Part shown: one piece after another, positions 1 to 23,343 of the stretch | How positions within the stretch are numbered: the stretch's first letter is position 1 | Layout of the letters: every line of letters begins with the position of its first letter | Virus record (IMG/VR): IMGVR_UViG_2531839529_000008 | DNA: 23,343 nucleotides | Origin: a virus | Taxonomy: Duplodnaviria > Heunggongvirae > Uroviricota > Caudoviricetes | Strand: one strand, 5' to 3' | Notes under the pieces: generated by a model | What the model saw: the letters and a program-made list of their open reading frames with translations, nothing else | Databases searched by the model: none | Told to the model about the DNA's origin: nothing | Translations under genes and position numbers: made by a program

Positions 1-1284
1 TTACTTCTTCGCCTCTGCAACCACTTTACTACCCACGCCGCGGTTATTGTATTCCCACATGCGGTTGTAGTTAGTGTCATTCAGATTGCGCTGTATTTCG
101 TCGTTATCATCTACGCTGCCGGTATTACCCGCAAACGGACGATTAGAGATCACCGCATCGGCCCACGGTTTAGCCGTGTTAAAACCTTCGTTGATGGCGC
201 TATCACGGATCACCACCTGACCGTTGGTATTGGCATCAACATCCAGCGAGCGGCCCAGTTGCGCCACACCATCACCGAAAGCATTGAAACGGCTGTTTAC
301 GGCGAGGAAACCGTAGTAAATGTTGGACAGCGTAGCCGGTGCAAACACATACGCTTCTTGCTGAGTACGTGAGTTCACCACGCGGAATTCGGTGTTATCG
401 AACACCACTGCGCCGCGACCAGAAACGATATCCACATCCCCTTCAATGTAGCTGTTGGTCACCAGCGTACGCGGCTGACGGTTGGTTTCCAGACGGTTCT
501 GCACACCGCTGTTGGTGACAAAGAAGGTGTTCTGACGACCGAGAATGTTAACGTTGTTAATCTGTACCTGGTCACCATCAGTACGCAGTGCCACCGCCGG
601 ATGGTTACCTGCATCTACGCTATCGCCCAGCGTGTTTTCGATGGTCAGATTTTGCAGTTGCAGGCCATTGTTTTGTGACCAGAAGACCGCAGAGCAGAGA
701 ACACCGATACTGTCGCTGCGTTTGCTCTGGCAGCTATCGTACATATACCACGCTGGTTTACCTGGCATATATTTGCCGCGCGGGTTGACGTCGTGACGCC
801 AGTCGGCAGGGCTCATGCCACCATCAAGGGAAAGCCCAATCTTCACATCAATCGGTTTTTCACCTGTACCGTACAGAGTAATTCCACCCGGAGCGGCAGG
901 GACATATACCGTTCCCTGATACTCACCAGGCATCACGGCAATATACTGGCGCTTGTTGGTACGCTTGATAATTGCCGCATCTACCGCCGCCTGAATCGTG
1001 GTATGCGTTACACCTTGAGTGCCCGCCGGGCCGACAACAAAGTCAGGTTGCGCAGGCAGGGTAATCGGGGAAGGATTCCACGCTGCAGCACCTGGTGTCA
1101 GGGATGCAAAATAGTGTTGAGCATCGAAATTCTGCGCTTCTTTTGCCGACAGAATCGGGCGAGAAGAGGTACCAGGCGCGGTTTGATCAGAAGGACGTTG
1201 ATCGGGCGGGGTTGAGCTACAGGCGGTCAGCGTCACGCCAAAAGCCAATGCCAGCGCCAGACGGGAAACTGAAAATGTGTTCAC
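1..1284 (-). CDS. ybhC: YbhC-like outer-membrane lipoprotein (pectinesterase-fold family); complete host gene flanking the prophage
   Basis: 427-aa ORF from the track; N-terminal lipoprotein signal with lipobox LTAC; recognised from memory as E. coli YbhC, the gene adjacent to attB-lambda. Confidence 0.85.
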   Translation of the reverse strand: MNTFSVSRLALALAFGVTLTACSSTPPDQRPSDQTAPGTSSRPILSAKEAQNFDAQHYFASLTPGAAAWNPSPITLPAQPDFVVGPAGTQGVTHTTIQAAVDAAIIKRTNKRQYIAVMPGEYQGTVYVPAAPGGITLYGTGEKPIDVKIGLSLDGGMSPADWRHDVNPRGKYMPGKPAWYMYDSCQSKRSDSIGVLCSAVFWSQNNGLQLQNLTIENTLGDSVDAGNHPAVALRTDGDQVQINNVNILGRQNTFFVTNSGVQNRLETNRQPRTLVTNSYIEGDVDIVSGRGAVVFDNTEFRVVNSRTQQEAYVFAPATLSNIYYGFLAVNSRFNAFGDGVAQLGRSLDVDANTNGQVVIRDSAINEGFNTAKPWADAVISNRPFAGNTGSVDDNDEIQRNLNDTNYNRMWEYNNRGVGSKVVAEAKK

Positions 1285-1299
1285 AGGTTGCTCCGGGCT

Positions 1300-1418
1300 A
1301 TGAAATAGAAAAATGAATCCGTTGAAGCCTGCTTTTTTATACTAAGTTGGCATTATAAAAAAGCATTGCTTATCAATTTGTTGCAACGAACAGGTCACTA
1401 TCAGTCAAAATAAAATCA
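1300..1418. other. attL: attL (BOP') prophage-host junction: core GCTTTTTTATACTAA at 1331-1345 followed by the lambda P' arm
   Basis: Exact lambda att core read at 1331-1345; downstream AT-rich arm (gttggcattataaaaaagcattgcttatcaatttgttgcaacgaacaggtcactatcagtcaaaataaa) matches the remembered lambda P' arm; int lies immediately inside. Confidence 0.9.
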
Positions 1419-2489
1419 TTATTTGATTTCAATTTTGTCCCACTCCCTGCCTCTGTCATCACGATACTGTGATGCCATGGTGTCCGACTTATGCCCGAGA
1501 AGATGTTGAGCAAACTTATCGCTTATCTGCTTCTCATAGAGTCTTGCAGACAAACTGCGCAACTCGTGAAAGGTAGGCGGATCCCCTTCGAAGGAAAGAC
1601 CTGATGCTTTTCGTGCGCGCATAAAATACCTTGATACTGTGCCGGATGAAAGCGGTTCGCGACGAGTAGATGCAATTATGGTTTCTCCGCCAAGAATCTC
1701 TTTGCATTTATCAAGTGTTTCCTTCATTGATATTCCGAGAGCATCAACATGCAATACTGTTGGGATGGCAATTTTTACGCCTGTTTTGCTTTGCTCGACA
1801 TAAAGATATCCATCTACGATATCAGACCACTTCATTTCGCATAAATCACCAACTCGTTGCCCGGTAACAACAGCCAGTTCCATTGCAAGTCTGAGCCAAC
1901 ATGGTGATGATTCTGCTGCTTGATAAATTTTCAGGTATTCGTCAGCCGTAAGTCTTGATCTCCTTACCTCTGATTTTGCTGCGCGAGTGGCAGCGACAGG
2001 GTTTGTTGTTATATGGCCTTCAGCTATTGCCTCTCGGAATGCATCGCTCAGTGTTGATCTGATTAACTTGGCTGACGCCGCCTTGCCCTCGTCTATGTAT
2101 CCATTGAGCATTGCCGCAATTTCTTTTGTGGTGATGTCTTCAAGTGGAGCATCAGGCAGACCCCTCCTTATTGCTTTAATTTTGCTCATGTAATTTATGA
2201 GTGTCTTCTGCTTGATTCCTCTGCTGGCCAGGATTTTTTCGTAGCGATCAAGCCATGAATGTAACGTAACGGAATTATCACTGTTGATTCTCGCTGTCAG
2301 AGGCTTGTGTTTGTGTCCTGAAAATAACTCAATGTTGGCCTGTATAGCTTCAGTGATTGCGATTCGCCTGTCTCTGCCTAATCCAAACTCTTTACCCGTC
2401 CTTGGGTCCCTGTAGCAGTAATATCCATTGTTTCTTATATAAAGGTTAGGGGGTAAATCCCGGCGCTCATGACTTCGCCTTCTTCCCAT
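1419..2489 (-). CDS. int: Tyrosine integrase, lambda Int type
   Basis: 356-aa ORF next to attL; translation matches remembered lambda Int, including the C-terminal catalytic region (HELRSL, HLLGH, Y in SQYRDD). Confidence 0.95.
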   Translation of the reverse strand: MGRRRSHERRDLPPNLYIRNNGYYCYRDPRTGKEFGLGRDRRIAITEAIQANIELFSGHKHKPLTARINSDNSVTLHSWLDRYEKILASRGIKQKTLINYMSKIKAIRRGLPDAPLEDITTKEIAAMLNGYIDEGKAASAKLIRSTLSDAFREAIAEGHITTNPVAATRAAKSEVRRSRLTADEYLKIYQAAESSPCWLRLAMELAVVTGQRVGDLCEMKWSDIVDGYLYVEQSKTGVKIAIPTVLHVDALGISMKETLDKCKEILGGETIIASTRREPLSSGTVSRYFMRARKASGLSFEGDPPTFHELRSLSARLYEKQISDKFAQHLLGHKSDTMASQYRDDRGREWDKIEIK

Positions 2490-2685
2490 TTCTGATCCTC
2501 TTCAAAAGGCTACCTGTTACTGGTCGATTTAAGTCAACCTTTACCGCTGATTCGTGGAACAGATACTCTCTTCCATCCTTAACCGGAGGAGGGAATATCC
2601 TGCACTCGCGTACCCATCGACGAACTGTTTCAAGGCTTCTTGGGCGTCGCTGGCGTGCGTTCCACTCCTGAAGTGTCAAGTACAT
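2467..2685 (-). CDS. xis: Excisionase, lambda Xis type
   Basis: 72-aa ORF whose 3' end overlaps the int start, as in lambda; translation MYLTLQEWNARQRRPRSLETVRRWVRE recognised as Xis. Confidence 0.93.
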   Translation of the reverse strand: MYLTLQEWNARQRRPRSLETVRRWVRECRIFPPPVKDGREYLFHESAVKVDLNRPVTGSLLKRIRNGKKAKS

Positions 2686-2724
2686 CGCAAAGTCTCCGCA
2701 ATTACACGCAAGAAAAAACCGCCA

Positions 2725-2892
2725 TCAGGCGGCTTGGTGTTCTTTCAGTTCTTCAATTCGAATATTGGTTACGTCTGCATGTGCTATCTGCGCCCATATC
2801 ATCCAGTGGTTATAACAGTCGTTGATGTTCTCTGCTTCGATAACCCTGTTGAATGGCTCTCCATTCCATTCACCTGTGACTCGGAAGTGCAT
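2725..2892 (-). CDS. Small hypothetical protein (55 aa), at the position of the lambda 55-codon ORF just upstream of xis
   Basis: Hand translation of the minus strand: MHFRVTGEWNGEPFNRVIEAENINDCYNHWMIWAQIAHADVTNIRIEELKEHQAA; below the 60-aa track cutoff. Confidence 0.45.
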   Translation of the reverse strand: MHFRVTGEWNGEPFNRVIEAENINDCYNHWMIWAQIAHADVTNIRIEELKEHQAA

Positions 2893-2975
2893 TTATCATC
2901 TCCATAAAACAAAACTCGCCGTAGCGAGTTCAGATATAATTTCCACCAAAGGCAGTAGTTGCTTGATGCTAAGAA

Positions 2976-3404
2976 TTATTCAATATCTATTCCTGTAATA
3001 TCTTTTATCTTTTTCCTTGCAAAGCCTTTTGCTAGTGATTTTGAAACACTCATAAGTGTACTAATTCCCTCATCCTTAAAGTTTGTTTTTATAGCTTGCC
3101 AGACATCCTTTTGACGTAAGTCAGCAATAAAATCATGCCCTCTTGCTGTCAACCTCAGTGGTACTTCGATCCAACTATATCCAACACCTTCCCCTAACGC
3201 TTTGGACAATATATGACCGAACCCAGGTTTTCCATCAACCCTGACTATTAATTCGTAGTCACATAATAATCGCATATGGAAAATAAAATCTTGGTCATAT
3301 CTATTAAAGCCATTATCCTCTAGTTCACTAAGCATCGTGTCAGGGCCACGAGTTTTTTCGAATGCGATAAGTAGATCTTTTAGATATTGCTGGTCTAATT
3401 TCAT
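2976..3404 (-). CDS. Hypothetical protein (142 aa), AT-rich accessory gene in the ea region
   Basis: Track ORF; GGAGG Shine-Dalgarno about 6 nt upstream of the ATG at 3404; function not recognised. Confidence 0.6.
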   Translation of the reverse strand: MKLDQQYLKDLLIAFEKTRGPDTMLSELEDNGFNRYDQDFIFHMRLLCDYELIVRVDGKPGFGHILSKALGEGVGYSWIEVPLRLTARGHDFIADLRQKDVWQAIKTNFKDEGISTLMSVSKSLAKGFARKKIKDITGIDIE

Positions 3405-3432
3405 TGCCGCCTCCGTGACATGTCACAGAGAT

Positions 3433-3771
3433 TTATATCATTAATTTTGTTTCGTGCCAGCCTTTGGTCACCCAGCATTGTGAGTCACCATTACACGGGC
3501 ATGAATTAACAGGAACTCTCTCGCCGCACTTACCGCACCGTTTTCTGCTGATCGATTTTATACGCCAGCGCACACGTGCATCATCCTGGCGGCTCAGTAA
3601 CGCGATGTACTCACCAAACTCGCAAGGCGCACGCCTGAAGCGACGCGTGGCACAGTTACGCTCCAGCATTTCAATTTCCTGAGCATCAAGTACAAGCTCC
3701 AGCTTACGCATACCGGATGATGCTTGCTTGGCTCTCTGATCGGCTTTGTGCTCTGTTGCTGATTTAGCCAT
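3433..3771 (-). CDS. Hypothetical Cys-rich putative zinc-binding protein (112 aa; alternative start at 3711 gives 92 aa)
   Basis: Track ORF; C-terminal cluster CGKCGERVPVNSCPCNGDSQC; AGGA upstream of the ATG at 3771; only 28 nt upstream of the 2976-3404 gene, suggesting one operon. Confidence 0.55.
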   Translation of the reverse strand: MAKSATEHKADQRAKQASSGMRKLELVLDAQEIEMLERNCATRRFRRAPCEFGEYIALLSRQDDARVRWRIKSISRKRCGKCGERVPVNSCPCNGDSQCWVTKGWHETKLMI

Positions 3772-3965
3772 TCTGCTTTTCCTGCATCAGGAGAAAGACA
3801 ATCATGGCGGCGCGGATACTTCCGGTATCTTTTTACGCGATATTCCCCTTCAATGGCACATACAAGAAGAGAGCCATCAACAGGAGTGATTGAGGAATCG
3901 ACAACCAGCAACGCTTAATTATCTATAGTGTCGTATTTGCTTCATAAAATATGGCGAATAACACA

Positions 3966-3998
3966 AAGCCCGCAGCAGCTCATTGTGCGGGCTTTTCT
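3966..3998. terminator. GC-rich hairpin (gcccgca...tgcgggc) with a T-rich tract on the plus side; candidate terminator bounding the 4065-4679 gene
   Basis: Inverted repeat read directly at 3968-3992 followed by ttttctta; direction ambiguous. Confidence 0.35.
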
Positions 3999-4064
3999 TA
4001 TACCTACTTCCTAGAGATAATTCTATGGAGGCATTAAATCAATACTGTCATTGGTAATATCATA

Positions 4065-4679
4065 TTATCTAAAAGTCTTTCCACTTTTAACATCTAGGTA
4101 TATTCTGTTCGACAACGTCATTCCTCCGCAATATGTGAAATAGATGTTTTCACCCTTATTGCTTGATGCCATCCACCCTCCGATTTCCTTAAAATCGCTT
4201 TCCGTGCAGACCCCTTCATTTATTAACTTCCTAGCTGCCGAAGAAAACTCTTTTTTGTATATACGGTAGTCATCAGATCCTTTGATTAAAGTATCATCTC
4301 CGCTCGCATTTTCAGCAGGATCTGATGGCCTTTCACTGCTAAGATCACTAAGTTTAACCCATTCTGAAAACTTGCCATTAACGATTCCATTTTTTCTTGT
4401 GCAGGATTTATTACCTTCTTTAATATATTCGCTTTCCCCTCCAACACATGAGGCTGAATATGGCTCAGTTATACGAACCCATTCACCTTTTTTTTCTAGA
4501 AAATCTACGCCTTCCCTGAAAAATAGTTTCCCAGCCACTCCACATTTACTTGAAGGGCAGGTATGTCTTTCCGTTCGATCAACAACAACCCATAGTTTTG
4601 ATTCATTTTTTGCCATTGCCGATGGTATTTGAGATGAGACAATTAACGTAAGCCCTAAAATTAGTATTGATTTTTTCAT
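4065..4679 (-). CDS. Secreted or periplasmic Cys-rich protein of unknown function (204 aa)
   Basis: Track ORF; N-terminal signal peptide MKKSILILGLTLIVSSQIPSAMA with AMA-K cleavage motif; six Cys in the mature part; AAGGA Shine-Dalgarno 8 nt upstream; AT-rich. Confidence 0.65.
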   Translation of the reverse strand: MKKSILILGLTLIVSSQIPSAMAKNESKLWVVVDRTERHTCPSSKCGVAGKLFFREGVDFLEKKGEWVRITEPYSASCVGGESEYIKEGNKSCTRKNGIVNGKFSEWVKLSDLSSERPSDPAENASGDDTLIKGSDDYRIYKKEFSSAARKLINEGVCTESDFKEIGGWMASSNKGENIYFTYCGGMTLSNRIYLDVKSGKTFR

Positions 4680-4977
4680 TGTAATTTCCTTTTACTTTTT
4701 ACAAAGCGTTTAATCATGGCTGATTATCTCTAAGTGTAGTAACAGCCTTGTGCGAAACATGTTACCAAATCGCCATTTCAGTGTATCCGCAGTTAGGCTG
4801 CCACTTCAAGGATTCCTAATTACATGGTACGTAAGCGTAAAATCCCGTTGGTTGGCGGGTAATAACTCTGATCAAATCTCCCTTGTCTTTTGCTCTTACG
4901 TATGCAGCTCTTGTGTATTCAACCCAGGCCTCCAGTTCAGCAATACGCTTACTTCCATCCGAGATAACACCTTCTAC

Positions 4978-5229
4978 TCACGCTGCTCGTTGAGTTTTGA
5001 TTTTTGCTGTCTCCAGCTCAACACGCAGTTTCCCCACCGTTAGCGCAATATCCTCGTTCTCCTGGTCGCGGCGTTTGATGTATTGCTGGTTTCTTTCCCG
5101 TTCATCCAGCAGTGTCAGCACAATCGATGGTGTTACCAGCTCATGGAAAAGGTCCGCGTCAAATCCCCAGTTGTCAGGCATTGCCTGCTCTGCCGCTTCA
5201 CGCAGTGCCTGAGAGTGAATTACGCTCAC
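4978..5229 (-). CDS. Hypothetical protein (83 aa) at the lambda ea22 position, ending at an in-frame TGA that is followed by 53 further sense codons
   Basis: Track ORF; start overlaps the stop of the upstream TraR-like gene (ATGA); hand translation beyond the TGA (4819-4977) stays open and protein-like. Confidence 0.5.
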   Translation of the reverse strand: MSVIHSQALREAAEQAMPDNWGFDADLFHELVTPSIVLTLLDERERNQQYIKRRDQENEDIALTVGKLRVELETAKIKTQRAA

Positions 5230-5447
5230 TTCGAACCTCTCTGTTTACTGATAAGCTCCAGATCTTCCTGGCAACTTGCACAAGTCCGACAACCCTGAAC
5301 GGCCAGGCGTCTTAGCTCATCTATGGGATCGCCACACTCACAACAATGAGTGGCAGATACAGCCTGGTGGTTCAGGCGGCGCATTTTTATTGCTGTGTTG
5401 CGCTGTAATTCTTCAATTTCTGATGCTGAATCAATGATGTCTGCCAT
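5226..5447 (-). CDS. TraR/DksA-family C4 zinc-finger protein (73 aa), lambda Orf73-like
   Basis: Track ORF; CxxC-x17-CxxC motif (CECGDP...CRTCASC); same size and position as the lambda TraR-like orf73. Confidence 0.7.
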   Translation of the reverse strand: MADIIDSASEIEELQRNTAIKMRRLNHQAVSATHCCECGDPIDELRRLAVQGCRTCASCQEDLELISKQRGSK

Positions 5448-5545
5448 CTTCCATTAATCCCTGAATTGTTGGTTAATACGCTTGGGGGTAAATGCGAGCA
5501 ATAAAAAAGGAGCCTGTAGCTCCCTGATAATTTTGCTTTTCATGT

Positions 5546-5827
5546 TCATCGTTCCTTAAAGACGCCGTTTAACATGCCGATTGCCAGGCTTAAATGAGTC
5601 GGTGTGAATCCCATCAGCGTTACCGTTTCGCGGTGCTTCTTCAGTACGCTACGGCAAATGTCATCGACGTTTTTATCCGGAAACTGCTGTCTGGCTTTTT
5701 TGATTTCAGAATTAGCCTGACGGGCAATGCTGCGAAGGGCGTTTTCTTGCTGAGGTGTCATTGAACAAGCCCCATGTCGGCAAGCATAAGCACACAGAAT
5801 ATGAAGCCCGCTGCCAGAAAAATGCAT
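5546..5827 (-). CDS. Hypothetical early protein at the lambda orf61 position (alternative start at 5761 gives 71 aa)
   Basis: Track ORF in the pL operon upstream of exo; start codon uncertain. Confidence 0.45.
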   Translation of the reverse strand: MHFSGSGLHILCAYACRHGACSMTPQQENALRSIARQANSEIKKARQQFPDKNVDDICRSVLKKHRETVTLMGFTPTHLSLAIGMLNGVFKER

Positions 5828-5837
5828 TCAGTGGTTG

Positions 5838-6029
5838 TCATACCTGGTCTCTCTCATCTGCTTCTGCTTTCGCCACCATCATTTCCAGCTTTTGTGAAAG
5901 GGATGCGGCTAACGTATGAAATTCTTCGTCTGTTTCTACTGGTATTGGCACAAACCTGACTCCAATTTGAGCGAGGCTATGTGCCATCTCGATACACGTT
6001 CTTAACTCAACAGGAGATGCTTTGTGCAT
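5838..6029 (-). CDS. Hypothetical early protein (63 aa) at the lambda orf63 position
   Basis: Track ORF; size and position relative to exo match lambda orf63. Confidence 0.5.
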   Translation of the reverse strand: MHKASPVELRTCIEMAHSLAQIGVRFVPIPVETDEEFHTLAASLSQKLEMMVAKAEADERDQV

Positions 6030-6190
6030 ACAGCCCCCCGTTTATTATTTATCTCCTCAGCCAGCCGCTGTGCTTTCAGGGGATTTCTGATAACAGAAAG
6101 GCCGGGAAATACCCAGCCTCGCTTTGTAACGGAGTAGACGAAAGTGATCGCACCTACCCGGATATTATCGTGAGGATGCTTCATCGCCAT
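6002..6190 (-). CDS. Hypothetical early protein (62 aa) at the lambda orf60a position
   Basis: Track ORF immediately upstream of and overlapping the exo start. Confidence 0.5.
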
Positions 6191-6861
6191 TGCTCCCCAA
6201 ATACAAAACCAATTTCAGCCAGTGCCTCGTCCATTTTTTCGATGAACTCCGGCACCATCTCGTCAAAACTCGCCATGTACTTTTCATCCCGCTCAACCAC
6301 GACATAATGCAGGCCTTCACGCTTCATACGCGGGTCATAGTTGGCAAAGTACCAGGCATCTTTTCGCGTCACCCACATGCTGTACTGCACCTGGGCCATG
6401 TAAGCCGACTTTATGGCCTCGAAACCACCGAGCCGGAACTTCATGAAATCCCGGGAGGTAAACGGGCATTTCAGCTCAAGGCCATTGCCGTCACTGCATA
6501 AACCATCGGGAGAGCAGGCGGTACGCATACTTTCGTCGCGATAGATGATCGGGGATTCAGTAACATTCACGCCGGAAGTGAATTCAAACAGAGTTCTGGC
6601 GTCGTTCTCGTACTGTTTTCCCCATGCCAGCGCCTTAGCATTAACTTCCGGAGCCACACCGGTGCAAACCTCAGCCAGCAGGGTGTGGAAGTAGGACATT
6701 TTCATGTCAGGCCACTTTTTTCCGGAGCGGGGTTTTGCTATCACATTGTGAACTTCTGAAGCGGTGATGACGCCGAGCCGTAATTTGTGCCACGCATCAT
6801 CCCCCTGTTCGACAGCTCTCACGTCGATTCCGGTACGCTGCAGGATAATGTCCGGTGTCAT
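6181..6861 (-). CDS. exo: Lambda-type exonuclease (Red alpha)
   Basis: 226-aa ORF; translation recognised as lambda Exo; overlaps bet as in lambda. Confidence 0.95.
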
Positions 6862-7643
6862 GCAGCCACCTTCTGCTCAGTGGCTTTCTGTTTCAGGAAT
6901 CCAAGAGCTTTCACTGCTTCGGCCTGTGTCAGTTCTGACGATGCGCGAATGTCGCGGCGAAATATCTGGGAACAGAGCGGCAATAAGTCGTCATCCCATG
7001 TTTTATCCAGGGCAATCAGCAGAGTGTTAATCTCCTGCATGGTTTCATCGTTAACCGGAGTGATGTCGCGTTCCGGCTGACGTTCTGCAGTGTATGCGGT
7101 ATTTTCGACAATGCGCTCGGCTTCATCCTTGTCATAGATACCAGCAAATCCGAAGGCGAGACGGGCACACTGAATCATGGCTTTATGCCGTAACATCCGT
7201 TTGGGATGCGACTGCCACGGCCCCGTGATTTCTCTGCCTTCGCGGGTTTTGAATGGTTCGCGGCGGCATTCATCCATCCACTCGGTAACGCAGATCGGAT
7301 GATTGCGGTCTTTGCGGTAAATCCGGCATGTGCAGGATTCATTGTCCTGCTCAAAGTCCATGCCATCAAACTGCTGGTTTTCATTGATGATACGGGACCA
7401 GCCATCAACGCCCACCACCGGAACGATGCCGTTCTGCTTGTCAGGGAAGGCGTAAATTTCTTTCGTCCACGGATTAAGGCCGTACTGGTTGGCGACGATC
7501 AGCAATGCGATGAACTGCGCATCGCTGGCATCACCTTTAAATGCCGTCTGGCGAAGAGTGGTGATCAGTTCCTGTGGGTCGACAGAATCCATGCCGACGC
7601 GTTCAGCCAGCTTCCCAGCCAGCGTTGCGAGTGCTGTACTCAT
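6858..7643 (-). CDS. bet: Red beta single-strand annealing protein
   Basis: 261-aa ORF; translation recognised as lambda Bet. Confidence 0.95.
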
Positions 7644-7648
7644 CCGTT

Positions 7649-8065
7649 TTATACCTCTGAATCAATATCAACCTGGTGGTGAGCAATGGTTTCAACCATG
7701 TACCGGATGTGTTCTGCCATGCGCTCCTGAAACTCAACATCGTCATCAAACGCACGGGTAATGGCTTTTTTGCTGGCCCCGTGGCGTTGTAAATGATCGA
7801 TGCAGAGTGATTCAAACAGGTGCTGGGGCAGACCTTTTTCCATGTCGTCTGCCAGTTCTGCCTCTTTCTCTTCACGGGCGATCTGCTGGTAGTGACGCGT
7901 CCAGCTCTGAGCCTCAAGACGATCCTGAATGTAATAAGCGTTCATGGCTGAACTCCTGAAATAGCTGTGAAAATATCGCCCGCGAAATGCCGGGCTGATT
8001 AGGAAAACAGGAAAGGAGGTTAGTGAATGCTTTTGCTTGATCTCAGTTTCAGTATTAATATCCAT
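7649..8065 (-). CDS. gam: Gam, RecBCD inhibitor
   Basis: 138-aa ORF; translation recognised as lambda Gam. Confidence 0.9.
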
Positions 8066-8163
8066 TTTTTATAAGCGTCGACGGCCTCACGAAACATCTT
8101 TTCATCGCCAATAAAAGTGGCGATAGTGAATTTAGTCTGGATAGCCATAAGTGTTTGATCCAT
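8020..8163 (-). CDS. kil: Kil (FtsZ inhibitor), 47 aa
   Basis: Internal Met of track ORF 8020-8289; [47 protein letters not shown] recognised as lambda Kil. Confidence 0.8.
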
Positions 8164-8296
8164 TTTTTGGGACTCCTGGCTGATTAAGTATGTCGATAAG
8201 GCGTTTCCATCCGTCACGTAATTTACGGGTGATTCGTTCAAGTAAAGATTCGGAAGGGCAGCCAGCAACAGGCCACCCTGCAATGGCATATTGCAT
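8132..8296 (-). CDS. cIII: CIII, FtsH protease inhibitor, 54 aa
   Basis: Hand translation from the ATG at 8296 begins MQYA and ends ...GYPD with TAA at 8132-8134, in a different frame from kil; below the track cutoff. Confidence 0.8.
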   Translation of the reverse strand: MQYAIAGWPVAGCPSESLLERITRKLRDGWKRLIDILNQPGVPKNGSNTYGYPD

Positions 8297-8368
8297 GGTG
8301 TGCTCCTTATTTATACATAACGAAAAACGCCTCGAGTGAAGCGTTATTGGTATGCGGTAACGCCGCGC

Positions 8369-8737
8369 TCAGGCGGCTTTGATAGTCATATCATCTGAAT
8401 CAAATATTCCTGATGTATCGATATCGGTAATTCTTATTCCTTCGCTACCATCCATTGGAGGCCATCCTTCCTGACCATTTCCATCATTCCAGTCGAACTC
8501 ACACACAACACCATATGCATTTAAGTCGCTTGAAATTGCTATAAGCAGAGCATGTTGCGCCAGCATGATTAATACAGCATTTAATACAGAGCCGTGTTTA
8601 TTGAGTCGGTATTCAGAGTCTGACCAGAAATTATTAATCTGGTGAAGTTTTTCCTCTGTCATTACGTCATGGTCGATTTCAATTTCTATTGATGCTTTCC
8701 AGTCGTAATCAATGATGTATTTTTTGATGTTTGACAT
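8369..8737 (-). CDS. ea10: Ea10-like early protein (122 aa)
   Basis: Track ORF; size and position match lambda ea10. Confidence 0.75.
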   Translation of the reverse strand: MSNIKKYIIDYDWKASIEIEIDHDVMTEEKLHQINNFWSDSEYRLNKHGSVLNAVLIMLAQHALLIAISSDLNAYGVVCEFDWNDGNGQEGWPPMDGSEGIRITDIDTSGIFDSDDMTIKAA

Positions 8738-8755
8738 CTATTCATATCCTCACAG

Positions 8756-8782
8756 ATAAAAAATCGCCCTCACATTGGAGGG
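8756..8782 (-). terminator. Hairpin (gccctc/gagggc) followed by a U-run on the minus strand, just upstream of ea10 in the leftward operon
   Basis: Read directly: plus strand aaaaaatcgccctcacattggagggc. Confidence 0.45.
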
Positions 8783-8997
8783 CAAAGAAGATTTCCAATA
8801 ATCAGAACAAGTCGGCTCCTGTTTAGTTACGAGCGACATTGCTCAGTGTATTCACTCGTTGGAATGAATACACAGTGCAGTGTTTATTAGTATGCCTGTC
8901 TTTTAACCACATCAGGCTCGGTGGTTCTCGTGTACCCCTACAGCGAGAAATCGGATAAACTCTATTCACCCCTACAGAGAGCAAAAGAGAAACGCCG

Positions 8998-9579
8998 ATG
9001 AACAACTCATGGTGGCAGGAACTAATGCATTTTTTCCTGCAAGGAATGACACTTAAACAGTTGATTCATATGCTAATCATCCTAATCATATTGATTATTG
9101 TTATGCCTGTAAGCGTAAAAGAATGGATAAACCTGCATAATCCAGAAATCCTTCCTCATTACTGGATGTATTACATCCTGTTGTTTTGCGTTAGCTATGT
9201 GCTTAACGGCGTTGTTAATTCCGCTTATCACGCTGTGACTGAAAGAATTGAGATATTCGCTGCTCAGAAGCGCAAATCTAAAGAAGAGAAATACGTGCAA
9301 GATTTGTTTGATTCGTTAACTCTTGGAGAAAGAGCGTATTTGGCATTCGCTGTAGCCGCTAATAACCAGCTAAAGACAGAAAAGGGAAGCCCTGAAGCAA
9401 TCTCATTGCTCGAAAAAGGGCTTCTTATTCGGGTACCTTCTGCTACTGGATATCCTGAAATCGACCGTTTTGTTATCCCGGAACGCTATAGAAATGAGTG
9501 CTACATTAGGTTTGCTGGGAAGAAAGACAGTCTTATGGATGAACTTATCGCTCAGGATAAGCATGGCAAAAACAAGTAA
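8998..9579 (+). CDS. sieB: SieB-like superinfection exclusion membrane protein (193 aa)
   Basis: Track ORF; two strongly hydrophobic segments (LIHMLIILIILIIVMPV, YWMYYILLFCVSYVLNGVV); recognised as lambdoid SieB; convergent with N. Confidence 0.8.
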   Translation: MNNSWWQELMHFFLQGMTLKQLIHMLIILIILIIVMPVSVKEWINLHNPEILPHYWMYYILLFCVSYVLNGVVNSAYHAVTERIEIFAAQKRKSKEEKYVQDLFDSLTLGERAYLAFAVAANNQLKTEKGSPEAISLLEKGLLIRVPSATGYPEIDRFVIPERYRNECYIRFAGKKDSLMDELIAQDKHGKNK

Positions 9580-9595
9580 TTAGCAAATTAATTTA

Positions 9596-9868
9596 TCATC
9601 TCGCCGTCAGTTGTTTTGATTTCCGGTAGCCTGCCGCGTAAATGGCTACGTTTGGCAGGCAAATACTTCCACTGCATTCATCTGCCTTCTTGCAGCGAAG
9701 GCTTCCGAGTGATGCTGCTTTGTCTGCTCTGACGCAACCAGAGAGCTTTAGCGCAATTTTTCGCGCCAGTCGCTGTTCTTGCATTGCCTGCTCACGTTGA
9801 GCCTGTCTGCGTGCTCTGCGGCGATTTCTGGCGTTATCGTCAGCCAGATATGTAATGACTACTGCCAT
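9596..9868 (-). CDS. N: N-type transcription antiterminator (90 aa), not lambda N; resembles P22 gene 24 / phage 21 N
   Basis: Track ORF first gene downstream of PL/nutL; N-terminal arginine-rich motif NARNRRRARRQAQREQ; C-terminus LPNVAIYAAGYRKSKQLTAR resembles P22 gp24. Confidence 0.8.
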   Translation of the reverse strand: MAVVITYLADDNARNRRRARRQAQREQAMQEQRLARKIALKLSGCVRADKAASLGSLRCKKADECSGSICLPNVAIYAAGYRKSKQLTAR

Positions 9869-9975
9869 GTTGACCTCCGATGATTGACTTTGGCGGTGAC
9901 GCGCCGGGTGCTTATCTTCCGGTTGCCGTCGTGCAGCTGCACTTCACGTCACCCCAAAGCCAACTACTCTTTGGT

Positions 9976-10016
9976 TCCCGCATTTCGGCGGGACAATCCC
10001 ATCAATGTTAAAGAGC
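9976..10016 (-). promoter_or_regulatory. nutL: nutL: boxB hairpin (TCCCGCCGAAATGCGGGA on the minus strand, 9976-9993) and boxA-like GCTCTTTAACA (10006-10016)
   Basis: Identical 18-nt hairpin recurs at nutR (11127-11150); boxA-like element adjacent; location between PL and N. Confidence 0.7.
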
Positions 10017-10056
10017 CTGCCAATCTGTTCCGTTTGGCTACCAGCGTCCTGCCGAT

Positions 10057-10144
10057 GACTTAAATTTAAGATTTCTTTAACTATTGGTCAAGAGCGTTTT
10101 TGAAGAAAACTTAAATTTTGTTGCGAAGCTTAAGTTTTGCTTTG
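10057..10144 (-). promoter_or_regulatory. OL/PL region: PL -35 TTGACC (comp 10086-10091), 17-nt spacer, -10 TAAATT (comp 10063-10068); overlapping P22-type operator half-sites
   Basis: Promoter hexamers and operator ATTTAAGATTTCTTTAAC (10064-10081) read directly. Confidence 0.65.
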
Positions 10145-10150
10145 ATTTTT

Positions 10151-10180
10151 AAAGGAAAGAAAAAAAGGGGCGAATGCCCC
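10151..10180 (-). terminator. Rho-independent terminator immediately downstream of c2 (hairpin ggggcgaatgcccc plus U-run)
   Basis: Perfect inverted repeat 10167-10180 with an A-run at 10155-10166 on the plus strand, giving a U-run on the minus transcript. Confidence 0.7.
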
Positions 10181-10831
10181 TTATGGAAGGTTTGCTATTT
10201 TTGCATCGACAACTACACCGATGATTTTGCAGTTCCCGTTGATCTCAATCATCGGATATTGTGGGTTAAGTGGTTTTAGAAACCTTCTGCCAGCATCAAT
10301 AACTAACTTCTTGAAAGTTGCCTCGTTTTCTCCTTCGAGCTTTGCCACTACCAGCTTCCCATTACGAGGTTCTACTTCAGGATCGACTAGTATTATCATC
10401 CCTTCCGGGATGCTAAGACCGGCTGGAGCCGTCATCGAATCACCCTTTACGTCCAGCCAAAACGAATCTTCTGAACAATCTACGGTTGTATCGTACCAGT
10501 TATCTATTGCACGCTTATGATATGGCTCTACAGCTTCCATCCAACATCCTGCGCTTACCCAACTAATTAGAGGATACGAACCTCTTGGATCATGCCTGCT
10601 GTGATAGGCAATGTTTGAAAGACTATCTTCTCCTTTCAACAAGTAATCAGGGGAGCACTGTAAAGCCTTGGCTAAAGCCAATAGGTTTTCGCCATTGGGC
10701 TCAGTTTCAGAACGCTCCCATTGGGAAATAGCAACATTAGACACGCCAACCATCTTGCCAAGGGCAGCCTGCCTAATCTTAAGTTCTTTTCTGCGAGCGC
10801 GAATACGCTCACCCATCAGTTGTGTATTCAT
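10181..10831 (-). CDS. c2: P22 C2-type phage repressor (HTH N-domain, LexA-like autocleavage C-domain)
   Basis: 216-aa ORF; translation recognised as near-identical to P22 C2 (QAALGKMVGVSNVAISQWERSE helix-turn-helix). Confidence 0.93.
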   Translation of the reverse strand: MNTQLMGERIRARRKELKIRQAALGKMVGVSNVAISQWERSETEPNGENLLALAKALQCSPDYLLKGEDSLSNIAYHSRHDPRGSYPLISWVSAGCWMEAVEPYHKRAIDNWYDTTVDCSEDSFWLDVKGDSMTAPAGLSIPEGMIILVDPEVEPRNGKLVVAKLEGENEATFKKLVIDAGRRFLKPLNPQYPMIEINGNCKIIGVVVDAKIANLP

Positions 10832-10911
10832 AGTTAAGACATCTTAAATAAACTTGACTTAAGATTCCTTTGATAGATAATTTAAGTGTTCTTTAATTTC
10901 GGAGCGAGTCT
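10832..10911. promoter_or_regulatory. OR region with three 18-bp operators (10832-10849, 10857-10874, 10880-10897) and PR (-35 TTGACT 10854-10859, -10 ATAATT 10877-10882)
   Basis: Operator half-site pattern AnTnAAG-N4-CTTnAnT read three times; PR has a 17-nt spacer and faces cro. Confidence 0.75.
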
Positions 10912-11097
10912 ATGTACAAGAAAGATGTTATCGACCACTTCGGAACCCAGCGTGCGGTAGCTAAAGCGTTAGGCATTAGCGATGCAGCAGTCTCTCAGTG
11001 GAAGGAAGTCATCCCAGAGAAAGACGCCTATCGACTGGAAGTCGTTACAGCTGGCGCCCTGAAGTATCAAGAAAGTGCTTATCGCAAAGCGGCATAA
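10912..11097 (+). CDS. cro: Cro, P22 type (61 aa)
   Basis: Track ORF; translation recognised as P22 Cro. Confidence 0.93.
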   Translation: MYKKDVIDHFGTQRAVAKALGISDAAVSQWKEVIPEKDAYRLEVVTAGALKYQESAYRKAA

Positions 11098-11103
11098 GCA
11101 AAT

Positions 11104-11150
11104 TGCTCTTTAACAGTCATGGTCCTTATTCCCGCCGAAATGCGGGAATA
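11104..11150 (+). promoter_or_regulatory. nutR: nutR: boxA-like TGCTCTTTAACA (11104-11115) and boxB hairpin (11127-11150)
   Basis: Same boxB core as nutL, downstream of cro. Confidence 0.7.
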
Positions 11151-11205
11151 CAACGCGCATCAGTTGGTGCGTATAACTTCTTATTTGTTAAGGAAATACT
11201 TACAT

Positions 11206-11484
11206 ATGCAACTTACAAGTACTCGCAAGAAAGCGAATGCAATCACAAGCAACATCCTGAATCGAATTGCTGTACGTGGTCAGCGAAAGGTTGCTGATGC
11301 ATTAGGGATTAATGAATCGCAAATTTCGCGATGGAAAGACAGCTTTATCCCAAAGATGGCCATGCTTCTGGCTGTGCTGGAGTGGGGTGTTGAAGACGAG
11401 GAATTAGCAAAGCTAGCAAAGAAAGTAGCCATGGTGCTGACAAAAGAAAAGCCTCAAGACTGCTGCAACAGTTTTGAGGCCTGA
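11206..11484 (+). CDS. c1: C1 (lambda CII-like) lysogeny establishment activator, 92 aa
   Basis: Internal start of track ORF 11119-11484 (MQLTSTRKK...), preceded by AAGGA; shares the CII-family motif SQISRWK...MLLAVLEWGV. Confidence 0.85.
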   Translation: MQLTSTRKKANAITSNILNRIAVRGQRKVADALGINESQISRWKDSFIPKMAMLLAVLEWGVEDEELAKLAKKVAMVLTKEKPQDCCNSFEA

Positions 11485-11508
11485 TGTAGAAAGACTGGAT
11501 CAATCCAC
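11441..11508 (-). ncRNA. oop: Candidate OOP-like antisense RNA overlapping the 3' end of c1, with terminator hairpin at 11451-11480
   Basis: Minus-strand hairpin followed by a U-rich run (plus 11441-11450 caaaagaaaa); 5' end placed by analogy to lambda pO; lambda-like sequence around the O start. Confidence 0.4.
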
Positions 11509-11518
11509 AGGAGTCATT

Positions 11519-12418
11519 ATGACAAATACAGCAAAAATACTCAACTTCGGCAGAGGTAACTTTACCGGACAGGAGCGTAATGTGGCAGATCTCGATGATG
11601 GTTACGCCAGACTATCAAATATGCTGCTTGAGGCTTATTCAGGCGCAGATCTGACCAAGCGACAGTTTAAAGTGCTGCTTGCCATTCTGCGTAAAACCTA
11701 TGGGTGGAATAAACCAATGGACAGAATCACCGATTCTCAACTTAGCGAGATTACAAAGTTACCTGTCAAACGGTGCAATGAAGCCAAGTTAGAACTCGTC
11801 AGAATGAATATTATCAAGCAGCAAGGCGGCATGTTTGGACCAAATAAAAACATCTCAGAATGGTGTATCCCTCAAAACGAGGGAAAATCCCCTAAAACGA
11901 GGGATAAAACATCCCTCAAATTGGGGGATTGCTATCCCTCAAAACAGGGGGACACAAAAGACACTATTACAAAAGAAAAAAGAAAAGATTATTCGTCCGA
12001 GAATTCTGGCGAATCCTCTGACCAGCCAGAAAACGATCTTTCTGTGGTTAAACCGGATGCTGCAATTCAGAGCGGCAGTAAGTGGGGAACAGCAGAAGAC
12101 CTGACCGCCGCAGAGTGGATGTTTGACATGGTGAAGACCATCGCGCCATCAGCCAGAAAACCGAATTTTGCTGGGTGGGCTAACGATATCCGCCTGATGC
12201 GTGAACGTGACGGACGTAACCACCGCGATATGTGTGTGCTTTTCCGCTGGGCCTGCCAGGACAACTTCTGGTCCGGTAACGTGCTGAGTCCGGCCAAACT
12301 CCGCGACAAGTGGACCCAGCTCGAAATCAACCGTAACAAGCAACAGGCTGGCGTGACAGCCGGAAAACCAAAACTCGACCTGACAAACACTGACTGGATT
12401 TACGGGGTGGATCTATGA
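11519..12418 (+). CDS. O: Replication initiator O, lambda type (299 aa)
   Basis: Translation from MTNTAKILNF recognised as lambda O; contains the ori iterons. Confidence 0.95.
   Translation: MTNTAKILNFGRGNFTGQERNVADLDDGYARLSNMLLEAYSGADLTKRQFKVLLAILRKTYGWNKPMDRITDSQLSEITKLPVKRCNEAKLELVRMNIIKQQGGMFGPNKNISEWCIPQNEGKSPKTRDKTSLKLGDCYPSKQGDTKDTITKEKRKDYSSENSGESSDQPENDLSVVKPDAAIQSGSKWGTAEDLTAAEWMFDMVKTIAPSARKPNFAGWANDIRLMRERDGRNHRDMCVLFRWACQDNFWSGNVLSPAKLRDKWTQLEINRNKQQAGVTAGKPKLDLTNTDWIYGVDL
11867..11952 (+). repeat. Lambda-type replication origin: four about 18-bp iterons (ATCCCTCAAAACGAGGGA-like) inside O, followed by an A/T-rich stretch
   Basis: Four tandem degenerate copies read directly at about 11867-11884, 11888-11904, 11910-11927 and 11933-11952. 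Confidence 0.9.
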
Positions 12419-13116
12419 AAAACATCGCCGCACAGATGGTTAACTTTGACCGTGAGCAGATGCGTCGGATCGCCAACAACATGCCGGAACAGTACGACGA
12501 AAAGCCACAGGTACAGCAGGTAGCGCAGATCATCAACGGTGTGTTCAGCCAGTTACTGGCAACTTTCCCGGCGAGTCTGGCTAACCGTGACCAGAACGAA
12601 CTGAACGAAATCCGCCGCCAGTGGGTTCTGGCTTTCCGGGAAAACGGGATCACCACAATGGAACAGGTTAACGCAGGAATGCGCGTAGCCCGTCGGCAGA
12701 ATCGACCATTTCTGCCATCACCCGGGCAGTTTGTTGCATGGTGCCGGGAAGAAGCATCCGTTATCGCCGGACTGCCAAACGTCAGCGAGCTGGTTGATAT
12801 GGTTTACGAGTATTGCCGGAAGCGAGGCCTGTATCCGGATGCGGAGTCTTATCCGTGGAAATCAAACGCGCACTACTGGCTGGTTACCAACCTGTATCAG
12901 AACATGCGGGCCAATGCGCTTACTGATGCGGAATTACGGCGCAAGGCTGCCGATGAACTGACCTGTATGACAGCGCGAATTAACCGTGGTGAGACGATAC
13001 CTGAACCAGTAAAACAACTTCCTGTTATGGGCGGTAGACCTCTAAATCGTGCACAGGCTCTGGCGAAGATCGCAGAAATTAAAGCTAAGTTCGGACTGAA
13101 AGGAGCAAGTGTATGA
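12415..13116 (+). CDS. P: Replication protein P (DnaB helicase loader), lambda type
   Basis: 233-aa ORF; start overlaps the O stop (ATGA); translation recognised as lambda P. Confidence 0.95.
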   Translation: MKNIAAQMVNFDREQMRRIANNMPEQYDEKPQVQQVAQIINGVFSQLLATFPASLANRDQNELNEIRRQWVLAFRENGITTMEQVNAGMRVARRQNRPFLPSPGQFVAWCREEASVIAGLPNVSELVDMVYEYCRKRGLYPDAESYPWKSNAHYWLVTNLYQNMRANALTDAELRRKAADELTCMTARINRGETIPEPVKQLPVMGGRPLNRAQALAKIAEIKAKFGLKGASV

Positions 13117-13403
13117 CGGGCAAAGAGGCAATTATTCATTACCTGGGGACGCATAATAGCTTCTGTGCGCCGGACGTTGCCGCGCTAACAGGCGCAACAG
13201 TAACCAGCATAAATCAGGCCGCGGCTAAAATGGCACGGGCAGGTCTTCTGGTTATCGAAGGTAAGGTCTGGCGAACGGTGTATTACCGGTTTGCTACCAG
13301 GGAAGAACGGGAAGGAAAGATGAGCACGAACCTGATTTTTAAGGAGTGTCGCCAGAGTGCCGCGATGAAACGGGTATTGGCGGTATATGGAGTTAAAAGA
13401 TGA
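13113..13403 (+). CDS. ren: Ren (96 aa)
   Basis: Track ORF overlapping the P stop; recognised as lambda Ren. Confidence 0.85.
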   Translation: MTGKEAIIHYLGTHNSFCAPDVAALTGATVTSINQAAAKMARAGLLVIEGKVWRTVYYRFATREEREGKMSTNLIFKECRQSAAMKRVLAVYGVKR

Positions 13404-13428
13404 CCATCTACATTACTGAGCTAATAAC

Positions 13429-13460
13429 AGGCCTGCTGGTAATCGCAGGCCTTTTTATTT
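13429..13460 (+). terminator. Rho-independent terminator between ren and ninB (tR2 position)
   Basis: Hairpin aggcctgc...gcaggcct (13429-13452) followed by TTTTTATTT. Confidence 0.7.
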
Positions 13461-13476
13461 GGGGGAGAGGGAAGTC

Positions 13477-13913
13477 ATGAAAAAACTAACCTTTGAAATT
13501 CGATCTCCAGCACATCAGCAAAACGCTATTCACGCAGTACAGCAAATCCTTCCAGACCCAACCAAACCAATCGTAGTAACCATTCAGGAACGCAACCGCA
13601 GCTTAGACCAAAACAGGAAGCTATGGGCCTGCTTAGGTGACGTCTCTCGTCAGGTTGAATGGCATGGTCGCTGGCTGGATGCAGAAAGCTGGAAGTGTGT
13701 GTTTACCGCAGCATTAAAGCAGCAGGATGTTGTTCCTAACCTTGCCGGGAATGGCTTTGTGGTAATAGGCCAGTCAACCAGCAGGATGCGTGTAGGCGAA
13801 TTTGCGGAGCTATTAGAGCTTATACAGGCATTCGGTACAGAGCGTGGCGTTAAGTGGTCAGACGAAGCGAGACTGGCTCTGGAGTGGAAAGCGAGATGGG
13901 GAGATCGGGCTGC

Positions 13914-13917
<4 letters not shown>
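13477..13917 (+). CDS. ninB: NinB (146 aa)
   Basis: Internal start MKKLTFEIRSP of track ORF 13459-13917; recognised as lambda NinB. Confidence 0.9.
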
Positions 13918-15564
<1,647 letters not shown>

Positions 15565-15690
15565 TATGGCACCTGTGTTGTTCTGAGGTGAGCATATCAC
15601 CTCTGTTCAGGTGGCCAAATTCAGTAAACCACAACATACCGTATCCAAAGCGGCATTGATGGCGATCGGGCAGGGCGTCAGGAGGGCGGC

Positions 15691-15867
15691 ATGAGGCGAC
15701 AGCGACGAAGTTTCACCGACATCATCTGCGAAAACTGCAAATACCTTCCAACGAAACGCTCCAGAAATAAACGCAAGCCAATCCCAAAAGAATCTGACGT
15801 AAAAACCTTCAATTACACAGCTCACCTGTGGGATATCCGGTGGCTAAGATATCGTGCGAGGAAATGA
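15691..15867 (+). CDS. ninE: NinE (58 aa)
   Basis: Hand translation [58 protein letters not shown]; below the track cutoff; recognised as lambdoid NinE. Confidence 0.75.
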
Positions 15868-16211
15868 CAATGGATTATTCACAGTTAAGTGATTTTGAAA
15901 TTAACAGAATGGTAGGAGACATAATTTTTAAAGGCCTTTGGGCAAGTAAACCGGAAACATCAGGGAATAACACCAACAAATGGTATTACGGAAATGCTGA
16001 TACAACTTTTGAGCCATTAAATCATTTGCCTGACTACTGCAATGATCCGAGCGCTTCATGGCCGATTATTGAGAAATACAGGATTTCTATCTTAGACCAG
16101 TTAACTGAATGGTGTGTGGATGCAAAAGGCGTAAGCCCAATATTTGATACCAGACCTCTCCGCGCCGCCATGATTGTCTTTCTCCTGATGCAGGAGGCCA
16201 ATAATGCTTAG
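15864..16211 (+). CDS. Hypothetical nin-region protein (115 aa)
   Basis: Internal start (MTMDYSQ...) of track ORF 15828-16211, overlapping the ninE stop. Confidence 0.55.
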
Positions 16212-16398
16212 CCCATCTCAATCCCTTCAATACCTGAAAGGAAGCATAGAGCGGGCTTCAATGTGCACAGAGTGGATTCTATCTAGGTTTAGCGCATACA
16301 GAAGATTGCCGGTAAAGGGCATGCCAAGCAAGTCGATGCTGCATATGCAAAAGAATGCGCGCTGGAAGGTATGGCGAGAACACAGGTTATCTGGCTGA
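16204..16398 (+). CDS. NinF-like small protein (64 aa)
   Basis: Track ORF; N-terminus [10 protein letters not shown] resembles NinF; start overlaps the preceding stop. Confidence 0.45.
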
Positions 16399-16417
16399 AA
16401 GAGGGGGTTATTAAGGC

Positions 16418-16780
16418 GTGAATACCTACAGCATCACATTACCCTGGCCTCCGAGCAATAATCGCTATTACCGCCATAATCGCGGGCGCACGCACGTCAG
16501 CGCAGAGGGGCAGGCATACCGCGATAACGTCGCCCGAATCATTAAAAACGCAATGCTGGATATCGGCCTGGCTATGCCTGTGAAAATCCGCATTGAGTGC
16601 CACATGCCGGATCGCCGTCGCCGTGACCTGGATAATCTGCAAAAAGCCGCTTTTGACGCACTCACTAAAGCAGGTTTCTGGCTGGATGATGCTCAGGTCG
16701 TTGATTACCGCGTTGTGAAGATGCCTGTTACCAAAGGTGGGAGGCTGGAACTGACCATCACCGAAATGGGGAATGAATGA
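16418..16780 (+). CDS. rusA: RusA Holliday-junction resolvase
   Basis: 120-aa ORF recognised as E. coli DLP12 RusA. Confidence 0.93.
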
Positions 16781-16917
16781 TGTTTGAGTTTAATATGGCA
16801 GAACTTCTTCGCCACCGCTGGGGGCGTCTGCGCTTATATCGTTTCCCCGGTTCTGTTTTGACCGATTACCGAATACTGAAGAATTACGCCAAAACACTGA
16901 CAGGAGCAGGAGTATGA
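16777..16917 (+). CDS. ylcG: YlcG-like small protein (46 aa)
   Basis: Hand translation [46 protein letters not shown]; start overlaps the rusA stop. Confidence 0.5.
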
Positions 16918-17002
16918 AGTCAGAGATAACAATCAACTAATACTGTTTTGTTGATTTTTGCTTGTAATTGGCGTTCTGGTCTGAGTTTTGTGGAGTAAGT
17001 TG

Positions 17003-17380
17003 ATGCGTGATATTCAGATGGTTCTTGAGCGTTGGGGAGCGTGGGCGGCTAATAATCATGAAGATGTGACCTGGTCGTCCATTGCCGCCGGTTTTAAGGG
17101 ATTAATTCCTTCAAAAGTAAAATCTCGCCCACAATGTTGTGACGATGACGCGATGATCATTTGCGGGTGCATGGCCCGTCTGAAAAAGAACAACAGCGAT
17201 TTGCATGATTTATTGGTGGACTATTATGTCGGCGGCATGACTTTTATGGCGCTTGCACGTAAGCATGGGCGATCTGATTGTTGGGTTGGCAGGATGCTTC
17301 AGAAAGCTGAGGGCGTAGTGGAGGGTATGCTGATGGTGTTGGATCTCCGATTGGAGATGGATGCTGATTGTTCGAAATAA
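17003..17380 (+). CDS. Q: Late-gene antiterminator Q, phage 82 / DLP12 QuuD type
   Basis: Track ORF 16988-17380 with likely start [18 protein letters not shown]; recognised as QuuD-like. Confidence 0.85.
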
Positions 17381-17479
17381 TTAAAGGAAAAGTTGCTGTC
17401 TGATTGTCATTAGTCTAACATTTTAAATGTTGGAATCACAACGTAGTTATTATCATATAACAGCTTGTTTCCTGATTTA
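17381..17479 (+). promoter_or_regulatory. Inferred PR'/qut late promoter region between Q and the downstream hairpin
   Basis: Position only, by analogy with lambdoid late regulation; promoter hexamers not confidently assigned. Confidence 0.3.
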
Positions 17480-17508
17480 GCCAGCCTCCCCAAAGGCTGG
17501 TTTTTTTC
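17480..17508 (+). terminator. Rho-independent terminator (tR'-like) downstream of Q
   Basis: Hairpin ccagcc-tccccaaa-ggctgg followed by TTTTTTT (17501-17507). Confidence 0.7.
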
Positions 17509-17535
17509 TAATAAGTATTATTTCGGGTAGGGATT

Positions 17536-18060
17536 TTATTGTTTAACCCATAATAATTCATTGACATTGAATCCCAACTTTTGAGCGGTTCGCACATAGT
17601 CTGCTTTTACTTTATCTGGAATAGTTGGGGTCCTTGCCAGAATCCATAGGTATTCTCTGTTCGGACCACTGACAAGAGCATACTTATACTCATCATCCAG
17701 TTTGATTACATTATAGCCACCATAGAAGGGGCCAAAAAACGAAACCTTCAATGCTGCAGTTTTAGTATCTCCAGTAAAGTATGCTTTACCTTCGCTCTCG
17801 CTCCATTTATTTTTCGTTGGATCGTATCCACGGTTAAGTACACGAATCCCTCCGTCGTTCCGTTTTCCATAAGTAGCGCTGACCTGTTCCAGACCACGTT
17901 CGAACCGGTTCTCGAGGCGAGCTATTTCATACCATTTTCCGAGGTAGCGGTTGGCGTCAAAATTTGTAATCGGCTGCACACCTTTAGGTGGTGTCGGGGC
18001 CTTACATGCTATAAGAGTGAAAGAGAGTGCAATGCCAGTCAACACAGGCCATAACTTCAT
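17536..18060 (-). CDS. Blc-like bacterial lipocalin, outer-membrane lipoprotein (174 aa)
   Basis: Track ORF; lipobox LIAC; lipocalin motifs (NFDANRYLGKWYEIAR, TAALKVSFFGPFYGGYNVI) recognised as a paralogue of E. coli Blc; transcribed opposite to late genes. Confidence 0.85.
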   Translation of the reverse strand: MKLWPVLTGIALSFTLIACKAPTPPKGVQPITNFDANRYLGKWYEIARLENRFERGLEQVSATYGKRNDGGIRVLNRGYDPTKNKWSESEGKAYFTGDTKTAALKVSFFGPFYGGYNVIKLDDEYKYALVSGPNREYLWILARTPTIPDKVKADYVRTAQKLGFNVNELLWVKQ

Positions 18061-18252
18061 AATAAATCCTGTACTTTTGATAGTTGAGAGTAAGTATGAA
18101 AGATAGATGATTACGACCGATCACTTAAAGAACTTTCATACTATATTAGGAATAGTCCATAACAGAAAAATTGTCAGTGATGACGCCAGAAAGGCAATTT
18201 ATTCCGTGCACTACACAGTTTATGTGTTAATGAATTAGTCAAGGGGGAGAAT

Positions 18253-19212
18253 ATGATAAAAAAACCTGTGATTGGAATCAGCGGTTGTTTGGCCGGTTCT
18301 GCTGTTCGTTTTGATGGTGGTCACAAAAGAGCTGACTTTTTAATGGACAAATTAGTGGAATGGGTAACATTCAGACCAGTATGTCCGGAAATGGCTATAG
18401 GGCTGCCAGTTCCGCGTCCTGCTCTACGTCTTGTGCGCTCGATGCAAGGAAATATACGGATGTGTTTCAGCCACGACCAGAATGAGGATGTGACAGAGAG
18501 AATGACAGAGTTTAGTCGTTCTTATATGGACAAATTAAAGGATGTATCGGGGTTTGTGGTTTGTGCTAAATCTCCCAGCTGTGGCATGGAGCGCGTGCGT
18601 GTCTATGATGAAAATGGTAATCGAGGTCGTAAAGATGGAGTGGGACTATTTACGAGCACTTTGATGGAAAAGTTTTCCTGGCTACCGGTTGAAGAGGATG
18701 GGCGATTACATGATCCAGTGCTTCGTGAGAATTTTGTTGAAAGAGTTTTTGCTTTGCATGAGCTCAATCACCTTTACAAGGAGAAATTATCAAGAAGAGA
18801 GTTATTAGCTTTTCATAGTCGTTATAAGCTTCAGTTGTTGGCGCATAGTCAGGCAGGCTATAAAGATATGGGACCATTTGTGGCTGCAATACACGAGTGG
18901 GCGGACCTTGAATCATACTTTGAGGTGTATCGTGATAAGCTGATGGCGATTCTCAGAAAACCTGCATCACGTAAAAATCACACGAATGTGCTGATGCATA
19001 TACAGGGGTATTTTAGTAACTACTTAAGTACACGCCAGCGTAAAGAGTTGAGCGAGGTTATACTTAACTATCGTTCTGGCACATTACCTCTTCTTGCGCC
19101 GTTGACTCTGCTGAAGCATTATCTGGGTGAGTATCCTAATGATTACTTGCTTACACAGAATTACTTCGATCCCTATCCGGACGAACTGGCTCTAAGACTG
19201 ATGGTAAATTAA
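18253..19212 (+). CDS. DUF523 (TudS-like Fe-S desulfidase) fused to DUF1722, 319 aa; RudS/YbgA-like
   Basis: Track ORF with strong Shine-Dalgarno (AAGGGGGAGAATATG); conserved Cys residues in the N-terminal half (GISGCLAG, VCPEM, SPSCGME); domain call from memory. Confidence 0.7.
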   Translation: MIKKPVIGISGCLAGSAVRFDGGHKRADFLMDKLVEWVTFRPVCPEMAIGLPVPRPALRLVRSMQGNIRMCFSHDQNEDVTERMTEFSRSYMDKLKDVSGFVVCAKSPSCGMERVRVYDENGNRGRKDGVGLFTSTLMEKFSWLPVEEDGRLHDPVLRENFVERVFALHELNHLYKEKLSRRELLAFHSRYKLQLLAHSQAGYKDMGPFVAAIHEWADLESYFEVYRDKLMAILRKPASRKNHTNVLMHIQGYFSNYLSTRQRKELSEVILNYRSGTLPLLAPLTLLKHYLGEYPNDYLLTQNYFDPYPDELALRLMVN

Positions 19213-19563
19213 TTGTATGCGATATCATCCAAAAGGATGAGTTCCTGCATGCAGGATATTTACAATCGTAAAAACTACACTATGATACCCAGAGTGTCAG
19301 TTTGTATAAAAACTCTGTTTACGCTGAAGAAACAATTGAGATGCAACTTAAAGTTGGTAAACATGCCAGTCAAAATATATAATATTATGATTCCACGCAG
19401 CTATATATAATATAACAGATTGGTTTAATAATTTGTCTTTGTGAGTTAAATACATAATTTTATACTTGTGATGTAATGAAATTTTCCTTATTGTTGAACT
19501 GGCGAATATTGATTTTCCACCTATACTTACCTGGTGTAACCCCAATGATATCAGGTGGATAAT

Positions 19564-20294
19564 ATGCCATACATATGTTCTATCATTTTGGTGTTGAATT
19601 CGTTTGATGTCCGAATTGGTAAAGAAGATATTTTGTTTAAAAAAGGAAATGCTGTTCTCATTGATTACAATTTAAAAGATTTTTTTCATCAAATATAGAT
19701 CATGTAATGATCGTAGATGTTGAAGAAAAAACAGTTAATGATTTCTTTAAAAGCAACACACTCTCACCTTTTTCTGTAAGAAGGTTTTATCCGGCATACT
19801 TGATGGTGGAATGTGAAGATTTTTCATTGTTAAAGAACTTGATTGCATGCTTGAATTGTGATGGCAGAACTGTGGATTTTGTTAGAAATCAAATATCACT
19901 TGCATGTCTTGCTATCTTATCTTCAGAGAAAATAGTGCAAAGTTTTTTATTTGGATGTCTTAATAGTTTAGGAAGTAAAGTTAAGGCTATTATTCACACG
20001 GATATATCTGCAGCATGGAGACTTTGTGATATATCTTCAAGACTGTATCTGAGTGAAAGTCTGTTAAAAAGAAAATTAAAGCACGAAGGCTTATCATTTA
20101 GTAAGTTAATTCTTGAAGAGCGAATGGTGATGGCGGAAAGCTTATTAAGCTACAATTTATATTCTGTTGGAAAAGTTGCTGAGATATGCGGTTATGAAAA
20201 CACGTCATATTTTGTAAGTGTTTTCAGAAGGTATTTTGGTGTTCCTCCCCATCAATATTCATCAAGATTTTTTTTAGAAAAAGACATGATGTAA
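19564..20294 (+). pseudogene. AppY-like AraC-family transcriptional regulator, disrupted: 44-codon N-terminal fragment (19564-19698) then a 195-aa C-terminal ORF (19707-20294) in another frame
   Basis: C-terminal AraC-type HTH (GYENTSYFVSVFRRYFGVPPHQY); N-terminal fragment MPYICSIILVLNSFDVRIGKEDILFKKGNAVLI resembles the AppY N-terminus; stops in all three frames at 19696-19712; very AT-rich. Confidence 0.6.
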
Positions 20295-20481
20295 CGTGAT
20301 GCGTTTTAATGATTTTGTAATTTTCGTATTTGATAATTGTATGATGCTTTCAGCTACGCCAGAATAATCGCGGCGTTTTTCTTTTTGAATAGATGTTCAA
20401 GCCTTACGCTAATGTAACTTCTATACCTTTCCTCTTCGTTCCGAACCGTGTACACCATCCGTTATTTGCGGAGGTGAGGCT

Positions 20482-20697
20482 ATGAAATCCATGGATAAGT
20501 TAACAACGGGCATTGCCTACGGCACCTCCGCAGGCAGTGCTGGCTACTGGTTTTTACAGCTGCTCGATAAAGTCACGCCCTCACAGTGGGCAGCAATAGG
20601 TGTGCTGGGTAGCTTGGTATTTGGCCTGCTGACGTACCTGACAAACCTTTATTTCAAGATTAAAGAAGATAAGCGCAAGGCTGCGAGAGGTGAATAA
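20482..20697 (+). CDS. essD: Class II holin (pinholin), phage 21 S / DLP12 EssD type, with dual-start motif MKSM
   Basis: 71-aa track ORF recognised as S21-like; Met1-Lys-Ser-Met4 dual start. Confidence 0.9.
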
Positions 20698-21194
20698 TGC
20701 CTCCATCATTACGAAAAGCCGTTGCTGCTGCTATTGGTGGCGGAGCAATTGCTATAGCATCAGTGTTAATTACTGGCCCAAGTGGTAACGATGGTCTGGA
20801 AGGTGTCAGCTACATACCATACAAAGATATTGTTGGTGTATGGACTGTATGTCACGGGCATACAGGAAAAGACATCATACTCGGTAAAACGTATACCAAA
20901 GCAGAATGCAAAACACTCTTGAATAAAGACCTTGCCACGGTCGCCAGACAAATTAACCCGTACATCAAAGTCGATATACCGGAAACAACGCGCGGCGCTC
21001 TTTACTCGTTCGTCTATAACGTGGGCGCAGGCAATTTCAGAACATCTACTCTTCTTCGCAAAATAAACCAGGGCGATATCAAGGGCGCATGTGACCAGCT
21101 ACGTCGCTGGGCATACGCTGGCGGTAAGCAATGGAAAGGCCTGATGACTCGTCGTGAGATTGAGCGTGAGGTCTGTTTGTGGGGGCAACAATGA
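20697..21194 (+). CDS. rrrD: SAR endolysin (phage lysozyme), R21 / RrrD type
   Basis: 165-aa track ORF; N-terminal Gly/Ala-rich signal-arrest-release segment ([18 protein letters not shown]); start overlaps the holin stop. Confidence 0.9.
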
Positions 21195-21658
21195 GCAGGG
21201 TAACCGCGATTATCTCCGCTCTGGTTATCTGCATCATCGTCTGCCTGTCATGGGCTGTTAATCATTACCGTGATAATGCAATCGCCTACAAAGAACAGCG
21301 CGATAACAAGGCCAGTGAACTGGAGAAGGCGAACGCCACCATTACTGACATGCAGCAGCGCCAGCGTGATGCTGATGCACTCGATGATAAATACACGAAG
21401 GAGTTAGCTGATGCGAAAGCTGAAAATGATGCTCTTCGGCGCAAGCTTGATAATGGTGGTCGGGTGCTCGTCAAAGGAAAATGCCCTGTGCCATCCTCAG
21501 CCGAAACCTCCAGCGCCTCCGGCATGGGCAATGATGCCACCGTCGAACTCTCTCCAGTTGCTGGACGAAACGTTCTCGGTATCCGGGACGGAATTATCCG
21601 CGACCAAACAGCACTGAGAACGCTTCAGGAATACATCAGGACGCAATGCCTTCGATGA
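21191..21658 (+). CDS. Rz: Rz i-spanin
   Basis: Internal start [12 protein letters not shown] of track ORF 21179-21658; N-terminal TM segment then coiled-coil region. Confidence 0.85.
21411..21617 (+). CDS. Rz1: Rz1 o-spanin lipoprotein embedded in the +1 frame of Rz
   Basis: Track ORF inside Rz; lipobox VVGC; proline-rich mature part; exact start among the N-terminal Met codons uncertain. Confidence 0.7.
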
Positions 21659-21832
21659 TAGCGATAATTTTACTCATCATCCTTCACATCTGGCTCTGTA
21701 GACAGGGTGGTGCTCACTTCTGGAGTGAATCCAGATTAAACATCTCATTGCTGATGCTTGATATTGAGCATTTTGCGCGCGGTAAGGGGCTGCGTTGAGA
21801 TAAGAACCAGTCATTACAAATACCAGGATTTA

Positions 21833-21858
21833 GCCTCGCATTCGCGGGGCTTTTTATT
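21833..21858 (+). terminator. Rho-independent terminator downstream of the lysis cassette
   Basis: Hairpin gcctcgc-attc-gcggggc (one G-U pair) followed by TTTTTATT. Confidence 0.55.
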
Positions 21859-21939
21859 GCCATTACAAAAGCCACTTCCTACAGAGTGGCTTTGATAATG
21901 GTTTATACCCTACACGGGATAACTTAACTGATATCCCTT

Positions 21940-22104
21940 TTAAAGGATAAAGGTATTCAAGCCTGACACATCATGCGCTGTATCGTCGCCGTATTCCCGT
22001 ATTAACAGAGACCGTAGCCCGACGGGGAACTCCTTCTGCGCGAGTGTGCGGGAATAATCAAAAACGATGCACACCGGGGTTACCGGGTACACATATTTCA
22101 TCAT
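21940..22104 (-). CDS. Possible small ORF (54 aa) in the region where lambda carries bor
   Basis: Hand translation MMKYVYPVTPVCIVFDYSRTLAQKEFPVGLRSLLIREYGDDTAHDVSGLNTFIL; no clear Shine-Dalgarno; not Bor-like. Confidence 0.2.
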   Translation of the reverse strand: MMKYVYPVTPVCIVFDYSRTLAQKEFPVGLRSLLIREYGDDTAHDVSGLNTFIL

Positions 22105-22149
22105 GCCAGCGAGTCCGGTTCTGGCACGGAAGAAACCGGACGTTATGAT

Positions 22150-22560
22150 TTAGTGCGGAAATATTTGTGTAGTGTTCTGAATGTTCTCAGTAAAGAGTAA
22201 TGAATTATCAAAGGTATAGTAATACCTTTTGTTTTCGTGGATATTTGTAATCCATCTGAAAACCCCTGCTGTAGCAAGATTTTTCCTGTATTCGTAAAAT
22301 GATAACTCTCCTGATTTGAATCCTTTTAAGGTGGCTTCTATAAGGCATTTATTTTTTGAAAATCTTACATTTACAACCTTACCCTGTCCTTTTATTAAAA
22401 CCGTATTATCGTTTTCAAGAACAAGATGAATATTCTCTGTAGCTAAATAGTAAATGTAATGTGAGACATTGTGACGTTTTAGTTCAGAATAAAACCAGTG
22501 ATAGTTTAAATTATTTCGCACTTTATCGAATATTTGTTTAAAAATGGCAACCTGAGCCAT
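22150..22560 (-). CDS. ybcV: YbcV-like protein (DUF1398, annotated in DLP12 as putative envelope protein)
   Basis: Internal start [11 protein letters not shown] of track ORF 22150-22575; recognised as DLP12 YbcV-like. Confidence 0.7.
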
Positions 22561-22616
22561 TGTAGTACCTTCCATGTGATATGAGGGGCGTAGTCTGCAC
22601 GATTATCTAAATTGCT

Positions 22617-22850
22617 TCAATCTGGTCTGATCTGTTTTCTGAGCAATTCAGTAATGTCACTCTTTTCTTTGTTTGCTTCAGGAGAAACTCTTTTTTCTGA
22701 GCACAGTCTCCGGCGGCAGGCTTCAATGACCCAGGCTGAGAAATTCCCGGACCCTTTTTGATCAAGAGCGATGTTAATTTGTTCAATCATTTGGTTAGGA
22801 AAGCGGATGTTGCGGATTGTTGTTCTGCGGGTTCTGTTCTTCGTTGACAT
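22617..22850 (-). CDS. Hypothetical small basic protein (77 aa), possible ribbon-helix-helix DNA-binding protein
   Basis: Track ORF upstream of the ybcV-like gene on the same strand; fold assignment is a guess from composition. Confidence 0.4.
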   Translation of the reverse strand: MSTKNRTRRTTIRNIRFPNQMIEQINIALDQKGSGNFSAWVIEACRRRLCSEKRVSPEANKEKSDITELLRKQIRPD

Positions 22851-23019
22851 GAGGTTGTCCCGTATTTAGTGTCGCTGATTTGTATTGTCTGAAGTTGTTT
22901 TTACGTTAAGTTGATGCAGATCAATTAATATGATACCTGCGTCATAATTGATTATTTGACGTGGTTTGATGGCGTAGATGCACGTTGTGACATGCAGATG
23001 ATAATTATTATCATTTTGC

Positions 23020-23238
23020 GGGTCCTTTCCGGCGATCCGACCGGTTACGGGGCGGCGACCTCGCGGGTTTTCGCTATTTATGAAAAATTTCCGGTTTAAG
23101 GCGTTTCCGTTCTTCTTCGTCATAACTTAATGTTTTTATTTAAAATACCCTCTGAAAAGAAAGGAAACGACAGGTGCTGAAAGCGAGCTTTTTGGCCTCT
23201 GTCGTTTCCTTTCTCTGTTTTTGTCCGTGGAATGAACA
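23020..23238 (+). other. cos: cos packaging site region: cosN cohesive-end sequence GGGCGGCGACCT at 23049-23060, cosB downstream
   Basis: Sequence from 23049 to the window end matches the remembered start of the lambda genome almost base for base. Confidence 0.9.
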
Positions 23239-23343
23239 ATGGAAGTCAACAAAAAGCAGCTGGCTGACATTTTCGGTGCGAGTATCCGTACCATTCAGAA
23301 CTGGCAGGAACAGGGAATGCCCGTTCTGCGAGGCGGTGGCAAG
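23239..23343 (+). CDS. nu1: Terminase small subunit Nu1, N-terminal 35 codons (truncated by window end)
   Basis: MEVNKKQLADIFGASIRTIQNWQEQGMPVLRGGGK recognised as the lambda Nu1 N-terminus. Confidence 0.9.
   Translation, partial: MEVNKKQLADIFGASIRTIQNWQEQGMPVLRGGGK

What the first reader, a model, noticed from the sequence alone, without database searches (positions are those of the whole stretch)
1331..23343. Mosaic of at least five module types with accessory cargo at every classical hotspot
The prophage combines lambda-type integration, recombination, replication and cos, P22-type immunity, phage 82/DLP12-type nin-Q, phage 21-type lysis, and AT-rich cargo at the ea region, the Q-S gap and the Rz-cos gap, plus an IS911. 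Junctions fall at gene boundaries (xis/ea, ea10/sieB, N/c2, c1/O, ninB/dam, Q/cargo), consistent with modular exchange.
Basis: partly seen in the sequence, partly recalled or inferred. Interest (0 to 1): 0.4.

Follow-up and report, generated by a model that had tools for sequence, protein, structure and literature searches.

The report
Ordinary mosaic lambda-like prophage, early half
The window holds the left half of a lambda-family prophage sitting at the classical lambda attachment site of E. coli, stitched from gene blocks shared with lambda, P22, phage 21 and DLP12 plus a few AT-rich passenger genes and one insertion sequence, which is real but textbook phage mosaicism.

Summary
The mosaic is real. 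Bases 1331-23343 run from the exact lambda attL core (1331-1345) to lambda-type cos (23049|23050) and the start of Nu1. No classical reference covers more than 47% of it. Lambda, P22, 21 and DLP12 together cover 61% at 85% or higher local identity, in blocks with sharp edges.

- The repressor, cro and operators belong to the shared P22/21 immunity group and are closer to phage 21. N and both nut sites are a third type.
- Q belongs to the Q21 family (PF06530, QuuD-like), not the Q82 family.
- The insertion sequence is an IS911-like element that RefSeq names ISEc52. It interrupts a dam-type methyltransferase gene.
- About half the breakpoints lie inside genes (ea22, N, repressor, ybcO, Q, Rz, ylcI), not at gene boundaries.

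The three cargo regions are AT-rich (38-41% GC, against 45% for the prophage).

Nothing is new. Every block has a 97-100% match in an isolated phage, and 21 complete E. coli genomes hold most of the window in one collinear match, the best at 99-100% identity. Interest is low.

The parts
1..1284 (-). Host gene ybhC, the flank on the gal side of the lambda attachment site
   Evidence: RefSeq annotation of 100% identical genomes
1331..1345 (.). attL core, identical to the 15-bp lambda att core
   Evidence: Exact match to GCTTTTTTATACTAA. Lambda homology starts here.
1419..2892 (-). int (1419-2489), xis (2467-2685) and an orf55-like gene (2725-2892), lambda type
   Evidence: 99%, 99% and 98% aa identity to lambda. 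98.9% nt identity over 1331-2940.
2941..4930 (-). ea-region cargo, 41% GC. It holds a DUF2513 protein (2976-3404), a 112-aa putative regulator (3433-3771), a UmuD-like gene remnant (3804-3914) and a 204-aa protein with a hydrophobic N-terminus that looks like a signal peptide (4065-4679).
   Evidence: No match in lambda, P22, 21 or DLP12. 100% identical in phage Chlobot. Pfam and PHROG hits. No PADLOC hit. The signal-peptide reading is from the sequence by eye only.
4931..8888 (-). Lambda/21-type early-left block. It holds an ea22 N-terminal remnant (4930-5181), a TraR/DksA zinc-finger gene (5226-5447), homologues of orf61, orf63 and orf60a, exo (6181-6861), bet (6858-7643), gam (7649-7945), kil (8020-8163), cIII (8132-8296) and ea10 (8369-8737).
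   Evidence: 97.3% nt to lambda and 96.9% to phage 21. 94-100% aa. Rfam Lambda_thermo at 8251-8309.
8998..9579 (+). sieB superinfection-exclusion gene, P22-like. The lambda ral region is deleted just upstream.
   Evidence: 85% aa and 86.8% nt to P22. 100% nt to Lambda_ev110.
9596..10017 (-). N antiterminator (9596-9868) with nutL (boxB 9977-9992, boxA 10007-10017), a third specificity type
   Evidence: Pfam N_peptide. 98-99% nt to phage N7. 56% aa to N21 over 64 of 90 aa and 36% aa to P22 gp24. The boxB is identical to the nutR boxB.
10181..11097 (.). Immunity core of the P22/21 group: repressor (10181-10831, minus strand), operators OR3 to OR1 (10832-10897) and cro (10912-11097, plus strand)
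   Evidence: Repressor 99% aa to 21 cI and 93% to P22 C2. Cro 97% and 95%. The OR region differs from P22 and from phage 21 at no more than 4 of 85 positions. HTH_3 and Peptidase_S24 domains.
11104..11484 (+). nutR (boxA 11104-11114, boxB 11131-11146) and the cII/c1 activator gene (11206-11484)
   Evidence: Sequence read. c1 is 89% aa to P22 C1, 55% to lambda cII and 42% to phage 21.
11494..13917 (+). Lambda/21-type replication block: O (11519-12418) with four ori iterons at 11867-11953, P (12415-13116), ren (13113-13403) and ninB (13477-13917)
   Evidence: 98.0% nt to lambda and 97.9% to phage 21. 98-100% aa. Iterons.
13914..15694 (+). dam-type N6-adenine methyltransferase gene (PF05869), split after codon 157 of 175 by the IS. 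Fragments at 13914-14386 and 15637-15694.
   Evidence: An intact 175-aa gene is present in strain 025542-1. Breakpoints.
14387..15636 (-). IS3-family insertion sequence, IS911-like and named ISEc52 in RefSeq. 1250 bp with a 3-bp target duplication TAC. orfA at 15564-15262, A6G slippery motif at 15307-15313, orfB frame open over 15319-14417.
   Evidence: 100% identical copies are annotated ISEc52. 90.7-98.8% identical to the K-12 IS911A and IS911B fragments. Architecture.
15691..16917 (+). Right part of the nin region: ninE (15691-15867), ninX (15870-16211, partly P22-like), a ybcO/DUF1364 3' remnant (16332-16421), rusA (16418-16780) and ylcG (16777-16917), the last two DLP12 type
   Evidence: rusA and ylcG are 100% aa identical to DLP12. 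The DLP12 match is 99.5% nt over 16343-17205.
17003..17380 (+). Q antiterminator of the Q21 family, QuuD-like. It is chimeric relative to QuuD: the N-terminal 67 codons or so are almost identical, then nt identity drops to 74% after about 17205.
   Evidence: PF06530 E = 2e-51. Family assignment from PMC9388147. PDB Q21 match E = 2e-8. Breakpoint.
17393..17512 (+). Candidate late promoter (TTGCTG, 17 nt, TAACAT) followed by an intrinsic terminator-like hairpin with a T-run (17479-17512). This is inferred.
   Evidence: Terminator scan. Sequence. Conserved in Lambda_ev110 and unrelated to the DLP12 sequence at the same position.
17536..20294 (.). Q-S gap cargo, 38% GC. It holds a Blc-type lipocalin lipoprotein gene (17536-18060, minus strand), a DUF523/TudS-DUF1722 (YbgA-family) fusion gene (18253-19212, plus strand), and a YdeO/AppY-like AraC regulator gene (19564-20294, plus strand) frameshifted by a 1-bp deletion near 19679.
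   Evidence: Pfam, NCBIfam and PDB hits. 99% nt in phage IdasGreatGrand, 89% in the Lambda_ev110 group, and only 12 phage records in all. Frameshift.
20482..21658 (+). Lysis cassette of phage 21 / DLP12 type: pinholin S (20482-20697), SAR endolysin R (20697-21194), Rz (21191-21658) and an embedded Rz1 candidate (21411-21617). The Rz C-terminal half and Rz1 are of a different type from 21438 onward.
   Evidence: S is 99% aa to EssD and 87% to S21. R is 98% to RrrD and 97% to R21. PF04971 hit. The Rz1 candidate has a lipobox. 21400-22700 is 99.8% identical in phage Kati.
21646..22850 (.). Rz-cos gap: a 50-aa hydrophobic ORF (21646-21798, plus strand), a DUF1398 YbcV-like gene (22150-22560, minus strand) and a YlcI/YnfO-like gene (22617-22850, minus strand). 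The bor gene is absent.
   Evidence: Pfam and PHROG hits. 76-78% aa to the lambda and DLP12 homologues. GC 38% over 21974-22687.
22688..23343 (+). Lambda-type cos region (nick at 23049|23050, cohesive end 23050-23061) and the 5' end of Nu1/nohD (23239-23343)
   Evidence: The junction of lambda positions 48502 and 1 aligns here. GGGCGGCGACCT. The first 35 aa of Nu1 are 100% identical to lambda and 54% to phage 21.

Best explanation
This is the attL-to-Nu1 half of a lambda-family temperate prophage, integrated by a lambda-type integrase at the classical lambda attB between ybhC and ybhB.

Inferred life cycle, from homology:
- A LexA-like repressor of the P22/21 group binds OL and OR and keeps the prophage silent. 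RecA-stimulated self-cleavage would lift repression.
- N, with its own boxB at nutL and nutR, antiterminates early transcription.
- O binds four iterons inside its own gene and P loads DnaB.
- A QuuD-like Q of the Q21 family loads at a late promoter just downstream of Q. It lets RNA polymerase read through a terminator and about 3 kb of cargo into a phage 21-type pinholin, SAR endolysin and spanin cassette.
- Lambda-type terminase cuts at cos.

Origin of the mosaic:
- The mosaic is the product of repeated recombination within the lambdoid gene pool.
- Some exchanges sit in short conserved stretches shared by different phages. Examples are the 33-bp c1|O linker, ninB, ninE and the sieB promoter.
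- Other exchanges are breakpoints inside genes.
- Sets that must work together have stayed together. These are N with both nut sites, the repressor with its operators and cro, the Rz C-terminal half with Rz1, and Nu1 with cos.
- AT-rich passenger genes (morons) sit in the ea region, the Q-S gap and the Rz-cos gap.
- This particular copy has since picked up an IS911-like element in its dam gene. It also carries a frameshift in the AraC-type cargo gene.
For: Gene order and identities:
- The full lambdoid gene order is present from attL to Nu1.
- The att core and the cos end are exact lambda matches.

Block structure:
- The identity plot shows blocks with sharp steps.
- No phage record covers 80% or more of the window. 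The classical references jointly cover 61%.

Functional sets that stay together:
- The OR operators are almost identical in the window, P22 and phage 21.
- nutL and nutR carry the same boxB, which differs from the boxB of P22 and of phage 21.
- Four ori iterons lie inside O.
- Q is PF06530, the Q21 family.
- The holin matches the P21 holin family PF04971, and R is 97% identical to R21.

Naturally circulating and not an artefact:
- 21 complete E. coli genomes hold at least 80% of the window in one collinear match. The 15 listed are 99.2-100% identical and begin in ybhC.
- One of these sibling genomes has a full set of lambda-type head and tail genes up to ybhB.
- Every block also occurs at 97-100% identity in isolated, plaque-forming phages: Chlobot, N7, Lambda_ev110, IdasGreatGrand and Kati.
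Against: - Donors and the direction of exchange cannot be inferred from a handful of references, so 'modules' are defined relative to the references chosen.
- A phage 82 genome was not available in the collection, so the rusA link to phage 82 rests on the literature (PMC4118853).
- Whether this copy is still inducible is unknown. The IS lies in the pR operon upstream of Q, in the opposite orientation, and might be polar on Q.
- The late promoter and the Q binding element are assigned by position and consensus only.
Confidence: 0.93

Rival explanations
1. It is a decaying, cryptic prophage remnant like DLP12 rather than a functional phage. On this view the mosaic partly reflects decay and the piling up of insertions in a dead element.
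For: - An IS interrupts dam inside the early-right operon.
- The AraC-type gene is frameshifted.
- Remnants of ea22, a UmuD-like gene and ybcO are present.
- Sibling prophages carry IS3, IS5, ISKpn26, ISKox3 and ISEc22 insertions.
Against: - All essential early, replication, Q and lysis genes are intact and 97-100% identical to those of plaque-forming phages.
- A sibling strain has a complete 47-kb prophage with all head and tail genes.
- The same gene remnants are present in the viable phage Chlobot, which is 100% identical over 1331 to about 6400 and 96-100% from there to about 8800.
- dam is not an essential lambdoid gene (established knowledge).
Confidence: 0.2
2. It is essentially one known phage (lambda, or a named relative) with a few insertions, not a multi-source mosaic.
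For: - Lambda alone aligns to 47% of the prophage bases at 94-100% identity.
- att, int, the red genes, O/P and cos are all lambda-like.
Against: - The immunity region, N, the right part of the nin region, Q, the lysis genes and the cargo have no lambda match or only weak ones.
- The best single phage record covers 59% of the window.
Confidence: 0.03
3. The apparent mosaic is an assembly chimera that joins reads from several prophages in one genome.
For: E. coli genomes have a median of 7 places that match parts of this window, a setting in which short-read assemblies can mis-join.
Against: - 21 complete genomes from different hosts hold at least 80% of the window in one collinear match. The 15 listed are 99.2-100% identical, and the two inspected come from Bangladesh and Malawi.
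- The junction-spanning blocks also occur in sequenced phage genomes.
Confidence: 0.01

Closest known systems
Sibling prophages at ybhC/att-lambda in complete E. coli genomes, for example strain 025542-1 (NZ_CP035832.1) and strain fS58a (NZ_CM176576.1)
   Same: Collinear with the whole window at 99.8-100% identity, with the same integration site and the same blocks and cargo. 21 of 5,426 complete genomes hold 80% or more of the window.
   Different: They lack the IS at 14387-15636. Some carry other IS elements elsewhere, for example an IS3 at window position 21931-21934 in fS58a. The AraC-type gene is intact in fS58a.
Bacteriophage lambda (J02459)
   Same: - att core, int and xis.
- The block from orf61 to ea10, including exo, bet, gam, kil and cIII.
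- O, P, ren, ninB and the ori iterons.
- cos and Nu1.
These are 94-100% identical.
   Different: - Different ea region.
- No ral or rexAB.
- Different N, immunity region, right part of the nin region, Q family (lambda Q is PF03589), holin and endolysin.
- No bor.
Phage 21 (OL657228) and Salmonella phage P22 (NC_002371): the shared 21/P22 immunity group
   Same: - Repressor 99% aa to phage 21 and 93% to P22. Cro 97% and 95%.
- The OR region is almost identical in the window, P22 and phage 21.
- Phage 21 also shares the S and R lysis type, the red genes and the O/P blocks.
- P22 shares sieB, c1 and parts of ninX.
   Different: - Phage 21 integrates at icd with a different integrase (35% aa). It has a different N, cII, Q (32% aa) and cos/Nu1 (54% aa).
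- P22 has different recombination, replication, lysis and packaging genes.
DLP12 cryptic prophage of E. coli K-12
   Same: - rusA and ylcG are 100% aa identical, and the first 67 codons or so of Q are almost identical to quuD.
- essD is 99% and rrrD 98% aa identical.
- The nohD/cos-proximal region is 96.5% nt identical.
   Different: - The C-terminal part of Q and the sequence downstream of Q are different.
- DLP12 has nmpC, not the lipocalin/YbgA/AraC cargo, in its Q-S gap.
- It integrates at argU.
- It is heavily deleted.
Isolated coliphages Chlobot (PP925838), Lambda_ev110/1H12 group (LR597652), IdasGreatGrand (PP925829), Kati (PP925833) and N7 (MH717096)
   Same: Each carries one or more of the 'non-classical' blocks:
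- Chlobot: ea cargo at 100%.
- Lambda_ev110 group: sieB at 100% and the Q-S cargo at 89%.
- IdasGreatGrand: rusA through Q, the cargo and up to the start of the holin gene at 98-99%.
- Kati: Rz C-terminal half through ylcI at 99.8%.
- N7: N and nutL at 98-99% and the nutR region at 97%.

   Different: None is collinear with the whole window. The best single record covers 59%.

Membership tests
Lambdoid temperate phage / prophage at att-lambda | Canonical gene order: int, xis, red genes, kil, cIII, N, repressor, cro, cII, O, P, nin, Q, S, R, Rz, cos, Nu1 | tested here: met
   All are present in this order.
Lambdoid temperate phage / prophage at att-lambda | Lambda att core at the host-phage junction next to ybhC, with a lambda-type Int | tested here: met
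   Exact 15-bp core at 1331-1345. Int is 99% aa identical to lambda Int.
Lambdoid temperate phage / prophage at att-lambda | Lambda-type cos with the 12-nt cohesive end, and a cognate Nu1 | tested here: met
   GGGCGGCGACCT at 23050. The first 35 aa of Nu1 are 100% identical to lambda.
P22/21 immunity group | Repressor and Cro orthologous to P22 C2/Cro and phage 21 cI/Cro | tested here: met
   Repressor 99% aa to phage 21 and 93% to P22. Cro 97% and 95%. P22_Cro Pfam hit.
P22/21 immunity group | Three OR operators of the AnTnAAG-N4-CTTnAnT type, matching P22 and phage 21 | tested here: met
   The OR alignment differs at no more than 4 of 85 positions. Operator-like sites at 10832, 10857 and 10880.
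P22/21 immunity group | Cross-immunity of a lysogen to imm21 and immP22 phages | not testable with these tools
   Needs a plating experiment.
Q82 family antiterminator (Pfam PF06323) | Match to the Q82 family profile | tested here: not met
   The only Pfam hit is PF06530. PF06323 is the Q82 family according to PMC9388147.
Q21 family antiterminator (Pfam PF06530) | Match to the family profile above Pfam's cut-off, and similarity to Q21 | tested here: met
   173 bits against a cut-off of 26. Q21 structures 6p18 and 6jnx match at E = 2e-8. 32% aa identity to Q21.
Q21 family antiterminator (Pfam PF06530) | A cognate Q binding element and pause site in a late promoter directly downstream of Q, followed by a terminator | tested here: inconclusive
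   A promoter-like site (17393-17421) and a terminator-like hairpin (17479-17512) are present. No experimentally defined binding element exists for this Q subtype.
Phage 21-type lysis cassette (pinholin and SAR endolysin) | A class II holin of the S21 family followed by an R21-type lysozyme, then Rz with embedded Rz1 | tested here: met
   PF04971 hit, and S is 87% aa to S21. R is 97% aa to R21. Rz matches PF03245. The Rz1 candidate has a lipobox.
IS911 (IS3 family) | About 1250 bp, 3-bp target duplication, orfA and orfB with an A6G -1 frameshift motif | tested here: met
   1250 bp, TAC duplication, A6G motif at 15307-15313.
IS911 (IS3 family) | Sequence identity high enough to carry the same IS name | tested here: inconclusive
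   RefSeq names the 100% identical copies ISEc52. Identity to the K-12 IS911 fragments is 90.7-98.8% depending on the segment. No full-length IS911 reference was available.
Phage 82-type nin region | Similarity to the phage 82 rusA region | not tested
   No phage 82 genome was found in the collection. The literature says DLP12 ybcN is 97% identical to phage 82 orf151 (PMC4118853). The window lacks ybcN and has lambda ninB instead.

The most novel reading that the evidence does not exclude
The Q-S gap cargo could be a genuine lysogenic-conversion module. It consists of a Blc-type lipocalin lipoprotein, a DUF523(TudS-like)-DUF1722 fusion and a YdeO/AppY-like AraC regulator, and it occurs in only 12 of 50,697 phage records. 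Its function might lie in envelope stress, acid stress or thiolated-nucleobase metabolism. In addition, the chimeric Q (QuuD N-terminus with a replaced C-terminal part) together with the unrelated downstream promoter region could define a new Q specificity within the Q21 family.
Probability: 0.12. Interest if true: 0.3.

Novelty: already known. Interest (0 to 1): 0.1.

Why it matters
It matters little beyond good annotation. The window is a clean worked example of lambdoid mosaicism, a textbook topic for decades (from my own knowledge).

- The prophage lineage is already present in 21 complete E. coli genomes.
- Each block is already present in isolated phages.
- The useful outputs are corrections: Q is of the Q21 family, the immunity core is of the 21/P22 group, N and its nut sites form a separate specificity, and about half the breakpoints are intragenic.
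- The last point fits a model of recombination anywhere followed by selection better than it fits strict exchange at module boundaries.

Tried and rejected
- Phage 82 genome. I guessed neighbouring accessions (OL657225, OL657229, OL657224) and found none, so phage 82 could not be aligned directly.
- tRNA scan. No tRNA genes, unlike phage 21, which has two tRNAs after Q.
- Rfam scan. Only the cIII thermoregulator was found.
- Defence systems. PADLOC gave no hit for any cargo protein or for sieB, so no known defence system can be claimed.
- The 204-aa ea-region protein. The PDB sequence search found nothing, and Pfam and NCBIfam gave no hit.
- 'Uniform identity to one phage' was rejected.
- 'Assembly chimera' was rejected.
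- I did not run the large protein-database or structure-prediction searches. The answer did not depend on them.

Full report
**What the window is**

Bases 1-1284 encode the host gene ybhC on the minus strand. The exact 15-bp lambda att core GCTTTTTTATACTAA lies at 1331-1345, and lambda homology starts at that base. The sequence then runs through a complete lambdoid early region. It ends at a lambda-type cos site, where the junction of lambda positions 48502 and 1 aligns to 23049|23050 and the cohesive end GGGCGGCGACCT starts at 23050. The first 35 codons of Nu1 follow.

A megablast against complete E. coli genomes finds 21 genomes of 5,426 that hold 80% or more of the window in one collinear match. 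The 15 listed begin in ybhC and are 99.2-100% identical. In one of them (strain 025542-1) the prophage continues with a full lambda-type head and tail gene set as far as ybhB. The window is therefore the attL-to-Nu1 half of a prophage of about 47 kb.

I aligned the window to lambda (J02459), P22 (NC_002371), phage 21 (OL657228) and the K-12 DLP12 region. I also aligned it to three isolated phages found by search (N7, Chlobot, Lambda_ev110). I then tabulated identity in 200-bp bins next to GC content. The pattern is blocks of 94-100% identity with abrupt edges.

- Lambda: 1331-2940, 4931-8888, 11494-13917 and 22688-23343.
- P22: 8893-9658 (sieB, 86.8%) and 10000-11526 (82%).
- Phage 21: 9677-11127 (86%) and 20451-21438 (88.6%). 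Phage 21 also matches the red and O/P blocks as well as lambda does (96.9% and 97.9%).
- DLP12: 16332-17362, 20471-21438 and 22688-23343.

Lambda alone covers 45% of the prophage bases (IS excluded) at 85% or higher local identity. The four classical references together cover 61%, and adding the three isolated phages raises this to 92%. No phage record covers 80% of the window, and the best covers 59%. The refuting condition, uniform identity to one reference phage, is not met. The mosaic is confirmed.

**Cargo and base composition**

| Region | Coordinates | GC |
|---|---|---|
| ea cargo | 2941-4930 | 41.1% |
| Q-S cargo | 17536-20450 | 38.1% (as low as 28% locally) |
| DUF1398/YlcI block | 21974-22687 | 38.2% |
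| Prophage overall | | 45.4% |
| ybhC | | 53.1% |

AT-richness is not unique to cargo. sieB is 40.6% GC and the immunity core is 43.5%.

- **ea cargo.** It encodes a DUF2513 protein, a 112-aa putative regulator, a UmuD-like remnant and a 204-aa protein of unknown function whose hydrophobic N-terminus looks like a signal peptide. It is 100% identical in phage Chlobot.
- **Q-S cargo.** It encodes three genes:
  - a Blc-type lipocalin lipoprotein (NCBIfam 316 bits against a cut-off of 267);
  - a DUF523(TudS-like)-DUF1722 fusion of the YbgA family;
  - a YdeO/AppY-like AraC regulator, frameshifted by a 1-bp deletion near 19679.
  - The block is 99% identical in phage IdasGreatGrand and 89% in the Lambda_ev110 group, and it is rare, occurring in 12 phage records.
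- **Known families.** All cargo proteins fall in existing PHROG families. None matches a PADLOC defence model.
- **Overstatement.** 'Every classical hotspot' is too strong. There are no rex, ral or bor equivalents, and the b region lies outside the window.

**Correction 1: immunity**

The repressor (10181-10831) is 99% identical in protein sequence to phage 21 cI and 93% to P22 C2. Cro is 97% to phage 21 and 95% to P22. The OR region with its three operators is almost identical in the window, P22 and phage 21. This fits the shared P22/21 operator specificity that I recall from the older literature.

The region is itself a patchwork:

- sieB is P22-like (85% aa).
- c1 is P22-like (89% aa, against 42% for phage 21).
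- The repressor switches at about 10500. The half upstream of that point, which encodes the N-terminal DNA-binding domain, is close to phage 21 (97% nt). The C-terminal half differs from phage 21 almost only at third codon positions.
- N (9596-9868) resembles neither reference well (56% aa to N21 over 64 residues, 36% to P22 gp24) but is 98-99% identical in nucleotides to phage N7.

N comes with a matched pair of nut sites. The same boxB, CCCGCCGAAATGCGGG, lies at nutL (9977-9992, minus strand) and at nutR (11131-11146, plus strand). It differs from the P22 and phage 21 boxB sequences. So an N/nut specificity set brackets a repressor, operator and cro core of different ancestry, and each set is internally coherent.

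**Correction 2: Q**

rusA and ylcG are 100% identical in protein to DLP12. The DLP12 alignment has 4 mismatches between 16343 and 17205, then drops abruptly to 74% identity inside Q at about codon 68 of 125. The sequence downstream of Q is unrelated to that of DLP12.

Q matches only Pfam PF06530 (E = 2e-51). Its only solved relatives are Q21 structures. The literature assigns PF06530 to the Q21 family and PF06323 to the Q82 family (PMC9388147). 'Phage 82-type Q' is therefore wrong, and 'DLP12/QuuD-like, Q21 family' is right.

No phage 82 genome was available to test. The link between DLP12 and the phage 82 nin region rests on the literature (PMC4118853).

Downstream of Q there is a promoter-like site and a terminator-like hairpin with a T-run at 17479-17512. 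This looks like the late promoter and terminator, but that is inferred.

**Correction 3: the insertion sequence**

The IS occupies exactly 14387-15636. It is 1250 bp with a 3-bp duplication (TAC), and it is absent from an otherwise 100% identical prophage. It has orfA, an A6G slippery motif and an orfB in the -1 frame.

RefSeq calls the 100% identical copies ISEc52. It is 90.7-98.8% identical to the fragmented IS911 copies of K-12, so it is IS911-like.

It splits a dam-type methyltransferase gene (PF05869) after codon 157 of 175. It lies in the opposite orientation to rightward early transcription. Any polar effect on Q is a possibility that I could not test.

**Correction 4: junctions**

Breakpoints at or between gene ends:

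| Position | Location |
|---|---|
| 2940 | between the orf55-like gene and DUF2513, one gene beyond xis |
| 8888-8893 | upstream of ea10, where the ral region is deleted |
| 11127 | where phage 21 homology ends, just after cro |
| 11494 | between c1 and O, with 33 bp shared by lambda and P22 |
| 13917 | the ninB stop |
| about 15690 | between dam and ninE |
| 20451-20471 | upstream of S |

Breakpoints inside genes:

| Position | Gene |
|---|---|
| 4931 | ea22, leaving an N-terminal remnant |
| about 9677 | 3' end of N |
| about 10500 | repressor |
| 16332 | ybcO, leaving a remnant |
| about 17205 | Q |
| 21438 | Rz, at the point where Rz1 starts |
| 22637-22688 | 3' end of ylcI |

At 21438 the Rz C-terminal half and Rz1 are replaced together. 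Roughly half the breakpoints are therefore intragenic. Several boundary junctions lie in short stretches conserved between different phages (the c1|O linker, ninB, ninE, the sieB promoter). That is what homologous exchange would need.

- Int is 99% and Xis 99% identical to lambda.
- Exo, Bet, Gam, Kil, CIII and Ea10 are 97-100% identical.
- O, P, Ren and NinB are 98-100% identical.
- Four ori iterons lie at 11867-11953.
- S is 99% identical to EssD and 87% to S21, and it matches the P21 holin family. R is 98% identical to RrrD and 97% to R21.
- An Rz1 candidate with a lipobox lies at 21411-21617.

**Verdict**

The interpretation of modular exchange is supported in outline but needed four corrections.

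Every block has a 97-100% match in an isolated phage, and the whole arrangement recurs in 21 complete genomes. It is already known.

The least ordinary items are the rare Q-S cargo trio and the chimeric Q with its own downstream region. Neither has evidence of a new mechanism. I score interest at 0.1.

Noticed in passing
window 14387-15636: The IS911-like element (ISEc52) interrupts the phage dam-type methyltransferase gene inside the early-right operon, upstream of Q and in the opposite orientation. None of the best-matching sibling prophages has an IS at this site. Several carry other IS elements elsewhere (IS3, IS5, ISKpn26, ISKox3, ISEc22).
   Followed up: partly
window 9977-10017 (-) and 11104-11146 (+): nutL and nutR carry an identical boxB (CCCGCCGAAATGCGGG) that differs from the boxB of P22 and of phage 21. 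It matches the distinct N gene (98-99% nt to phage N7). This N/nut specificity set brackets a 21/P22-type repressor, operator and cro core.
   Followed up: yes
window 10181-10831 (-): The repressor is 99% identical in protein to phage 21 cI, yet its C-terminal half differs from phage 21 at nearly every third codon position (83-90% nt). This points to old divergence under strong purifying selection. The phage 21 record annotates cI as 190 aa, but the alignment runs over 216 aa up to position 34905 of that record, so the annotated start may be too far downstream.
   Followed up: partly
window 17003-17535: Q is chimeric relative to DLP12 QuuD. There are 4 mismatches between 16343 and 17205, then identity falls to 74% up to the end of the gene. 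The downstream 155 bp (promoter-like site and terminator-like hairpin at 17479-17512) is unrelated to DLP12 but conserved in the Lambda_ev110 group.
   Followed up: partly
window 19564-20294: The YdeO/AppY-like AraC regulator gene in the Q-S cargo has a 1-bp deletion near 19679 relative to strain fS58a, which frameshifts it. Strain 025542-1 has the same deletion.
   Followed up: yes
window 3780-3829 and 16146-16195: A 50-bp inverted repeat (46 of 50 identical) links the ea-region cargo to the 3' end of ninX, 12.3 kb away. It looks like a ninX-end fragment carried into the ea region.
   Followed up: partly
window 21411-21658: The Rz C-terminal half and the embedded Rz1 candidate (lipobox VVGC, proline-rich) change type together at 21438. 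The Rz N-terminal half stays lambda/21/DLP12-like (86-88% nt). This fits the two spanin partners being exchanged as a pair.
   Followed up: partly
window 8251-8309 (-): The only Rfam match in the window is the lambda cIII thermoregulator element (88.5 bits). There are no tRNA genes after Q, unlike phage 21.
   Followed up: yes
window 4065-4679 (-): A 204-aa cysteine-containing protein with a hydrophobic N-terminus that looks like a signal peptide sits in the ea region. It has no Pfam, NCBIfam, PADLOC or PDB match and falls only in PHROG 8310, of unknown function.
   Followed up: partly
L012 7013-8344 (NZ_CP035832.1, outside the window): The sibling prophage carries a sensor-domain diguanylate cyclase gene between the tail-fibre genes and attR, next to ybhB. 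This is a further cargo gene at the b-region hotspot.
   Followed up: no

What the first reader, a model, noticed from the sequence alone, without database searches (positions are those of the whole stretch)
2893..3960. Two-gene AT-rich cassette of unknown function in the int-proximal ea region
Between the small xis-adjacent ORF and the ea22/orf73-position genes lie a 142-aa gene and a 112-aa Cys-rich putative zinc-binding gene, 28 nt apart on the leftward strand, each with a good ribosome-binding site. Neither is recognised as a classical lambda function, and they are visibly lower in GC than the flanking recombination genes. This region is a known hotspot for accessory cargo in lambdoid phages, so the pair is a candidate superinfection-exclusion, defence or host-takeover module.
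Basis: partly seen in the sequence, partly recalled or inferred. Interest (0 to 1): 0.6.

Follow-up and report, generated by a model that had tools for sequence, protein, structure and literature searches.

The report
Borrowed pair of small DNA-binding regulators
The two genes are real, but they look like a pair of small DNA-binding regulator genes that a lambda-like prophage picked up from the early/late gene boundary of an epsilon15-type phage, with one of the two visibly decaying, rather than a new anti-phage defence system.

Summary
Both ORFs exist as described: minus strand, 28 nt apart, each with a Shine-Dalgarno sequence. The window is a lambda-like prophage at ybhC. This stretch is 100% identical to phage Chlobot and to prophages in about 130 complete E. 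coli genomes.

Only the DUF2513 gene is AT-rich (36% GC); the 112-aa gene is 50% GC.

The pair is a genuine recurrent unit. In Cronobacter and other prophages the same two genes sit 25-28 nt apart just upstream of terS. An invariant 12-bp palindrome, GTGACATGTCAC, follows every 112-aa gene. phiV10 has further copies at operon boundaries beside terminators.

Here the pair was transplanted into lambda's exo-xis region in place of ea8.5. In this setting the 112-aa gene is broken in 24 of 40 sampled prophages, while DUF2513 is intact in 38 of 40.

No defence signature was found. Interest is low to moderate.

The parts
2912..2931 (-). Terminator-like hairpin (GAACTCGC-TACG-GCGAGTTT + TGTTTTATGG) between the DUF2513 stop and orf55. 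It lies in lambda-homologous DNA.
   Evidence: Terminator scan. Lambda homology covers window 2686-2940.
2941..3829 (-). Transplanted non-lambda segment: ninX 3' remnant, 112-aa gene, palindrome, DUF2513 gene, and 35 nt of 3' flank.
   Evidence: Lambda homology ends at 2940. Homology to TL-2011b / phiV10 (about 90%) spans 3440-3829. The same gene pair is found before terS in Cronobacter prophages.
2976..3404 (-). 142-aa DUF2513 protein: a winged helix-turn-helix followed by three C-terminal helices. AT-rich (36.4% GC).
3405..3414 (-). Shine-Dalgarno region (GGAGGCGGCA) of the DUF2513 gene, immediately 3' of the palindrome.
   Evidence: Sequence. The same layout of palindrome, SD, then ATG occurs in Cronobacter, Citrobacter and Serratia, and upstream of the Y11B-like gene in E. 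coli epsilon15-like loci.
3415..3426 (.). Perfect 12-bp palindrome GTGACATGTCAC. It is the probable operator of the 112-aa RHH-Zn protein.
   Evidence: Single copy in the window and in Chlobot. Present at the 3' end of every 112-aa gene fetched in the first round. Perfect in 50 of 56 IMG/VR epsilon15-type loci. Invariant while its flanks vary. In phiV10 it gives 3 matches at up to 1 mismatch against 0.08 expected.
3432..3440 (-). TGATATAAA, an extended -10-like element overlapping the 112-aa stop codon, 5 nt upstream of the palindrome. A possible internal promoter for DUF2513; unverified.
   Evidence: Sequence. TGnTATAAA is also present in Cronobacter and Citrobacter, and TATAGT in Serratia, but absent from 112-aa loci that lack DUF2513. 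It was not called by the sigma-70 scan, which requires T at position 6.
3433..3771 (-). 112-aa protein of the epsilon15 gp49 / phiV10 gp55 family. It has an N-terminal basic arm and ribbon-helix-helix domain (about aa 8-70) and a C-terminal CxxC-x7/8-C-x7/8-C putative zinc ribbon (aa 79-99). The ORF is intact here but carries substitutions at near-invariant positions (P45F, G46R, Y50C, I60S, G69W).
   Evidence: PHROG 536, E 7e-48, full length. hhalign against YbfE: 93% probability, E 3e-7. Cys conservation. Deviant residues. phiV10 annotation note.
3764..3829 (-). 3'-terminal remnant of a ninX / DUF2591-type gene that precedes the 112-aa gene in epsilon15-like phages.
   Evidence: The match to TL-2011b extends 58 nt beyond the 112-aa ATG into gp19 (DUF2591/NinX), whose stop overlaps the ATG by 8 nt.
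3804..3911 (-). UmuD-like (peptidase S24) pseudogene fragment. The 105-aa ORF at 3594-3911 that Chlobot annotates as 'UmuD-like protein' is a read-through artefact.
   Evidence: PHROG 811 positions 68-102 of 140, and a weak PF00717 hit. RefSeq annotates it as 'DNA repair protein, incomplete'.
3967..3993 (.). GC-rich hairpin (AGCCCGCA...TGCGGGCT) downstream of the 204-aa gene. It is terminator-like and separates that gene from the cassette.
   Evidence: Sequence. The scan calls it on the + strand.

Best explanation
Window 2941-3829 is a regulatory two-gene module that originated at the early/late boundary of epsilon15/phiV10-like podophages. It was recombined into the exo-xis (ea8.5) position of a lambda-like phage.

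Gene 1 (112 aa) is a dimeric ribbon-helix-helix DNA-binding protein with a C-terminal 4-Cys zinc ribbon. Its most likely cognate site is the perfect palindrome GTGACATGTCAC, which lies immediately after its stop codon. In phiV10 the palindrome recurs at operon boundaries next to intrinsic terminators. There the protein is the positional candidate for the regulator of the early-to-late switch.

Gene 2 (142 aa, DUF2513) is an AT-rich winged-helix (MarR/PadR-like) DNA-binding protein. It travels just downstream of that palindrome.

In this prophage both genes lie on the N / pL-operon strand, so they would be made as delayed-early products together with the other exo-xis proteins. The RHH-Zn protein has only its one adjacent site left. 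Its only plausible action is therefore to modulate DUF2513 and downstream transcription. It appears to be drifting towards a pseudogene, while DUF2513 is the part that is kept.

Shown: the family memberships, the folds or homology, the synteny, the palindrome conservation, and the decay pattern. Inferred: who binds the palindrome, pL-driven expression, and any role in phage development.
For: Identity and folds.
- DUF2513 scores above the Pfam cutoff. Its AF2 model is confident and has a MarR/PadR-type winged-helix fold.
- The 112-aa protein matches PHROG 536 over its full length. Its aa 8-70 are homologous to the YbfE RHH domain: hhalign 93% probability, E 3e-7.
- The 4-Cys motif is conserved in all 56 homologues.

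Origin.
- Window 3440-3829 is about 90% identical to TL-2011b / phiV10, including 58 nt of the upstream ninX gene.
- The homologue is the last early gene before terS in phiV10-type prophages.
- Cronobacter prophages carry the 112-aa gene, 27-28 nt of spacer, DUF2513, then terS.
- 13 of the divergent IMG/VR DUF2513 loci have a 112-aa homologue (47-62% identity) ending directly upstream.
- DUF2513-only loci in Citrobacter and Serratia keep a decayed 3' remnant of the 112-aa gene.

Palindrome.
- It is present after every 112-aa gene regardless of the downstream gene, and is invariant while the flanks vary.
- It is degenerate or lost in most lineages lacking an intact 112-aa gene.
- phiV10 has perfect copies at 2262 and 19493 and a one-mismatch copy across the gp55/terS junction, all beside terminators. 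The search tool found 3 matches at up to 1 mismatch against 0.08 expected.
- It is absent from the immunity regions.

Context.
- The N-like gene (9596-9868) and the cI-like gene (10181-10831) place pL upstream on the same strand.
- The sigma-70 scan found no promoter-like site on the minus strand of the interval.

Decay.
- The 112-aa ORF is disrupted in 24 of 40 lambda-context loci by several independent lesions, whereas DUF2513 is intact in 38 of 40.
- IS1 replaces the 112-aa gene but spares DUF2513 in some genomes.
- dN/dS is 0.97 within the lambda-context lineage, against 0-0.14 among phiV10-type copies.
- Chlobot has only one palindrome copy.
Against: - No experiment links either protein to DNA binding or to the palindrome; the assignment of the binder rests on co-occurrence only.
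- The AF2 model of the 112-aa monomer is poor (pLDDT 59) and predicts a helix where an RHH strand should be.
- Pfam RHH families are hit only weakly, in 5 of 56 homologues.
- phiV10's own gene-adjacent palindrome copy has one mismatch.
- Three DUF2513-only lineages keep a perfect palindrome.
- No conserved promoter geometry around the palindrome could be found, so activation, repression and roadblock cannot be told apart.
- DUF2513 itself shows only weak constraint within E. coli (16 synonymous, 26 nonsynonymous, 1 nonsense polymorphism).
- The sampled loci are phylogenetically non-independent.
Confidence: 0.55

Rival explanations
1. One reading: the pair, or DUF2513 alone, is a prophage-encoded superinfection-exclusion or anti-phage defence module expressed in the lysogen.
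For: - It sits in a variable accessory slot of lambdoid phages.
- DUF2513 is AT-rich and moron-like. It has an extended -10-like element upstream, and intrinsic terminators directly downstream in Serratia and Cronobacter.
- It moves between different positions in unrelated prophages: the nin region, next to int, and before terS.
- It stays intact even in heavily deleted prophage remnants.
Against: - No PADLOC hit for either protein.
- No effector, enzymatic or membrane domain; both are small DNA-binding folds.
- It is always co-oriented with phage early transcription.
- The sigma-70 scan finds no promoter-like site on the coding strand.
- The 112-aa partner is dispensable.
Confidence: 0.12
2. 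It is a recombination scar with no current function. The cassette hitch-hiked into the exo-xis region during illegitimate recombination and both genes are drifting.
For: - The segment is embedded among gene fragments: the ninX 3' end, a UmuD-like fragment and a truncated ea22.
- The 112-aa gene is near neutrality (8 synonymous, 18 nonsynonymous, 2 nonsense polymorphisms; dN/dS 0.97) and is often broken.
- DUF2513 polymorphism within E. coli is only mildly constrained (16 synonymous, 26 nonsynonymous).
- IS1 insertions are frequent nearby.
Against: - DUF2513 is intact in 38 of 40 loci where its equally sized neighbour is broken in 24 of 40.
- Across genera, DUF2513 dN is about 0.18 with saturated dS, and 18 residues are invariant, including the putative recognition helix (FxFHMR) and the wing (RLTxxGH).
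- The cassette is present in a viable isolated phage, Chlobot.
Confidence: 0.2
3. It is a type II toxin-antitoxin-like pair, with an RHH antitoxin (112 aa) and DUF2513 as toxin, or the reverse.
For: RHH proteins are common antitoxins. The two small genes are co-directional with a short spacer and a palindrome nearby.
Against: - Each gene occurs widely without the other. The 112-aa gene is alone in phiV10, TL-2011b and Salmonella prophages. DUF2513 is alone in Citrobacter and Serratia.
- DUF2513 remains intact in 24 loci where the RHH gene is disrupted, which a toxin would not tolerate.
- The palindrome lies downstream of the RHH gene, not upstream.
- DUF2513 is a winged-helix fold, not a known toxin fold.
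Confidence: 0.03

Closest known systems
Epsilon15 gp49 / phiV10 gp55 (PHROG 536, annotated 'transcriptional regulator'; uncharacterised)
   Same: The 112-aa protein is a full-length member: PHROG E 7e-48, 86-88% amino-acid identity to E. coli phiV10-type copies, and about 90% nucleotide identity. It has the same 3'-adjacent palindrome.
   Different: Here the gene sits in a lambda exo-xis region rather than before terS. It has lost the other palindrome copies. It carries substitutions at near-invariant residues and is frequently pseudogenised in this context.
E. coli YbfE (LexA-regulated ribbon-helix-helix protein) and the CopG/Arc/MetJ RHH superfamily
   Same: Residues 8-70 align to YbfE 37-94 with hhalign probability 93%. 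The pattern is a basic arm, a beta-strand and two helices. A 12-bp palindrome is a typical size for a single RHH-dimer site (general knowledge).
   Different: There is an extra C-terminal 4-Cys domain that YbfE lacks. No Pfam RHH family reaches its threshold. DNA binding is untested.
DUF2513 (PF10711) and MarR/PadR-type winged-helix regulators
   Different: There is no sequence-level match to MarR or PadR families or to any PDB chain. No ligand or operator is known, and the family has no functional literature.
Lambda exo-xis region small proteins (Ea8.5 homeodomain/zinc-finger, Orf73 TraR-like, phi24B Gp05 wHTH)
   Same: The slot between ea22 and xis is the same. The theme is the same: small, early-expressed, zinc-binding or DNA-binding proteins thought to tune the lysis-lysogeny decision (PMC8614690; PMC7093339).
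   Different: There is no homology to Ea8.5: no PDB hit although Ea8.5 homologues are solved. hhalign against the window's own Orf73 gives only 7% probability.
Late-gene regulators encoded just upstream of the late operon (lambda Q with QBE/pR'/tR'; P2 Ogr zinc-finger activator)
   Same: In phiV10-type phages the 112-aa homologue is the last early gene. It is followed by its putative site, then a terminator, then terS. It is a small zinc-binding, DNA-binding protein. No Q-type gene is annotated in phiV10.
   Different: This is a positional analogy only, with no sequence or fold relationship shown. No promoter was identified around the palindrome. In this window a lambda-type Q system already exists: Chlobot encodes a Q-like protein.

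Membership tests
DUF2513 (Pfam PF10711) | Full-length HMM match above the gathering score | tested here: met
   42.5 bits against a cutoff of 29.6, covering aa 2-115 of the protein and 1-100 of the 100-position model. All 99 homologues carry PF10711 except two short fragments.
PHROG 536 / epsilon15 gp49 - phiV10 gp55 family | Full-length profile match and conserved length (about 112 aa) | tested here: met
   E 7.3e-48, aa 1-111 against profile positions 2-114 of 115. 394 homologues, mostly 112 aa.
Ribbon-helix-helix (CopG/Arc/MetJ) DNA-binding superfamily | Sequence-profile homology to a bona fide RHH domain | tested here: met
   hhalign of the 56-sequence profile against E. coli YbfE: probability 93%, E 3e-7, 58 columns. 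There is also a weak NCBIfam YbfE hit, E 0.007.
Ribbon-helix-helix (CopG/Arc/MetJ) DNA-binding superfamily | Beta-alpha-alpha fold forming an intertwined dimer | tested here: inconclusive
   The AF2 monomer model has pLDDT 59 and is all-helical. Pfam RHH_1, RHH_5 and RepB-RCR_reg hit only at E 0.01-0.07, in 5 of 56 members.
Zinc-ribbon / 4-Cys zinc-binding domain | Four conserved Cys ligands in a CxxC...C...C arrangement | tested here: met
   C79 in 56/56, C82 in 56/56, a Cys at position 90 or 91 in 56/56, and C99 in 55/56. Metal binding itself is not testable here.
DksA/TraR C4 zinc-finger family (as lambda Orf73) | Profile homology to TraR/Orf73, including the coiled-coil and the CxxC-x17-CxxC motif | tested here: not met
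   The PDB profile search gives TraR and YbiI only at E about 0.1, over the CxxCG..P motif. hhalign against the window's Orf73 gives 7% probability.
MarR/PadR winged-helix transcription factors | Winged helix-turn-helix fold with a helical dimerisation extension | tested here: met
Known anti-phage defence systems (PADLOC-DB v2) | Any component HMM match | tested here: not met
   Zero hits at E up to 1 for both proteins, the 204-aa neighbour and the UmuD-like ORF.
Type II toxin-antitoxin pair | Obligate co-occurrence, and intolerance of antitoxin loss | tested here: not met
   Each gene occurs alone in many prophages. DUF2513 is intact in loci where the RHH gene is broken.
Moron (autonomous promoter-gene-terminator unit) | Own promoter upstream and terminator downstream, with deviant base composition | tested here: inconclusive
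   The composition of DUF2513 is deviant (36% GC, against 50% for its partner, in every genus). Terminators follow it in Serratia and Cronobacter, and a hairpin follows it here. Only an imperfect extended -10-like TGnTATAAA is present, with no -35 and no scan hit.

The most novel reading that the evidence does not exclude
The gp49/gp55-family RHH-zinc-ribbon protein may be the so-far unidentified early-to-late switch regulator of epsilon15/phiV10-like (Uetakevirus) phages. It would act at GTGACATGTCAC sites placed beside intrinsic terminators at operon boundaries. That would make it functionally Q-like (terminator or antitermination control, or boundary insulation) but built on an RHH fold. 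The copy in this lambda-like prophage would be an orphaned regulator caught in the act of decay. DUF2513 would be an independently selected winged-helix cargo gene that uses the palindrome region as its insertion or expression site.
Probability: 0.2. Interest if true: 0.55.

Novelty: new member of a known kind. Interest (0 to 1): 0.27.

Why it matters
For this window, very little. It is ordinary lambdoid mosaicism that replaces ea8.5 with two catalogued but unstudied small DNA-binding proteins. It is already present in a deposited phage (Chlobot) and in about 3% of complete E. coli genomes.

Three modest points of value remain:
- The locus should be removed from lists of candidate defence systems.
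- It gives a concrete, testable protein-site pair (the RHH-Zn protein and GTGACATGTCAC) for a family with several hundred members and no literature. That pair may explain late-gene control in epsilon15/phiV10-type phages.
- It is a clean natural example of a regulator decaying after being moved away from its regulon, while the neighbouring cargo gene is retained.

Tried and rejected
- PADLOC scan of both proteins and their neighbours: no hits.
- PDB sequence searches with single sequences and with profiles: nothing for DUF2513. For the 112-aa family there were only weak TraR/YbiI hits. The TraR lead was then rejected by hhalign against Orf73, at 7% probability.
- AF2 of the 112-aa protein with a shallow alignment: pLDDT 59, unusable, so no fold search was run on it.
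- The afdb50 fold library was unavailable. The BFVD search gave only uncharacterised proteins.
- RNA-hairpin explanation of the palindrome. In the window an 8-bp stem can sequester the SD, but the z-score is -0.62. The flanking extensions that form the longer stem are not conserved in other genera. Rejected.
- Sigma-70 promoter scan: no promoter-like site on the coding strand. My attempts to place the palindrome in a conserved -35 / spacer / -10 geometry did not hold across lineages.
- cos-site idea. The phiV10 record breaks inside the palindrome, but it ends exactly at the gp55 stop codon, so this is probably an annotation convention. Not pursued.
- CI-operator idea: there are no palindrome copies in the immunity regions.
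- Toxin-antitoxin idea: rejected by the distribution and the decay pattern.
- A co-divergence test of the two genes was weak (Spearman 0.27) and was compromised by my crude ORF caller picking wrong frames in a few loci. I use only the GC values from it.
- The search for related loci with the divergent alignment A3 failed for lack of conserved stretches. The A2 scan returned only close relatives.
- Literature searches for DUF2513, Uetakevirus late genes, and YbfE found nothing functional. The ZX5 paper concerns other regulators.
Full report
SETTING

The window is a lambda-like prophage integrated next to ybhC. All the genes below are on the minus strand:
- ybhC, 1-1284
- int, 1419-2489
- xis, 2467-2685
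- orf55, 2725-2892
- the 142-aa ORF, 2976-3404
- the 112-aa ORF, 3433-3771
- a 204-aa ORF, 4065-4679
- a truncated ea22, 4978-5229
- the TraR-like orf73, 5226-5447
- exo, bet, gam and kil

Further up the same strand lie an N-like gene (9596-9868) and a cI-like repressor (10181-10831). The interval therefore belongs to the leftward pL operon, in what the literature calls the exo-xis region (PMC8614690).

Window 2686-4750 is 100% identical to the isolated phage Chlobot (PP925838.1). It is at least 80% covered in 131 complete E. coli genomes.

Yes, for the ORFs. Coordinates, strand, the 28-nt spacer and both Shine-Dalgarno sequences are as described. Both ORFs have large homologue families. Antisense ORFs in the interval have no family match.

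The 'AT-rich cassette' description is only half right. The 142-aa gene is 36.4% GC (GC3 28.7%). The 112-aa gene is 50.4% GC, indistinguishable from xis, exo and bet. The same 13-20-point GC contrast between the two genes is seen in other genera.

- 58 nt of the 3' end of a ninX/DUF2591-type gene (3772-3829).
- A UmuD-like fragment (3804-3911).

WHAT THE PROTEINS ARE

The 142-aa protein is a DUF2513 protein (PF10711, above the gathering cutoff; PHROG 585). With a 39-sequence alignment, AF2 gives a confident model (pLDDT 93.9). The model is a winged helix-turn-helix followed by three helices.

The 112-aa protein has no Pfam domain, but it is a full-length member of PHROG 536. This is the family of phiV10 gp55 and epsilon15 gp49. 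A profile of 56 divergent homologues aligns residues 8-70 to the ribbon-helix-helix protein YbfE of E. coli, with hhalign probability 93% and E 3e-7. All 56 homologues keep a CxxC-x7/8-C-x7/8-C motif.

A tempting TraR/DksA link (weak PDB hits) failed a direct profile test against the window's own Orf73. The AF2 monomer model is poor, as expected for an obligate RHH dimer, and was not used.

IS IT A CASSETTE?

Neighbourhood comparison at first suggested that it is not:
- The 112-aa gene alone lies at the very end of the early operon, just before terS, in phiV10/TL-2011b-type prophages.
- It also lies alone in the nin region of Salmonella lambdoids.
- DUF2513 alone lies in Citrobacter nin regions and next to int in Serratia prophages.

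Three further results then showed that the pair is ancestral:
- Cronobacter epsilon15-like prophages carry the 112-aa gene, 27-28 nt of spacer, DUF2513 and then terS.
- Thirteen divergent IMG/VR loci have a 112-aa homologue (47-62% identity) ending directly upstream of DUF2513.
- The 'DUF2513-only' Citrobacter and Serratia loci still carry a decayed 40-85-nt remnant of the 112-aa gene's 3' end in front of DUF2513.

The window's segment 3440-3829 is about 90% identical to TL-2011b, including the tail of the upstream ninX gene. Lambda homology resumes at 2940. Hence 2941-3829 is a block moved from an epsilon15-like early/late boundary into the ea8.5 slot of a lambda-like phage.

A CONSERVED CIS ELEMENT

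The 28-nt spacer contains a perfect 12-bp palindrome, GTGACATGTCAC (3415-3426). It lies between the 112-aa stop codon and the DUF2513 Shine-Dalgarno sequence.
- It follows every 112-aa gene examined in the first round, whatever gene comes next: DUF2513, a Y11B-like gene, or a terminator.
- It is perfect in 50 of 56 further IMG/VR loci.
- It stays invariant while its flanks vary among homologues only 47-62% identical.
- Where the 112-aa gene has been lost, the palindrome is usually degenerate or gone, although three lineages keep it.

In phiV10 there are perfect copies just after the terL terminator (2262) and just before the terminator that ends the structural operon (19493). There is also a one-mismatch copy spanning the gp55/terS junction, followed by a terminator. 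The tool finds 3 matches at up to 1 mismatch where 0.08 are expected. In 36 of 56 related loci a second perfect copy lies 2.26-2.45 kb downstream, so the two copies bracket terS-terL.

The palindrome is absent from the immunity regions. An RNA-hairpin explanation is not supported: the z-score is -0.62 and the stem extensions are not conserved.

The simplest reading is that this is the DNA site of the RHH-Zn protein. That is an inference from linkage, not a demonstrated interaction.

STATE OF THE GENES IN THIS CONTEXT

Chlobot and the window have only the single palindrome copy. The regulator has therefore been separated from its other sites.

The window allele has an intact ORF, but it carries changes at near-invariant positions: P45F, G46R, Y50C, I60S and G69W.

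Among 40 lambda-context IMG/VR loci, the 112-aa ORF is disrupted in 24. The lesions are independent: stop codons at C40 and at C79, two kinds of 5' deletion, a frameshift and a replacement. DUF2513 is intact in 38 of the same 40 loci.
- E. coli ATCC 8739 has the C40 stop.
- In other genomes IS1 removes the 112-aa gene but leaves DUF2513.

dN/dS is 0-0.14 among phiV10-type copies. It is 0.25-0.31 between those copies and the lambda-context lineage. Within that lineage it is 0.97.

Polymorphism counts for the 112-aa gene are 8 synonymous, 18 nonsynonymous and 2 nonsense. For DUF2513 they are 16 synonymous, 26 nonsynonymous and 1 nonsense. DUF2513 is thus kept open but is only weakly constrained on this short timescale. 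All these samples are phylogenetically non-independent.

MECHANISM, BEST GUESS

Both genes are transcribed from pL as delayed-early genes. This follows from their strand and position relative to N and cI. The sigma-70 scan also found no promoter-like site on their strand.

The RHH-Zn protein, if still active, would bind the palindrome between its own stop codon and the DUF2513 ribosome-binding site. It would thereby modulate DUF2513 and downstream transcription.

An imperfect extended -10-like TGATATAAA lies 5 nt upstream of the palindrome. It recurs wherever DUF2513 follows. This leaves open a weak internal promoter with the palindrome at about +1.

DUF2513, with its conserved recognition helix, most likely binds a conserved DNA target, in the host or common to these phages. 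Like other exo-xis proteins, it may tune phage development.

In its native phages the RHH-Zn protein is the positional candidate for the early-to-late regulator. It is the last early gene, no Q-type gene is annotated, and its sites lie beside terminators.

RIVALS

- Defence or exclusion (about 0.12) has only circumstantial support and no family evidence.
- A functionless recombination scar (about 0.2) fits the 112-aa gene, but fits DUF2513 less well.
- A toxin-antitoxin pair is essentially excluded by the distribution and decay pattern.

NOVELTY AND VERDICT

Both families are catalogued, and the exact DNA is in public phage and genome records. Replacement of ea8.5 by other small DNA-binding proteins is the expected behaviour of this region. 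I file this as a new member of a known kind: small phage DNA-binding regulators in the exo-xis mosaic.

The one new, testable item is the pairing of the RHH-Zn protein with the palindrome, and its terminator-adjacent distribution in phiV10-type phages. Interest is 0.27.

Noticed in passing
window 4065-4679 (-), with hairpin 3967-3993: A 204-aa ORF (PHROG 8310, full length, function unknown) with an N-terminal signal-peptide-like sequence (MKKSILILGLTLIVSSQIPSAMA|K). It has no lipobox Cys despite a weak LPAM hit, and a weak SH3_3 hit. It is AT-rich (38% GC, GC3 30%) and followed by its own GC-rich hairpin. It looks more like a classical secreted moron than the two genes in the finding.
   Followed up: partly
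L196 (phiV10) 2262-2273, 19493-19504, the junction 39101-39104/1-8, and 5306-5317: The palindrome GTGACATGTCAC occurs at operon boundaries next to intrinsic terminators: after the terL terminator, before the terminator ending the structural operon, and between gp55 and terS. In 36 of 56 related IMG/VR loci two perfect copies bracket terS-terL. In phiV10 and in E. coli and Cronobacter prophages the second copy often abuts a reverse-oriented PF13876 (Sf6 gp66-like) gene. Why the sites sit beside terminators and variable cargo is unexplained.
   Followed up: partly
window 3594-3911 (-) and L001 4748-4888 / 4909-5226 (Chlobot): The Chlobot GenBank annotation calls a 105-aa 'UmuD-like protein' that is really a 36-aa S24 fragment reading out of frame into the 112-aa gene. 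It also truncates the 112-aa gene to a 46-aa 'transcriptional regulator'. RefSeq genomes annotate the full 112-aa ORF and a partial 'DNA repair protein' pseudogene.
   Followed up: yes
L022 4851-5548, L023 3530-4227, L024 3603-4300, H31: IS1 copies are inserted repeatedly in or next to this segment in different E. coli genomes. In some, everything in the prophage beyond DUF2513 has been deleted, leaving ybhC-int-xis-orf55-DUF2513-IS1.
   Followed up: partly
L035 (phiV10) 75-115; L027 about 4460-4490: Downstream of the terminator that follows gp55 or DUF2513, and just upstream of terS, there are repeated GGTA(A/C)TATTACCAC or TATTACCA...TGGTAAT motifs. They may be late-promoter, operator or packaging-related repeats of epsilon15-like phages.
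   Followed up: no
window 4978-5229 (-): The ORF at the ea22 position is only an 83-aa fragment of an Ead/Ea22-like protein. RefSeq marks it frameshifted and incomplete. The pro-lysogenic Ea22 function described for lambda is therefore probably absent from this prophage.
   Followed up: no
window 8961-11506 and several blocks beyond 12500: Only about 55% of the window is covered by exact 40-mers of Chlobot. The immunity region (N, cI) and several later blocks differ. The window is therefore a mosaic relative of Chlobot, not Chlobot itself.
   Followed up: no
L012-L016 (Salmonella) 5336-5400: In Salmonella lambdoid prophages the 112-aa gene uses the TGA inside the palindrome as its stop codon. 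It is followed within about 30 nt by a strong intrinsic terminator, again pairing the palindrome with a terminator.
   Followed up: no

Follow-up and report, generated by a model that had tools for sequence, protein, structure and literature searches.

An acquired prophage cassette with a putative RNA I-derived promoter and leader and a gene for a predicted exported SH3b protein

An AT-rich insert in a lambdoid prophage

The window, a 23,343-nucleotide stretch of viral DNA, represents the left arm of a lambdoid prophage that has integrated beside ybhC, on the lambda attB side. Leaving ybhC along the minus strand, the genes run int, xis, a small ORF, DUF2513, a 112-aa ORF, an S24/UmuD-like remnant and the gene considered here, which encodes a 204-aa protein; beyond it lie a frameshifted ead/Ea22-like remnant, TraR/DksA, exo, bet, gam, kil and cIII. 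This order is taken from the annotation of an identical E. coli region and from phage Chlobot. Because PL transcription runs from cIII towards int, it places the 204-aa gene in the PL-distal 'ea' region, co-oriented with PL. The features of the locus are collected in Table 1.

Table 1. Features of the cassette and of the insert edges, in window coordinates
Feature	Position	Strand	Remarks
Ead/Ea22-like pseudogene, frameshifted; right insert edge	4930..5181	-	PGAP annotation
Segment homologous to ColE1-type plasmids	4709..4825	-	RNA I promoter and about the first 63 nt of RNA I
Putative -35 hexamer, TTGAAG	4804..4809	-	Identical, with 18-nt spacing, in the E. fergusonii copy and the ColRNAI plasmid L022
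Putative -10 hexamer, TACACT	4780..4785	-	Kept in the window, L020 and L022
Predicted 5′ leader of about 93 nt, a truncated RNA I	4680..4773	-	Consensus fold of the window, E. fergusonii and L022
Shine-Dalgarno AAGGA	4687-4691	-	7 nt before the ATG, read from the sequence; kept in the E. fergusonii copy
CDS, predicted exported two-domain protein	4065..4679	-	204 aa, ATG start; PHROG 8310
Signal peptide, residues 1-23	4611..4679	-	Predicted cleavage between AMA and K, by inspection
SH3b-type (bacterial SH3) domain, residues about 27-112	4344..4601	-	C78/C93 insertion and C41/C46 pair
C-terminal alpha/beta domain of about 70 aa, residues 135-204	4068..4277	-	Invariant C158/C184 pair
GC-rich hairpin, putative intrinsic terminator closing the cassette	3965-3995		U/T tracts on both strands
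S24/UmuD-like gene remnant; left insert edge	3804..3911	-	PGAP pseudogene 'DNA repair protein, missing C-terminus'

Thousands of other lambdoid prophages are homologous again from window position 4931 onwards, and on the left flank other records match only the S24-peptidase remnant (3811-3911), which identifies about 1 kb between them as an insert. Among 5426 complete E. coli genomes, 133 (about 2.5%) contain an identical 901-bp stretch, as does one sequenced phage, Chlobot, and the insert is carried by about 130 of the 4196 E. coli genomes that match the flanks. The prophage of strain FCI1, which has the same attB, int/xis and Ea22/TraR, holds in this slot an LprI-family protein with a signal peptide of its own. 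Such presence, absence or replacement at one position among relatives is characteristic of a moron, as is deviant base composition: GC content is 0.37-0.40 across 3900-4950 and 38% in the ORF itself, compared with about 0.50-0.53 in the prophage on either side. Carrier strains come from mixed sources, including human, panda, pigeon, swine and wastewater. The gene is dispensable, since it is interrupted by IS1 in strain PSS-16; in a second strain the match is split in the same way. Copies that are 100% identical also occur on large IncA and other plasmids of Citrobacter, Klebsiella and Enterobacter. We rejected independent mobility of the cassette as their explanation, as there it hitch-hikes within a lambdoid fragment (DUF2513 to DUF1317) beside IS5.

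The annotated E. coli copy of the protein is RefSeq WP_000748282.1, on which a literature search found no paper. The protein matches PHROG 8310 ('unknown function') from end to end (1.8e-136) and has 83 homologues in a large protein collection, and comparison of its gene with the E. fergusonii copy gives dN 0.056, dS 0.749 and dN/dS 0.075, so the ORF is no chance frame; the gene is under strong purifying selection. A preliminary description of this DNA had picked out this ORF, its AAGGA ribosome-binding site, its AT-richness and the GC-rich hairpin behind it, all of which we find as described. Its range for the unit, 3961-4760, ends before the promoter at 4780-4809.

A P1-like plasmid of E. 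fergusonii, so classed from its P7-type C1 repressor, Cre-like integrase, Hot and HumD, encodes a 90%-identical protein. Similarity between this copy and the window begins abruptly 143 nt upstream of the ATG, spans the gene and returns at the terminator stem, and what lies outside is unalignable; identity is 80% over the upstream 143 nt, 70% at third codon positions and 31-39% in the flanks. The succession of promoter, leader, gene and terminator is common to both. The terminator hairpin (AAAGCCCGCA...TGCGGGCTTT) lies 70 nt past the stop codon, within a 127-nt 3′ region that folds with z = -2.6, and in the E. fergusonii copy its stem is kept while loop and spacer differ.

It is chiefly through phage morons in the Hendrix/Juhala definition, such as lambda bor and lom and HK97 gp15, that prophages alter the phenotype of their hosts; most moron products have no known function, and moron promoters are rarely identified. 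The cassette resembles such morons in being an extra gene between conserved phage genes, patchy among relatives, deviant in composition and equipped with a promoter and a terminator of its own, both recognized by sequence only, and in having a product predicted to act at the envelope. Its anatomy fits the moron definition on every feature testable in this way, and the moron layout of the preliminary description, an AT-rich imported unit, stands with a terminator and a recognizable promoter now assigned to it. What sets it apart from these morons is a promoter whose homology leads back to the copy-control promoter of a plasmid.

A promoter and leader related to plasmid RNA I

In blastn, small ColRNAI plasmids match window positions 4709-4825 at 81% identity over 117 nt (E 3e-19). 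The matching plasmid records number 406; these small plasmids head a group of 390 whose identity falls in the band of 60-90%, and none of the plasmids in PLSDB has an RNA I closer than about 90%. In one such plasmid, L022, Rfam RF00106 places RNA I at 2063-1962 (78.6 bits), collinear with about 4772-4709 of the window, and the conserved hexamers stand just upstream of it. Together, the blastn match and the position of RNA I in L022 identify the region upstream of the gene as the RNA I promoter followed by the 5′ two-thirds of RNA I. The homology also supplies a concrete predicted transcription start: RNA I in L022 begins 7-9 nt downstream of the aligned -10 hexamer, and the cassette transcript would begin near 4773.

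The cassette shares with ColE1/pMB1 RNA I (RF00106) the -35 TTGAAG, the 18-nt spacer and the -10 TACACT, together with about the first 63 nt of the RNA, that is, a single-stranded 5′ end and stem-loops I (about 4737-4767) and II (about 4711-4726), both stems of which are kept in the consensus fold. The similarity stops at the terminator stem, stem-loop III. Unlike RNA I, the cassette has no stem-loop III and carries in its place a ribosome-binding site and an ORF, in the form AAAGGAA-N7-ATG, and neither an RNA II promoter nor an origin lies near it. RF00106 is defined by three stem-loops ending in a terminator and by a score of at least 47 bits; the window gave no match to it, either at E <= 1 over 1.4 kb or at E <= 10 over 141 nt, so the element derives from RNA I but is no RNA I gene.

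The case for promoter activity draws on homology to the RNA I promoter, on exact conservation of the hexamers between diverged copies, and on the identity of TTGAAG-18-TACACT with what we take to be the pBR322/ColE1 RNA I promoter. Between the window and E. fergusonii, the two hexamers, the 18-nt spacer and the 9 nt that follow are essentially unchanged. Outside its native context, a ColE1-type RNA I promoter drives a cI-lacZ fusion in E. coli (PMC11514452). In the lysogen, the promoter of the cassette would be expected to fire constitutively.

A different reading takes the RNA I-like promoter for a fossil and the gene for an accessory of the lytic cycle, transcribed only in the N-antiterminated PL operon after induction or infection, with a product that serves superinfection exclusion, like T4 Sp, or conditions the wall before lysis. 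The gene is oriented as are exo/bet/gam/kil/cIII and int/xis, and its co-orientation with PL means that it would be transcribed in lytic growth as well and does not strictly need a promoter of its own. In addition, the promoter matches the consensus at 8 of 12 positions, with an 18-nt spacer, and is absent from the list of a generic promoter scan because of that score. However, the hexamers and their spacing are perfectly conserved between copies at dS 0.75, and the cassette retains its own terminator. Taking these points together with the genomic settings of the family described below, we think a purely lytic role rather unlikely and favour a promoter that is active in its own right.

In Citrobacter braakii, a small ColRNAI plasmid has a homologue of 64% identity about 350 nt downstream of its own RNA I and in the same orientation; a deletion in an arrangement of this type could give the promoter-gene fusion. 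The cer/Xer site was ruled out as the plasmid-homologous element, as cer in L022 lies elsewhere (171-200). It is quite unlikely that the RNA I-derived leader of the prophage retains an action in trans on the RNA II of related ColE1-type plasmids; if it does, the prophage would interfere with plasmid copy number. The prophage sRNA svsR (PMC12803456), which maps to the 3′ end of cI, is unrelated to the cassette.

A prophage moron for an exported protein is a known kind of element. What is unusual here is the plasmid RNA I origin of the promoter and leader, and the lack of annotation for the family to which the C-terminal domain of the product belongs. We know of no prior report of a plasmid RNA I promoter or leader on a prophage moron. 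A ColE1 RNA I promoter fused to a protein gene would mean that plasmid copy-control elements can be reused as expression signals for phage cargo.

The protein and its C-domain family

By inspection, the protein begins with MKK, a 12-residue hydrophobic core (SILILGLTLIVS) and SQIPSAMA, followed at the predicted cleavage site by K. Its n, h and c regions, with small residues at -3 and -1, are those of a signal-peptidase-I substrate. The AMA-K signal peptide named in the preliminary description is thereby borne out (MKKSILILGLTLIVSSQIPSAMA, then KNESK, with two lysines, a hydrophobic core and Ala at -3 and -1), and its view of the product as exported gains from the N-termini of the whole family, described below. 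A lipobox, L-[AS]-[GA]-C, was sought and is absent, no Cys precedes residue 41, and Pfam LPAM_1 scores 14.1 bits against a cut-off of 20. The protein is neither a lipoprotein nor an outer-membrane protein.

An AlphaFold model built on a 37-sequence alignment (pLDDT 90.4, pTM 0.72) shows an SH3b beta-barrel in the first part of the mature protein. Pfam SH3_3 (PF08239) scores this protein at 16.2 bits (E 0.012), below the gathering threshold of 27 bits, which some homologues exceed (32.8, 30.8 and 27.8 bits). A nearly invariant RPxDP linker joins the SH3b part to residues 135-204, hereafter the C-domain, which is modelled at pLDDT 91.9 and carries the motifs SDD, GGW, YFTYCGG and NRIYLD. The mature part has the six cysteines earlier counted in it: C158 and C184 are invariant across 37 homologues, and C41, C46, C78 and C93 are at least 90% conserved, with joint loss of all four in the two most divergent. 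C78 and C93 sit on a 19-residue insertion of the SH3b domain. For the protein as a whole, three disulfides are predicted.

SH3b cell-wall-binding domains (SH3_3, PF08239) are found in endolysins, lysostaphin and NlpC/P60 peptidases. The 204-aa protein differs from these in having no catalytic partner domain, in the Cys-clamped insertion, in an SH3_3 score below threshold and in its Gram-negative periplasmic setting. Its SH3b content points to the peptidoglycan layer rather than to the cell surface, and we infer with good support that the protein is exported and associates with peptidoglycan.

These properties bear directly on the role first suggested for the product, lysogenic conversion by cell-surface modification, receptor masking or a virulence factor. 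We take it here in the form of a surface or outer-membrane conversion factor or virulence factor of the Bor/Lom/Cor type, acting in serum resistance, adhesion or receptor masking. Like such factors it is the exported product of a prophage moron, and lipoboxes are present in 52 of the 284 family proteins whose N-termini we classified. However, the 204-aa protein itself has neither a lipobox Cys nor a beta-barrel; where bor- and lom-type morons encode lipoproteins or outer-membrane proteins, it is, as judged from sequence, a soluble SH3b protein. Its recognizable domain type binds cell walls and not outer-membrane receptors, it matches neither Bor, Lom, Cor nor other known families, and the host sources of the carrier strains are mixed. 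Of the functions considered, a Bor/Lom-like one is least compatible with the domain content, and we regard it as extremely unlikely.

Profile searches with the 204-aa protein gave no match to known exclusion, defence or virulence families, nor to the lysozyme and hydrolase inhibitors Ivy, MliC/PliC, PliG and LprI or the PADLOC defence families, and PADLOC and NCBIfam searches returned nothing. For the C-domain, no significant structural or sequence relative was found. Pfam searches with 28 C-domain sequences at E <= 10 gave no recurrent family, and Foldseek against BFVD returned SH3b domains only, all at E > 0.01. Searching PDB sequences, whether with the protein or with profiles A1 and A2, likewise gave weak SH3b matches; the de novo TIM barrels among the hits were rejected as spurious, being summed matches with no single significant stretch.

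An exhaustive profile search recovered the C-domain in at least 527 clusters at 50% identity, nearly always at the C-terminus. It occurs in stand-alone exported proteins of about 100 aa, mainly in alphaproteobacteria; behind SH3b domains; in longer proteins with a cytoplasmic Zn-ribbon and a TM helix; and once with ankyrin. None of the family architectures examined fuses it to an enzyme domain. Of the 284 N-termini, 209 carry an export or anchoring signal: a type-I-like signal peptide in 135, a lipobox in 52 and an internal TM anchor in 22. The remainder are mostly truncated metagenomic ORFs. This census and the conserved Cys pairs are strong family-level evidence for an extracytoplasmic, disulfide-bonded protein, and the C-domain is a new extracytoplasmic family without annotation.

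Close relatives, at 57-69% identity, are found in Pseudomonas and Aeromonas. In Pseudomonas, small islands carry the homologue immediately behind a tyrosine integrase, and an Aeromonas prophage carries its homologue in the accessory region between antiterminator and holin genes. In IMG/VR, relatives are encoded on 51 viral contigs, whose gene neighbours are given here from our own reading of the adjacent ORFs. In one phage the family gene lies between Rz and terminase, in another beside a putative GH19-type endolysin and UmuDC, and in an alphaproteobacterial phage it is antisense within the head module; a stand-alone C-domain gene lies near a holin-like gene. For the question of a lytic-cycle accessory, raised above, these settings cut both ways. 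Relatives near lysis genes in several unrelated phages are what such a gene would lead one to expect, but in some phages the gene runs antisense to the surrounding structural operon, and it is also found in non-phage islands and on plasmids, where there is no PL at all.

When the neighbours at 77 genomic loci were clustered, no partner gene recurred from one lineage to another; the clusters reflected only synteny within a clade (Vibrio) and shadow ORFs, and PADLOC matched none of the neighbours. DUF2513 lies beside a Marinobacter homologue as well as near the window gene, a single independent co-occurrence that we treat as coincidence.

Possible roles at the cell wall

We propose that an expression cassette of about 860 bp (window about 3965-4822, minus strand) was horizontally acquired as a moron. 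Its promoter and leader, TTGAAG-18-TACACT with RNA I stem-loops I and II, would have been captured from a ColE1-type plasmid, with AAGGA and the ATG taking the place of the RNA I terminator. The hairpin terminator would halt cassette transcripts ahead of xis and int, whereas N-modified PL transcripts would probably read through it. The product would be exported by Sec, cleaved by signal peptidase I and held as a disulfide-bonded periplasmic protein, presumably tethered to peptidoglycan by its SH3b domain. This reading as a whole, an acquired moron with a captured RNA I promoter and a wall-tethered exported product, we consider probable, if by no means certain.

What the product does at the wall is a separate matter from the anatomy, homology, purifying selection, fold and family-wide extracytoplasmic location documented here. 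Our tentative suggestion, which we hold to be less likely than not, is a binder or inhibitor, tethered to the wall, by which the sacculus is protected or altered, for instance against the muralytic enzymes of incoming phages, bacteriocins or T6SS effectors. We prefer a binder or inhibitor to other activities because the module is never joined to a catalytic domain, because every architecture provides an envelope tether, and because the family has been taken up repeatedly by phages, plasmids and islands. The role is nonetheless a guess, since neither structure nor sequence links the C-domain to any significant relative.

Periplasmic neutralizers of muralytic enzymes are made by both phages and bacteria, and include T4 Spackle (Sp), Ivy, MliC/PliC and LprI. 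Like these, the 204-aa protein is small and exported, and they too are often disulfide-bonded; in the sister prophage, moreover, it is an LprI-family gene that fills the slot of the cassette. It has no detected similarity to any of them in sequence or fold, and the analogy is functional speculation.

The C-domain might instead be catalytic, a small enzyme whose substrate is peptidoglycan or some other envelope polymer and which the SH3b domain directs there, so that the moron remodels the wall. SH3b domains normally accompany catalytic wall hydrolases, and a set of polar residues (S135-D136-D137, S172, T182-Y183 and N191) includes several whose complete or almost complete conservation extends to stand-alone C-domains. 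We hold an enzymatic role to be highly improbable.

A further alternative is that the protein is an orphan immunity protein, its C-domain neutralizing a peptidoglycan-targeting toxin such as colicin M, pesticin or a T6SS amidase or muramidase that competitors deliver, with the SH3b domain to position it at the substrate. A periplasmic location, a C-domain that is small and disulfide-locked, its existence as a stand-alone exported protein of about 100 aa in many alphaproteobacteria, and carriage on mobile elements that include a small ColE1-type plasmid would all suit such a protein, and one Pseudomonas island adjoins pyocin S/immunity genes. Those genes, however, fall outside the integrase-bounded island, no cognate toxin gene is linked to the family at the 77 genomic loci, and known immunity families give no match. 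We therefore judge an immunity function distinctly unlikely, and return to the wall-tethered binder or inhibitor.

In its most far-reaching form, the proposal would make proteins that combine SH3b and the C-domain a new class of peptidoglycan-tethered periplasmic protection factor against incoming muralytic machinery, spread by phages, plasmids and islands across Proteobacteria and, in enterobacteria, expressed constitutively from the captured RNA I promoter; stated so fully, we think it unlikely to be right. Should protection of the sacculus or exclusion of phages prove true, a mechanism at the level of peptidoglycan would be added to prophage-encoded defence in Gram-negative bacteria. Whatever its function, the product defines an extracytoplasmic family, often with SH3b, that phages, plasmids and islands have repeatedly mobilized. 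In the Vibrio and alphaproteobacteria examined, the family gene looks chromosomal rather than like mobile-element cargo, a pattern no less compatible with a general envelope role than with one in defence.

Spread of the gene and its plasmid relatives

An E. coli prophage piece that includes the exported-protein gene is now spreading between genera: the same fragment of the prophage arm, reaching from DUF2513 to DUF1317, is carried by C. freundii pA18-1 (L023) and by 15 other large plasmids, with hosts in Citrobacter, Klebsiella and Enterobacter, and on these plasmids IS5 and Rac-prophage fragments adjoin it. The small C. braakii plasmid holds a more distant homologue, which follows the plasmid's own RNA I after ~350 nt in the same orientation, a layout that is a plausible precursor of the fusion between RNA I promoter and gene found in the window. 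The gene is dispensable in E. coli PSS-16 (L152 466-1857) and in NZ_OY754443, because IS1 cuts the 204-aa gene of the former into ORFs of 513 nt and 147 nt, and the match in the latter is likewise split, with an IS1 transposase.

In Pseudomonas (L003 8806-12411; L006-L009), the homologue is the first gene of a conserved ~5-kb island bounded by an integrase, followed by genes for a KilA-N-like protein and ORFs of 105 aa, ~130 aa (with a weak, sub-threshold match to DUF6971) and 337 aa. PADLOC returned no hits in this island, perhaps a small satellite or defence island.

Features of the window and of compared loci
Feature	Locus and position	Strand	Context
DUF2513 gene	window 2976-3404		~660 bp downstream of the exported-protein gene
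112-aa ORF, basic, Cys-rich (CGKCGERVPVNSCPCNGDSQC)	window 3433-3771	-	neighbour of the exported-protein gene
S24/UmuD-like remnant	window 3804-3911		downstream of the exported-protein gene
DUF2513 gene	L017 6401-6763		Marinobacter litoralis, directly after stand-alone C-domain gene
LprI family lysozyme inhibitor	L019 2731-3429		E. coli FCI1, slot equivalent to window ~3912-4930
Intact humD	L020 3681-4073		E. fergusonii P1-like plasmid, upstream of homologue
204-aa homologue, 64% identical	L021 1783-2397		C. braakii 5.3-kb ColRNAI plasmid
RNA I of the plasmid	L021 2744-2847		C. braakii 5.3-kb ColRNAI plasmid
Prophage-arm fragment, 100% identical	L023 6037-9227		C. freundii pA18-1, IncA
umuDC	L144 1144-2842		Pseudomonas prophage, near homologue

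The insertion slot and its edge

The slot at window ~3912-4930 seems to gather periplasmic cargo, as its equivalent in E. coli FCI1 holds a different exported protein, of the LprI family, with the signal peptide MKNILLASLLVASPGAFA. The FCI1 prophage shares attB, int/xis and the Ea22/TraR flanks with that of the window. The ~107 nt that separate the cassette from the Ea22-like remnant (window 4823-4929, minus strand) stay open in frame as far as a stop codon at 4816-4818, directly preceding the -35 hexamer of the cassette promoter; this segment is possibly the displaced C-terminus of the disrupted upstream gene.

Neighbouring genes

S24/UmuD-like genes recur beside the gene and its relatives, in the window, L020 and L144. 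They were not transferred together with it, because their sides differ between loci. The DUF2513 pairing is probably a coincidence, since Marinobacter, where the pair shares its region with NERD, PIN and HTH genes, provides the sole independent co-occurrence among ~150 loci. The product of the 112-aa ORF looks like a zinc-ribbon DNA-binding protein; the annotation of Chlobot, a sequenced phage carrying the exported-protein gene, differs at this place, with overlapping frames labelled 'transcriptional regulator' and 'UmuD-like protein'.

Follow-up and report, generated by a model that had tools for sequence, protein, structure and literature searches.

An interrupted ea22 gene in a lambda-like phage, very probably a truncated allele produced by two small indels

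A virus of the Caudoviricetes (IMG/VR record IMGVR_UViG_2531839529_000008), analysed here over a stretch of 23,343 nucleotides (the window), carries at the ea22 position a gene that ends at an in-frame TGA, after which the same reading frame stays open for several dozen codons. Such an arrangement raises the question of how the stop codon came about, and of whether the sequence behind it is, or ever was, part of a protein. A preliminary description of the locus, made from the letters alone, had proposed a recent nonsense mutation or a recombination joint in an ea22-like gene, with a read-through site as a less likely possibility. The analysis reported here indicates that, very probably, the gene is an ea22 allele truncated (pseudogenised) by two indels, and that this allele is fixed both in a common lineage of lambda-like E. 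coli prophages and in Escherichia phage Chlobot.

According to the list of open reading frames (ORFs), the truncated gene occupies positions 4978..5229 on the minus strand. Its GTG start (5227-5229) overlaps the TGA stop of the upstream TraR/orf73 homologue as GTGA, and 83 sense codons lead to the TGA at 4978-4980, as the preliminary description had stated. The 83-aa product ends with ...ETAKIKTQRAA. When positions 5229..4816 of the minus strand were translated in a single frame, the 83 codons and the TGA were followed by exactly 53 sense codons, the number given previously, and then by a TAG at 4816-4818. The 53-codon continuation reads VEGVISDGSKRIAELEAWVEYTRAAYVRAKDKGDLIRVITRQPTGFYAYVPCN. 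The base directly 3' of the TGA is a G, giving the stop context UGA-G.

The genes on the minus strand of the window make up a lambda-like early-left (pL) operon, in the order cIII thermoregulator (Rfam RF01804, 8251-8309, minus), kil, gam, bet, exo, DUF1317, DUF1382, a hypothetical gene, a TraR-like gene and ea22. The TraR-like gene, of the TraR/DksA zinc-finger type (5226-5447, minus), is directly upstream of ea22, while on the 3' side of ea22 there are a 204-aa gene, several small or fragmentary genes, xis and int. The interrupted gene thus has the location of an ea22 gene, i.e. in the exo-xis region, downstream of the orf73/TraR homologue and on the strand transcribed from pL. A promoter and terminator scan of positions 4000-5600 gave no signal above shuffle expectation; a single terminator-like hairpin with a T-run is present at 5507-5525 (minus), just upstream of the TraR-like gene, and a count of one is no higher than in the shuffled sequences.

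In the literature (PMC7093339, PMC10834534), Ea22 is described as a non-essential protein that is expressed early and favours lysogeny. Its short N-terminal segment is followed by a long coiled coil and then by a C-terminal domain that is variable; in lambda the protein forms tetramers, and its C-terminal domain is inactive by itself. Lysogenisation frequency, survival of the infected host and the kinetics of induction have been measured for lambda and Phi24B (PMC7093339). The 83-aa product of the window matched the Ead_Ea22 profile PF13935 with 74.8 bits (cut-off 27, E 1.3e-20) over residues 3-76, covering profile positions 2-110 of 139, and matched phrog_250 with an E value of 9.8e-37, which agrees with the earlier suggestion of a disrupted ea22-family gene. 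The architecture on a single ORF that is described for Ea22 (PMC10834534) is not what the window shows, because the TGA occurs after 83 codons encoding the N-terminal segment and about two-thirds of the conserved coiled coil, and the remainder of the coiled coil, like the C-terminal module, follows only downstream of the stop. On sequence grounds, the gene is assigned to the Ead/Ea22 family as a truncated or pseudogene allele and not as an intact member. It should be noted that the C-terminal tripeptide K/R-G-E, reported for the Ea22 proteins compared in an earlier study (PMC7093339), is absent here. The remnant and the intact alleles carrying the same module all end in ...YVPCN, while many other ea22 alleles in the IMG/VR sample end in IKGE.

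The ea22 gene of lambda (182 aa, PF13935) occupies the same slot after the TraR/orf73 homologue, with the same GTGA overlap, on the same strand and in the pL operon. Over the first ~300 nt of the gene, its DNA is 94% identical to the window (370-nt query including the end of the upstream gene), and it has in common with the window the N-terminal segment and the conserved coiled-coil segment. The two genes differ in that the reading frame of lambda is intact, whereas in the window an insertion (+1) and a deletion (-4) disrupt it and the TGA is met after 83 codons; moreover, the C-terminal module of the window (37 aa, ending in VPCN) is unrelated to the C-terminal domain of lambda.

The absence of stop codons in 53 consecutive triplets is in itself poor evidence for coding, as it would occur in random sequence with a probability of about (61/64)^53 = 0.08. 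The nature of the tail is apparent from its relatives. The first 16 codons after the stop (VEGVISDGSKRIAELE; 4930..4977, minus) correspond to the end of the conserved Ea22 coiled coil, and their DNA is still ~95% identical to lambda. Similarity to lambda ends near 4930, the usual mosaic boundary of ea22 genes (PMC10834534), and from there the remaining 37 codons (AWVEYTRAAYVRAKDKGDLIRVITRQPTGFYAYVPCN; 4819..4929, minus) form the remnant of a C-terminal module, referred to below as the AWVEY module (AWVEY...VPCN). At the DNA level, the whole tail matches the 3' end of an intact Ea22-like gene of 141 aa (locus L007, gene 2791-3216, encoding P0001) with 100% identity. That gene ends at the identical TAG, which identifies the TAG at 4816..4818 (minus) as the original stop of the intact allele; the identity also runs past the TAG, inside the aligned stretch.

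At the protein level, the tail peptide matches the intact proteins P0001, P0003-P0005 and P0151-P0158. The 37-codon module is identical in P0001, P0004, P0005 and most of the 138-aa proteins P0151-P0158, and differs by one to three residues in P0003, P0154 and P0158. Residues 16-44 of the tail match phrog_21749 and phrog_20174 (E about 1e-8), and a stretch of 43 aa is 56% identical to an otherwise unrelated 220-aa protein of phage Cyrano, with the common core motif WVExTRAAYVRAKDKGxLxRVxT. As for a start codon for the tail alone, the only in-frame ATG, GTG or TTG found by reading the sequence is a TTG that would give 19 aa. The protein-like appearance noted in the preliminary description thus has a concrete basis: judged by its DNA, protein and PHROG matches, the tail is real former coding sequence.

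In the Cyrano protein (locus L147; OV696614.1, CDS 802-1464), a 220-aa hypothetical protein, the motif takes the form WVE(Y/C)TRAAYVRAKDKG(D/E)L(I/T)RV(I/V)T. The same protein is found in the ~108 kb phages Cyrano, CMS-2020a and PhiR41_1, and the motif seems to be a small shuffled protein module.

The origin of the stop became apparent when the DNA was aligned with lambda and with intact alleles. Pairwise and multiple alignments showed that a run of four A's in lambda and in the intact alleles (ancestral context ...GCAAAATCAAAA...) has become five A's in the window (5001..5005, minus), i.e. a +1 frameshift. In addition, four base pairs (TTAC) are missing at the junction 4975|4974 (4974..4976, minus): lambda and L007 have GAGTATTACGAAGG or GAATATTACGAAGG, while the window has GAGTAGAAGG. 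The spacing between the extra A and the deletion is 27 nt (4975..5001, minus), and all the bases between them are identical to lambda, so that these nucleotides are ancestral sequence read out of frame. In the window they read ATC AAA ACT CAA CGA GCA GCG TGA GTA (IKTQRAA*V), whereas the ancestral reading is TCA AAA CTC AAC GAG CAG CGT GAG TA and the ancestral protein has SKLNEQREYY there; nine codons thus substitute for ten residues in the protein alignment. The TGA at 4978..4980 was present all along, hidden out of frame in the ancestral CGT GAG. The extra A lies 21 nt upstream of it and, through the +1 shift, causes CGT GAG to be read as G-TGA, which exposes the stop. The TTAC deletion lies just 3' of the TGA; because the insertion and the deletion together amount to a net change of -3, they bring the tail back into phase with the head, still behind the TGA.

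These alignments decide against the two origins first proposed for the stop. An in-frame stop followed by a protein-like continuation is just what a nonsense mutation would be expected to look like, and ea22 genes are known to be mosaic (PMC10834534), which makes a recombination joint a reasonable thought. However, the stop has the same three bases as lambda and the intact alleles, and the differences consist of two indels flanking the stop; since no base of the TGA differs, there has been no nonsense substitution, and it is the +1 insertion that exposes the codon. As for a joint at the stop codon, the homology to lambda extends 48 nt beyond it, and the actual mosaic boundary with lambda (~4930|4929) is also found in the intact alleles. 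A single-base nonsense mutation or a recombination joint at the stop is therefore considered very improbable. The alignment to ea22 genes that the preliminary description had asked for, here made against lambda and the intact alleles, bore out the broken ea22 gene but not the kind of lesion proposed. That description had also pointed to homologues ending at the same position with unrelated sequence downstream as evidence that would speak against a disruption; every copy ending here was found to be followed by the same in-frame remnant.

Comparison with other Ea22 proteins puts the lesion in perspective. The intact proteins P0157, P0152 and P0001 (138-141 aa), which carry the AWVEY...VPCN module, have a tail identical to that of the window; their N-terminal segment is identical to the window in P0157 and P0152 and lambda-like in P0001, and P0157 differs by only two residues from the translation of the repaired window sequence. 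The intact AWVEY...VPCN alleles have the A4 run and the TTAC and form one uninterrupted ORF, whereas the window has A5 and lacks the TTAC. A different kind of shortening is represented by Ea22 forms of 100-103 aa (P0094, 211 contigs), common in E. coli prophages, which consist of the N-terminal segment and the coiled coil without a C-terminal domain. In these forms the coiled coil still has its ancestral SKLNEQREYYEGVISDGSKRIAEL end, and the protein terminates at the module boundary (...RIAEL), while the window allele stops ~20 residues earlier, after seven aberrant residues. The frequency of these short forms implies that loss of the C-terminal domain is recurrent in the Ea22 family.

As one of the two lesions falls in a homopolymer run, a sequencing or assembly artefact in an intact gene has to be considered. 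The other lesion, though, is a 4-bp deletion outside any homopolymer, and the same allele has been obtained repeatedly in many laboratories and on many platforms. A 601-nt query around the stop is 100% identical to Escherichia phage Chlobot (PP925838.1). At least 108 complete E. coli genome records, from chromosomes as well as plasmids, contain a 271-nt stretch covering both lesions with an identity of at least 99%, and among the records listed 40 out of 40 match it at 100%. The exact 83-aa product is present on at least 1000 contigs, and the double-indel junction was seen in 32 IMG/VR and 15 metagenome contigs. These independent replicates of the allele refute a sequencing error, and an artefact is to be regarded as practically out of the question.

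The distribution of the allele states was examined by two scans with gapped patterns. The first, directed at ea22 junctions with any C-terminal module in IMG/VR, listed 120 contigs, among which at least 90 had intact junctions, all with other C-terminal modules, and at least 30 had the double-indel junction, all with the AWVEY module. In the second, limited to the AWVEY module and extended to metagenomes, all 32 IMG/VR contigs had the double indel with the TGA (none was intact and none had the +1 insertion only), as did 15 of the 17 metagenome contigs, the other two being one intact allele (L142) and one with the +1 insertion only (L146). With the loci from the scan and the other copies taken together, the census of the AWVEY module amounted to 50 double-indel alleles with the TGA, two intact alleles (L007 and L142), one "+1 only" allele (L146) and one allele in which the TGA is replaced by TTA (L005).

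Two of these states call for caution. L146, with A5 and the TTAC still present, is a single 2.35-kb metagenome contig and could be a homopolymer error. L005, an ENA scaffold encoding P0002, has both indels and TTA for TGA, and hence an uninterrupted ORF of 137 aa; this state rests on a single short metagenome scaffold. Intact proteins with the tail and the ancestral ...AKSKLNEQREYYEGVISDG... (P0001, P0003, P0004 and P0005, and the 138-aa P0151-P0158) are rare, occurring on one contig each, whereas the truncated product occurs on at least 1000. When a synthetic "repaired" query of 272 nt was searched against complete E. coli genomes, the broken allele was the best match (98.2%), and no record with an intact module ranked above it. 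The module as such is present in roughly 128 complete E. coli genomes. The module-specific pattern gave no exact matches among the GTDB species representatives, a result that is uninformative on any spread outside E. coli. In 49 full-length copies, no fewer than seven divergent N-terminal modules precede the broken 3' block, which has therefore spread by recombination within the conserved coiled-coil segment.

A second apparent sense variant, P0061, which has Trp at the position of the stop, was rejected. Its contig (L006 = ENA ERZ27295177 k141_214511, gene 191-739, encoding P0061) has TGA at that position, and the locus does not translate to P0061, so that the Trp is evidently an artefact of gene calling with a code in which TGA means Trp. 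Gene calling of this kind can make a stop-interrupted gene appear intact in protein databases. A further variant, P0125 (93 aa, in the cluster of the 83-aa product), reads ...ETAKIKNSTSSVSRRCYLGWK, which suggests another indel, in a second A-run (TCAAAACTC), besides the first. The A-runs of this segment of ea22 seem to be prone to indels or to sequencing errors.

The accessory region around the gene holds some further observations. The 204-aa ORF directly downstream of the ea22 remnant (4065-4679, minus) has a signal-peptide-like N-terminus (MKKSILILGLTLIVSSQIPSAMA) and no Pfam match, its sole full-length match being phrog_8310, of unknown function; since it accompanies the AWVEY module both in L007 and in E. 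coli prophages, it may be a moron-type accessory gene. A 105-codon ORF (3594-3911, minus) begins with a sequence resembling the C-terminal portion of an S24 peptidase of the UmuD/LexA type, after which it overlaps the neighbouring 112-aa ORF (3433-3771, minus) in a different frame. It is labelled 'UmuD-like protein' in Chlobot, and 'DNA repair protein; incomplete; missing C-terminus' is the PGAP label for the corresponding stretch of E. coli prophages; after ea22, it is the second fragment of a gene in this accessory region. The block from DUF1317 to the gene before xis, with the broken ea22, is also found on large E. coli plasmids such as pECO-cbb3 (L004 = NZ_CP026206.1, 127250-132520), where its neighbours are a truncated rrrD lysozyme gene, trkG and an IS5 transposase. 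These neighbours indicate a prophage fragment that was apparently captured on plasmids.

If the stop is a by-product of a frameshift, one may ask whether the ribosome could undo the lesion, and the A-run at the first lesion might be taken as a hint of programmed frameshifting that repairs the gene during translation. Such a slip would not suffice. The TTAC deletion creates a TAG (4974-4976) in the ancestral (+1) frame, so that a +1 slip at the A-run runs into this codon and a second shift would be needed, and the third frame closes ~10 codons further on. With two frames closed at the site of the stop and the third shortly after, a single slip of the ribosome could not restore the gene. Reading the sequence revealed no X XXY YYZ heptamer, and the RNA around the stop shows no stimulatory structure. 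A run of five A's is also generally too short for efficient transcriptional slippage. Repair by programmed frameshifting is therefore hardly conceivable.

Read-through of the TGA deserves closer attention. Phage Qbeta provides an example of a gene with programmed UGA read-through, that of the A1 protein. Like genes of this type, the window has an in-frame UGA with an open and protein-like stretch behind it, but it differs from them in that its stop is absent from the intact homologues and was born of a frameshift, and in that neither evidence of constraint nor a recoding signal was found. Indeed, none of the intact homologues has a stop at this position, where sense codons encode ...NEQREYYEG..., and the TGA is confined to copies with the +1 insertion. 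Over 141 nt around the stop, the predicted RNA structure had a minimum free energy of -25.8 kcal/mol against a shuffle mean of -27.4 (z = +0.50), so that the fold is not an unusual one. UGA-G is not known as a notably leaky stop context in E. coli. The low rank that the preliminary description had given to read-through is thus upheld.

The same question was approached through the polymorphism of the 159-nt tail. Among 49 broken copies, which represent 11 haplotypes, there were five distinct non-synonymous changes (R95C, A97T, A108V, R125S and P135S) and one synonymous change (R125R), and no stop or indel. The density of substitutions is similar to that in 116 nt sampled 3' of the TAG. Polymorphism in the tail therefore leans towards neutrality, although six events provide little power. 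R125S also occurs in the intact alleles P0154 and P0158 and may thus predate the lesion.

Some observations do count against a plain pseudogene. The two indels, only 27 nt apart, sum to a multiple of three and look compensatory, and together with a tail free of stops and indels in all 49 broken copies they leave room for some benefit of the in-phase tail. Moreover, the TGA>TTA change in L005 is what selection for a full-length product would produce. One could accordingly imagine a leaky-stop gene with two products, mostly the 83-aa fragment and a little of a 136-aa protein made by near-cognate Trp insertion, the deletion having been selected because the net -3 restores the frame. The existence of the full-length variant and the large excess of the broken allele over the intact ones would fit this scheme, which also predicts a junction ...QRAA-W-VEGVISDGSK and the tryptic peptide AAWVEGVISDGSK. 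Against it are the features of the stop, the RNA fold and the UGA-G context discussed above, as well as the 5:1 ratio of non-synonymous to synonymous changes in the tail, which looks neutral. In addition, nine aberrant codons in place of ten coiled-coil residues would break the heptad register, and restoration of the frame is expected by chance in one case out of three. Taken together, these points make a leaky two-product gene improbable.

There is likewise only a slim chance that the TTAC deletion is a selected partial suppressor, with UGA misreading giving some 136-aa Ea22 bearing a nine-residue scar. If that were true, two Ea22 isoforms would be made at a fixed ratio, which could explain the excess of the broken allele over the intact one, and the TGA>TTA contig L005 would represent the next step along that path.

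The strand opposite to the tail also contains an ORF of 97 codons (4750..5043, plus), whose translation has the Cys/Ser/Phe-rich composition mentioned in the preliminary description. It was annotated by the pipeline of the depositor as a CDS (CDS0046), a 94-aa 'hypothetical protein' in the Chlobot GenBank record (window 4759-5043, plus), and one might argue from this and from its length that the real gene is the antisense one, of 94-97 aa (4750/4759-5043). Apart from its composition, we found no Pfam or PHROG match for it; its direction is against the early-left operon transcribed from pL; and a comparable open stretch, whose end shifts with the indels, is present opposite the intact gene. PGAP makes no call there in the RefSeq genomes. 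This ORF was consequently rejected as a gene and is most likely spurious, and it is very unlikely that the real gene of this locus is on the plus strand.

The broken allele is already annotated in RefSeq. Pseudogene DTO54_RS17820 (NZ_CP030939.1) is the same allele: it matches the 271-bp query with 100% identity, its flanking genes come in the same order, and the PGAP label reads 'ead/Ea22-like family protein; frameshifted; incomplete; missing C-terminus'. In the Chlobot GenBank record, by contrast with RefSeq, the gene appears as a CDS of 67 aa that starts at an internal ATG (window 4978-5181, minus).

The double-indel truncation that we prefer would have had the following history. The ancestor would have been an intact gene of ~138 aa, encoding the N-terminal segment, the coiled coil and the short 'AWVEY...VPCN' C-terminal module. 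An extra A in the A4 run would then have shifted the frame by +1, so that the ribosome would meet the TGA of CGT GAG after seven aberrant codons, and a deletion of TTAC directly 3' of the TGA would have brought the tail back into phase (net -3), but behind the stop. We infer that the +1 insertion came first; the series of alleles would run from intact, through +1 (ending at the TGA), to +1/-4 as in the window and, rarely, to TGA>TTA. The in-phase position of the tail would be a one-in-three coincidence.

In the early-left transcript from pL, translation would end at the TGA, and the 53 downstream codons would be an untranslated relic, basal UGA misreading aside. As predicted from the reading frame, the main product is most likely the 83-aa fragment of Ea22, comprising the N-terminus and a partial coiled coil, without the C-terminal domain. 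The pro-lysogenic function of such a truncated Ea22 would presumably be lost or reduced, and the broken allele may be tolerated because ea22 is accessory.

The finding matters little beyond annotation hygiene. The Chlobot annotation needs to be corrected to one ea22 pseudogene or to an 83-aa truncated ea22. More generally, an in-frame stop followed by an open extension can arise from two nearby indels summing to -3, and this possibility should be ruled out before a nonsense mutation or recoding is invoked. For studies of the exo-xis region, there is now a natural and very common ea22 allele without the C-terminal domain, along with its rare intact counterparts, and a comparison of the two could show what role the C-terminal module has in the decision between lysis and lysogeny.

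What the first reader, a model, noticed from the sequence alone, without database searches (positions are those of the whole stretch)
9596..11484. Immunity module is P22-type and carries its own N/nut specificity inside a lambda backbone
c2, cro and c1 match the P22 repressor, Cro and C1, with three operator sites on each side carrying P22-style half-sites. The N protein has a distinct arginine-rich motif, and the two boxB hairpins (identical 18-nt core at 9976-9993 and 11127-11150) differ from lambda boxB. There is no rexA/rexB between N and the repressor. The module is flanked by lambda-type recombination and replication genes, indicating modular exchange at the usual junctions.
Basis: partly seen in the sequence, partly recalled or inferred. 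Interest (0 to 1): 0.35.

Follow-up and report, generated by a model that had tools for sequence, protein, structure and literature searches.

The report
Phage 21/P22 immunity, HK620 N/nut, lambda backbone
This is an ordinary, widespread E. coli lambda-like prophage whose control region is a patchwork of already-sequenced parts: a phage 21/P22-type repressor switch, a phage HK620-type antiterminator with its RNA target, and a P22-type exclusion gene.

Summary
Window 8978-11493 is a non-lambda block in a prophage at the lambda attachment site. It holds sieB, N, nutL, PL/OL, the repressor, OR/PR, cro, nutR and c1. On both sides lie about 97-98% lambda exo-bet-gam-kil-cIII-ea10 and O-P-ren-ninB.

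The repressor, Cro and six operators are the P22 C2 / phage 21 cI type, and closest to phage 21 (98.6% and 96.7% amino-acid identity, against 93% and 95% for P22; lambda cI 35%). An identical 19-nt boxB hairpin lies in the transcribed orientation downstream of PL and of PR, and there is no rexAB.

The block is not one P22-derived unit, and the N/nut specificity is not tied to the repressor. N is 87/90 identical to phage HK620 N, and both nut sites equal those annotated in the HK620 record. The 21/P22-type core (10064-11104) sits exactly between these HK620-like flanks.

In viral contigs this N and boxB pair flanks four different repressor families. The arginine-rich motif (ARM) type tracks the boxB type without exception in 94 loci.

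The module occurs at 100% identity in many RefSeq E. coli genomes. Only the HK620-type ARM-boxB pair appears biochemically uncharacterised. Interest is low.

The parts
8998..9579 (+). sieB, P22-type superinfection exclusion gene, on the strand opposite the PL operon. It is the left end of the non-lambda block.
   Evidence: 84.4% amino-acid and 88.3% nucleotide identity to P22 sieB; 23% to lambda sieB. Pfam SieB PF14163, E=1e-25. Lambda homology ends at 8977.
9596..9868 (-). N antiterminator, 90 aa, a three-part mosaic. Residues 1-33 (9770-9868) are an HK620/N7-type ARM. Residues 34-62 are shared with phage 21, HK620, HK629 and N7. Residues 63-90 are an HK620/HK629-type C-terminus that resembles P22 gp24.
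   Evidence: 87/90 identical to HK620 N. Pfam N_peptide PF25694, E=2e-15. Per-segment identities; alignment.
9975..9993 (-). nutL boxB hairpin: stem UCCCGC/GCGGGA with loop CGAAAU.
   Evidence: Exact 19-mer, 0 expected by chance. Folds at -9.7 kcal/mol. Identical to the annotated HK620 nutL.
10006..10016 (-). nutL boxA (GCTCTTTAACA), of the phage 21/P22 type.
   Evidence: matches the boxA-L annotated in phage 21.
10063..10091 (-). PL promoter: -35 TTGACC, -10 TAAATT.
   Evidence: Promoter scan, 9/12. Position is homologous to PL in phage 21 and HK620. HK620 homology ends at 10063.
10064..10145 (.). OL1 (10064-10081), OL2 (10099-10116) and OL3 (10128-10145): 18-bp P22/21-type operators.
   Evidence: Pattern hits; alignment to the OL1-3 annotated in phage 21.
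10165..10182 (-). Intrinsic terminator just after the repressor gene (tIMM).
   Evidence: Terminator scan: 7-bp stem followed by a T-run. Conserved in phage 21, P22, HK629 and N7.
10181..10831 (-). Prophage repressor of the P22 C2 / phage 21 cI type: HTH N-terminal domain plus S24 autopeptidase C-terminal domain.
   Evidence: 98.6% to phage 21 cI and 93.1% to P22 C2. N-terminal domain 66/68 identical to the solved P22 C2 DNA-binding domain 1ADR/2R1J. Pfam HTH_3 and Peptidase_S24.
10832..10897 (.). OR3 (10832-10849), OR2 (10857-10874) and OR1 (10880-10897). PR overlaps OR2 and OR1: -35 TTGACT at 10854-10859 and -10 GATAAT at 10876-10881.
   Evidence: 97.5% identical to the phage 21 OR region and 95% to P22.
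10912..11097 (+). cro, P22-type.
   Evidence: 100% to phage N7 Cro, 96.7% to phage 21, 95.1% to P22. 58/61 to the solved P22 Cro 1RZS. Pfam P22_Cro.
11105..11148 (+). nutR: boxA at 11105-11115 and boxB at 11130-11148. HK620 homology resumes at 11105.
   Evidence: Matches the annotated HK620 nutR at 44 of 46 positions.
11206..11484 (+). c1/cII lysogeny-establishment activator, P22 C1 / HK620 cII type.
   Evidence: 89.1% to P22 C1 and 23.6% to phage 21 cII. 91.8% nucleotide identity to HK620 cII. Pfam Phage_CII, E=2e-44.
11239..11252 (-). TTGC-N6-TTGC, the presumed cII/C1 binding site of pRE, inside the 5' end of c1.
   Evidence: Same position as the cII sites annotated in phage 21, HK620 and HK630. 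The count in the window is not above chance, so the assignment rests on position.

Best explanation
What it is. The region is the early-control region of a lambdoid prophage integrated at att-lambda. It was assembled by homologous or illegitimate exchange from at least four sequence lineages that are all already known:
1. Lambda-type flanks: int-xis, exo through ea10, and O, P, ren, ninB.
2. A P22-type sieB.
3. HK620-type N, nutL, nutR and c1.
4. A phage 21/P22-type core (OL-tIMM-c2-OR-cro), set exactly between PL/nutL and nutR.

Inferred mechanism in the lysogen, by homology:
- The C2-type repressor binds the three 18-bp operators at OR and at OL and so shuts PR and PL.
- It is lost by RecA-stimulated self-cleavage (S24 domain).
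- Its DNA-binding domain is identical to that of phage 21 cI and 66/68 identical to P22 C2. The prophage should therefore confer imm21/immC-type immunity, not lambda immunity.

Inferred mechanism after induction, by homology:
- The PL and PR transcripts carry boxA plus a boxB hairpin with the loop CGAAAU.
- The N-terminal ARM of N (..DNARNRRRARRQAQREQ..) binds this boxB.
- With the host Nus factors, N makes RNA polymerase read through terminators into the lambda-type recombination and replication genes.
- C1 acts at TTGC-N6-TTGC sites (pRE at 11239-11252, and a pI-position site at 2698-2711).
- SieB aborts superinfecting phages.

What is shown and what is inferred. Shown here: the anatomy, the identities, the junctions, the linkage of ARM type with boxB type, and the independence of N/nut from repressor type. 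Inferred: binding, immunity specificity and antitermination activity.
For: - Gene content and identities.
- Mosaic junctions: lambda 4931-8888, 8893-8977 and 11494-13917; HK620 9600-10063 and 11105-11526. Per-segment table.
- The nut sites equal those annotated in HK620.
- The boxB copies are exact, correctly oriented and fold as hairpins.
- Operators are enriched.
- The N-terminal domain of the repressor and Cro match the solved P22 C2 and Cro structures.
- Of 74 viral contigs with this N and exact boxB on both sides, 34 carry a 21/P22-type repressor, 27 an HK620-type repressor, and 11 and 2 carry two other types.
- ARM against boxB in 94 distinct loci: of 54 loci with the HK620 ARM, 52 have HK620 boxB at nutL and 51 at nutR, and none has phage 21 boxB. 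Of 40 loci with the phage 21 ARM, 40 have phage 21 boxB at nutL and 36 at nutR, and none has HK620 boxB.
- Pantoea and Erwinia phages with diverged N proteins keep the ARM core and an invariant CGAAAU loop, while the stem varies and includes a compensatory G-C to A-U change.
- The module is 100% identical in many RefSeq E. coli chromosomes. 253 genomes cover at least 80% of it.
Against: - Nothing here is functional evidence. Immunity specificity, N-boxB binding and antitermination are inferred from homology.
- OL1 differs from the phage 21 and P22 OL1 at 4 of 18 positions.
- The ARM-boxB association could partly reflect physical linkage, since the ARM codons lie only about 110 bp from nutL. 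The nutR copy, however, is separated from them by an exchangeable core of 1.1-1.7 kb.
- That phage 21 and P22 immC share immunity specificity is my recollection of the 1970s literature. I could not confirm it in the library.
- The prophage carries an IS insertion in the nin region, so it may not be fully viable.
Confidence: 0.9

Rival explanations
1. Single-donor model. The whole block from N to c1 came as one immC module from a P22-like phage and brought its own matched N/nut system with it.
For: P22 has the same gene order, sieB-24-c2-cro-c1, with no rexAB. P22 aligns over 8893-9658 and 10000-11526. The C-terminus of N resembles P22 gp24.
Against: P22 is the best match for sieB only. The ARM segment does not align with P22 at all, and the leader/nutL segment is only 67.7% identical. 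The core is 80-95% identical to P22 but closer to phage 21 or N7. HK620 homology stops and restarts exactly at the edges of the core. The same N/nut pair is found with four repressor families.
Confidence: 0.05
2. A natural lambda imm21 derivative. The prophage descends from a lambda x phage 21 type recombinant, like the laboratory lambda imm21. Only the N-terminal part of N, the two boxB elements, cII and sieB were replaced later.
For: Phage 21 shares the flanks (5236-8888 at 96.9%, 11494-13917 at 97.9%). It also shares the same right junction, the middle of N (98.9%) and the core (c2 98.6% amino-acid identity).
Against: The core is only 84-94% identical to phage 21 at the nucleotide level (OR 97.5%), while the HK620-like flanks are 92-98% identical. 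The core is therefore not recently derived from phage 21 itself. This model is a variant history of the same mosaic rather than a different mechanism.
Confidence: 0.25
3. Decaying remnant. The N/nut and immunity elements are non-functional relics in a defective prophage.
For: An IS3-family element interrupts a nin-region methyltransferase gene. ral is missing.
Against: All five ORFs are full-length and match functional phage proteins. The promoters, operators, terminator and both nut sites are intact. The identical module occurs in isolated plaque-forming phages' relatives (N7, HK620) and in many genomes without the IS.
Confidence: 0.08

Closest known systems
Coliphage HK620 (AF335538; Clark et al. 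2001): N, nutL, nutR, cII
   Same: N is 87/90 identical. nutL is identical to the annotated HK620 site and nutR matches it at 44 of 46 positions. cII is 91.8% identical at the nucleotide level. DNA is 97.6% identical over 9600-10063 and 92.2% over 11105-11526.
   Different: HK620 has an unrelated cI (about 41% identity), a lambda-like Cro, 17-bp operators and an extra gene (hkaS) between the nut sites. It has a P22-like virion backbone and lacks the P22-type sieB.
Coliphage 21 and the laboratory hybrid lambda imm21 (OL657228, OM418625)
   Same: Repressor 98.6% and Cro 96.7% identical. OR is 97.5% identical. boxA and the middle of N are the same. The flanks are lambda-like, and the right junction after cII is the same.
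   Different: Phage 21 has a different ARM (GTAKSRYKARRAE), a different boxB (loop CUAACC), a lambda-like C-terminus on N and an unrelated cII (24%). It has ral and no sieB at this position.
Salmonella phage P22 immC region (sieB-24-c2-cro-c1)
   Same: Same gene order and no rexAB. C2 93%, Cro 95%, C1 89% and SieB 84% identical. OR1 is identical. The C-terminus of N is similar. The P22 nutR boxB (ACCGCCGACAACGCGGU) resembles the window's boxB apart from one loop base.
   Different: P22 has a different ARM (GNAKTRRHERRRK), a boxB with a GACAA pentaloop, gene 18/12 replication functions and erf/abc recombination functions.
Escherichia phage N7 (MH717096, Lederbergvirus)
   Same: It is the best single match to the finding's range: 92.7% over 94% of it. 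It has the same ARM, the same boxB at nutL and at nutR, a 21/P22-type c2, an identical Cro and a P22-type c1.
   Different: Its N has the 21/lambda-like C-terminus. It has no sieB, it has ral, and it has a P22-like backbone and a different O gene.
Phage lambda immunity region
   Same: Same architecture: N-nutL-PL/OL-repressor-OR/PR-cro-nutR-cII. The N/Nus antitermination logic and the TTGC-N6-TTGC cII sites are the same.
   Different: cI 35%, Cro 26% and N 22% identical. Lambda has 17-bp operators, a boxB with a GAAAA/GAAGA pentaloop and rexAB.

Membership tests
P22 C2 / phage 21 cI-type immunity switch (immC / imm21) | Repressor with a P22 C2-type HTH DNA-binding domain and an S24 self-cleaving C-terminal domain | tested here: met
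   N-terminal domain 66/68 identical to the solved P22 C2 domain. Identical to phage 21 cI through residue 104. Pfam HTH_3 and Peptidase_S24.
P22 C2 / phage 21 cI-type immunity switch (immC / imm21) | P22-type Cro | tested here: met
   Pfam P22_Cro, E=9e-28. 58/61 identical to PDB 1RZS.
P22 C2 / phage 21 cI-type immunity switch (immC / imm21) | Three 18-bp operators with ATTTAAG-type half-sites at OR and at OL, overlapping PR and PL | tested here: met
   TTAAG-N4-CTT gives 6 hits in the two regions against 0.84 expected for the window. The sites align with the operators annotated in phage 21. Promoter overlap. OL3 is degenerate.
P22 C2 / phage 21 cI-type immunity switch (immC / imm21) | Cross-immunity with phage 21 or P22 immC, and heteroimmunity to lambda | not testable with these tools
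   Needs plating of lambda imm21, lambda immP22 and lambda on a lysogen.
Lambda N-type processive antitermination (N plus nut) | Small basic N protein with an N-terminal arginine-rich motif | tested here: met
   Pfam N_peptide PF25694, 57.5 bits against a cut-off of 27.9. The ARM aligns with the lambda, P22 and phage 21 ARMs; A13, R16, R20 and R21 are invariant.
Lambda N-type processive antitermination (N plus nut) | nut sites (boxA plus boxB hairpin) downstream of PL and of PR, in the transcribed orientation | tested here: met
   Positions are homologous to the nutL and nutR annotated in phage 21 and HK620.
Lambda N-type processive antitermination (N plus nut) | ARM type and boxB type vary together | tested here: met
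   No discordant locus among 94. The loop is invariant and the stem shows compensatory change in Pantoea and Erwinia relatives. Linkage is a caveat for nutL.
Lambda N-type processive antitermination (N plus nut) | Nus-dependent read-through of terminators | not testable with these tools
   Needs a two-plasmid antitermination reporter or in vitro transcription.
HK620-type N/nut specificity class | The HK620 ARM sequence and the boxB UCCCGC-CGAAAU-GCGGGA at both nut sites | tested here: met
   N is 87/90 identical and the boxB is identical at nutL and nutR.
P22 gp24 / boxB specificity | The P22 ARM (GNAKTRRHERRRKLAIER) and a GACAA pentaloop boxB | tested here: not met
   The ARM segment has no nucleotide homology to P22. 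The loop is CGAAAU, not GACAA. Cross-recognition is not excluded.
Lambda immunity (imm-lambda) | Lambda cI and Cro, 17-bp OR/OL operators, and rexAB downstream of cI | tested here: not met
   cI 34.9% and Cro 25.9% identical. No nucleotide homology to lambda between 8978 and 11493. No rexAB.
CII family lysogeny activator | Phage_CII fold and a TTGC-N6-TTGC site at the pRE position | tested here: met
   PF05269, E=2e-44. Matches lambda CII structures at E=2e-23. Site at 11239-11252; its significance rests on position only.
SieB superinfection exclusion | SieB family membrane protein encoded next to N on the opposite strand | tested here: met
   PF14163, E=1e-25. 84.4% identical to P22 SieB. Same position as in P22 and lambda.

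The most novel reading that the evidence does not exclude
The HK620-type ARM (DNARNRRRARRQAQREQ) and its boxB may form a fourth N-boxB recognition pair, biochemically uncharacterised and functionally orthogonal to the lambda, P22 and phage 21 pairs. The boxB is a 6-bp stem with an invariant CGAAAU loop, that is, a GAAA sequence flanked by an unpaired C and U. It may present a true GNRA tetraloop closed by a C-U mismatch. The lambda and P22 boxB, in contrast, are pentaloops that mimic GNRA by extruding a base. If so, it would be a new small peptide-RNA tethering pair and a natural test of how ARM peptides read GNRA-like folds. No paper in the library contains the ARM or boxB string, and no PDB entry matches.
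Probability: 0.45. Interest if true: 0.3.

Novelty: already known. Interest (0 to 1): 0.12.

Why it matters
It matters little beyond correct annotation. The prophage should be labelled imm21/immC-type with HK620-type N/nut, not lambda-immune and not 'P22-derived'.

It is a clean textbook example of lambdoid mosaicism at three scales:
- Gene blocks, with junctions at sieB and just after cII.
- Regulatory cassettes. The operator-repressor-cro core swaps independently of the N/nut system that brackets it.
- Protein domains. Two ARM types and two C-terminal types of N occur in all four combinations, joined through a 98-99% conserved 87-nt middle segment.

The only open scientific point is that the HK620-type ARM-boxB pair seems never to have been characterised biochemically. 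It is widespread in E. coli and has recognisable relatives in Pantoea and Erwinia phages.

Tried and rejected
- Rfam scan of 8600-11800 at E<=1 gave only chance-level hits. There is no curated family for boxB or nut here.
- NCBIfam has no model that hits N, cII or SieB.
- phmmer of N against the PDB gave only spurious RNF168 hits.
- My first operator pattern had the wrong spacing (TTAAG-N5-CTT) and showed no enrichment. The corrected N4 spacing did.
- The count of TTGC-N6-TTGC sites is not above chance: 2 found, 2.0 expected. Only their positions support a function.
- Literature searches for the shared immunity of phage 21 and P22 found no explicit statement. The HK620 paper and Cocozaki et al. 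2008 are not held. No paper contains the ARM or boxB string.
- The single P22 donor model was considered and rejected.
- A first Python run used a cII frame that was off by one base and gave nonsense identities. This was corrected.
Full report
Context. The window is E. coli chromosome. It starts with ybhC and continues into a lambdoid prophage integrated at the lambda attachment site. int/xis is 98.9% identical to lambda. The finding's range (9596-11484) holds four intact genes:
- N, 9596-9868 (-), 90 aa.
- A LexA-like repressor, 10181-10831 (-), 216 aa.
- cro, 10912-11097 (+), 61 aa.
- A cII-family gene, 11206-11484 (+), 92 aa.
Immediately to the left, on the + strand, is sieB (8998-9579).

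Check of the observation.
- Repressor: 93.1% identical to P22 C2, but 98.6% to phage 21 cI and only 34.9% to lambda cI.
- Cro: 95.1% to P22, 96.7% to phage 21, 100% to phage N7.
- cII-family protein: 89.1% to P22 C1, 47.8% to lambda cII, 23.6% to phage 21 cII.
- The repressor's DNA-binding domain is 66/68 identical to the solved P22 C2 domain, and Cro is 58/61 identical to the solved P22 Cro.
- The operator core TTAAG-N4-CTT occurs 7 times in 23 kb, and 6 of these hits are in the two intergenic regions, against 0.84 expected. With the degenerate OL3 this gives OR3/2/1 at 10832-10849, 10857-10874 and 10880-10897, and OL1/2/3 at 10064-10081, 10099-10116 and 10128-10145.
- OR1 is identical in P22 and phage 21, and OR3 is identical to phage 21.
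- PR and PL consensus matches overlap OR2/OR1 and OL1. An intrinsic terminator follows the repressor gene.
- The 19-mer TCCCGCCGAAATGCGGGAA occurs exactly twice, at 9975-9993 (-) and 11130-11148 (+). No match is expected by chance even with two mismatches. Each copy lies on the strand transcribed from PL or PR, 15-17 nt downstream of a boxA, GCTCTTTA(ACA). Each folds into a hairpin with the hexaloop CGAAAU.
- The 312 bp between the repressor gene and N contain no rexA or rexB.

What it really is: a mosaic of known parts.
- Lambda homology (97-98%) runs from 4931 to 8888 and from 8893 to 8977, and resumes at 11494. That is 10 nt after the c1 stop and the same point at which phage 21 rejoins lambda. 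The non-lambda block is therefore 8978-11493. It begins with a P22-type sieB (84% amino-acid, 88% nucleotide identity), which the finding did not include.
- Within the block, the decisive comparison is with coliphage HK620. Window 9600-10063 (N, leader, nutL, up to the -10 of PL) is 97.6% identical to HK620. Window 11105-11526 (boxA of nutR through c1) is 92.2% identical. The intervening 10064-11104 has no HK620 homology at all.
- N is 87/90 identical to HK620 N. The window's nutL is identical to the nutL feature annotated in the HK620 GenBank record, and its nutR matches the annotated nutR at 44 of 46 positions.
- The core 10064-11104 (OL, terminator, c2, OR, cro) is of the phage 21/P22 type. 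Nucleotide identities are c2 90% to phage 21 and 82% to P22; OR 97.5% and 95%; cro 93.5% and 91%.
- The best single relative over the finding's range is phage N7, at 92.7% over 94% of it.

N itself is a domain mosaic.
- Residues 1-33, the ARM, are of the HK620/N7 type and have no homology to 21, P22 or lambda.
- Residues 34-62 are 98-99% identical at the nucleotide level in phage 21, HK620, HK629 and N7.
- Residues 63-90 are of the HK620/HK629 type and resemble the P22 gp24 C-terminus.
- All four combinations of two ARM types and two C-terminal types exist among the window/HK620, N7, phage 21 and HK629. The conserved middle segment is the obvious crossover site.

Is the N/nut system tied to the immunity core? 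No.
- I fetched 80 viral contigs that encode this N at 96% identity or more. In 74 of them the exact boxB 19-mer is present both upstream of N and on the opposite strand.
- The repressor between the two copies belongs to four different families: 34 of the 21/P22 type, 27 of the HK620 type, and 11 and 2 of two other types. The boxB-to-boxB distances are about 1155, 1697, 1741 and 1232 bp respectively.
- Conversely, the 21/P22-type repressor is found with three ARM/boxB types: phage 21 and HK629, P22, and the window and N7.

Is ARM-boxB a matched pair? The evidence supports it.
- Across 94 distinct loci, 52 of 54 loci with the HK620 ARM have the HK620 boxB at nutL and 51 have it at nutR. None has a phage 21 boxB.
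- All 40 loci with the phage 21 ARM have the phage 21 boxB at nutL and 36 have it at nutR. None has an HK620 boxB.
- HK629 and the window are near-identical in N residues 34-90, the repressor and Cro. They differ in the ARM and in both boxB elements, so they are effectively a natural swap.
- Pantoea phage PA-1 and Erwinia phage vB_EhrS_49 have much-diverged N proteins. They keep the ARM core (NRRRA[RK]R) and an invariant CGAAAU loop at four more nut sites. Their stems vary and include a compensatory G-C to A-U change.
- The linkage caveat applies to nutL. It applies much less to nutR, which lies across an exchangeable core.

Mechanism (inferred by homology, not tested).
- The C2-type repressor holds PR and PL shut through the six operators. 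It is inactivated by RecA-stimulated self-cleavage. The S24 domain is present, and the VSAG and GDSM motifs are visible in the sequence.
- Its DNA-binding domain is identical to that of phage 21 cI, so immunity should be imm21-type. I recall from the classical literature that this is shared with P22 immC, but I could not confirm it in the library.
- After induction, N binds the CGAAAU boxB on both early transcripts. With the Nus factors on boxA, it carries polymerase into the lambda-type recombination and replication genes.
- The P22/HK620-type C1 would act at TTGC-N6-TTGC sites at the pRE position (11239-11252) and at a pI-position site near xis (2698-2711).
- SieB provides exclusion.

Novelty.
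- Nothing here is new in kind. The exact module occurs at 100% identity in many RefSeq E. coli chromosomes, and 253 genomes cover at least 80% of it.
- Each component is annotated in published phage genomes.
- The only gap I could find concerns the HK620-type ARM-boxB pair. It appears in no open-access paper as a string, has no PDB entry and has no Rfam family.
- Its boxB equals the P22 nutR boxB minus one loop base, with a C-to-U change at the 3' loop edge. The loop may therefore be a plain GAAA tetraloop flanked by C and U. That structural idea is speculation.

Verdict. The feature is already known and of low interest.

Noticed in passing
window 14387-15636: A 1250-bp IS3-family element (transposase ORFs 14417-15235 and 15262-15600, both on the - strand) interrupts the 3' end of the nin-region DNA methyltransferase gene. 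It is absent from the closest genomes, and the flanks abut in strain MB46 with a 3-bp overlap.
   Followed up: partly
window 8889-8892: Relative to lambda, ral and orf28 (about 340 bp, lambda 34056-34395) are missing and replaced by 4 bp, between the ea10-side homology and the 85 bp that precede sieB.
   Followed up: partly
window 9596-9868; L005, L001, L003, L009: Two ARM types and two C-terminal types of N occur in all four combinations (window/HK620, N7, phage 21, HK629). They are joined through a middle segment (codons 34-62) that is 98-99% identical at the nucleotide level and is a likely recombination linker.
   Followed up: yes
L013, L038-L040, L047, L051, L055-L062 and others (IMG/VR); CUS-3, HK140, IME10: In many phages with this N, about 200-450 extra bp lie between the nutL boxB and the N start codon. 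The boxB is 330-580 nt upstream of N instead of 125 nt. The content of the insert was not examined.
   Followed up: no
L011 and L060 (IMG/VR): These two contigs encode the HK620-ARM N but have no boxB within the 600-900 nt available upstream. The cause (insertion or rearrangement) is unknown.
   Followed up: no
L170 about 4290-4310 and L171 about 4615-4640: The nutR boxB of Pantoea phage PA-1 and of Erwinia phage vB_EhrS_49 both carry a mismatch (C-A and C-C) at the same stem position. Their nutL copies are fully paired.
   Followed up: partly
window 2698-2711 (-): A second TTGC-N6-TTGC lies just upstream of xis, at the position of lambda pI. A P22/HK620-type C1 would thus be regulating a lambda-type int promoter.
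   Followed up: no
window 17536-20294: Between the Q-type antiterminator gene and the lysis genes lie cargo-like genes. In strain MB46 they are annotated as a lipocalin family gene (- strand), a YbgA/DUF523-DUF1722 gene and an HTH protein gene.
   Followed up: no
L002 about 3085-3110 (P22 nutR) compared with window 11130-11148: The P22 nutR boxB, ACCGCCGACAACGCGGU, and the window boxB, CCCGCCGAAAUGCGGG, share the stem core CCGC/GCGG and differ mainly by one loop base. This raises the possibility of partial cross-recognition.
   Followed up: no

What the first reader, a model, noticed from the sequence alone, without database searches (positions are those of the whole stretch)
17536..18060. Prophage-borne Blc-like outer-membrane lipocalin transcribed against the late operon
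A clear lipocalin lipoprotein is encoded between Q and the holin on the opposite strand from late transcription, which is typical of a moron expressed in the lysogen. Lipocalins of this type bind lipids in the outer membrane, so a phage copy could alter envelope properties, stress tolerance or phage adsorption.
Basis: partly seen in the sequence, partly recalled or inferred. Interest (0 to 1): 0.45.

Follow-up and report, generated by a model that had tools for sequence, protein, structure and literature searches.

The report
Known lipocalin cargo gene in lambda-like prophage
The gene is a real outer-membrane lipocalin of the Blc family, carried with two other cargo genes between Q and the lysis genes of a lambda-like E. 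coli prophage; it is common and already described, and its role in the lysogen has never been tested.

Summary
Observation confirmed. Window 17536-18060 (- strand) encodes a 174-aa lipoprotein with a Blc-family lipocalin fold. It lies between Q and the holin, antisense to late transcription.

It is not new. The same cassette (Q | blc | rudS | araC-like | holin) is in 979 of 5426 complete E. coli genomes and in 12 isolated lambdoid phages, where it is annotated 'Lipocalin Blc'. Mathieu et al. 2020 already list blc as a moron in more than 50% of gut lambda phages.

What this analysis adds:
- It is not a copy of E. coli's own blc (63% identity). It belongs to a second Blc lineage (about 80% identity) that in Enterobacter, Leclercia and Buttiauxella chromosomes faces a merR-(transthyretin-like)-rudS operon.
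- It travels with rudS, a tRNA 4-thiouridine desulfidase whose phage 1H12 copy has been assayed. The MerR regulator is missing from the phage.
- The gene is under strong purifying selection (dN/dS about 0.06, 81/81 copies intact). 18 of 19 Blc pocket residues are identical. The 96 nt upstream of it are conserved.

Expression in the lysogen, the ligand and any phenotype remain untested. Low novelty, modest interest.

The parts
17536..18060 (-). blc-type lipocalin gene (174 aa). Signal peptide 1-18, lipobox L-I-A-C19, Lys +2. Mature domain is an 8-stranded barrel plus a C-terminal helix.
18061..18252 (.). 192-bp divergent intergenic region between blc and rudS. The blc-proximal 96 nt are conserved (4% divergence, against 16% in the other half). 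Candidate -10 CATACT at 18094-18099 (- strand). Motif GTGCACTACAC at 18206-18216 (+).
18253..19212 (+). rudS (TudS + DUF1722, 319 aa), a tRNA 4-thiouridine desulfidase. It is 93% identical to the assayed RudS_vir of phage 1H12, and Cys12/44/110 are present.
19555..20294 (+). AraC-family regulator gene, about 30% GC. It is 243 aa in most copies. In the window it is frameshifted by loss of one T from a T8 run near 19679.
17479..17510 (+). Intrinsic terminator (9-bp stem plus U7) 100 nt downstream of Q, interpreted as the tR'-type terminator that Q overrides. On the - strand the same hairpin follows the blc stop but has no U-tract.
17363..20470 (.). The whole exchangeable Q-to-holin module. Homology to a porin-carrying lambdoid phage (ev243) ends at 17362 and resumes at 20471.
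16988..17380 (+). Late antiterminator Q (left border of the slot).
20482..20697 (+). P21-type holin (right border of the slot).

Best explanation
The ORF encodes a functional Blc-family bacterial lipocalin. By analogy with E. coli Blc, the precursor is exported, lipidated at Cys19 and, with Lys at +2, sorted by Lol to the outer membrane. There its beta-barrel cup binds a small hydrophobic ligand of the kind Blc binds (lysophospholipid or fatty acid, or a tetrapyrrole). It is prophage cargo: one gene of a fixed three-gene cassette (blc, rudS, araC-like) filling the exchangeable slot between Q/pR'/tR' and the holin of lambda-like E. coli phages. The blc-rudS pair derives from an enterobacterial chromosomal locus in which blc faces a merR-(transthyretin-like)-rudS operon; the phage copy has lost the MerR regulator. 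Because blc is antisense to the late operon, it must use its own promoter in the conserved 96 nt upstream. It would then be made in the lysogen and opposed by Q-antiterminated transcription after induction. rudS and araC are co-oriented with late transcription. The likely benefit is a second envelope lipocalin alongside E. coli's own Blc, plus RudS, which E. coli lacks, for tolerance of envelope or near-UV/photo-oxidative stress. Shown here: gene identity, fold, pocket conservation, cassette structure, origin, selection and prevalence. Inferred: localisation, ligand, promoter, timing of expression and benefit.
For: - Identity and fold. The AlphaFold model built from a 41-sequence alignment has pLDDT 84 and pTM 0.80. 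Foldseek against Blc crystal structures gives TM 0.84-0.92 and rmsd 1.6-2.2 A.
- Pocket: 18/19 heme/ligand-contact residues of E. coli Blc (PMC8177097) are identical and one is K77R, against 63% overall identity (P about 0.002).
- Lipoprotein signal: it is invariant in homologues.
- Selection: 81/81 phage copies are intact; dN/dS is 0.06 between allele groups with dS 0.20.
- Upstream region: the 96 nt upstream of blc diverge 4%, against 16% in the rudS-proximal half.
- Gene order: it is invariant in 80 IMG/VR contigs, 979/5426 E. coli genomes and 12 isolated phages.
- Slot: it is exchangeable, with an antisense porin in other phages.
- Origin: loci with blc (about 80% identity) facing merR-(ttr)-rudS (about 72% identity) occur in Enterobacter, Leclercia, Buttiauxella, Raoultella and the closest metagenomic relatives. 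Canonical blc sits at frdD-(ampC)-blc-sugE at about 60% identity, and Buttiauxella izardii has both.
- RudS: its function, the activity of the 1H12 copy, and the fact that E. coli lacks RudS come from PMC11417400.
- Prior description: blc is already called a moron in PMC6969025.
Against: - No expression data of any kind.
- The consensus promoter scan finds no sigma-70 site on the - strand in 18061-18252. The candidate -10 is my own reading.
- blc has no canonical terminator of its own; the hairpin on the - strand lacks a U-tract.
- The phage intergenic region is not alignable to the chromosomal one. The one shared 11-mer sits upstream of rudS, not blc, so regulation cannot be transferred from the chromosomal locus.
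- Blc's own physiological ligand and role are unsettled (PMC8177097).
- The link to light or UVA rests on the RudS paper's inference for MerR-adjacent rudS, not on data for this lipocalin.
Confidence: 0.7

Rival explanations
1. Blc and RudS act together as a near-UV/blue-light (photo-oxidative) protection module captured by the phage without its photoregulator. RudS removes the photosensitive s4U from tRNA. The lipocalin sequesters photosensitising tetrapyrroles or photo-oxidised lipids in the envelope.
For: blc and rudS are linked in chromosomes across several genera under a MerR/MlrA-type regulator. RudS genes are often in light-responsive operons, and MerR-adjacent rudS in E. cloacae is proposed to be light-inducible (PMC11417400). 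E. coli Blc binds heme/hematoporphyrin at low micromolar affinity (PMC8177097), and the pocket is 18/19 conserved. A shared 11-mer lies upstream of chromosomal blc and of phage rudS.
Against: There is no direct evidence that this MerR-type regulator senses light or controls blc. No photolyase or carotenoid genes lie in the loci inspected. The regulator is absent from the phage. Gut E. coli see little light. Gene linkage alone does not prove joint function.
Confidence: 0.15
2. The lipocalin is a superinfection-exclusion or receptor-masking lipoprotein. Like the outer-membrane lipoproteins Llp (T5) and Cor (phi80/N15), it alters or blocks an outer-membrane phage receptor in the lysogen.
For: It is a prophage-borne outer-membrane lipoprotein in a slot that otherwise holds a porin, which is a receptor-type protein. 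Mathieu et al. note a predominance of membrane-protein morons. This is analogy only (my knowledge of Llp and Cor).
Against: The protein is an orthodox Blc with a conserved ligand pocket. Its closest relatives are chromosomal housekeeping-type genes, not phage genes. No similarity to Llp or Cor was detected in any search. PHROGs lists the family as unknown function.
Confidence: 0.05
3. The gene is a passenger with no role of its own. It rides with rudS or araC, or is maintained only because the whole Q-holin module recombines as a unit.
For: The cassette always moves as one block, so selection on a neighbour could carry it. The neighbouring AraC-like gene is frameshifted in the window and in about 12 of 67 copies, so not all of the cargo is always maintained.
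Against: dN/dS is about 0.06 with dS 0.20, 81/81 ORFs are intact, pocket residues are conserved and the upstream region is conserved. All of these indicate selection on the protein itself since the allele groups diverged. A Morganella phage independently acquired a Blc-like lipoprotein in another slot.
Confidence: 0.08

Closest known systems
E. coli Blc (outer-membrane lipoprotein lipocalin; PDB 1QWD, 2ACO, 3MBT)
   Same: Same length and domain organisation, with a gapless alignment. Lipobox Cys at the same position. Same fold (TM 0.84-0.92). 18/19 pocket residues identical. It passes the NCBIfam Blc threshold.
   Different: Only 63% identical, with no detectable DNA similarity to chromosomal E. 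coli blc. The genomic context differs: canonical blc lies at frdD-(ampC)-blc-sugE, while this lineage lies beside merR-rudS or in a prophage.
blc moron of gut lambda phages (Mathieu et al. 2020, PMC6969025; phage 1H12 gp65 'Lipocalin Blc')
   Same: The same gene in the same slot and orientation; 97% amino-acid identity to the 1H12 copy.
   Different: None of substance. The window's copy belongs to a different allele group (about 5% nucleotide divergence), and its prophage carries an IS insertion and an araC frameshift.
Chromosomal second-lineage blc facing merR-(transthyretin-like)-rudS in Enterobacter, Leclercia, Buttiauxella and Raoultella
   Same: Closest cellular relatives (74-82% amino-acid identity). 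The same divergent pairing with rudS.
   Different: The phage has lost the MerR-type regulator and the transthyretin-like gene, has an unalignable intergenic region, and has gained an AT-rich AraC-like gene.
nmpC/ompD porin moron in the Q-holin slot of DLP12-type and other lambdoid phages
   Same: The same slot, also antisense to late transcription, and also an outer-membrane protein.
   Different: Unrelated protein: a beta-barrel porin rather than a lipocalin lipoprotein.
Bor and Lom of phage lambda (lysogen-expressed envelope proteins)
   Same: Prophage-encoded outer-membrane proteins regarded as lysogenic-conversion genes. Bor is also a lipoprotein (my knowledge; a Bor-like gene is annotated in 1H12).
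   Different: No sequence or fold relationship. Bor has a demonstrated serum-resistance phenotype, while this gene has no tested phenotype.

Membership tests
Blc family (bacterial outer-membrane lipocalin, NCBIfam NF007786 / Pfam PF08212) | Sequence match above the curated family threshold over the full length | tested here: met
   316 bits against a cutoff of 267, covering 1-174 of 176; PF08212 E=7e-44
Blc family (bacterial outer-membrane lipocalin, NCBIfam NF007786 / Pfam PF08212) | Eight-stranded antiparallel beta-barrel with a C-terminal alpha-helix (lipocalin fold) | tested here: met
   Model pLDDT 84, strands E41-142 plus helix H149-161. TM 0.84-0.92 to 1QWD, 2ACO and 3MBT.
Blc family (bacterial outer-membrane lipocalin, NCBIfam NF007786 / Pfam PF08212) | Type II (lipoprotein) signal peptide with a lipobox Cys and a non-Asp +2 residue for outer-membrane sorting | tested here: met
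   Sequence L-I-A-C19-K20; L16, A18 and C19 are invariant in 41 homologues. Actual lipidation and localisation cannot be tested here.
Blc family (bacterial outer-membrane lipocalin, NCBIfam NF007786 / Pfam PF08212) | Conserved ligand-pocket residues of E. coli Blc | tested here: met
   18/19 identical, K77R
Blc family (bacterial outer-membrane lipocalin, NCBIfam NF007786 / Pfam PF08212) | Binding of lysophospholipid/fatty acid or tetrapyrrole; stationary-phase/stress induction | not testable with these tools
   Needs a purified protein and reporter assays
Orthologue of E. coli chromosomal blc (frdD-ampC-blc-sugE locus) | Closest relationship to, and shared synteny with, the canonical blc | tested here: not met
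   63% identity against about 80% to the merR-rudS-linked lineage. Canonical loci have different neighbours, and both lineages coexist in Buttiauxella izardii.
Moron (Hendrix/Juhala sense) | An extra gene lying between genes that are adjacent in related phages | tested here: met
   The Q-holin slot holds different cargo (a porin) in related phages, with sharp homology breaks at 17362 and 20471
Moron (Hendrix/Juhala sense) | Own promoter | tested here: inconclusive
   No consensus sigma-70 hit on the - strand. The 96 nt upstream are conserved (4% against 16%), with a CATACT -10-like element.
Moron (Hendrix/Juhala sense) | Own terminator | tested here: not met
   Only the + strand tR'-type terminator is canonical. 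On the blc strand the hairpin lacks a U-tract and does not fold better than shuffled sequences (z = -0.7).
Moron (Hendrix/Juhala sense) | Distinct base composition / foreign origin | tested here: met
   The cassette is 30-45% GC against about 50% in the flanks. The closest relatives are chromosomal genes of other genera.
Moron (Hendrix/Juhala sense) | Expression from the repressed prophage | not testable with these tools
   Needs a lysogen transcriptome or proteome

The most novel reading that the evidence does not exclude
The lipocalin and RudS together form a two-part near-UV/blue-light damage module: tRNA s4U erasure plus envelope sequestration of photosensitising tetrapyrroles or photo-oxidised lipids. 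Lambda-like phages would have captured it from an Enterobacter-like merR-rudS/blc locus and stripped it of its MerR regulator. About one in five E. coli would then carry phage-supplied protection against the kind of radiation stress that also induces prophages. rudS would be boosted by late transcription and blc restricted to the lysogen.
Probability: 0.12. Interest if true: 0.55.

Novelty: already known. Interest (0 to 1): 0.22.

Why it matters
About 19% of complete E. coli genomes carry this phage-borne second lipocalin together with RudS, an enzyme that E. coli otherwise lacks. Even a modest phenotype would therefore be widespread among gut and clinical isolates. The physiological role of bacterial Blc lipocalins has been unsettled since 1995 (lysophospholipid or tetrapyrrole). 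A naturally mobile, strongly conserved copy that is genetically linked to a defined tRNA-photodamage enzyme gives a concrete lead for experiments. As a discovery the gene is not new: it is annotated in RefSeq and in phage records, and it is named as a moron in the literature.

Tried and rejected
1. Capture of E. coli's own blc. Rejected: 63% amino-acid identity, and no DNA-level hit to chromosomal blc even in distant mode. The only 60-80% DNA hits were plasmid blc copies.
2. Single-sequence AlphaFold. The model was uninformative (pLDDT 45); it was redone with an alignment.
3. Transferring the chromosomal promoter or operator to the phage. DNA similarity stops at the coding boundaries.
4. The perfect 10-nt inverted repeat CTTTCATACT (18093-18102 / 18133-18142) as an operator or hairpin. 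Rejected: the 1H12-type alleles carry non-compensating changes in both arms.
5. Looking for a donor with the phage-like regulator-less arrangement among the closest relatives (82% identity). All of them still carry merR and the transthyretin-like gene. Only Huaxiibacter lacks merR.
6. Rfam scan for RNA elements in the cassette: none found.
7. Literature search for a phenotype or expression data for the phage lipocalin: none found.
8. The consensus promoter scan gave no more hits than shuffled sequences, and none on the blc strand in the intergenic region.

Full report
**1. The observation**

Window 17536-18060 on the - strand is an uninterrupted 174-codon ORF. It starts at ATG and has AGGA 7 nt upstream.
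- It matches Pfam Lipocalin_2 at E=7e-44.
- It scores 316 bits over its full length against NCBIfam 'outer membrane lipoprotein Blc', where the curated cutoff is 267.
- It aligns without gaps to the crystallised E. coli Blc (3MBT, 1QWD, 2ACO; E about 1e-68).
- The N-terminus MKLWPVLTGIALSFTLIAC|K carries a lipobox (L-I-A-C19) with Lys at +2. L16, A18 and C19 are invariant in 41 homologues.

To the left lies Q (16988-17380, +, PF06530). To the right lie a TudS+DUF1722 gene (18253-19212, +), an AraC-family gene (19555-20294, +), a P21-type holin (20482-20697, +), lysozyme and Rz. What the finding omits is that two more cargo genes share the slot.

**2. The fold**

- A single-sequence run was uninformative (pLDDT 45).
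- With a 41-sequence alignment of homologues the model reaches pLDDT 84 and pTM 0.80. It shows eight beta-strands followed by a C-terminal helix.
- Foldseek places the model on the Blc crystal structures, with TM 0.84-0.92 and rmsd 1.6-2.2 A. More distant lipocalins follow (plant TIL, ApoD, sandercyanin).

The gapless alignment preserves Blc numbering, so I checked the 19 residues that line the heme/ligand pocket of E. coli Blc (PMC8177097). Eighteen are identical and one is K77R, against 63% identity overall (P about 0.002). The protein should therefore bind the same class of ligand as Blc. That ligand is itself disputed: lysophospholipid/fatty acid or heme/tetrapyrrole.

**3. The element that carries it**

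The window is a lambda-like prophage at the lambda attachment site next to ybhC. It has a lambda-type integrase, CI/Cro/CII, O/P, the nin genes, Q and a lysis cassette.

How widespread the cassette is:
- The segment 16900-20800 is 100% identical to several E. coli chromosomes.
- The full cassette is present in 979 of 5426 complete E. coli genomes. The lipocalin gene alone is present in 1045.
- It is present in 12 isolated, sequenced lambdoid phages (1H12, the Lambda_ev series, IdasGreatGrand), where the gene is annotated 'Lipocalin Blc'.
- In 80 IMG/VR contigs the order Q | blc(-) | rudS | araC | holin | lysozyme never varies.

Mathieu et al. [quoted passage not shown] The finding is therefore already in the literature and in routine annotation.

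**4. The slot**

I compared the window with phage ev243, which has a closely related Q and holin. Homology stops at 17362, 18 nt before the Q stop codon, and resumes at 20471, 11 nt before the holin ATG. ev243 carries an antisense OmpC/OmpD-type porin gene in this position. The whole interval 17363-20470 is thus an exchangeable module.

The only canonical intrinsic terminator in 16900-20800 is on the + strand at 17479-17502 plus a U7 run. It lies 100 nt after Q. I read it as the tR'-type terminator that Q overrides (inference from lambda biology). After induction, late transcription would then run antisense through blc and sense through rudS and araC before reaching the holin. On the blc strand the same hairpin forms, but without a U-tract and no better than shuffled sequence (z = -0.7). 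blc therefore has no clear terminator of its own.

**5. Origin**

The gene is not a captured copy of E. coli's own blc. It is 63% identical at the protein level, and there is no DNA-level hit to chromosomal blc even in distant mode.

Its closest cellular relatives (74-82% identity) are in Enterobacter, Leclercia, Huaxiibacter, Buttiauxella, Raoultella, Cedecea, Klebsiella and unnamed metagenomic contigs. In ten such loci blc is divergently paired with a rudS homologue (about 72% identical to the phage rudS). In nine of the ten a MerR/MlrA-type regulator lies between them, often with a transthyretin-like gene as well. The closest relatives of all (82% identity) have the same layout.

The canonical blc sits at frdD-(ampC)-blc-sugE and is about 60% identical to the phage protein. 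Buttiauxella izardii has both kinds.

The phage cassette therefore derives from the second, merR-rudS-linked Blc lineage. It has lost the regulator and gained an AT-rich (about 30% GC) AraC-family gene. At about 70% nucleotide identity the true donor has not been sampled, and the intergenic regions are not alignable.

**6. The partner gene**

TudS-DUF1722 fusions were characterised in 2024 as RudS, a desulfidase that removes 4-thiouridine from tRNA and shortens UVA-induced growth delay (PMC11417400). That paper reports the following:
- It synthesised and assayed the phage 1H12 copy ('RudS_vir', gp66) and found tRNA desulfidation activity, weaker than the other variants.
- It notes that E. coli itself lacks RudS.
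- It points to the MerR-adjacent rudS of Enterobacter cloacae as probably light-inducible.

The window's protein is 93% identical to RudS_vir and keeps Cys12, Cys44 and Cys110. That paper does not mention the lipocalin.

**7. Is the gene maintained?**

- All 81 phage copies examined are intact.
- Between the window allele and the 1H12-type allele there are 21 synonymous and 5 non-synonymous differences: dS 0.20, dN 0.012, dN/dS 0.06. This is as constrained as Q and the holin.
- The 96 nt upstream of blc diverge 4%, against 16% in the rudS-proximal half of the same intergenic region. This suggests a constrained promoter or leader.

My candidate -10 element is CATACT (18094-18099, - strand), about 32 nt before the ATG. 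It reads AATACT in the other allele. The consensus scan found nothing on that strand, so this remains a guess.

A perfect 10-nt inverted repeat in the region is not preserved as a palindrome in other alleles. I do not think it is an operator.

**8. An unexplained detail**

The 11-mer GTGCACTACAC occurs exactly once in the window, at 18206-18216, which is 47 nt upstream of rudS. The same 11-mer (0-1 mismatch) lies 44-45 nt upstream of blc in nine of ten chromosomal loci. A simple deletion of merR would not produce this placement. It may be a promoter or regulator site common to both genes. I could not resolve it.

**9. Mechanism and confidence**

- Near-certain: this is a Blc-family lipoprotein lipocalin carried as selected prophage cargo.
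- Probable, by homology: outer-membrane localisation and a Blc-like hydrophobic ligand.
- Plausible but unshown: expression from its own promoter in the lysogen, with interference from late transcription after induction.
- Speculative: any link to near-UV or photo-oxidative stress through its partnership with RudS.

I found no published phenotype.

A Morganella phage has independently acquired a Blc-like lipoprotein (54% identity) in a different slot, co-oriented with the late genes. This hints that lipocalins are recurrently useful cargo.

**10. Verdict**

The finding is already known. The added value here is:
- the cassette context (rudS, araC);
- the chromosomal origin in a second Blc lineage;
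- the loss of the MerR regulator;
- the evidence for selection.

Interest is modest.

Noticed in passing
window 18253-19212 (+): The gene next to the lipocalin is RudS (TudS+DUF1722), a tRNA 4-thiouridine desulfidase. It is 93% identical to the RudS_vir of phage 1H12 assayed in PMC11417400. E. coli has no RudS of its own, so the prophage supplies a new enzymatic activity. The gene is co-oriented with late transcription.
   Followed up: partly
window 19555-20294 (+), indel near 19679-19686: The AraC-family regulator gene (about 30% GC) is 243 aa in most phage copies. In the window it is frameshifted by loss of one T from a T8 run, and about 12 of 67 copies examined are similarly broken. This could be slippage-prone phase variation, decay or sequencing error. 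Its target genes are unknown. The best NCBIfam hit is YdeO, far below threshold.
   Followed up: partly
window 18206-18216 (+); L004-L012 about 5956-5966: The 11-mer GTGCACTACAC lies about 45 nt upstream of rudS in the phage, and about 45 nt upstream of blc in 9 of 10 chromosomal merR-rudS/blc loci. It may be a shared promoter or regulator site. Its placement is not explained by a simple deletion.
   Followed up: partly
window about 14380-15630 (- strand ORFs 14417-15235 and 15262-15600): An IS3-family insertion sequence sits between the phage dam methyltransferase and ninE. It is absent from the closest matching genomes (95% coverage). It lies on the pR-to-Q transcription path and may make this prophage defective for late gene activation.
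   Followed up: no
window 17479-17510 (+): A strong intrinsic terminator (9-bp stem, U7) lies 100 nt after Q and is probably tR'. The blc stop codon is only 26 nt beyond it on the other strand, so the short pR' transcript and the blc transcript converge on one hairpin. blc read-through would run antisense to pR' and Q.
   Followed up: partly
L164 3965-4480 (Morganella phage IME1369_01): An independent Blc-like lipoprotein (54% identity) lies in a different phage and slot, between the lysis genes and the small terminase, co-oriented with the late genes. This suggests recurrent capture of lipocalins by temperate phages.
   Followed up: partly
L003 (2.1-kb contig binned as Candidatus Nanosynbacter): The contig carries Q-blc-rudS at 99-100% identity to the E. 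coli prophage. It is almost certainly a mis-binned E. coli prophage fragment in a MAG.
   Followed up: no
window 22150-23123 (-): AT-rich (about 30-35% GC) antisense ORFs lie after Rz: DUF1398 (141 aa), DUF3950 (77 aa) and an unassigned 85-aa ORF. This is another probable cargo region.
   Followed up: no
window 8251-8309 (-): Rfam Lambda_thermo (cIII thermoregulator), 88.5 bits. This is an ordinary lambda feature and confirms the lambda-like early-left region.
   Followed up: no
L010 4662-5120; L165-L167: In many chromosomal loci a transthyretin/HIUase-family gene sits between the merR-like gene and rudS. Its role in that operon is unknown, and it is absent from the phage.
   Followed up: no

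Follow-up and report, generated by a model that had tools for sequence, protein, structure and literature searches.

Here we describe rudS, an intact 319-aa ORF (18253-19212, plus strand, ATG start) in a 23,343-nucleotide stretch of DNA from a Caudoviricetes virus (IMG/VR record IMGVR_UViG_2531839529_000008; here referred to as the window), whose product, judged from its sequence, is probably a RudS-type [4Fe-4S] tRNA 4-thiouridine desulfidase. The gene belongs to a moron block that is tied to one allele of the antiterminator gene Q (Q - tR' - lipocalin - rudS) in SOS-inducible lambdoid prophages. It is real and correctly read, yet its kind is already known, and as an annotation the finding repeats published knowledge on the phage protein RudS_vir. 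What is added here is the carriage of rudS by about 20% of complete E. coli genomes, the Q-lipocalin-rudS block, purifying selection on the gene, the loss of its regulator and operator, and its position on the late transcript. The original prediction had placed the gene at 18061-19212; the end of this span is accurate, but position 18061 is the first intergenic base and the gene starts at 18253.

A TudS-like N-terminal half with conserved cysteines and a DUF1722 C-terminal half had been proposed for this protein, and a Pfam search recovered both domains with E values of about 1e-40. PF04463 (2-thiouracil desulfurase, equivalent to DUF523/TudS) covers residues 7-149 (E value of 4.5e-40; 137.4 bits versus a cutoff of 34.7) and PF08349 (DUF1722) covers residues 192-309 (E value of 5.8e-41; 140 bits versus a cutoff of 22.5), with DUF1722 fused C-terminal to the TudS/DUF523 domain within the single ORF. 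Both scores are far above chance. The proposed membership in the RudS-type family likewise agrees with the domains, with the conservation of catalytic residues, and with 93% identity to an assayed RudS. Cysteines are found at positions 12, 44, 71, 104, and 110; all three [4Fe-4S] ligands, C12, C44, and C110, are kept and are invariant in 34 orthologues. The RudS catalytic set E46, R55, S107, and S109 is present within the motifs C-P-E, P-R-P, and K-S-P-S-C, and in alignments of 30 to 34 enterobacterial orthologues E46, R55, and S107 are invariant along with the ligands, while S109 is at least 90% conserved. In the DUF1722 domain, S239-R240-K241 and T244-N245 are invariant among orthologues, N242 is invariant in one alignment, and H243 is at least 90% conserved. 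The tRNA-contact residues of this domain in RudS_KT are S243, R244, and T246 (PMC11417400), for which the stretch from 239 to 245 is a candidate counterpart.

RudS_KT (Pseudomonas putida PP_0741), which has the two-domain architecture in common with the window protein, converts s4U to U on tRNA both in vitro and in vivo, makes the UVA growth delay shorter, and loses activity upon mutation of C17/C49/C114, E51, R60, S111, or S113 (PMC11417400). These residues correspond to C12/C44/C110, E46, R55, S107, and S109 of the window protein, a correspondence made by motif and by offset from the cysteines rather than by direct alignment with this distant orthologue. The tRNA-contact loop reads R24-Y25-N26-G27 in RudS_KT and R19-F20-D21-G22 in the window protein. 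The N-terminal domain also matches TudS (DUF523; PDB entries 6Z92/6Z96), with E values of 2.3e-4 for a single-sequence search and 5e-6 for a profile search, and the two proteins have the cluster ligands and the catalytic Glu in common. The likeness extends to the fold: TudS (6z96_A) was the sole meaningful PDB match to an AF2 model of the window protein (probability of 1.00, target TM score of 0.60, and E value of 1.8e-2). The model has a pLDDT of 69.2 and a pTM of 0.63, and its cluster-binding loops are modeled at low confidence; it offers moderate support for a TudS-like fold of the catalytic domain.

Two simpler identities were considered and rejected. TudS is a single-domain [4Fe-4S] thiouracil/4-thio-UMP desulfidase of about 160 aa that acts on free bases and nucleotides and leaves tRNA s4U unlowered in vivo (PMC11417400). 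The window protein is not a stand-alone TudS (about 150 to 170 aa), as it has 319 aa and a second domain and scores 17.9 bits with the NCBIfam TudS-related model. The model for E. coli YbgA, a stand-alone DUF1722 protein encoded in the ybgA-phr operon, matches the window protein well (E value of 1.4e-56), but this match is limited to residues 160-315 and the PRK10167 score of 190.8 bits lies below the equivalog cutoff of 237. YbgA is without the catalytic domain and without effect on s4U (PMC11417400).

Among the known relatives, RudS_vir from the lambda-like Escherichia phage 1H12 (H3V29_gp66) is 93% identical to the window protein (298/319); both have 319 aa and Cys12/44/110, and none of the 21 substitutions is at a catalytic residue. 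The cassette of phage 1H12 matches that of the window (Q - lipocalin - rudS - AraC-like - holin), with about 90% identity in the intergenic and downstream regions, except that the AraC-like gene, whole in 1H12, carries a frameshift in the window. Viral RudS genes have already been noted in the literature, and RudS_vir, when synthesized and overexpressed in E. coli, lowered tRNA s4U (Jamontas et al., Nucleic Acids Res 2024, PMC11417400). The original statement that no phage role had been characterized thus needs qualification, since this phage copy has been assayed, but it holds for the role of the enzyme in phage or lysogen biology. Chromosomal enterobacterial RudS proteins (among them Salmonella RudS_ST and that of Enterobacter cloacae) also have 319 aa, are 66 to 76% identical to the window protein, and have the same catalytic residues; overexpression of RudS_ST (STM1389, ORF319; a type that is 74% identical) cut E. 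coli tRNA s4U 18-fold (PMC11417400).

It is conceivable, but in our view unlikely, that small molecules (4-thiouracil, 4-thiouridine, or 4-thio-UMP) are the main substrates of the phage enzyme, in salvage or detoxification, with its action on tRNA being a side activity. Such substrates could come from tRNA turnover or from outside uptake and enter pyrimidine salvage. Consistent with this idea, RudS_vir had the shortest lag on free 4-thiouracil among six RudS enzymes in a uracil auxotroph, and its activity on tRNA fell short of that of RudS_ST and RudS_KT although soluble protein was plentiful (PMC11417400); the TudS domain and its catalytic residues are, in addition, common to the 4-thio-UMP/4-thiouracil desulfidase TudS. 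However, no RudS, RudS_vir included, gave TudS-like growth on thiouracil, and tRNA s4U was lowered by every RudS and not by TudS (PMC11417400). A small-molecule enzyme would also sit poorly with a DUF1722 domain, tRNA binding in RudS_KT, that is kept intact with many invariant columns (for example, S239, R240, and T244) and with a whole-gene dN/dS of 0.11.

We favor a model in which RudS desulfidates 4-thiouridine of host tRNA (s4U8/9) back to uridine. By the mechanism of the family and the conservation of the residues, C12, C44, and C110 of the N-terminal TudS domain would hold the [4Fe-4S] cluster, the free fourth iron would bind the thiocarbonyl sulfur of a flipped-out s4U, and a water molecule activated by E46, itself positioned by R55, S107, and S109, would attack C4, with the sulfur departing via a [4Fe-5S] intermediate. 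The helical DUF1722 domain would grip the tRNA at the anticodon arm. No tRNA genes, sought as possible RudS substrates, were found in the window.

The gene sits in a lambdoid (lambda-like) E. coli prophage at att-lambda, where it lies between the antiterminator Q and the holin, in keeping with the predicted placement in a Q-S hotspot. Upstream, Q (16988-17380, plus strand; 130 aa from a TTG start) matches PF06530 (Phage_antitermQ) with an E value of 2.5e-51; in related genomes it is annotated as 378 nt. It is followed by an intrinsic terminator (17479-17510, plus strand), a 9-bp GC-rich hairpin and a T7 run, whose predicted RNA fold of -14.9 kcal/mol was not matched in stability by any of 200 shuffled sequences (z = -3.6) and whose exact sequence recurs in 69 of 84 phage-type loci. 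In a scan of 16900-20800, this was the sole terminator-like site on the plus strand between Q and the holin gene, and by analogy with lambdoid architecture it probably acts as tR'. An Rfam search of 16800-20800 gave nothing at gathering score, its single match (28.6 bits) being the same hairpin. The next gene (17536-18060, minus strand) encodes a 174-aa Blc-like outer membrane lipocalin lipoprotein (PF08212, E value of 7.2e-44; NCBIfam Blc subfamily, 316 bits versus a cutoff of 267). As had been predicted, it is divergent from rudS, from which a 192-bp intergenic region (18061-18252) with the putative promoters of both genes separates it. The lipocalin gene is intact in 79 of 80 IMG/VR loci and has a dN/dS of 0.06 relative to the 1H12 allele.

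Downstream of rudS, an AT-rich spacer (19213-19554; 32% GC) that differs between alleles leads to a gene for an AraC/YdeO/GadX-like regulator (19555-20294, plus strand; 31% GC). In the window the loss of 1 nt from a T run near 19690 splits this gene into ORFs 19555-19698 and 19707-20294; it is also annotated as frameshifted in genomes with 100% identity, while the intact form, gp67 of phage 1H12, has 243 aa. The lysis cassette follows on the plus strand, with a P21-type holin gene S (20482-20697), the lysozyme gene R (20697-21194), and Rz (21179-21658); its Pfam domains are PF04971, PF00959, and PF03245, and it is annotated as essD/rrrD. The repressor of the window prophage is an S24 LexA-like protein, so that induction is expected after DNA damage, including UV. 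Strain ATCC 43896 has 100% identity to the window in the cassette only, and its integrase is truncated, while that of the window is intact; the window does not come from this strain.

Cargo in the Q-S region, between Q/pR'/tR' and the lysis genes, is familiar from stx in Stx phages and nmpC in DLP12. Like these morons, the window cargo lies between Q/tR' and the lysis genes and is predicted to be cotranscribed late after antitermination; unlike them, it consists of a tRNA modification eraser and a lipoprotein rather than a toxin or a porin. The placement of rudS between Q/tR' and the holin gene is typical of a lambdoid Q-S moron, and the arrangement is alike in 76 to 77 of 80 IMG/VR loci. The distances from Q to the lipocalin gene and to rudS are fixed in 77 of these 80 loci, and Q, the lipocalin gene, and rudS move as one block.

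A near-ideal ribosome binding site had been noted for rudS, and a Shine-Dalgarno-like AAGGGGGAG is indeed present at 18241-18249, 3 nt before the ATG; with its AAGGGGG paired to the anti-Shine-Dalgarno sequence, the spacing is 5 nt, and the description as a strong site is fair. The 192-bp intergenic region is about 90% or more conserved across three phage alleles. A small ORF within it (18107-18238; 43 aa) was rejected as a gene, since in the 1H12 allele it is shortened to about 31 aa and it has no Shine-Dalgarno sequence. A sigma-70 consensus scan upstream of rudS found 9-of-12 matches at best, which were no commoner than in shuffled sequence. We suggest that some rudS transcription would start in the divergent region in lysogens and that, after induction, the Q-antiterminated late transcript would read rudS in sense, as it does stx in Stx phages. 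No terminator-like site was found in the spacer 19213-19554 after rudS; transcription in a lysogen would therefore head toward the lysis genes if it is neither weak nor halted by Rho or H-NS in the AT-rich spacer.

The same data could be read to mean that the late transcript is essentially the sole source of RudS and that the enzyme serves the lytic cycle and not the lysogen, remodeling the tRNA pool during late protein synthesis or, in a variant of the idea, taking away a feature of tRNA that some host response uses. This is in line with the sense orientation of rudS in the path of the Q-dependent transcript, with the tR'-like terminator alone between it and Q and no terminator between it and S, R, and Rz, as well as with the strict linkage to one Q allele, the lack of a detectable good sigma-70 promoter upstream of rudS, and a repressor that would respond to DNA damage. 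On the other hand, lambda growth is mildly impaired when s4U is eliminated by deletion of thiI (PMC3296357), which argues against a simple lytic benefit of s4U erasure. Moreover, erasure cannot mend tRNAs that are already cross-linked, the late phase is short, and rudS is intact beside degraded lysis or structural modules, for example in the Qin-like remnant L003 and in the defective ATCC 43896 prophage. A protein identical to the divergent lipocalin (WP_000780581.1) was detected in the proteome of E. coli CCUG 70745, where it rose 2- to 3-fold after meropenem (PMC13459554); this points to expression of the cassette in a lysogen, with the lipocalin gene active in a culture that was not induced. 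We consider a purely lytic function improbable, though less so than the small-molecule role, and regard a contribution to host fitness (lysogenic conversion) as the more likely reason for the retention of rudS. Protection of late phage translation after induction by sunlight is a possible second benefit.

Chromosomal copies of rudS suggest what the phage cassette has lost. On enterobacterial chromosomes, as in the window, rudS commonly has a divergent gene for a Blc-like lipocalin as its partner, and it adjoins a MerR regulator gene in Enterobacter cloacae. A MerR gene is located upstream of rudS in 44 of 64 chromosomal loci, 42 of which have the order lipocalin<>MerR...rudS, and 43 of the 64 loci scanned on chromosomes or plasmids have a palindrome (ACTTnnACAA-N8-12-TTGTnTAAsT) that in most cases lies some 60 nt upstream of the gene. 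In contrast, a pattern search for this operator found it in none of 84 phage-type loci, and no MerR homologue is present in the window or in the other phage-type loci. The phage cassette, with its late-operon position and its divergent lipocalin<>rudS pairing kept, thus resembles the enterobacterial lipocalin<>MlrA-like MerR-uraH-rudS module minus the regulator gene and the palindromic operator, and phage rudS would be freed from the light or stress control of its chromosomal cousins. Two candidate repeats in the intergenic region resemble the chromosomal palindrome, an imperfect AAAATTG-N21-CAATTTA at 18168-18203 and ACTACACA-N5-TGTGTTAAT near 18208-18233. Control of phage rudS by host MlrA/BluR was nevertheless rejected, as these repeats are unlike the operator in spacing and are not kept in 1H12 and the operator is absent from all 84 loci; at most they are a relic. 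Other chromosomal rudS genes are unlike the phage copy in that they end a SnoaL-SDR-amine oxidase-DUF1365-CFA synthase-DUF2878-DUF3833 operon, and RudS_KT is under LitR/photolyase light control in Pseudomonas (PMC11417400). A search for the cassette donor identified none, and dS was saturated; the best chromosomal matches are 76% identical for RudS (Citrobacter) and 82% identical for the lipocalin (Leclercia/Enterobacter). In Citrobacter sedlakii, the two genes are adjacent (lipocalin<>rudS), with a 187-bp spacer unrelated to that of the phage.

Of 5,426 complete E. coli genomes, 1,111 to 1,183 (about 20%) carry rudS, while the literature, including reviews up to 2026, holds that E. coli is without RudS. 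Phage alleles, which have diverged at about 29% of their synonymous sites, show a dN/dS of 0.11 between them, and rudS is under purifying selection. These data make it very unlikely that rudS is a neutral passenger of the Q allele or the lipocalin gene that brings no benefit, as does its full-length presence in so many genomes with invariant catalytic residues. A passenger would nonetheless account for the fixed spacing to Q and the lipocalin gene, for the decay of the neighboring AraC-like gene (intact in 60 and broken or absent in 20 of 80 IMG/VR loci), and for the occasional disruption of rudS without obvious consequence, by an IS1 insertion in H33 and an IS3 truncation in a BL21 derivative. 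It would also suit the gut, the main habitat of E. coli, which is dark; the dark habitat and the disruptions also count against the model that we favor.

No bacterial eraser of a tRNA modification was known before RudS, and s4U8 serves the cell as its near-UV sensor. Under the model that we favor, less tRNA s4U would lead to fewer UVA-induced s4U8-C13 cross-links, shorten the near-UV growth delay, and weaken the stringent response. If rudS is expressed, the tRNA s4U content and UVA responses would vary between E. coli strains with prophage content, and a temperate phage would edit the tRNA modification state of its host. The proposal that a prophage rudS alters the UV or stress responses that control induction is speculation; the thiI deletion result (PMC3296357) points in the opposite direction. 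In the boldest version, which we put forward tentatively and think rather unlikely as a whole, a captured tRNA modification eraser has come off MerR-type stress or light control and into a Q-dependent late operon, about one-fifth of E. coli strains are depleted of s4U either constitutively or upon induction, lysogens skip the near-UV arrest and the stringent response, and late translation continues in sunlight. Sunlight would then both induce the phage, through UVB, SOS, and cleavage of the S24 repressor, and cross-link host tRNA through UVA. Were this true, rudS would be a phage-encoded epitranscriptomic switch that makes E. coli strains differ in their light and stress physiology.

A search of the literature on prophage RudS, DUF523, or DUF1722 found nothing beyond the RudS paper (PMC11417400), and a PADLOC defense system search matched none of the three proteins RudS, lipocalin, and AraC-like regulator. 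In RefSeq, the phage RudS protein carries the label "YbgA family protein."

The segment 18061-19212 contains an open reading frame on the plus strand (18253-19212, ATG start, 319 amino acids), here referred to as rudS, with bases 18061-18252 forming the intergenic region that it shares with a divergent minus-strand gene (17536-18060). The original prediction was that the product has a TudS-like N-terminal half and a DUF1722 C-terminal half, as in RudS enzymes, and the domain search it proposed revealed both: PF04463 (2-thiouracil desulfurase, formerly DUF523) at residues 7 to 149 (Pfam, E = 4.5e-40) and PF08349 (DUF1722) at residues 192 to 309 (E = 5.8e-41). The full RudS catalytic set is present, with the cluster ligands C12, C44, and C110 as well as E46, R55, S107, and S109; among 30 to 34 enterobacterial orthologues, six of these seven residues never vary, S109 being the exception with a conservation of 90% or more. 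The counterparts in RudS_KT from Pseudomonas putida are C17, C49, C114, E51, R60, S111, and S113, respectively, and their substitution abolished tRNA desulfidation (PMC11417400). TudS (PDB 6z92) is the only sequence match of the window protein among solved structures and the only meaningful structural match of its AlphaFold model (probability of 1.00, TM score of 0.60 on the target). This model, for which 30 orthologues were used as input, has a pLDDT of 69 with the cluster loops at low confidence, as expected since the cofactor is absent from the model. The testable defining features of RudS, namely both domains, the three cysteines, the other catalytic residues, and (with moderate support) the TudS-like fold, were found in the window gene. 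Its product is not a stand-alone TudS, nor is it a YbgA: RefSeq calls it a "YbgA family protein," but the score of 190.8 bits is below the cutoff of 237.

The window protein is identical at 298 of 319 positions (93%) to gp66 of Escherichia phage 1H12, which is the RudS_vir protein of Jamontas et al. Taken together, the findings strongly support the view that the product of the window gene is a RudS desulfidase, that its active site is intact, and that a near-identical orthologue erases 4-thiouridine (s4U) from E. coli tRNA. The gene is thus already known, since a 2024 study had cloned and assayed a member of this phage gene family; of the earlier statement that this enzyme family has no characterized phage role, only the part concerning a role for the phage or lysogen stands. 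In that work, the RudS_vir gene was synthesized and expressed in E. coli BL21(DE3), where it lowered tRNA s4U, but to a smaller extent than RudS_ST from Salmonella or RudS_KT despite good protein levels (PMC11417400). On 4-thiouracil, the lag was shorter with RudS_vir than with any other RudS enzyme (PMC11417400), which lends some support to a salvage or detoxification function, with free thiouracil or 4-thio-UMP as the substrate; nonetheless, we consider this improbable. Ten viral RudS genes were noted by the same authors, all in siphoviruses (PMC11417400), and the 12 rudS records that we found in the phage collection are all from E. coli lambdoid phages with the same Q-lipocalin-rudS-AraC cassette.

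The window opens with ybhC, a host gene (100% identical), and continues with genes for an intact integrase of the lambda type and a LexA-like repressor (S24), indicating a lambdoid prophage that is integrated at att-lambda and inducible by the SOS response. The proposed location in the Q-S hotspot was confirmed, with antiterminator Q (PF06530, 16988-17380, plus strand) upstream of rudS and a P21-type holin, lysozyme, and Rz (20482-21658, plus strand) downstream. So were the remaining descriptive elements: the divergent gene encodes a Blc-subfamily lipocalin lipoprotein (PF08212; NCBIfam, 316 bits versus a cutoff of 267), and the near-ideal ribosome-binding site is seen as a Shine-Dalgarno-like AAGGGGGAG located 3 to 5 nt before the ATG, the spacing varying with the pairing chosen. 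Between rudS and the holin lies a gene for an AraC/YdeO/GadX-like regulator (19555-20294, plus strand, 31% GC), whose best NCBIfam match, YdeO (E = 3.8e-30), falls below its cutoff. In the window, the loss of 1 nt from a run of T's near 19690 has shifted its reading frame; it is intact in 60 of 80 IMG/VR loci and, at 243 amino acids, in phage 1H12, and at least three alleles exist. Presumably, it is akin to the Psr/PatE-type GAD-island regulators that EHEC prophages encode.

The closest chromosomal RudS orthologues, all of 319 amino acids and 66 to 76% identical to the window protein, occur in two settings. In Citrobacter and Klebsiella, rudS ends a SnoaL-SDR-amine oxidase-DUF1365-CFA synthase-DUF2878-DUF3833 operon; in loci L007 to L012 (4933-5460), a gene for a lipocalin-sized protein of 174 to 175 amino acids without a Pfam match separates the DUF2878 and DUF3833 genes. 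The second setting, known from Enterobacter, Leclercia, Lelliottia, and Serratia as well as from IS26-flanked E. coli plasmids, is a minus-strand lipocalin gene that diverges from plus-strand MlrA-like merR, uraH-like, and rudS genes; this is the MerR-RudS neighborhood that the RudS paper associated with loss of s4U under UVA in Enterobacter cloacae (PMC11417400). Plasmid p2 of E. coli BN01 (L005, 3021-5960) carries this complete module, IS26 flanked, with a second RudS that is 71% identical, and the E. coli collection gave about 60 plasmid matches. Of the 64 chromosomal or plasmid loci scanned, 43 have a palindrome, ACTTnnACAA-N8-12-TTGTnTAAsT, ahead of rudS, in most cases roughly 60 nt from the ATG; it takes the form ACTTGGACAAA-N8-TTGTGTAAGT in loci L025 (about 3935-3972) and L013 (about 5708-5755) and in 41 others, about 30 to 65 nt upstream of rudS. 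The 43 include all lipocalin-MerR-rudS loci, and the palindrome is present wherever the MlrA-like merR gene adjoins; it is probably the operator of the MerR regulator inside a MerR-type promoter. No description of it was found in the literature searched.

The phage cassette retains the divergent lipocalin-rudS pairing but lacks merR, uraH, and the palindrome (0 of 84 phage-type loci by pattern search) and has the low-GC AraC-like gene downstream instead. In contrast to its chromosomal cousins, phage rudS has lost the MerR regulator and operator and sits in the phage late operon; it appears deregulated and is placed where induction would turn it on. The only plus-strand terminator-like site between Q and the holin is a strong hairpin with a T7 run just after Q (17479-17510; -14.9 kcal/mol, z = -3.6). 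By lambdoid logic this would be tR', in which case Q-modified late transcription would cross the lipocalin gene in antisense and then read rudS and the AraC-like gene in sense before reaching S-R-Rz. The search for a sigma-70 promoter of rudS gave no convincing candidate. The lipocalin, a paralogue distinct from the chromosomal blc beside ampC and without a nucleotide-level match in most genomes, is identical to WP_000780581.1, which a 2026 proteomic study of E. coli CCUG 70745 detected, with levels 2- to 3-fold higher 15 min after meropenem addition (PMC13459554). Hence, at least the divergent partner gene is expressed, and is stress responsive, in a lysogen.

E. coli has been said to lack RudS, both in the 2024 RudS paper (PMC11417400) and in a 2026 review. 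This is true of K-12 and effectively also of BL21; however, rudS is present in 1,183 of 5,426 complete E. coli genomes, about one-fifth (1,111 with a copy covering at least 80% of the gene), and the 3-kb cassette is present in 1,153. The Qin-like prophage of the E. coli B lineage, as seen in the BL21(DE3) derivative E. coli BAP1 (L160, 4468-7057), retains Q, the lipocalin gene, and only the first 147 nt of rudS, cut by an IS3 element, so that the strain in which RudS enzymes were assayed has a defunct version of the phage gene. In all contexts inspected, including Qin-like remnants, prophages at att-lambda, and one prophage at about 4.8 Mb, rudS lies between Q and the lysis genes. Matches of 94 to 99% identity to the E. 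coli prophage genes for the lipocalin, RudS, and the AraC-like protein are also present on two short contigs (L067 and L072) of a "Candidatus Nanosynbacter" metagenome-assembled genome (D148_maxbin.008, Saccharibacteria); these are almost certainly binning contaminants rather than a real occurrence.

Across the 80 IMG/VR loci, the Q-lipocalin-rudS distances are constant and the endolysin type is variable; rudS is intact in all 80, which partly results from how the loci were chosen, Q in 77, and the lipocalin gene in 79. Comparison of the window and 1H12 alleles gave a dN/dS of 0.11 for rudS (23.5 nonsynonymous versus 50.5 synonymous changes, dS of 0.29) and 0.06 for the lipocalin gene, from which both are judged to be under purifying selection within the phage lineage. 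The value for rudS makes it very unlikely that the gene is a neutral hitchhiker. We favor a role in lysogen fitness, as rudS is intact beside decayed phage modules and shares its module with an expressed envelope stress lipoprotein. A purely late-phase role seems doubtful, since deletion of thiI mildly reduces lambda growth (PMC3296357), which counts against a lytic benefit of s4U removal. In the lysogen, rudS would be expressed from the divergent region, with additional expression from the late transcript. DUF1722 may bind the tRNA, the substrate sulfur would bind the free iron of the cluster, and water activated by E46 would attack C4; fewer s4U8-C13 cross-links and a shorter UVA growth delay would follow, and RudS_KT did shorten this delay (PMC11417400). 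It is conceivable, if rather speculative, that the phage thereby sets an epitranscriptomic switch that removes the UVA sensitivity of both lysogens and late phage translation.

Just past the lysis cassette, a minus-strand gene for a 141-amino-acid DUF1398 protein (22150-22575; PF07166, E = 3.3e-43) sits in a low-GC patch (31 to 39%) and is probably another moron.

Follow-up and report, generated by a model that had tools for sequence, protein, structure and literature searches.

Positions 19213-20294 of the viral sequence IMGVR_UViG_2531839529_000008 carry an AraC-type regulator gene that is divided between two reading frames, and the question raised by this arrangement is what product, if any, such a gene still yields. 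The whole stretch of DNA that was analysed, referred to below as the window, is 23,343 nucleotides long. A preliminary description of the locus had left the choice between a pseudogene and an N-terminally truncated regulator. To these may be added the possibilities that full-length protein is recovered from the split gene by recoding, that the interruption is one state of a reversible switch, and that it is an error of sequencing or assembly.

The window covers the left-hand portion of a lambdoid prophage that has integrated next to ybhC, and it begins with an integrase gene. The regulator gene is a horizontally acquired moron gene situated between the antiterminator gene Q and the holin gene (Table 1). 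The interval between Q and the lysis genes is where stx is found in Stx phages and nmpC in DLP12. In the window this interval also holds lipocalin and YbgA-family genes, and the same blc, ybgA and AraC trio is present in phages IdasGreatGrand and Lambda_2G7a. The proposal of horizontal acquisition made in the preliminary description is borne out by this location and by base composition: GC ranges between 26.5 and 33.5% in 19200-19600 and between 29 and 34.5% in the regulator gene, against 40-50% in the flanking genes, so the upstream region is indeed as AT-rich as had been stated. This composition would be compatible with the proposed silencing by H-NS. An Rfam scan of the whole window gave one match only, to Lambda_thermo (the lambda cIII thermoregulator), which confirms a lambda-type early-left region in the prophage; there was none in or near 19213-20294. 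A scan of 16900-20700 found a single terminator-like hairpin, about 100 nt downstream of Q, which is plausibly the tR'-type terminator of the late operon; if so, Q-mediated antitermination would carry transcription on into the cargo genes. Elsewhere in the window, an IS3-type insertion sequence constitutes the ~1.25 kb (5%) that is missing from the otherwise 100%-identical prophages of strains 025542-1 and ESBLEC_MG48. In strain 504838 (NZ_CP025856.1, locus 2950-4803) the same prophage has shrunk to a remnant, with a truncated integrase gene and ISEc52 directly upstream of ybgA, and IS66 after the lysis genes. The regulator pseudogene thus persists even in heavily decayed prophages.

Table 1. 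Positions of the features discussed, numbered from the first nucleotide of the window
Feature	Position	Strand	Remarks
Rfam Lambda_thermo match	8251-8309	-	88.5 bits, E 1e-20
IS3-type insertion sequence	~14400-15640	-	ORFs 14417-15235 (rve integrase core) and 15262-15600 (HTH_Tnp_1)
Antiterminator Q gene	16988-17380		
Terminator-like hairpin	17479-17502	+	
Lipocalin (Blc-like) gene	17536-18060	-	
ybgA-like gene	18253-19212		319-aa YbgA-family protein (2-thiouracil desulfurase domain DUF523 + DUF1722)
AT-rich intergenic/promoter region	19213-19563	+	GC 26.5-33.5%
N-terminal fragment of regulator gene	19564-19698	+	44 codons and TAG stop; in a different frame from the C-terminal ORF
C-terminal reading frame of regulator gene	19665-20294	+	Open from 19665; first ATG at 19707
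Poly-T tract, T7	19680-19686	+	Site of the 1-bp deletion; U_UUU_UUU in the N-terminal frame
AraC-type double helix-turn-helix domain	20034-20264	+	Pfam HTH_18; residues 110-186 of the 195-aa ORF
P21-type holin gene	20482-20697		
Lysozyme gene	20697-21194		

Position 19213 is the base immediately after the stop codon of the ybgA-like gene. The regulator gene proper begins at ATG 19564, which is preceded by a Shine-Dalgarno sequence, AGGTGGA, at 19553-19559; the short ORF also has a GTG at 19555, and ATG 19564 is the likely start. Sigma-70-like sites that match at 10 of 12 positions occur at 19259-19286 and 19354-19383, but promoter-like sites in the upstream region as a whole are no commoner than in shuffled sequences (13 versus 11.1 +/- 3.5), so no promoter is claimed. 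In an allele group 85% identical to that of the window, similarity to the window starts only at 19469. A small ORF at 19213/19237-19410, labelled 'hypothetical' in IdasGreatGrand, was judged spurious: it is absent from the PGAP annotation, and the 85% allele group lacks this region.

That a matching N-terminus lies upstream, in another frame, is correct as first described. Residues 1-41 of the N-terminal fragment (MPYICS...KDFF) are native and match the N-terminus of intact 243-residue homologues, and its last three residues (HQI) are out of frame. The fragment and the C-terminal frame overlap by 34 nt (19665-19698), and the T tract lies inside the overlap. Counted from its first ATG, the C-terminal ORF (19707-20294) specifies 195 residues, which correspond to residues 49-243 of the intact protein. 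The stop codons in this neighbourhood had been taken to close all three frames at 19696-19712, which is not the case: those at 19696 (TAG), 19705 (TAA), 19708 (TGA) and 19714 (TAG) all belong to the frame of the N-terminal ORF, and the C-terminal frame runs open through them.

The cause of the division became clear from comparison with close relatives. Alignment with the corresponding genes of Escherichia phage IdasGreatGrand (98.3% identical) and of Lambda_2G7a (85%) revealed exactly one indel, in the poly-T tract, which is T7 in the window and T8 in IdasGreatGrand. Alleles with T8 are continuous ORFs of 243 codons; Lambda_2G7a, whose tract is interrupted (TTTTCTTTT), likewise has a continuous ORF. 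Insertion of one T into the window sequence gives a protein of 243 residues that is 98.4% identical to protein cluster P0001. Positions 19564-20294 therefore represent a 243-codon gene of the AraC/XylS family broken by a 1-bp deletion in the tract. With a continuous ORF in close relatives, an indel here and a reproducible interruption, it is a frameshift pseudogene, in keeping with one of the two alternatives first offered. It is an ordinary one and not new, having already been flagged by public annotation: the equivalent of 19564-20294 in 504838, identical in sequence, is entered by PGAP in RefSeq as a "frameshifted" helix-turn-helix pseudogene, and other T7 genomes in RefSeq carry the same flag.

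Loss of a single nucleotide from an eight-nucleotide homopolymer is a typical long-read error, and some T6 calls at this tract may be errors of that kind, which raises the question of whether the gene is really intact and its tract merely under-called. This is extremely unlikely. Four complete genomes are 100% identical to the window over 19213-20294, and two genomes (025542-1 and ESBLEC_MG48) match 95% of the window's full length at 100% identity. T7 on the same haplotype recurs in genomes sequenced independently in different laboratories, and it follows haplotype instead of being scattered at random. Because the same state is reproduced in independent assemblies, the T7 deletion is heritable and not a read error. 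Resequencing had been proposed at the outset, in case a single continuous ORF should emerge; such an ORF is indeed present in roughly half of the E. coli genomes with this allele group, but the reproducibility of T7 makes it unlikely that resequencing would close the break in the window.

The presence of an AraC-type DNA-binding domain in the C-terminal ORF was confirmed by Pfam, in which the 195-residue sequence matches HTH_18 (E 2.3e-14, 53.8 bits, cut-off 33.6) and HTH_AraC (E 9.7e-12, 45.2 bits, cut-off 26.6). The C-terminal domain that characterises the AraC/XylS family, some 100 residues long and containing a pair of helix-turn-helix motifs, is accordingly present; the single two-domain polypeptide is not found in the window, where the T7 deletion splits the N-terminal domain over two frames. 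The closest relative of solved structure is the C-terminal domain of GadX, 3mkl (E 3.9e-20; Foldseek TM 0.86-0.89, rmsd 1.6-1.9). Modelled with AlphaFold (mean pLDDT 85), an intact homologue has two domains, of which the N-terminal is beta-rich, with strands at 3-10, 14-18, 21-25, 30-34, 48-54 and 79-82, and the C-terminal half is helical. Foldseek matches this model over its full length to CsvR, Rns and ToxT with E values of 1e-10 to 1e-7.

The alignment to AppY, EnvY and GadX suggested in the preliminary description was carried out with the restored protein. In BLASTP it matches GadW (33% identity, residues 1-233), YdeO (32%, 1-236) and AppY (31%, 1-232) end to end, GadX over the DNA-binding domain only (41%), and EnvY (29%) and YbcM (23%) only in part. 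The label 'AppY-like' thus holds as far as membership of the AppY group goes, but not as a specific kinship with AppY, which at 31% is no nearer than GadW or YdeO and well behind the probable PatE protein (53%). Three equivalences were considered and rejected. The best NCBIfam model is that of YdeO (NF007407), matched over its full length with 123.4 bits against a cut-off of 348, and the GadX model (NF007432) scores 82.3 bits against 500; both are far below the curated cut-offs. AppY itself is excluded as an orthologue by an identity on a par with that of GadW and YdeO, and by a locus that is not the appY-ompT-envY region. The intact product is a 243-residue, two-domain regulator of the AraC/XylS family, in the GadW/YdeO/AppY/PatE subgroup, and judged by its sequence it is orthologous to none of the named regulators of K-12. 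Closest among its distinct relatives are the 247-residue proteins of clusters P0017 and P0018 (53% identity over 235 residues), and phrog_1450, which has no assigned function, takes in both these and the restored protein. The family occurs in viable lambdoid phages (IdasGreatGrand, the Lambda_2E9 group, mEp332, PhiR70_1 and ev099), and, of 5426 complete E. coli genomes, about 1081 contain the 243-residue regulator family.

The explanation preferred here, and held to be very probable, is that a regulator carried as a moron by the prophage was inactivated by replication slippage from T8 to T7, and that the present allele gives at most traces of active product. Slippage would have removed one T from the tract that now occupies 19680-19686. 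Ribosomes starting at ATG 19564 would then leave the native frame after codon 41 and halt at TAG 19696, and the remaining 195 codons would have no ribosome-binding site of their own. Judged by the AlphaFold model, the N-terminal domain of a 195-codon product would lack four (3-10, 14-18, 21-25 and 30-34) of its six beta-strands. Loss of function at the T7 locus is the probable outcome. By analogy with PatE, PsrB and AppY, for which this is reported, the intact protein would activate AT-rich host promoters repressed by H-NS, for example those of acid-resistance genes. Among the observations that speak against a pseudogene is that the DNA-binding domain has remained complete and shows no additional lesion; this means either that the deletion is recent or that the remainder of the gene is still under some constraint.

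An intact DNA-binding domain would equally suit an N-truncated regulator, confined to DNA binding or constitutively active, which is translated by reinitiation at ATG 19707. This codon lies 8 nt past the TAG that ends the upstream ORF, within a TAATG motif, and termination followed by reinitiation could furnish some 195-residue product. The isolated C-terminal domain of GadX is a stable fold (3mkl), and gene finders predict proteins of the 195-residue cluster in many assemblies. However, no Shine-Dalgarno motif is seen in the 20 nt before ATG 19707 (CATCAAATATAGATCATGTA), the piece of N-terminal domain deprived of strands 1-4 would probably misfold, and PGAP calls the locus a pseudogene. Nor is the proposed start conserved: position 49 is V, I or K in distant homologues, and the N-terminal 48 residues are retained in each of the 13 homologues aligned, among which M1, C5, S6, I8, K20, G28 and F41 are invariant. 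Homologues beginning naturally at the downstream Met, which the preliminary description had envisaged, were therefore looked for among these 13 and none was found. That the 195-residue ORF is a working regulator is considered very unlikely.

The prevalence of the lesion was assessed in complete E. coli genomes, about 534 of which carry the allele group of the window. Exact matches of a 75-nt segment centred on the tract number 243 for T8 and 239 for T7; a further 13 genomes have T6, and the T9 form of the segment has no exact match in any complete E. coli genome. In the protein database the 243-residue cluster has 1131 member sequences and the 195-residue cluster 623. Comparison of 10 loci showed that T7 has three or more haplotype backgrounds, and that T8 relatives exist for every one of them. 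The first is that of the window, 504838 and WCHEC035125, with 19474T, 19599T and 19727A. The second is shared by RIVM_C037166 and WP3-W18, which have 19231C, 19635A, 19668A and 19705C in common and whose nearest sampled relative, LR-28, is T8. The third is represented by EM10-18-28, which has 19878G, 20042G, 20105A and 20285A like the T8 phage IdasGreatGrand. All four combinations of tract state with the SNP at 19727, 40 nt from the tract, exist, exact matches being found for T7 with G in 25 genomes and for T8 with A in 50. The occurrence of T7 on at least three backgrounds marks the tract as a recurrent slippage hotspot, and the presence of T6 without T9 indicates a one-way drift towards shorter tracts, with the caveat that long reads may have under-called the homopolymer in some isolated T7 and T6 cases. 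The simplest reading is that several independent deletions have converted T8 into T7; reversion is not needed.

It is tempting to see in these figures a phase-variable contingency gene, which slipped-strand mispairing would flip back and forth between an on state (T8) and an off state (T7), so that populations would contain cells of both kinds. Tract-length polymorphism among closely related strains, which a contingency locus would be expected to show, is indeed present: the two states are nearly equal in number with T6 in addition, T7 has T8 relatives on each of its backgrounds, and every combination with the neighbouring SNP is found. Repeated deletion suffices to explain all of this, though, and no step from T7 to T8 is required. 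The lack of T9 means that changes run only towards shorter tracts; most T7 genomes look like a single successful lineage of one haplotype; and part of the T7 and T6 calls may be sequencing under-calls, as noted above. Sister allele groups have an interrupted tract (TTTTCTTTT) together with a continuous ORF. A T8 version of the exact haplotype of the window was sought and not found, the best T8 allele being 99.5% identical, so there is no sign of recent switching on that haplotype. Eight T residues are, moreover, short for high-rate switching in mismatch-repair-proficient E. coli. Reversible phase variation is therefore regarded as quite unlikely.

The regulator gene is also damaged in other ways elsewhere. 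In a T7 sub-lineage (for example NZ_CP032426.1, 3316640-3318498) an IS1 lies inside the equivalent of 19213-20294 and splits the match in two, and in RIVM_C037166 the regulator gene has a second frameshift in addition to the first. The IS1 insertions are a further sign of a dispensable locus. There is also a second homopolymer-rich stretch, T8 followed by A5, at the 3' end of the regulator gene (20268-20285); single-base deletions there in ET474, LR-28 and RIVM_C037166 alter the last few codons, and the resulting 241-residue variants of ET474 and LR-28 are annotated as intact by PGAP. The overall picture is of a dispensable accessory gene in the course of decay, with its weakest point at the T8 tract.

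The sequence of the tract prompts consideration of whether full-length regulator might nevertheless be obtained from T7, either by -1 ribosomal frameshifting or by RNA polymerase adding one U, which would have the same effect as a -1 slip. The geometry is suitable, with the tract in the 34-nt overlap of the two frames. The upstream frame reads GAU UUU UUU CAU, and 19680-19686 is a perfect X_XXY_YYZ heptamer; after a -1 slip the message would be read UCA UCA AAU AUA GAU CAU GUA AUG, giving DFFSSNIDHVM, which is the native sequence; the stretch that results from the shift, ...KDFFSSNIDHVM..., is identical to the intact protein. A precedent is provided by mxiE, together with the rescue of frameshift mutations by slippage (PMC1088944). 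Since T7 is a perfect -1 slippery heptamer and a -1 shift restores the native protein, the allele may be leaky and not null. Against any dedicated mechanism, the split layout is not conserved, the T8 form and all more distant homologues being continuous ORFs; no stimulatory structure was detected downstream of the tract (MFE -11.3 kcal/mol, z -0.56), and no Shine-Dalgarno-like element was seen upstream of it. Documented functional slippage sites are runs of 9A or 9T, or of 8A in a few organisms, and selection against slippage-prone A/T runs in coding sequence is evident at about 9 nt in many bacterial genomes (PMC1088944); T7 falls below these lengths. A short run, no stimulator and a split that is not conserved lead to the expectation that restored protein would amount to a few percent at most, as adventitious leakiness. 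The locus lacks the features of a programmed recoding site of the mxiE or dnaX type: homologues are continuous, the sister tract is interrupted, the run is only T7 and the z score is -0.56. Programmed recoding is not plausible, and production of the full-length regulator by recoding is rated as highly improbable; leakiness of the T7 allele at trace level is plausible from the sequence.

The case for inactivation by slippage having been set out, its significance is modest. The T7 locus itself matters little, being a decayed accessory regulator in a lambdoid prophage that has already been flagged automatically. The family of the intact allele is common and has among its relatives PatE, AppY and GadW, regulators that reprogramme acid resistance, and by this analogy the intact allele may influence host physiology. 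Nearly half of the carriers of the allele group have lost the regulator through the same homopolymer slip, on several backgrounds. Such recurrent loss may reflect a neutral mutational hotspot, or it may hint at an advantage in some successful clinical lineages. It is conceivable, though considered unlikely, that the T8 tract serves as a functional mutational switch of a prophage regulator of the acid-stress or virulence type. Lineages would then repeatedly turn the regulator off by slipping from T8 to T7, and the 'off' state would stay leaky or revertible because the tract is a perfect U_UUU_UUU heptamer for -1 frameshifting and a site of RNA polymerase slippage, as in mxiE; a regulator acquired by horizontal transfer could in this way be tuned heritably and by degrees. 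Mild interest attaches only to the repeated slippage and to the geometry reminiscent of mxiE.

Among known systems, the solved two-domain AraC virulence regulators Rns, CsvR and ToxT resemble the regulator in overall plan. The model matches them over about 245-250 columns and their type gives sequence matches down to E 6e-17 in the C-terminal half; identity is 17-20%, and TM is only about 0.42 because the orientation of the domains differs. AppY, which is carried by the DLP12 prophage, is likewise prophage-encoded, but the restored protein is no closer to it than to GadW or YdeO, which makes 'AppY-like' an arbitrary choice of name. AppY has been reported to be regulated by H-NS (PMC10057817). 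PsrA and PsrB (z1789 and z2104) are described as AraC/XylS regulators of secretion encoded by EHEC prophages, acting through GadE, YhiF and hdeA (PMC10877973, PMC8565820); they resemble the present regulator in family and in carriage by a prophage.

In mxiE of Shigella flexneri, transcriptional slippage at a run of T joins two overlapping ORFs, and an AraC-family activator is the product (PMC1088944). As at the present locus, a short upstream and a long downstream ORF overlap at the run, and one additional nucleotide fuses them. Unlike mxiE, however, the run here is T7, under the approximately 9 nt (eight in a few organisms) for which slippage is documented (PMC1088944), and the division into two ORFs is not conserved: in E. 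coli half of the copies are continuous, as is every other homologue. The resemblance to mxiE is one of geometry only.

A further comparison is with PatE (z0321, OI-8/CP-933H) of EHEC O157:H7, a prophage AraC-like activator described as acting on gadE, gadBC and hdeAB (PMC10877973). The gene of clusters P0017 and P0018 occurs once per O157:H7 genome, near 313 kb, where it adjoins yagQ-type genes at one end of a defective lambdoid prophage. This fits the published location of patE (PMC10877973), and P0018 is, from position alone, probably PatE. The regulator of the window shares with PatE its carriage by a prophage, its AraC-like character, a length of about 245 residues and the same layout of two domains. 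At 53% identity to the probable PatE it belongs to a paralogous lineage and is not the orthologue. The two also differ in their place in the prophage, PatE being at the prophage end and the gene of the window between Q and holin, and the copy in the window, unlike PatE, is frameshifted.
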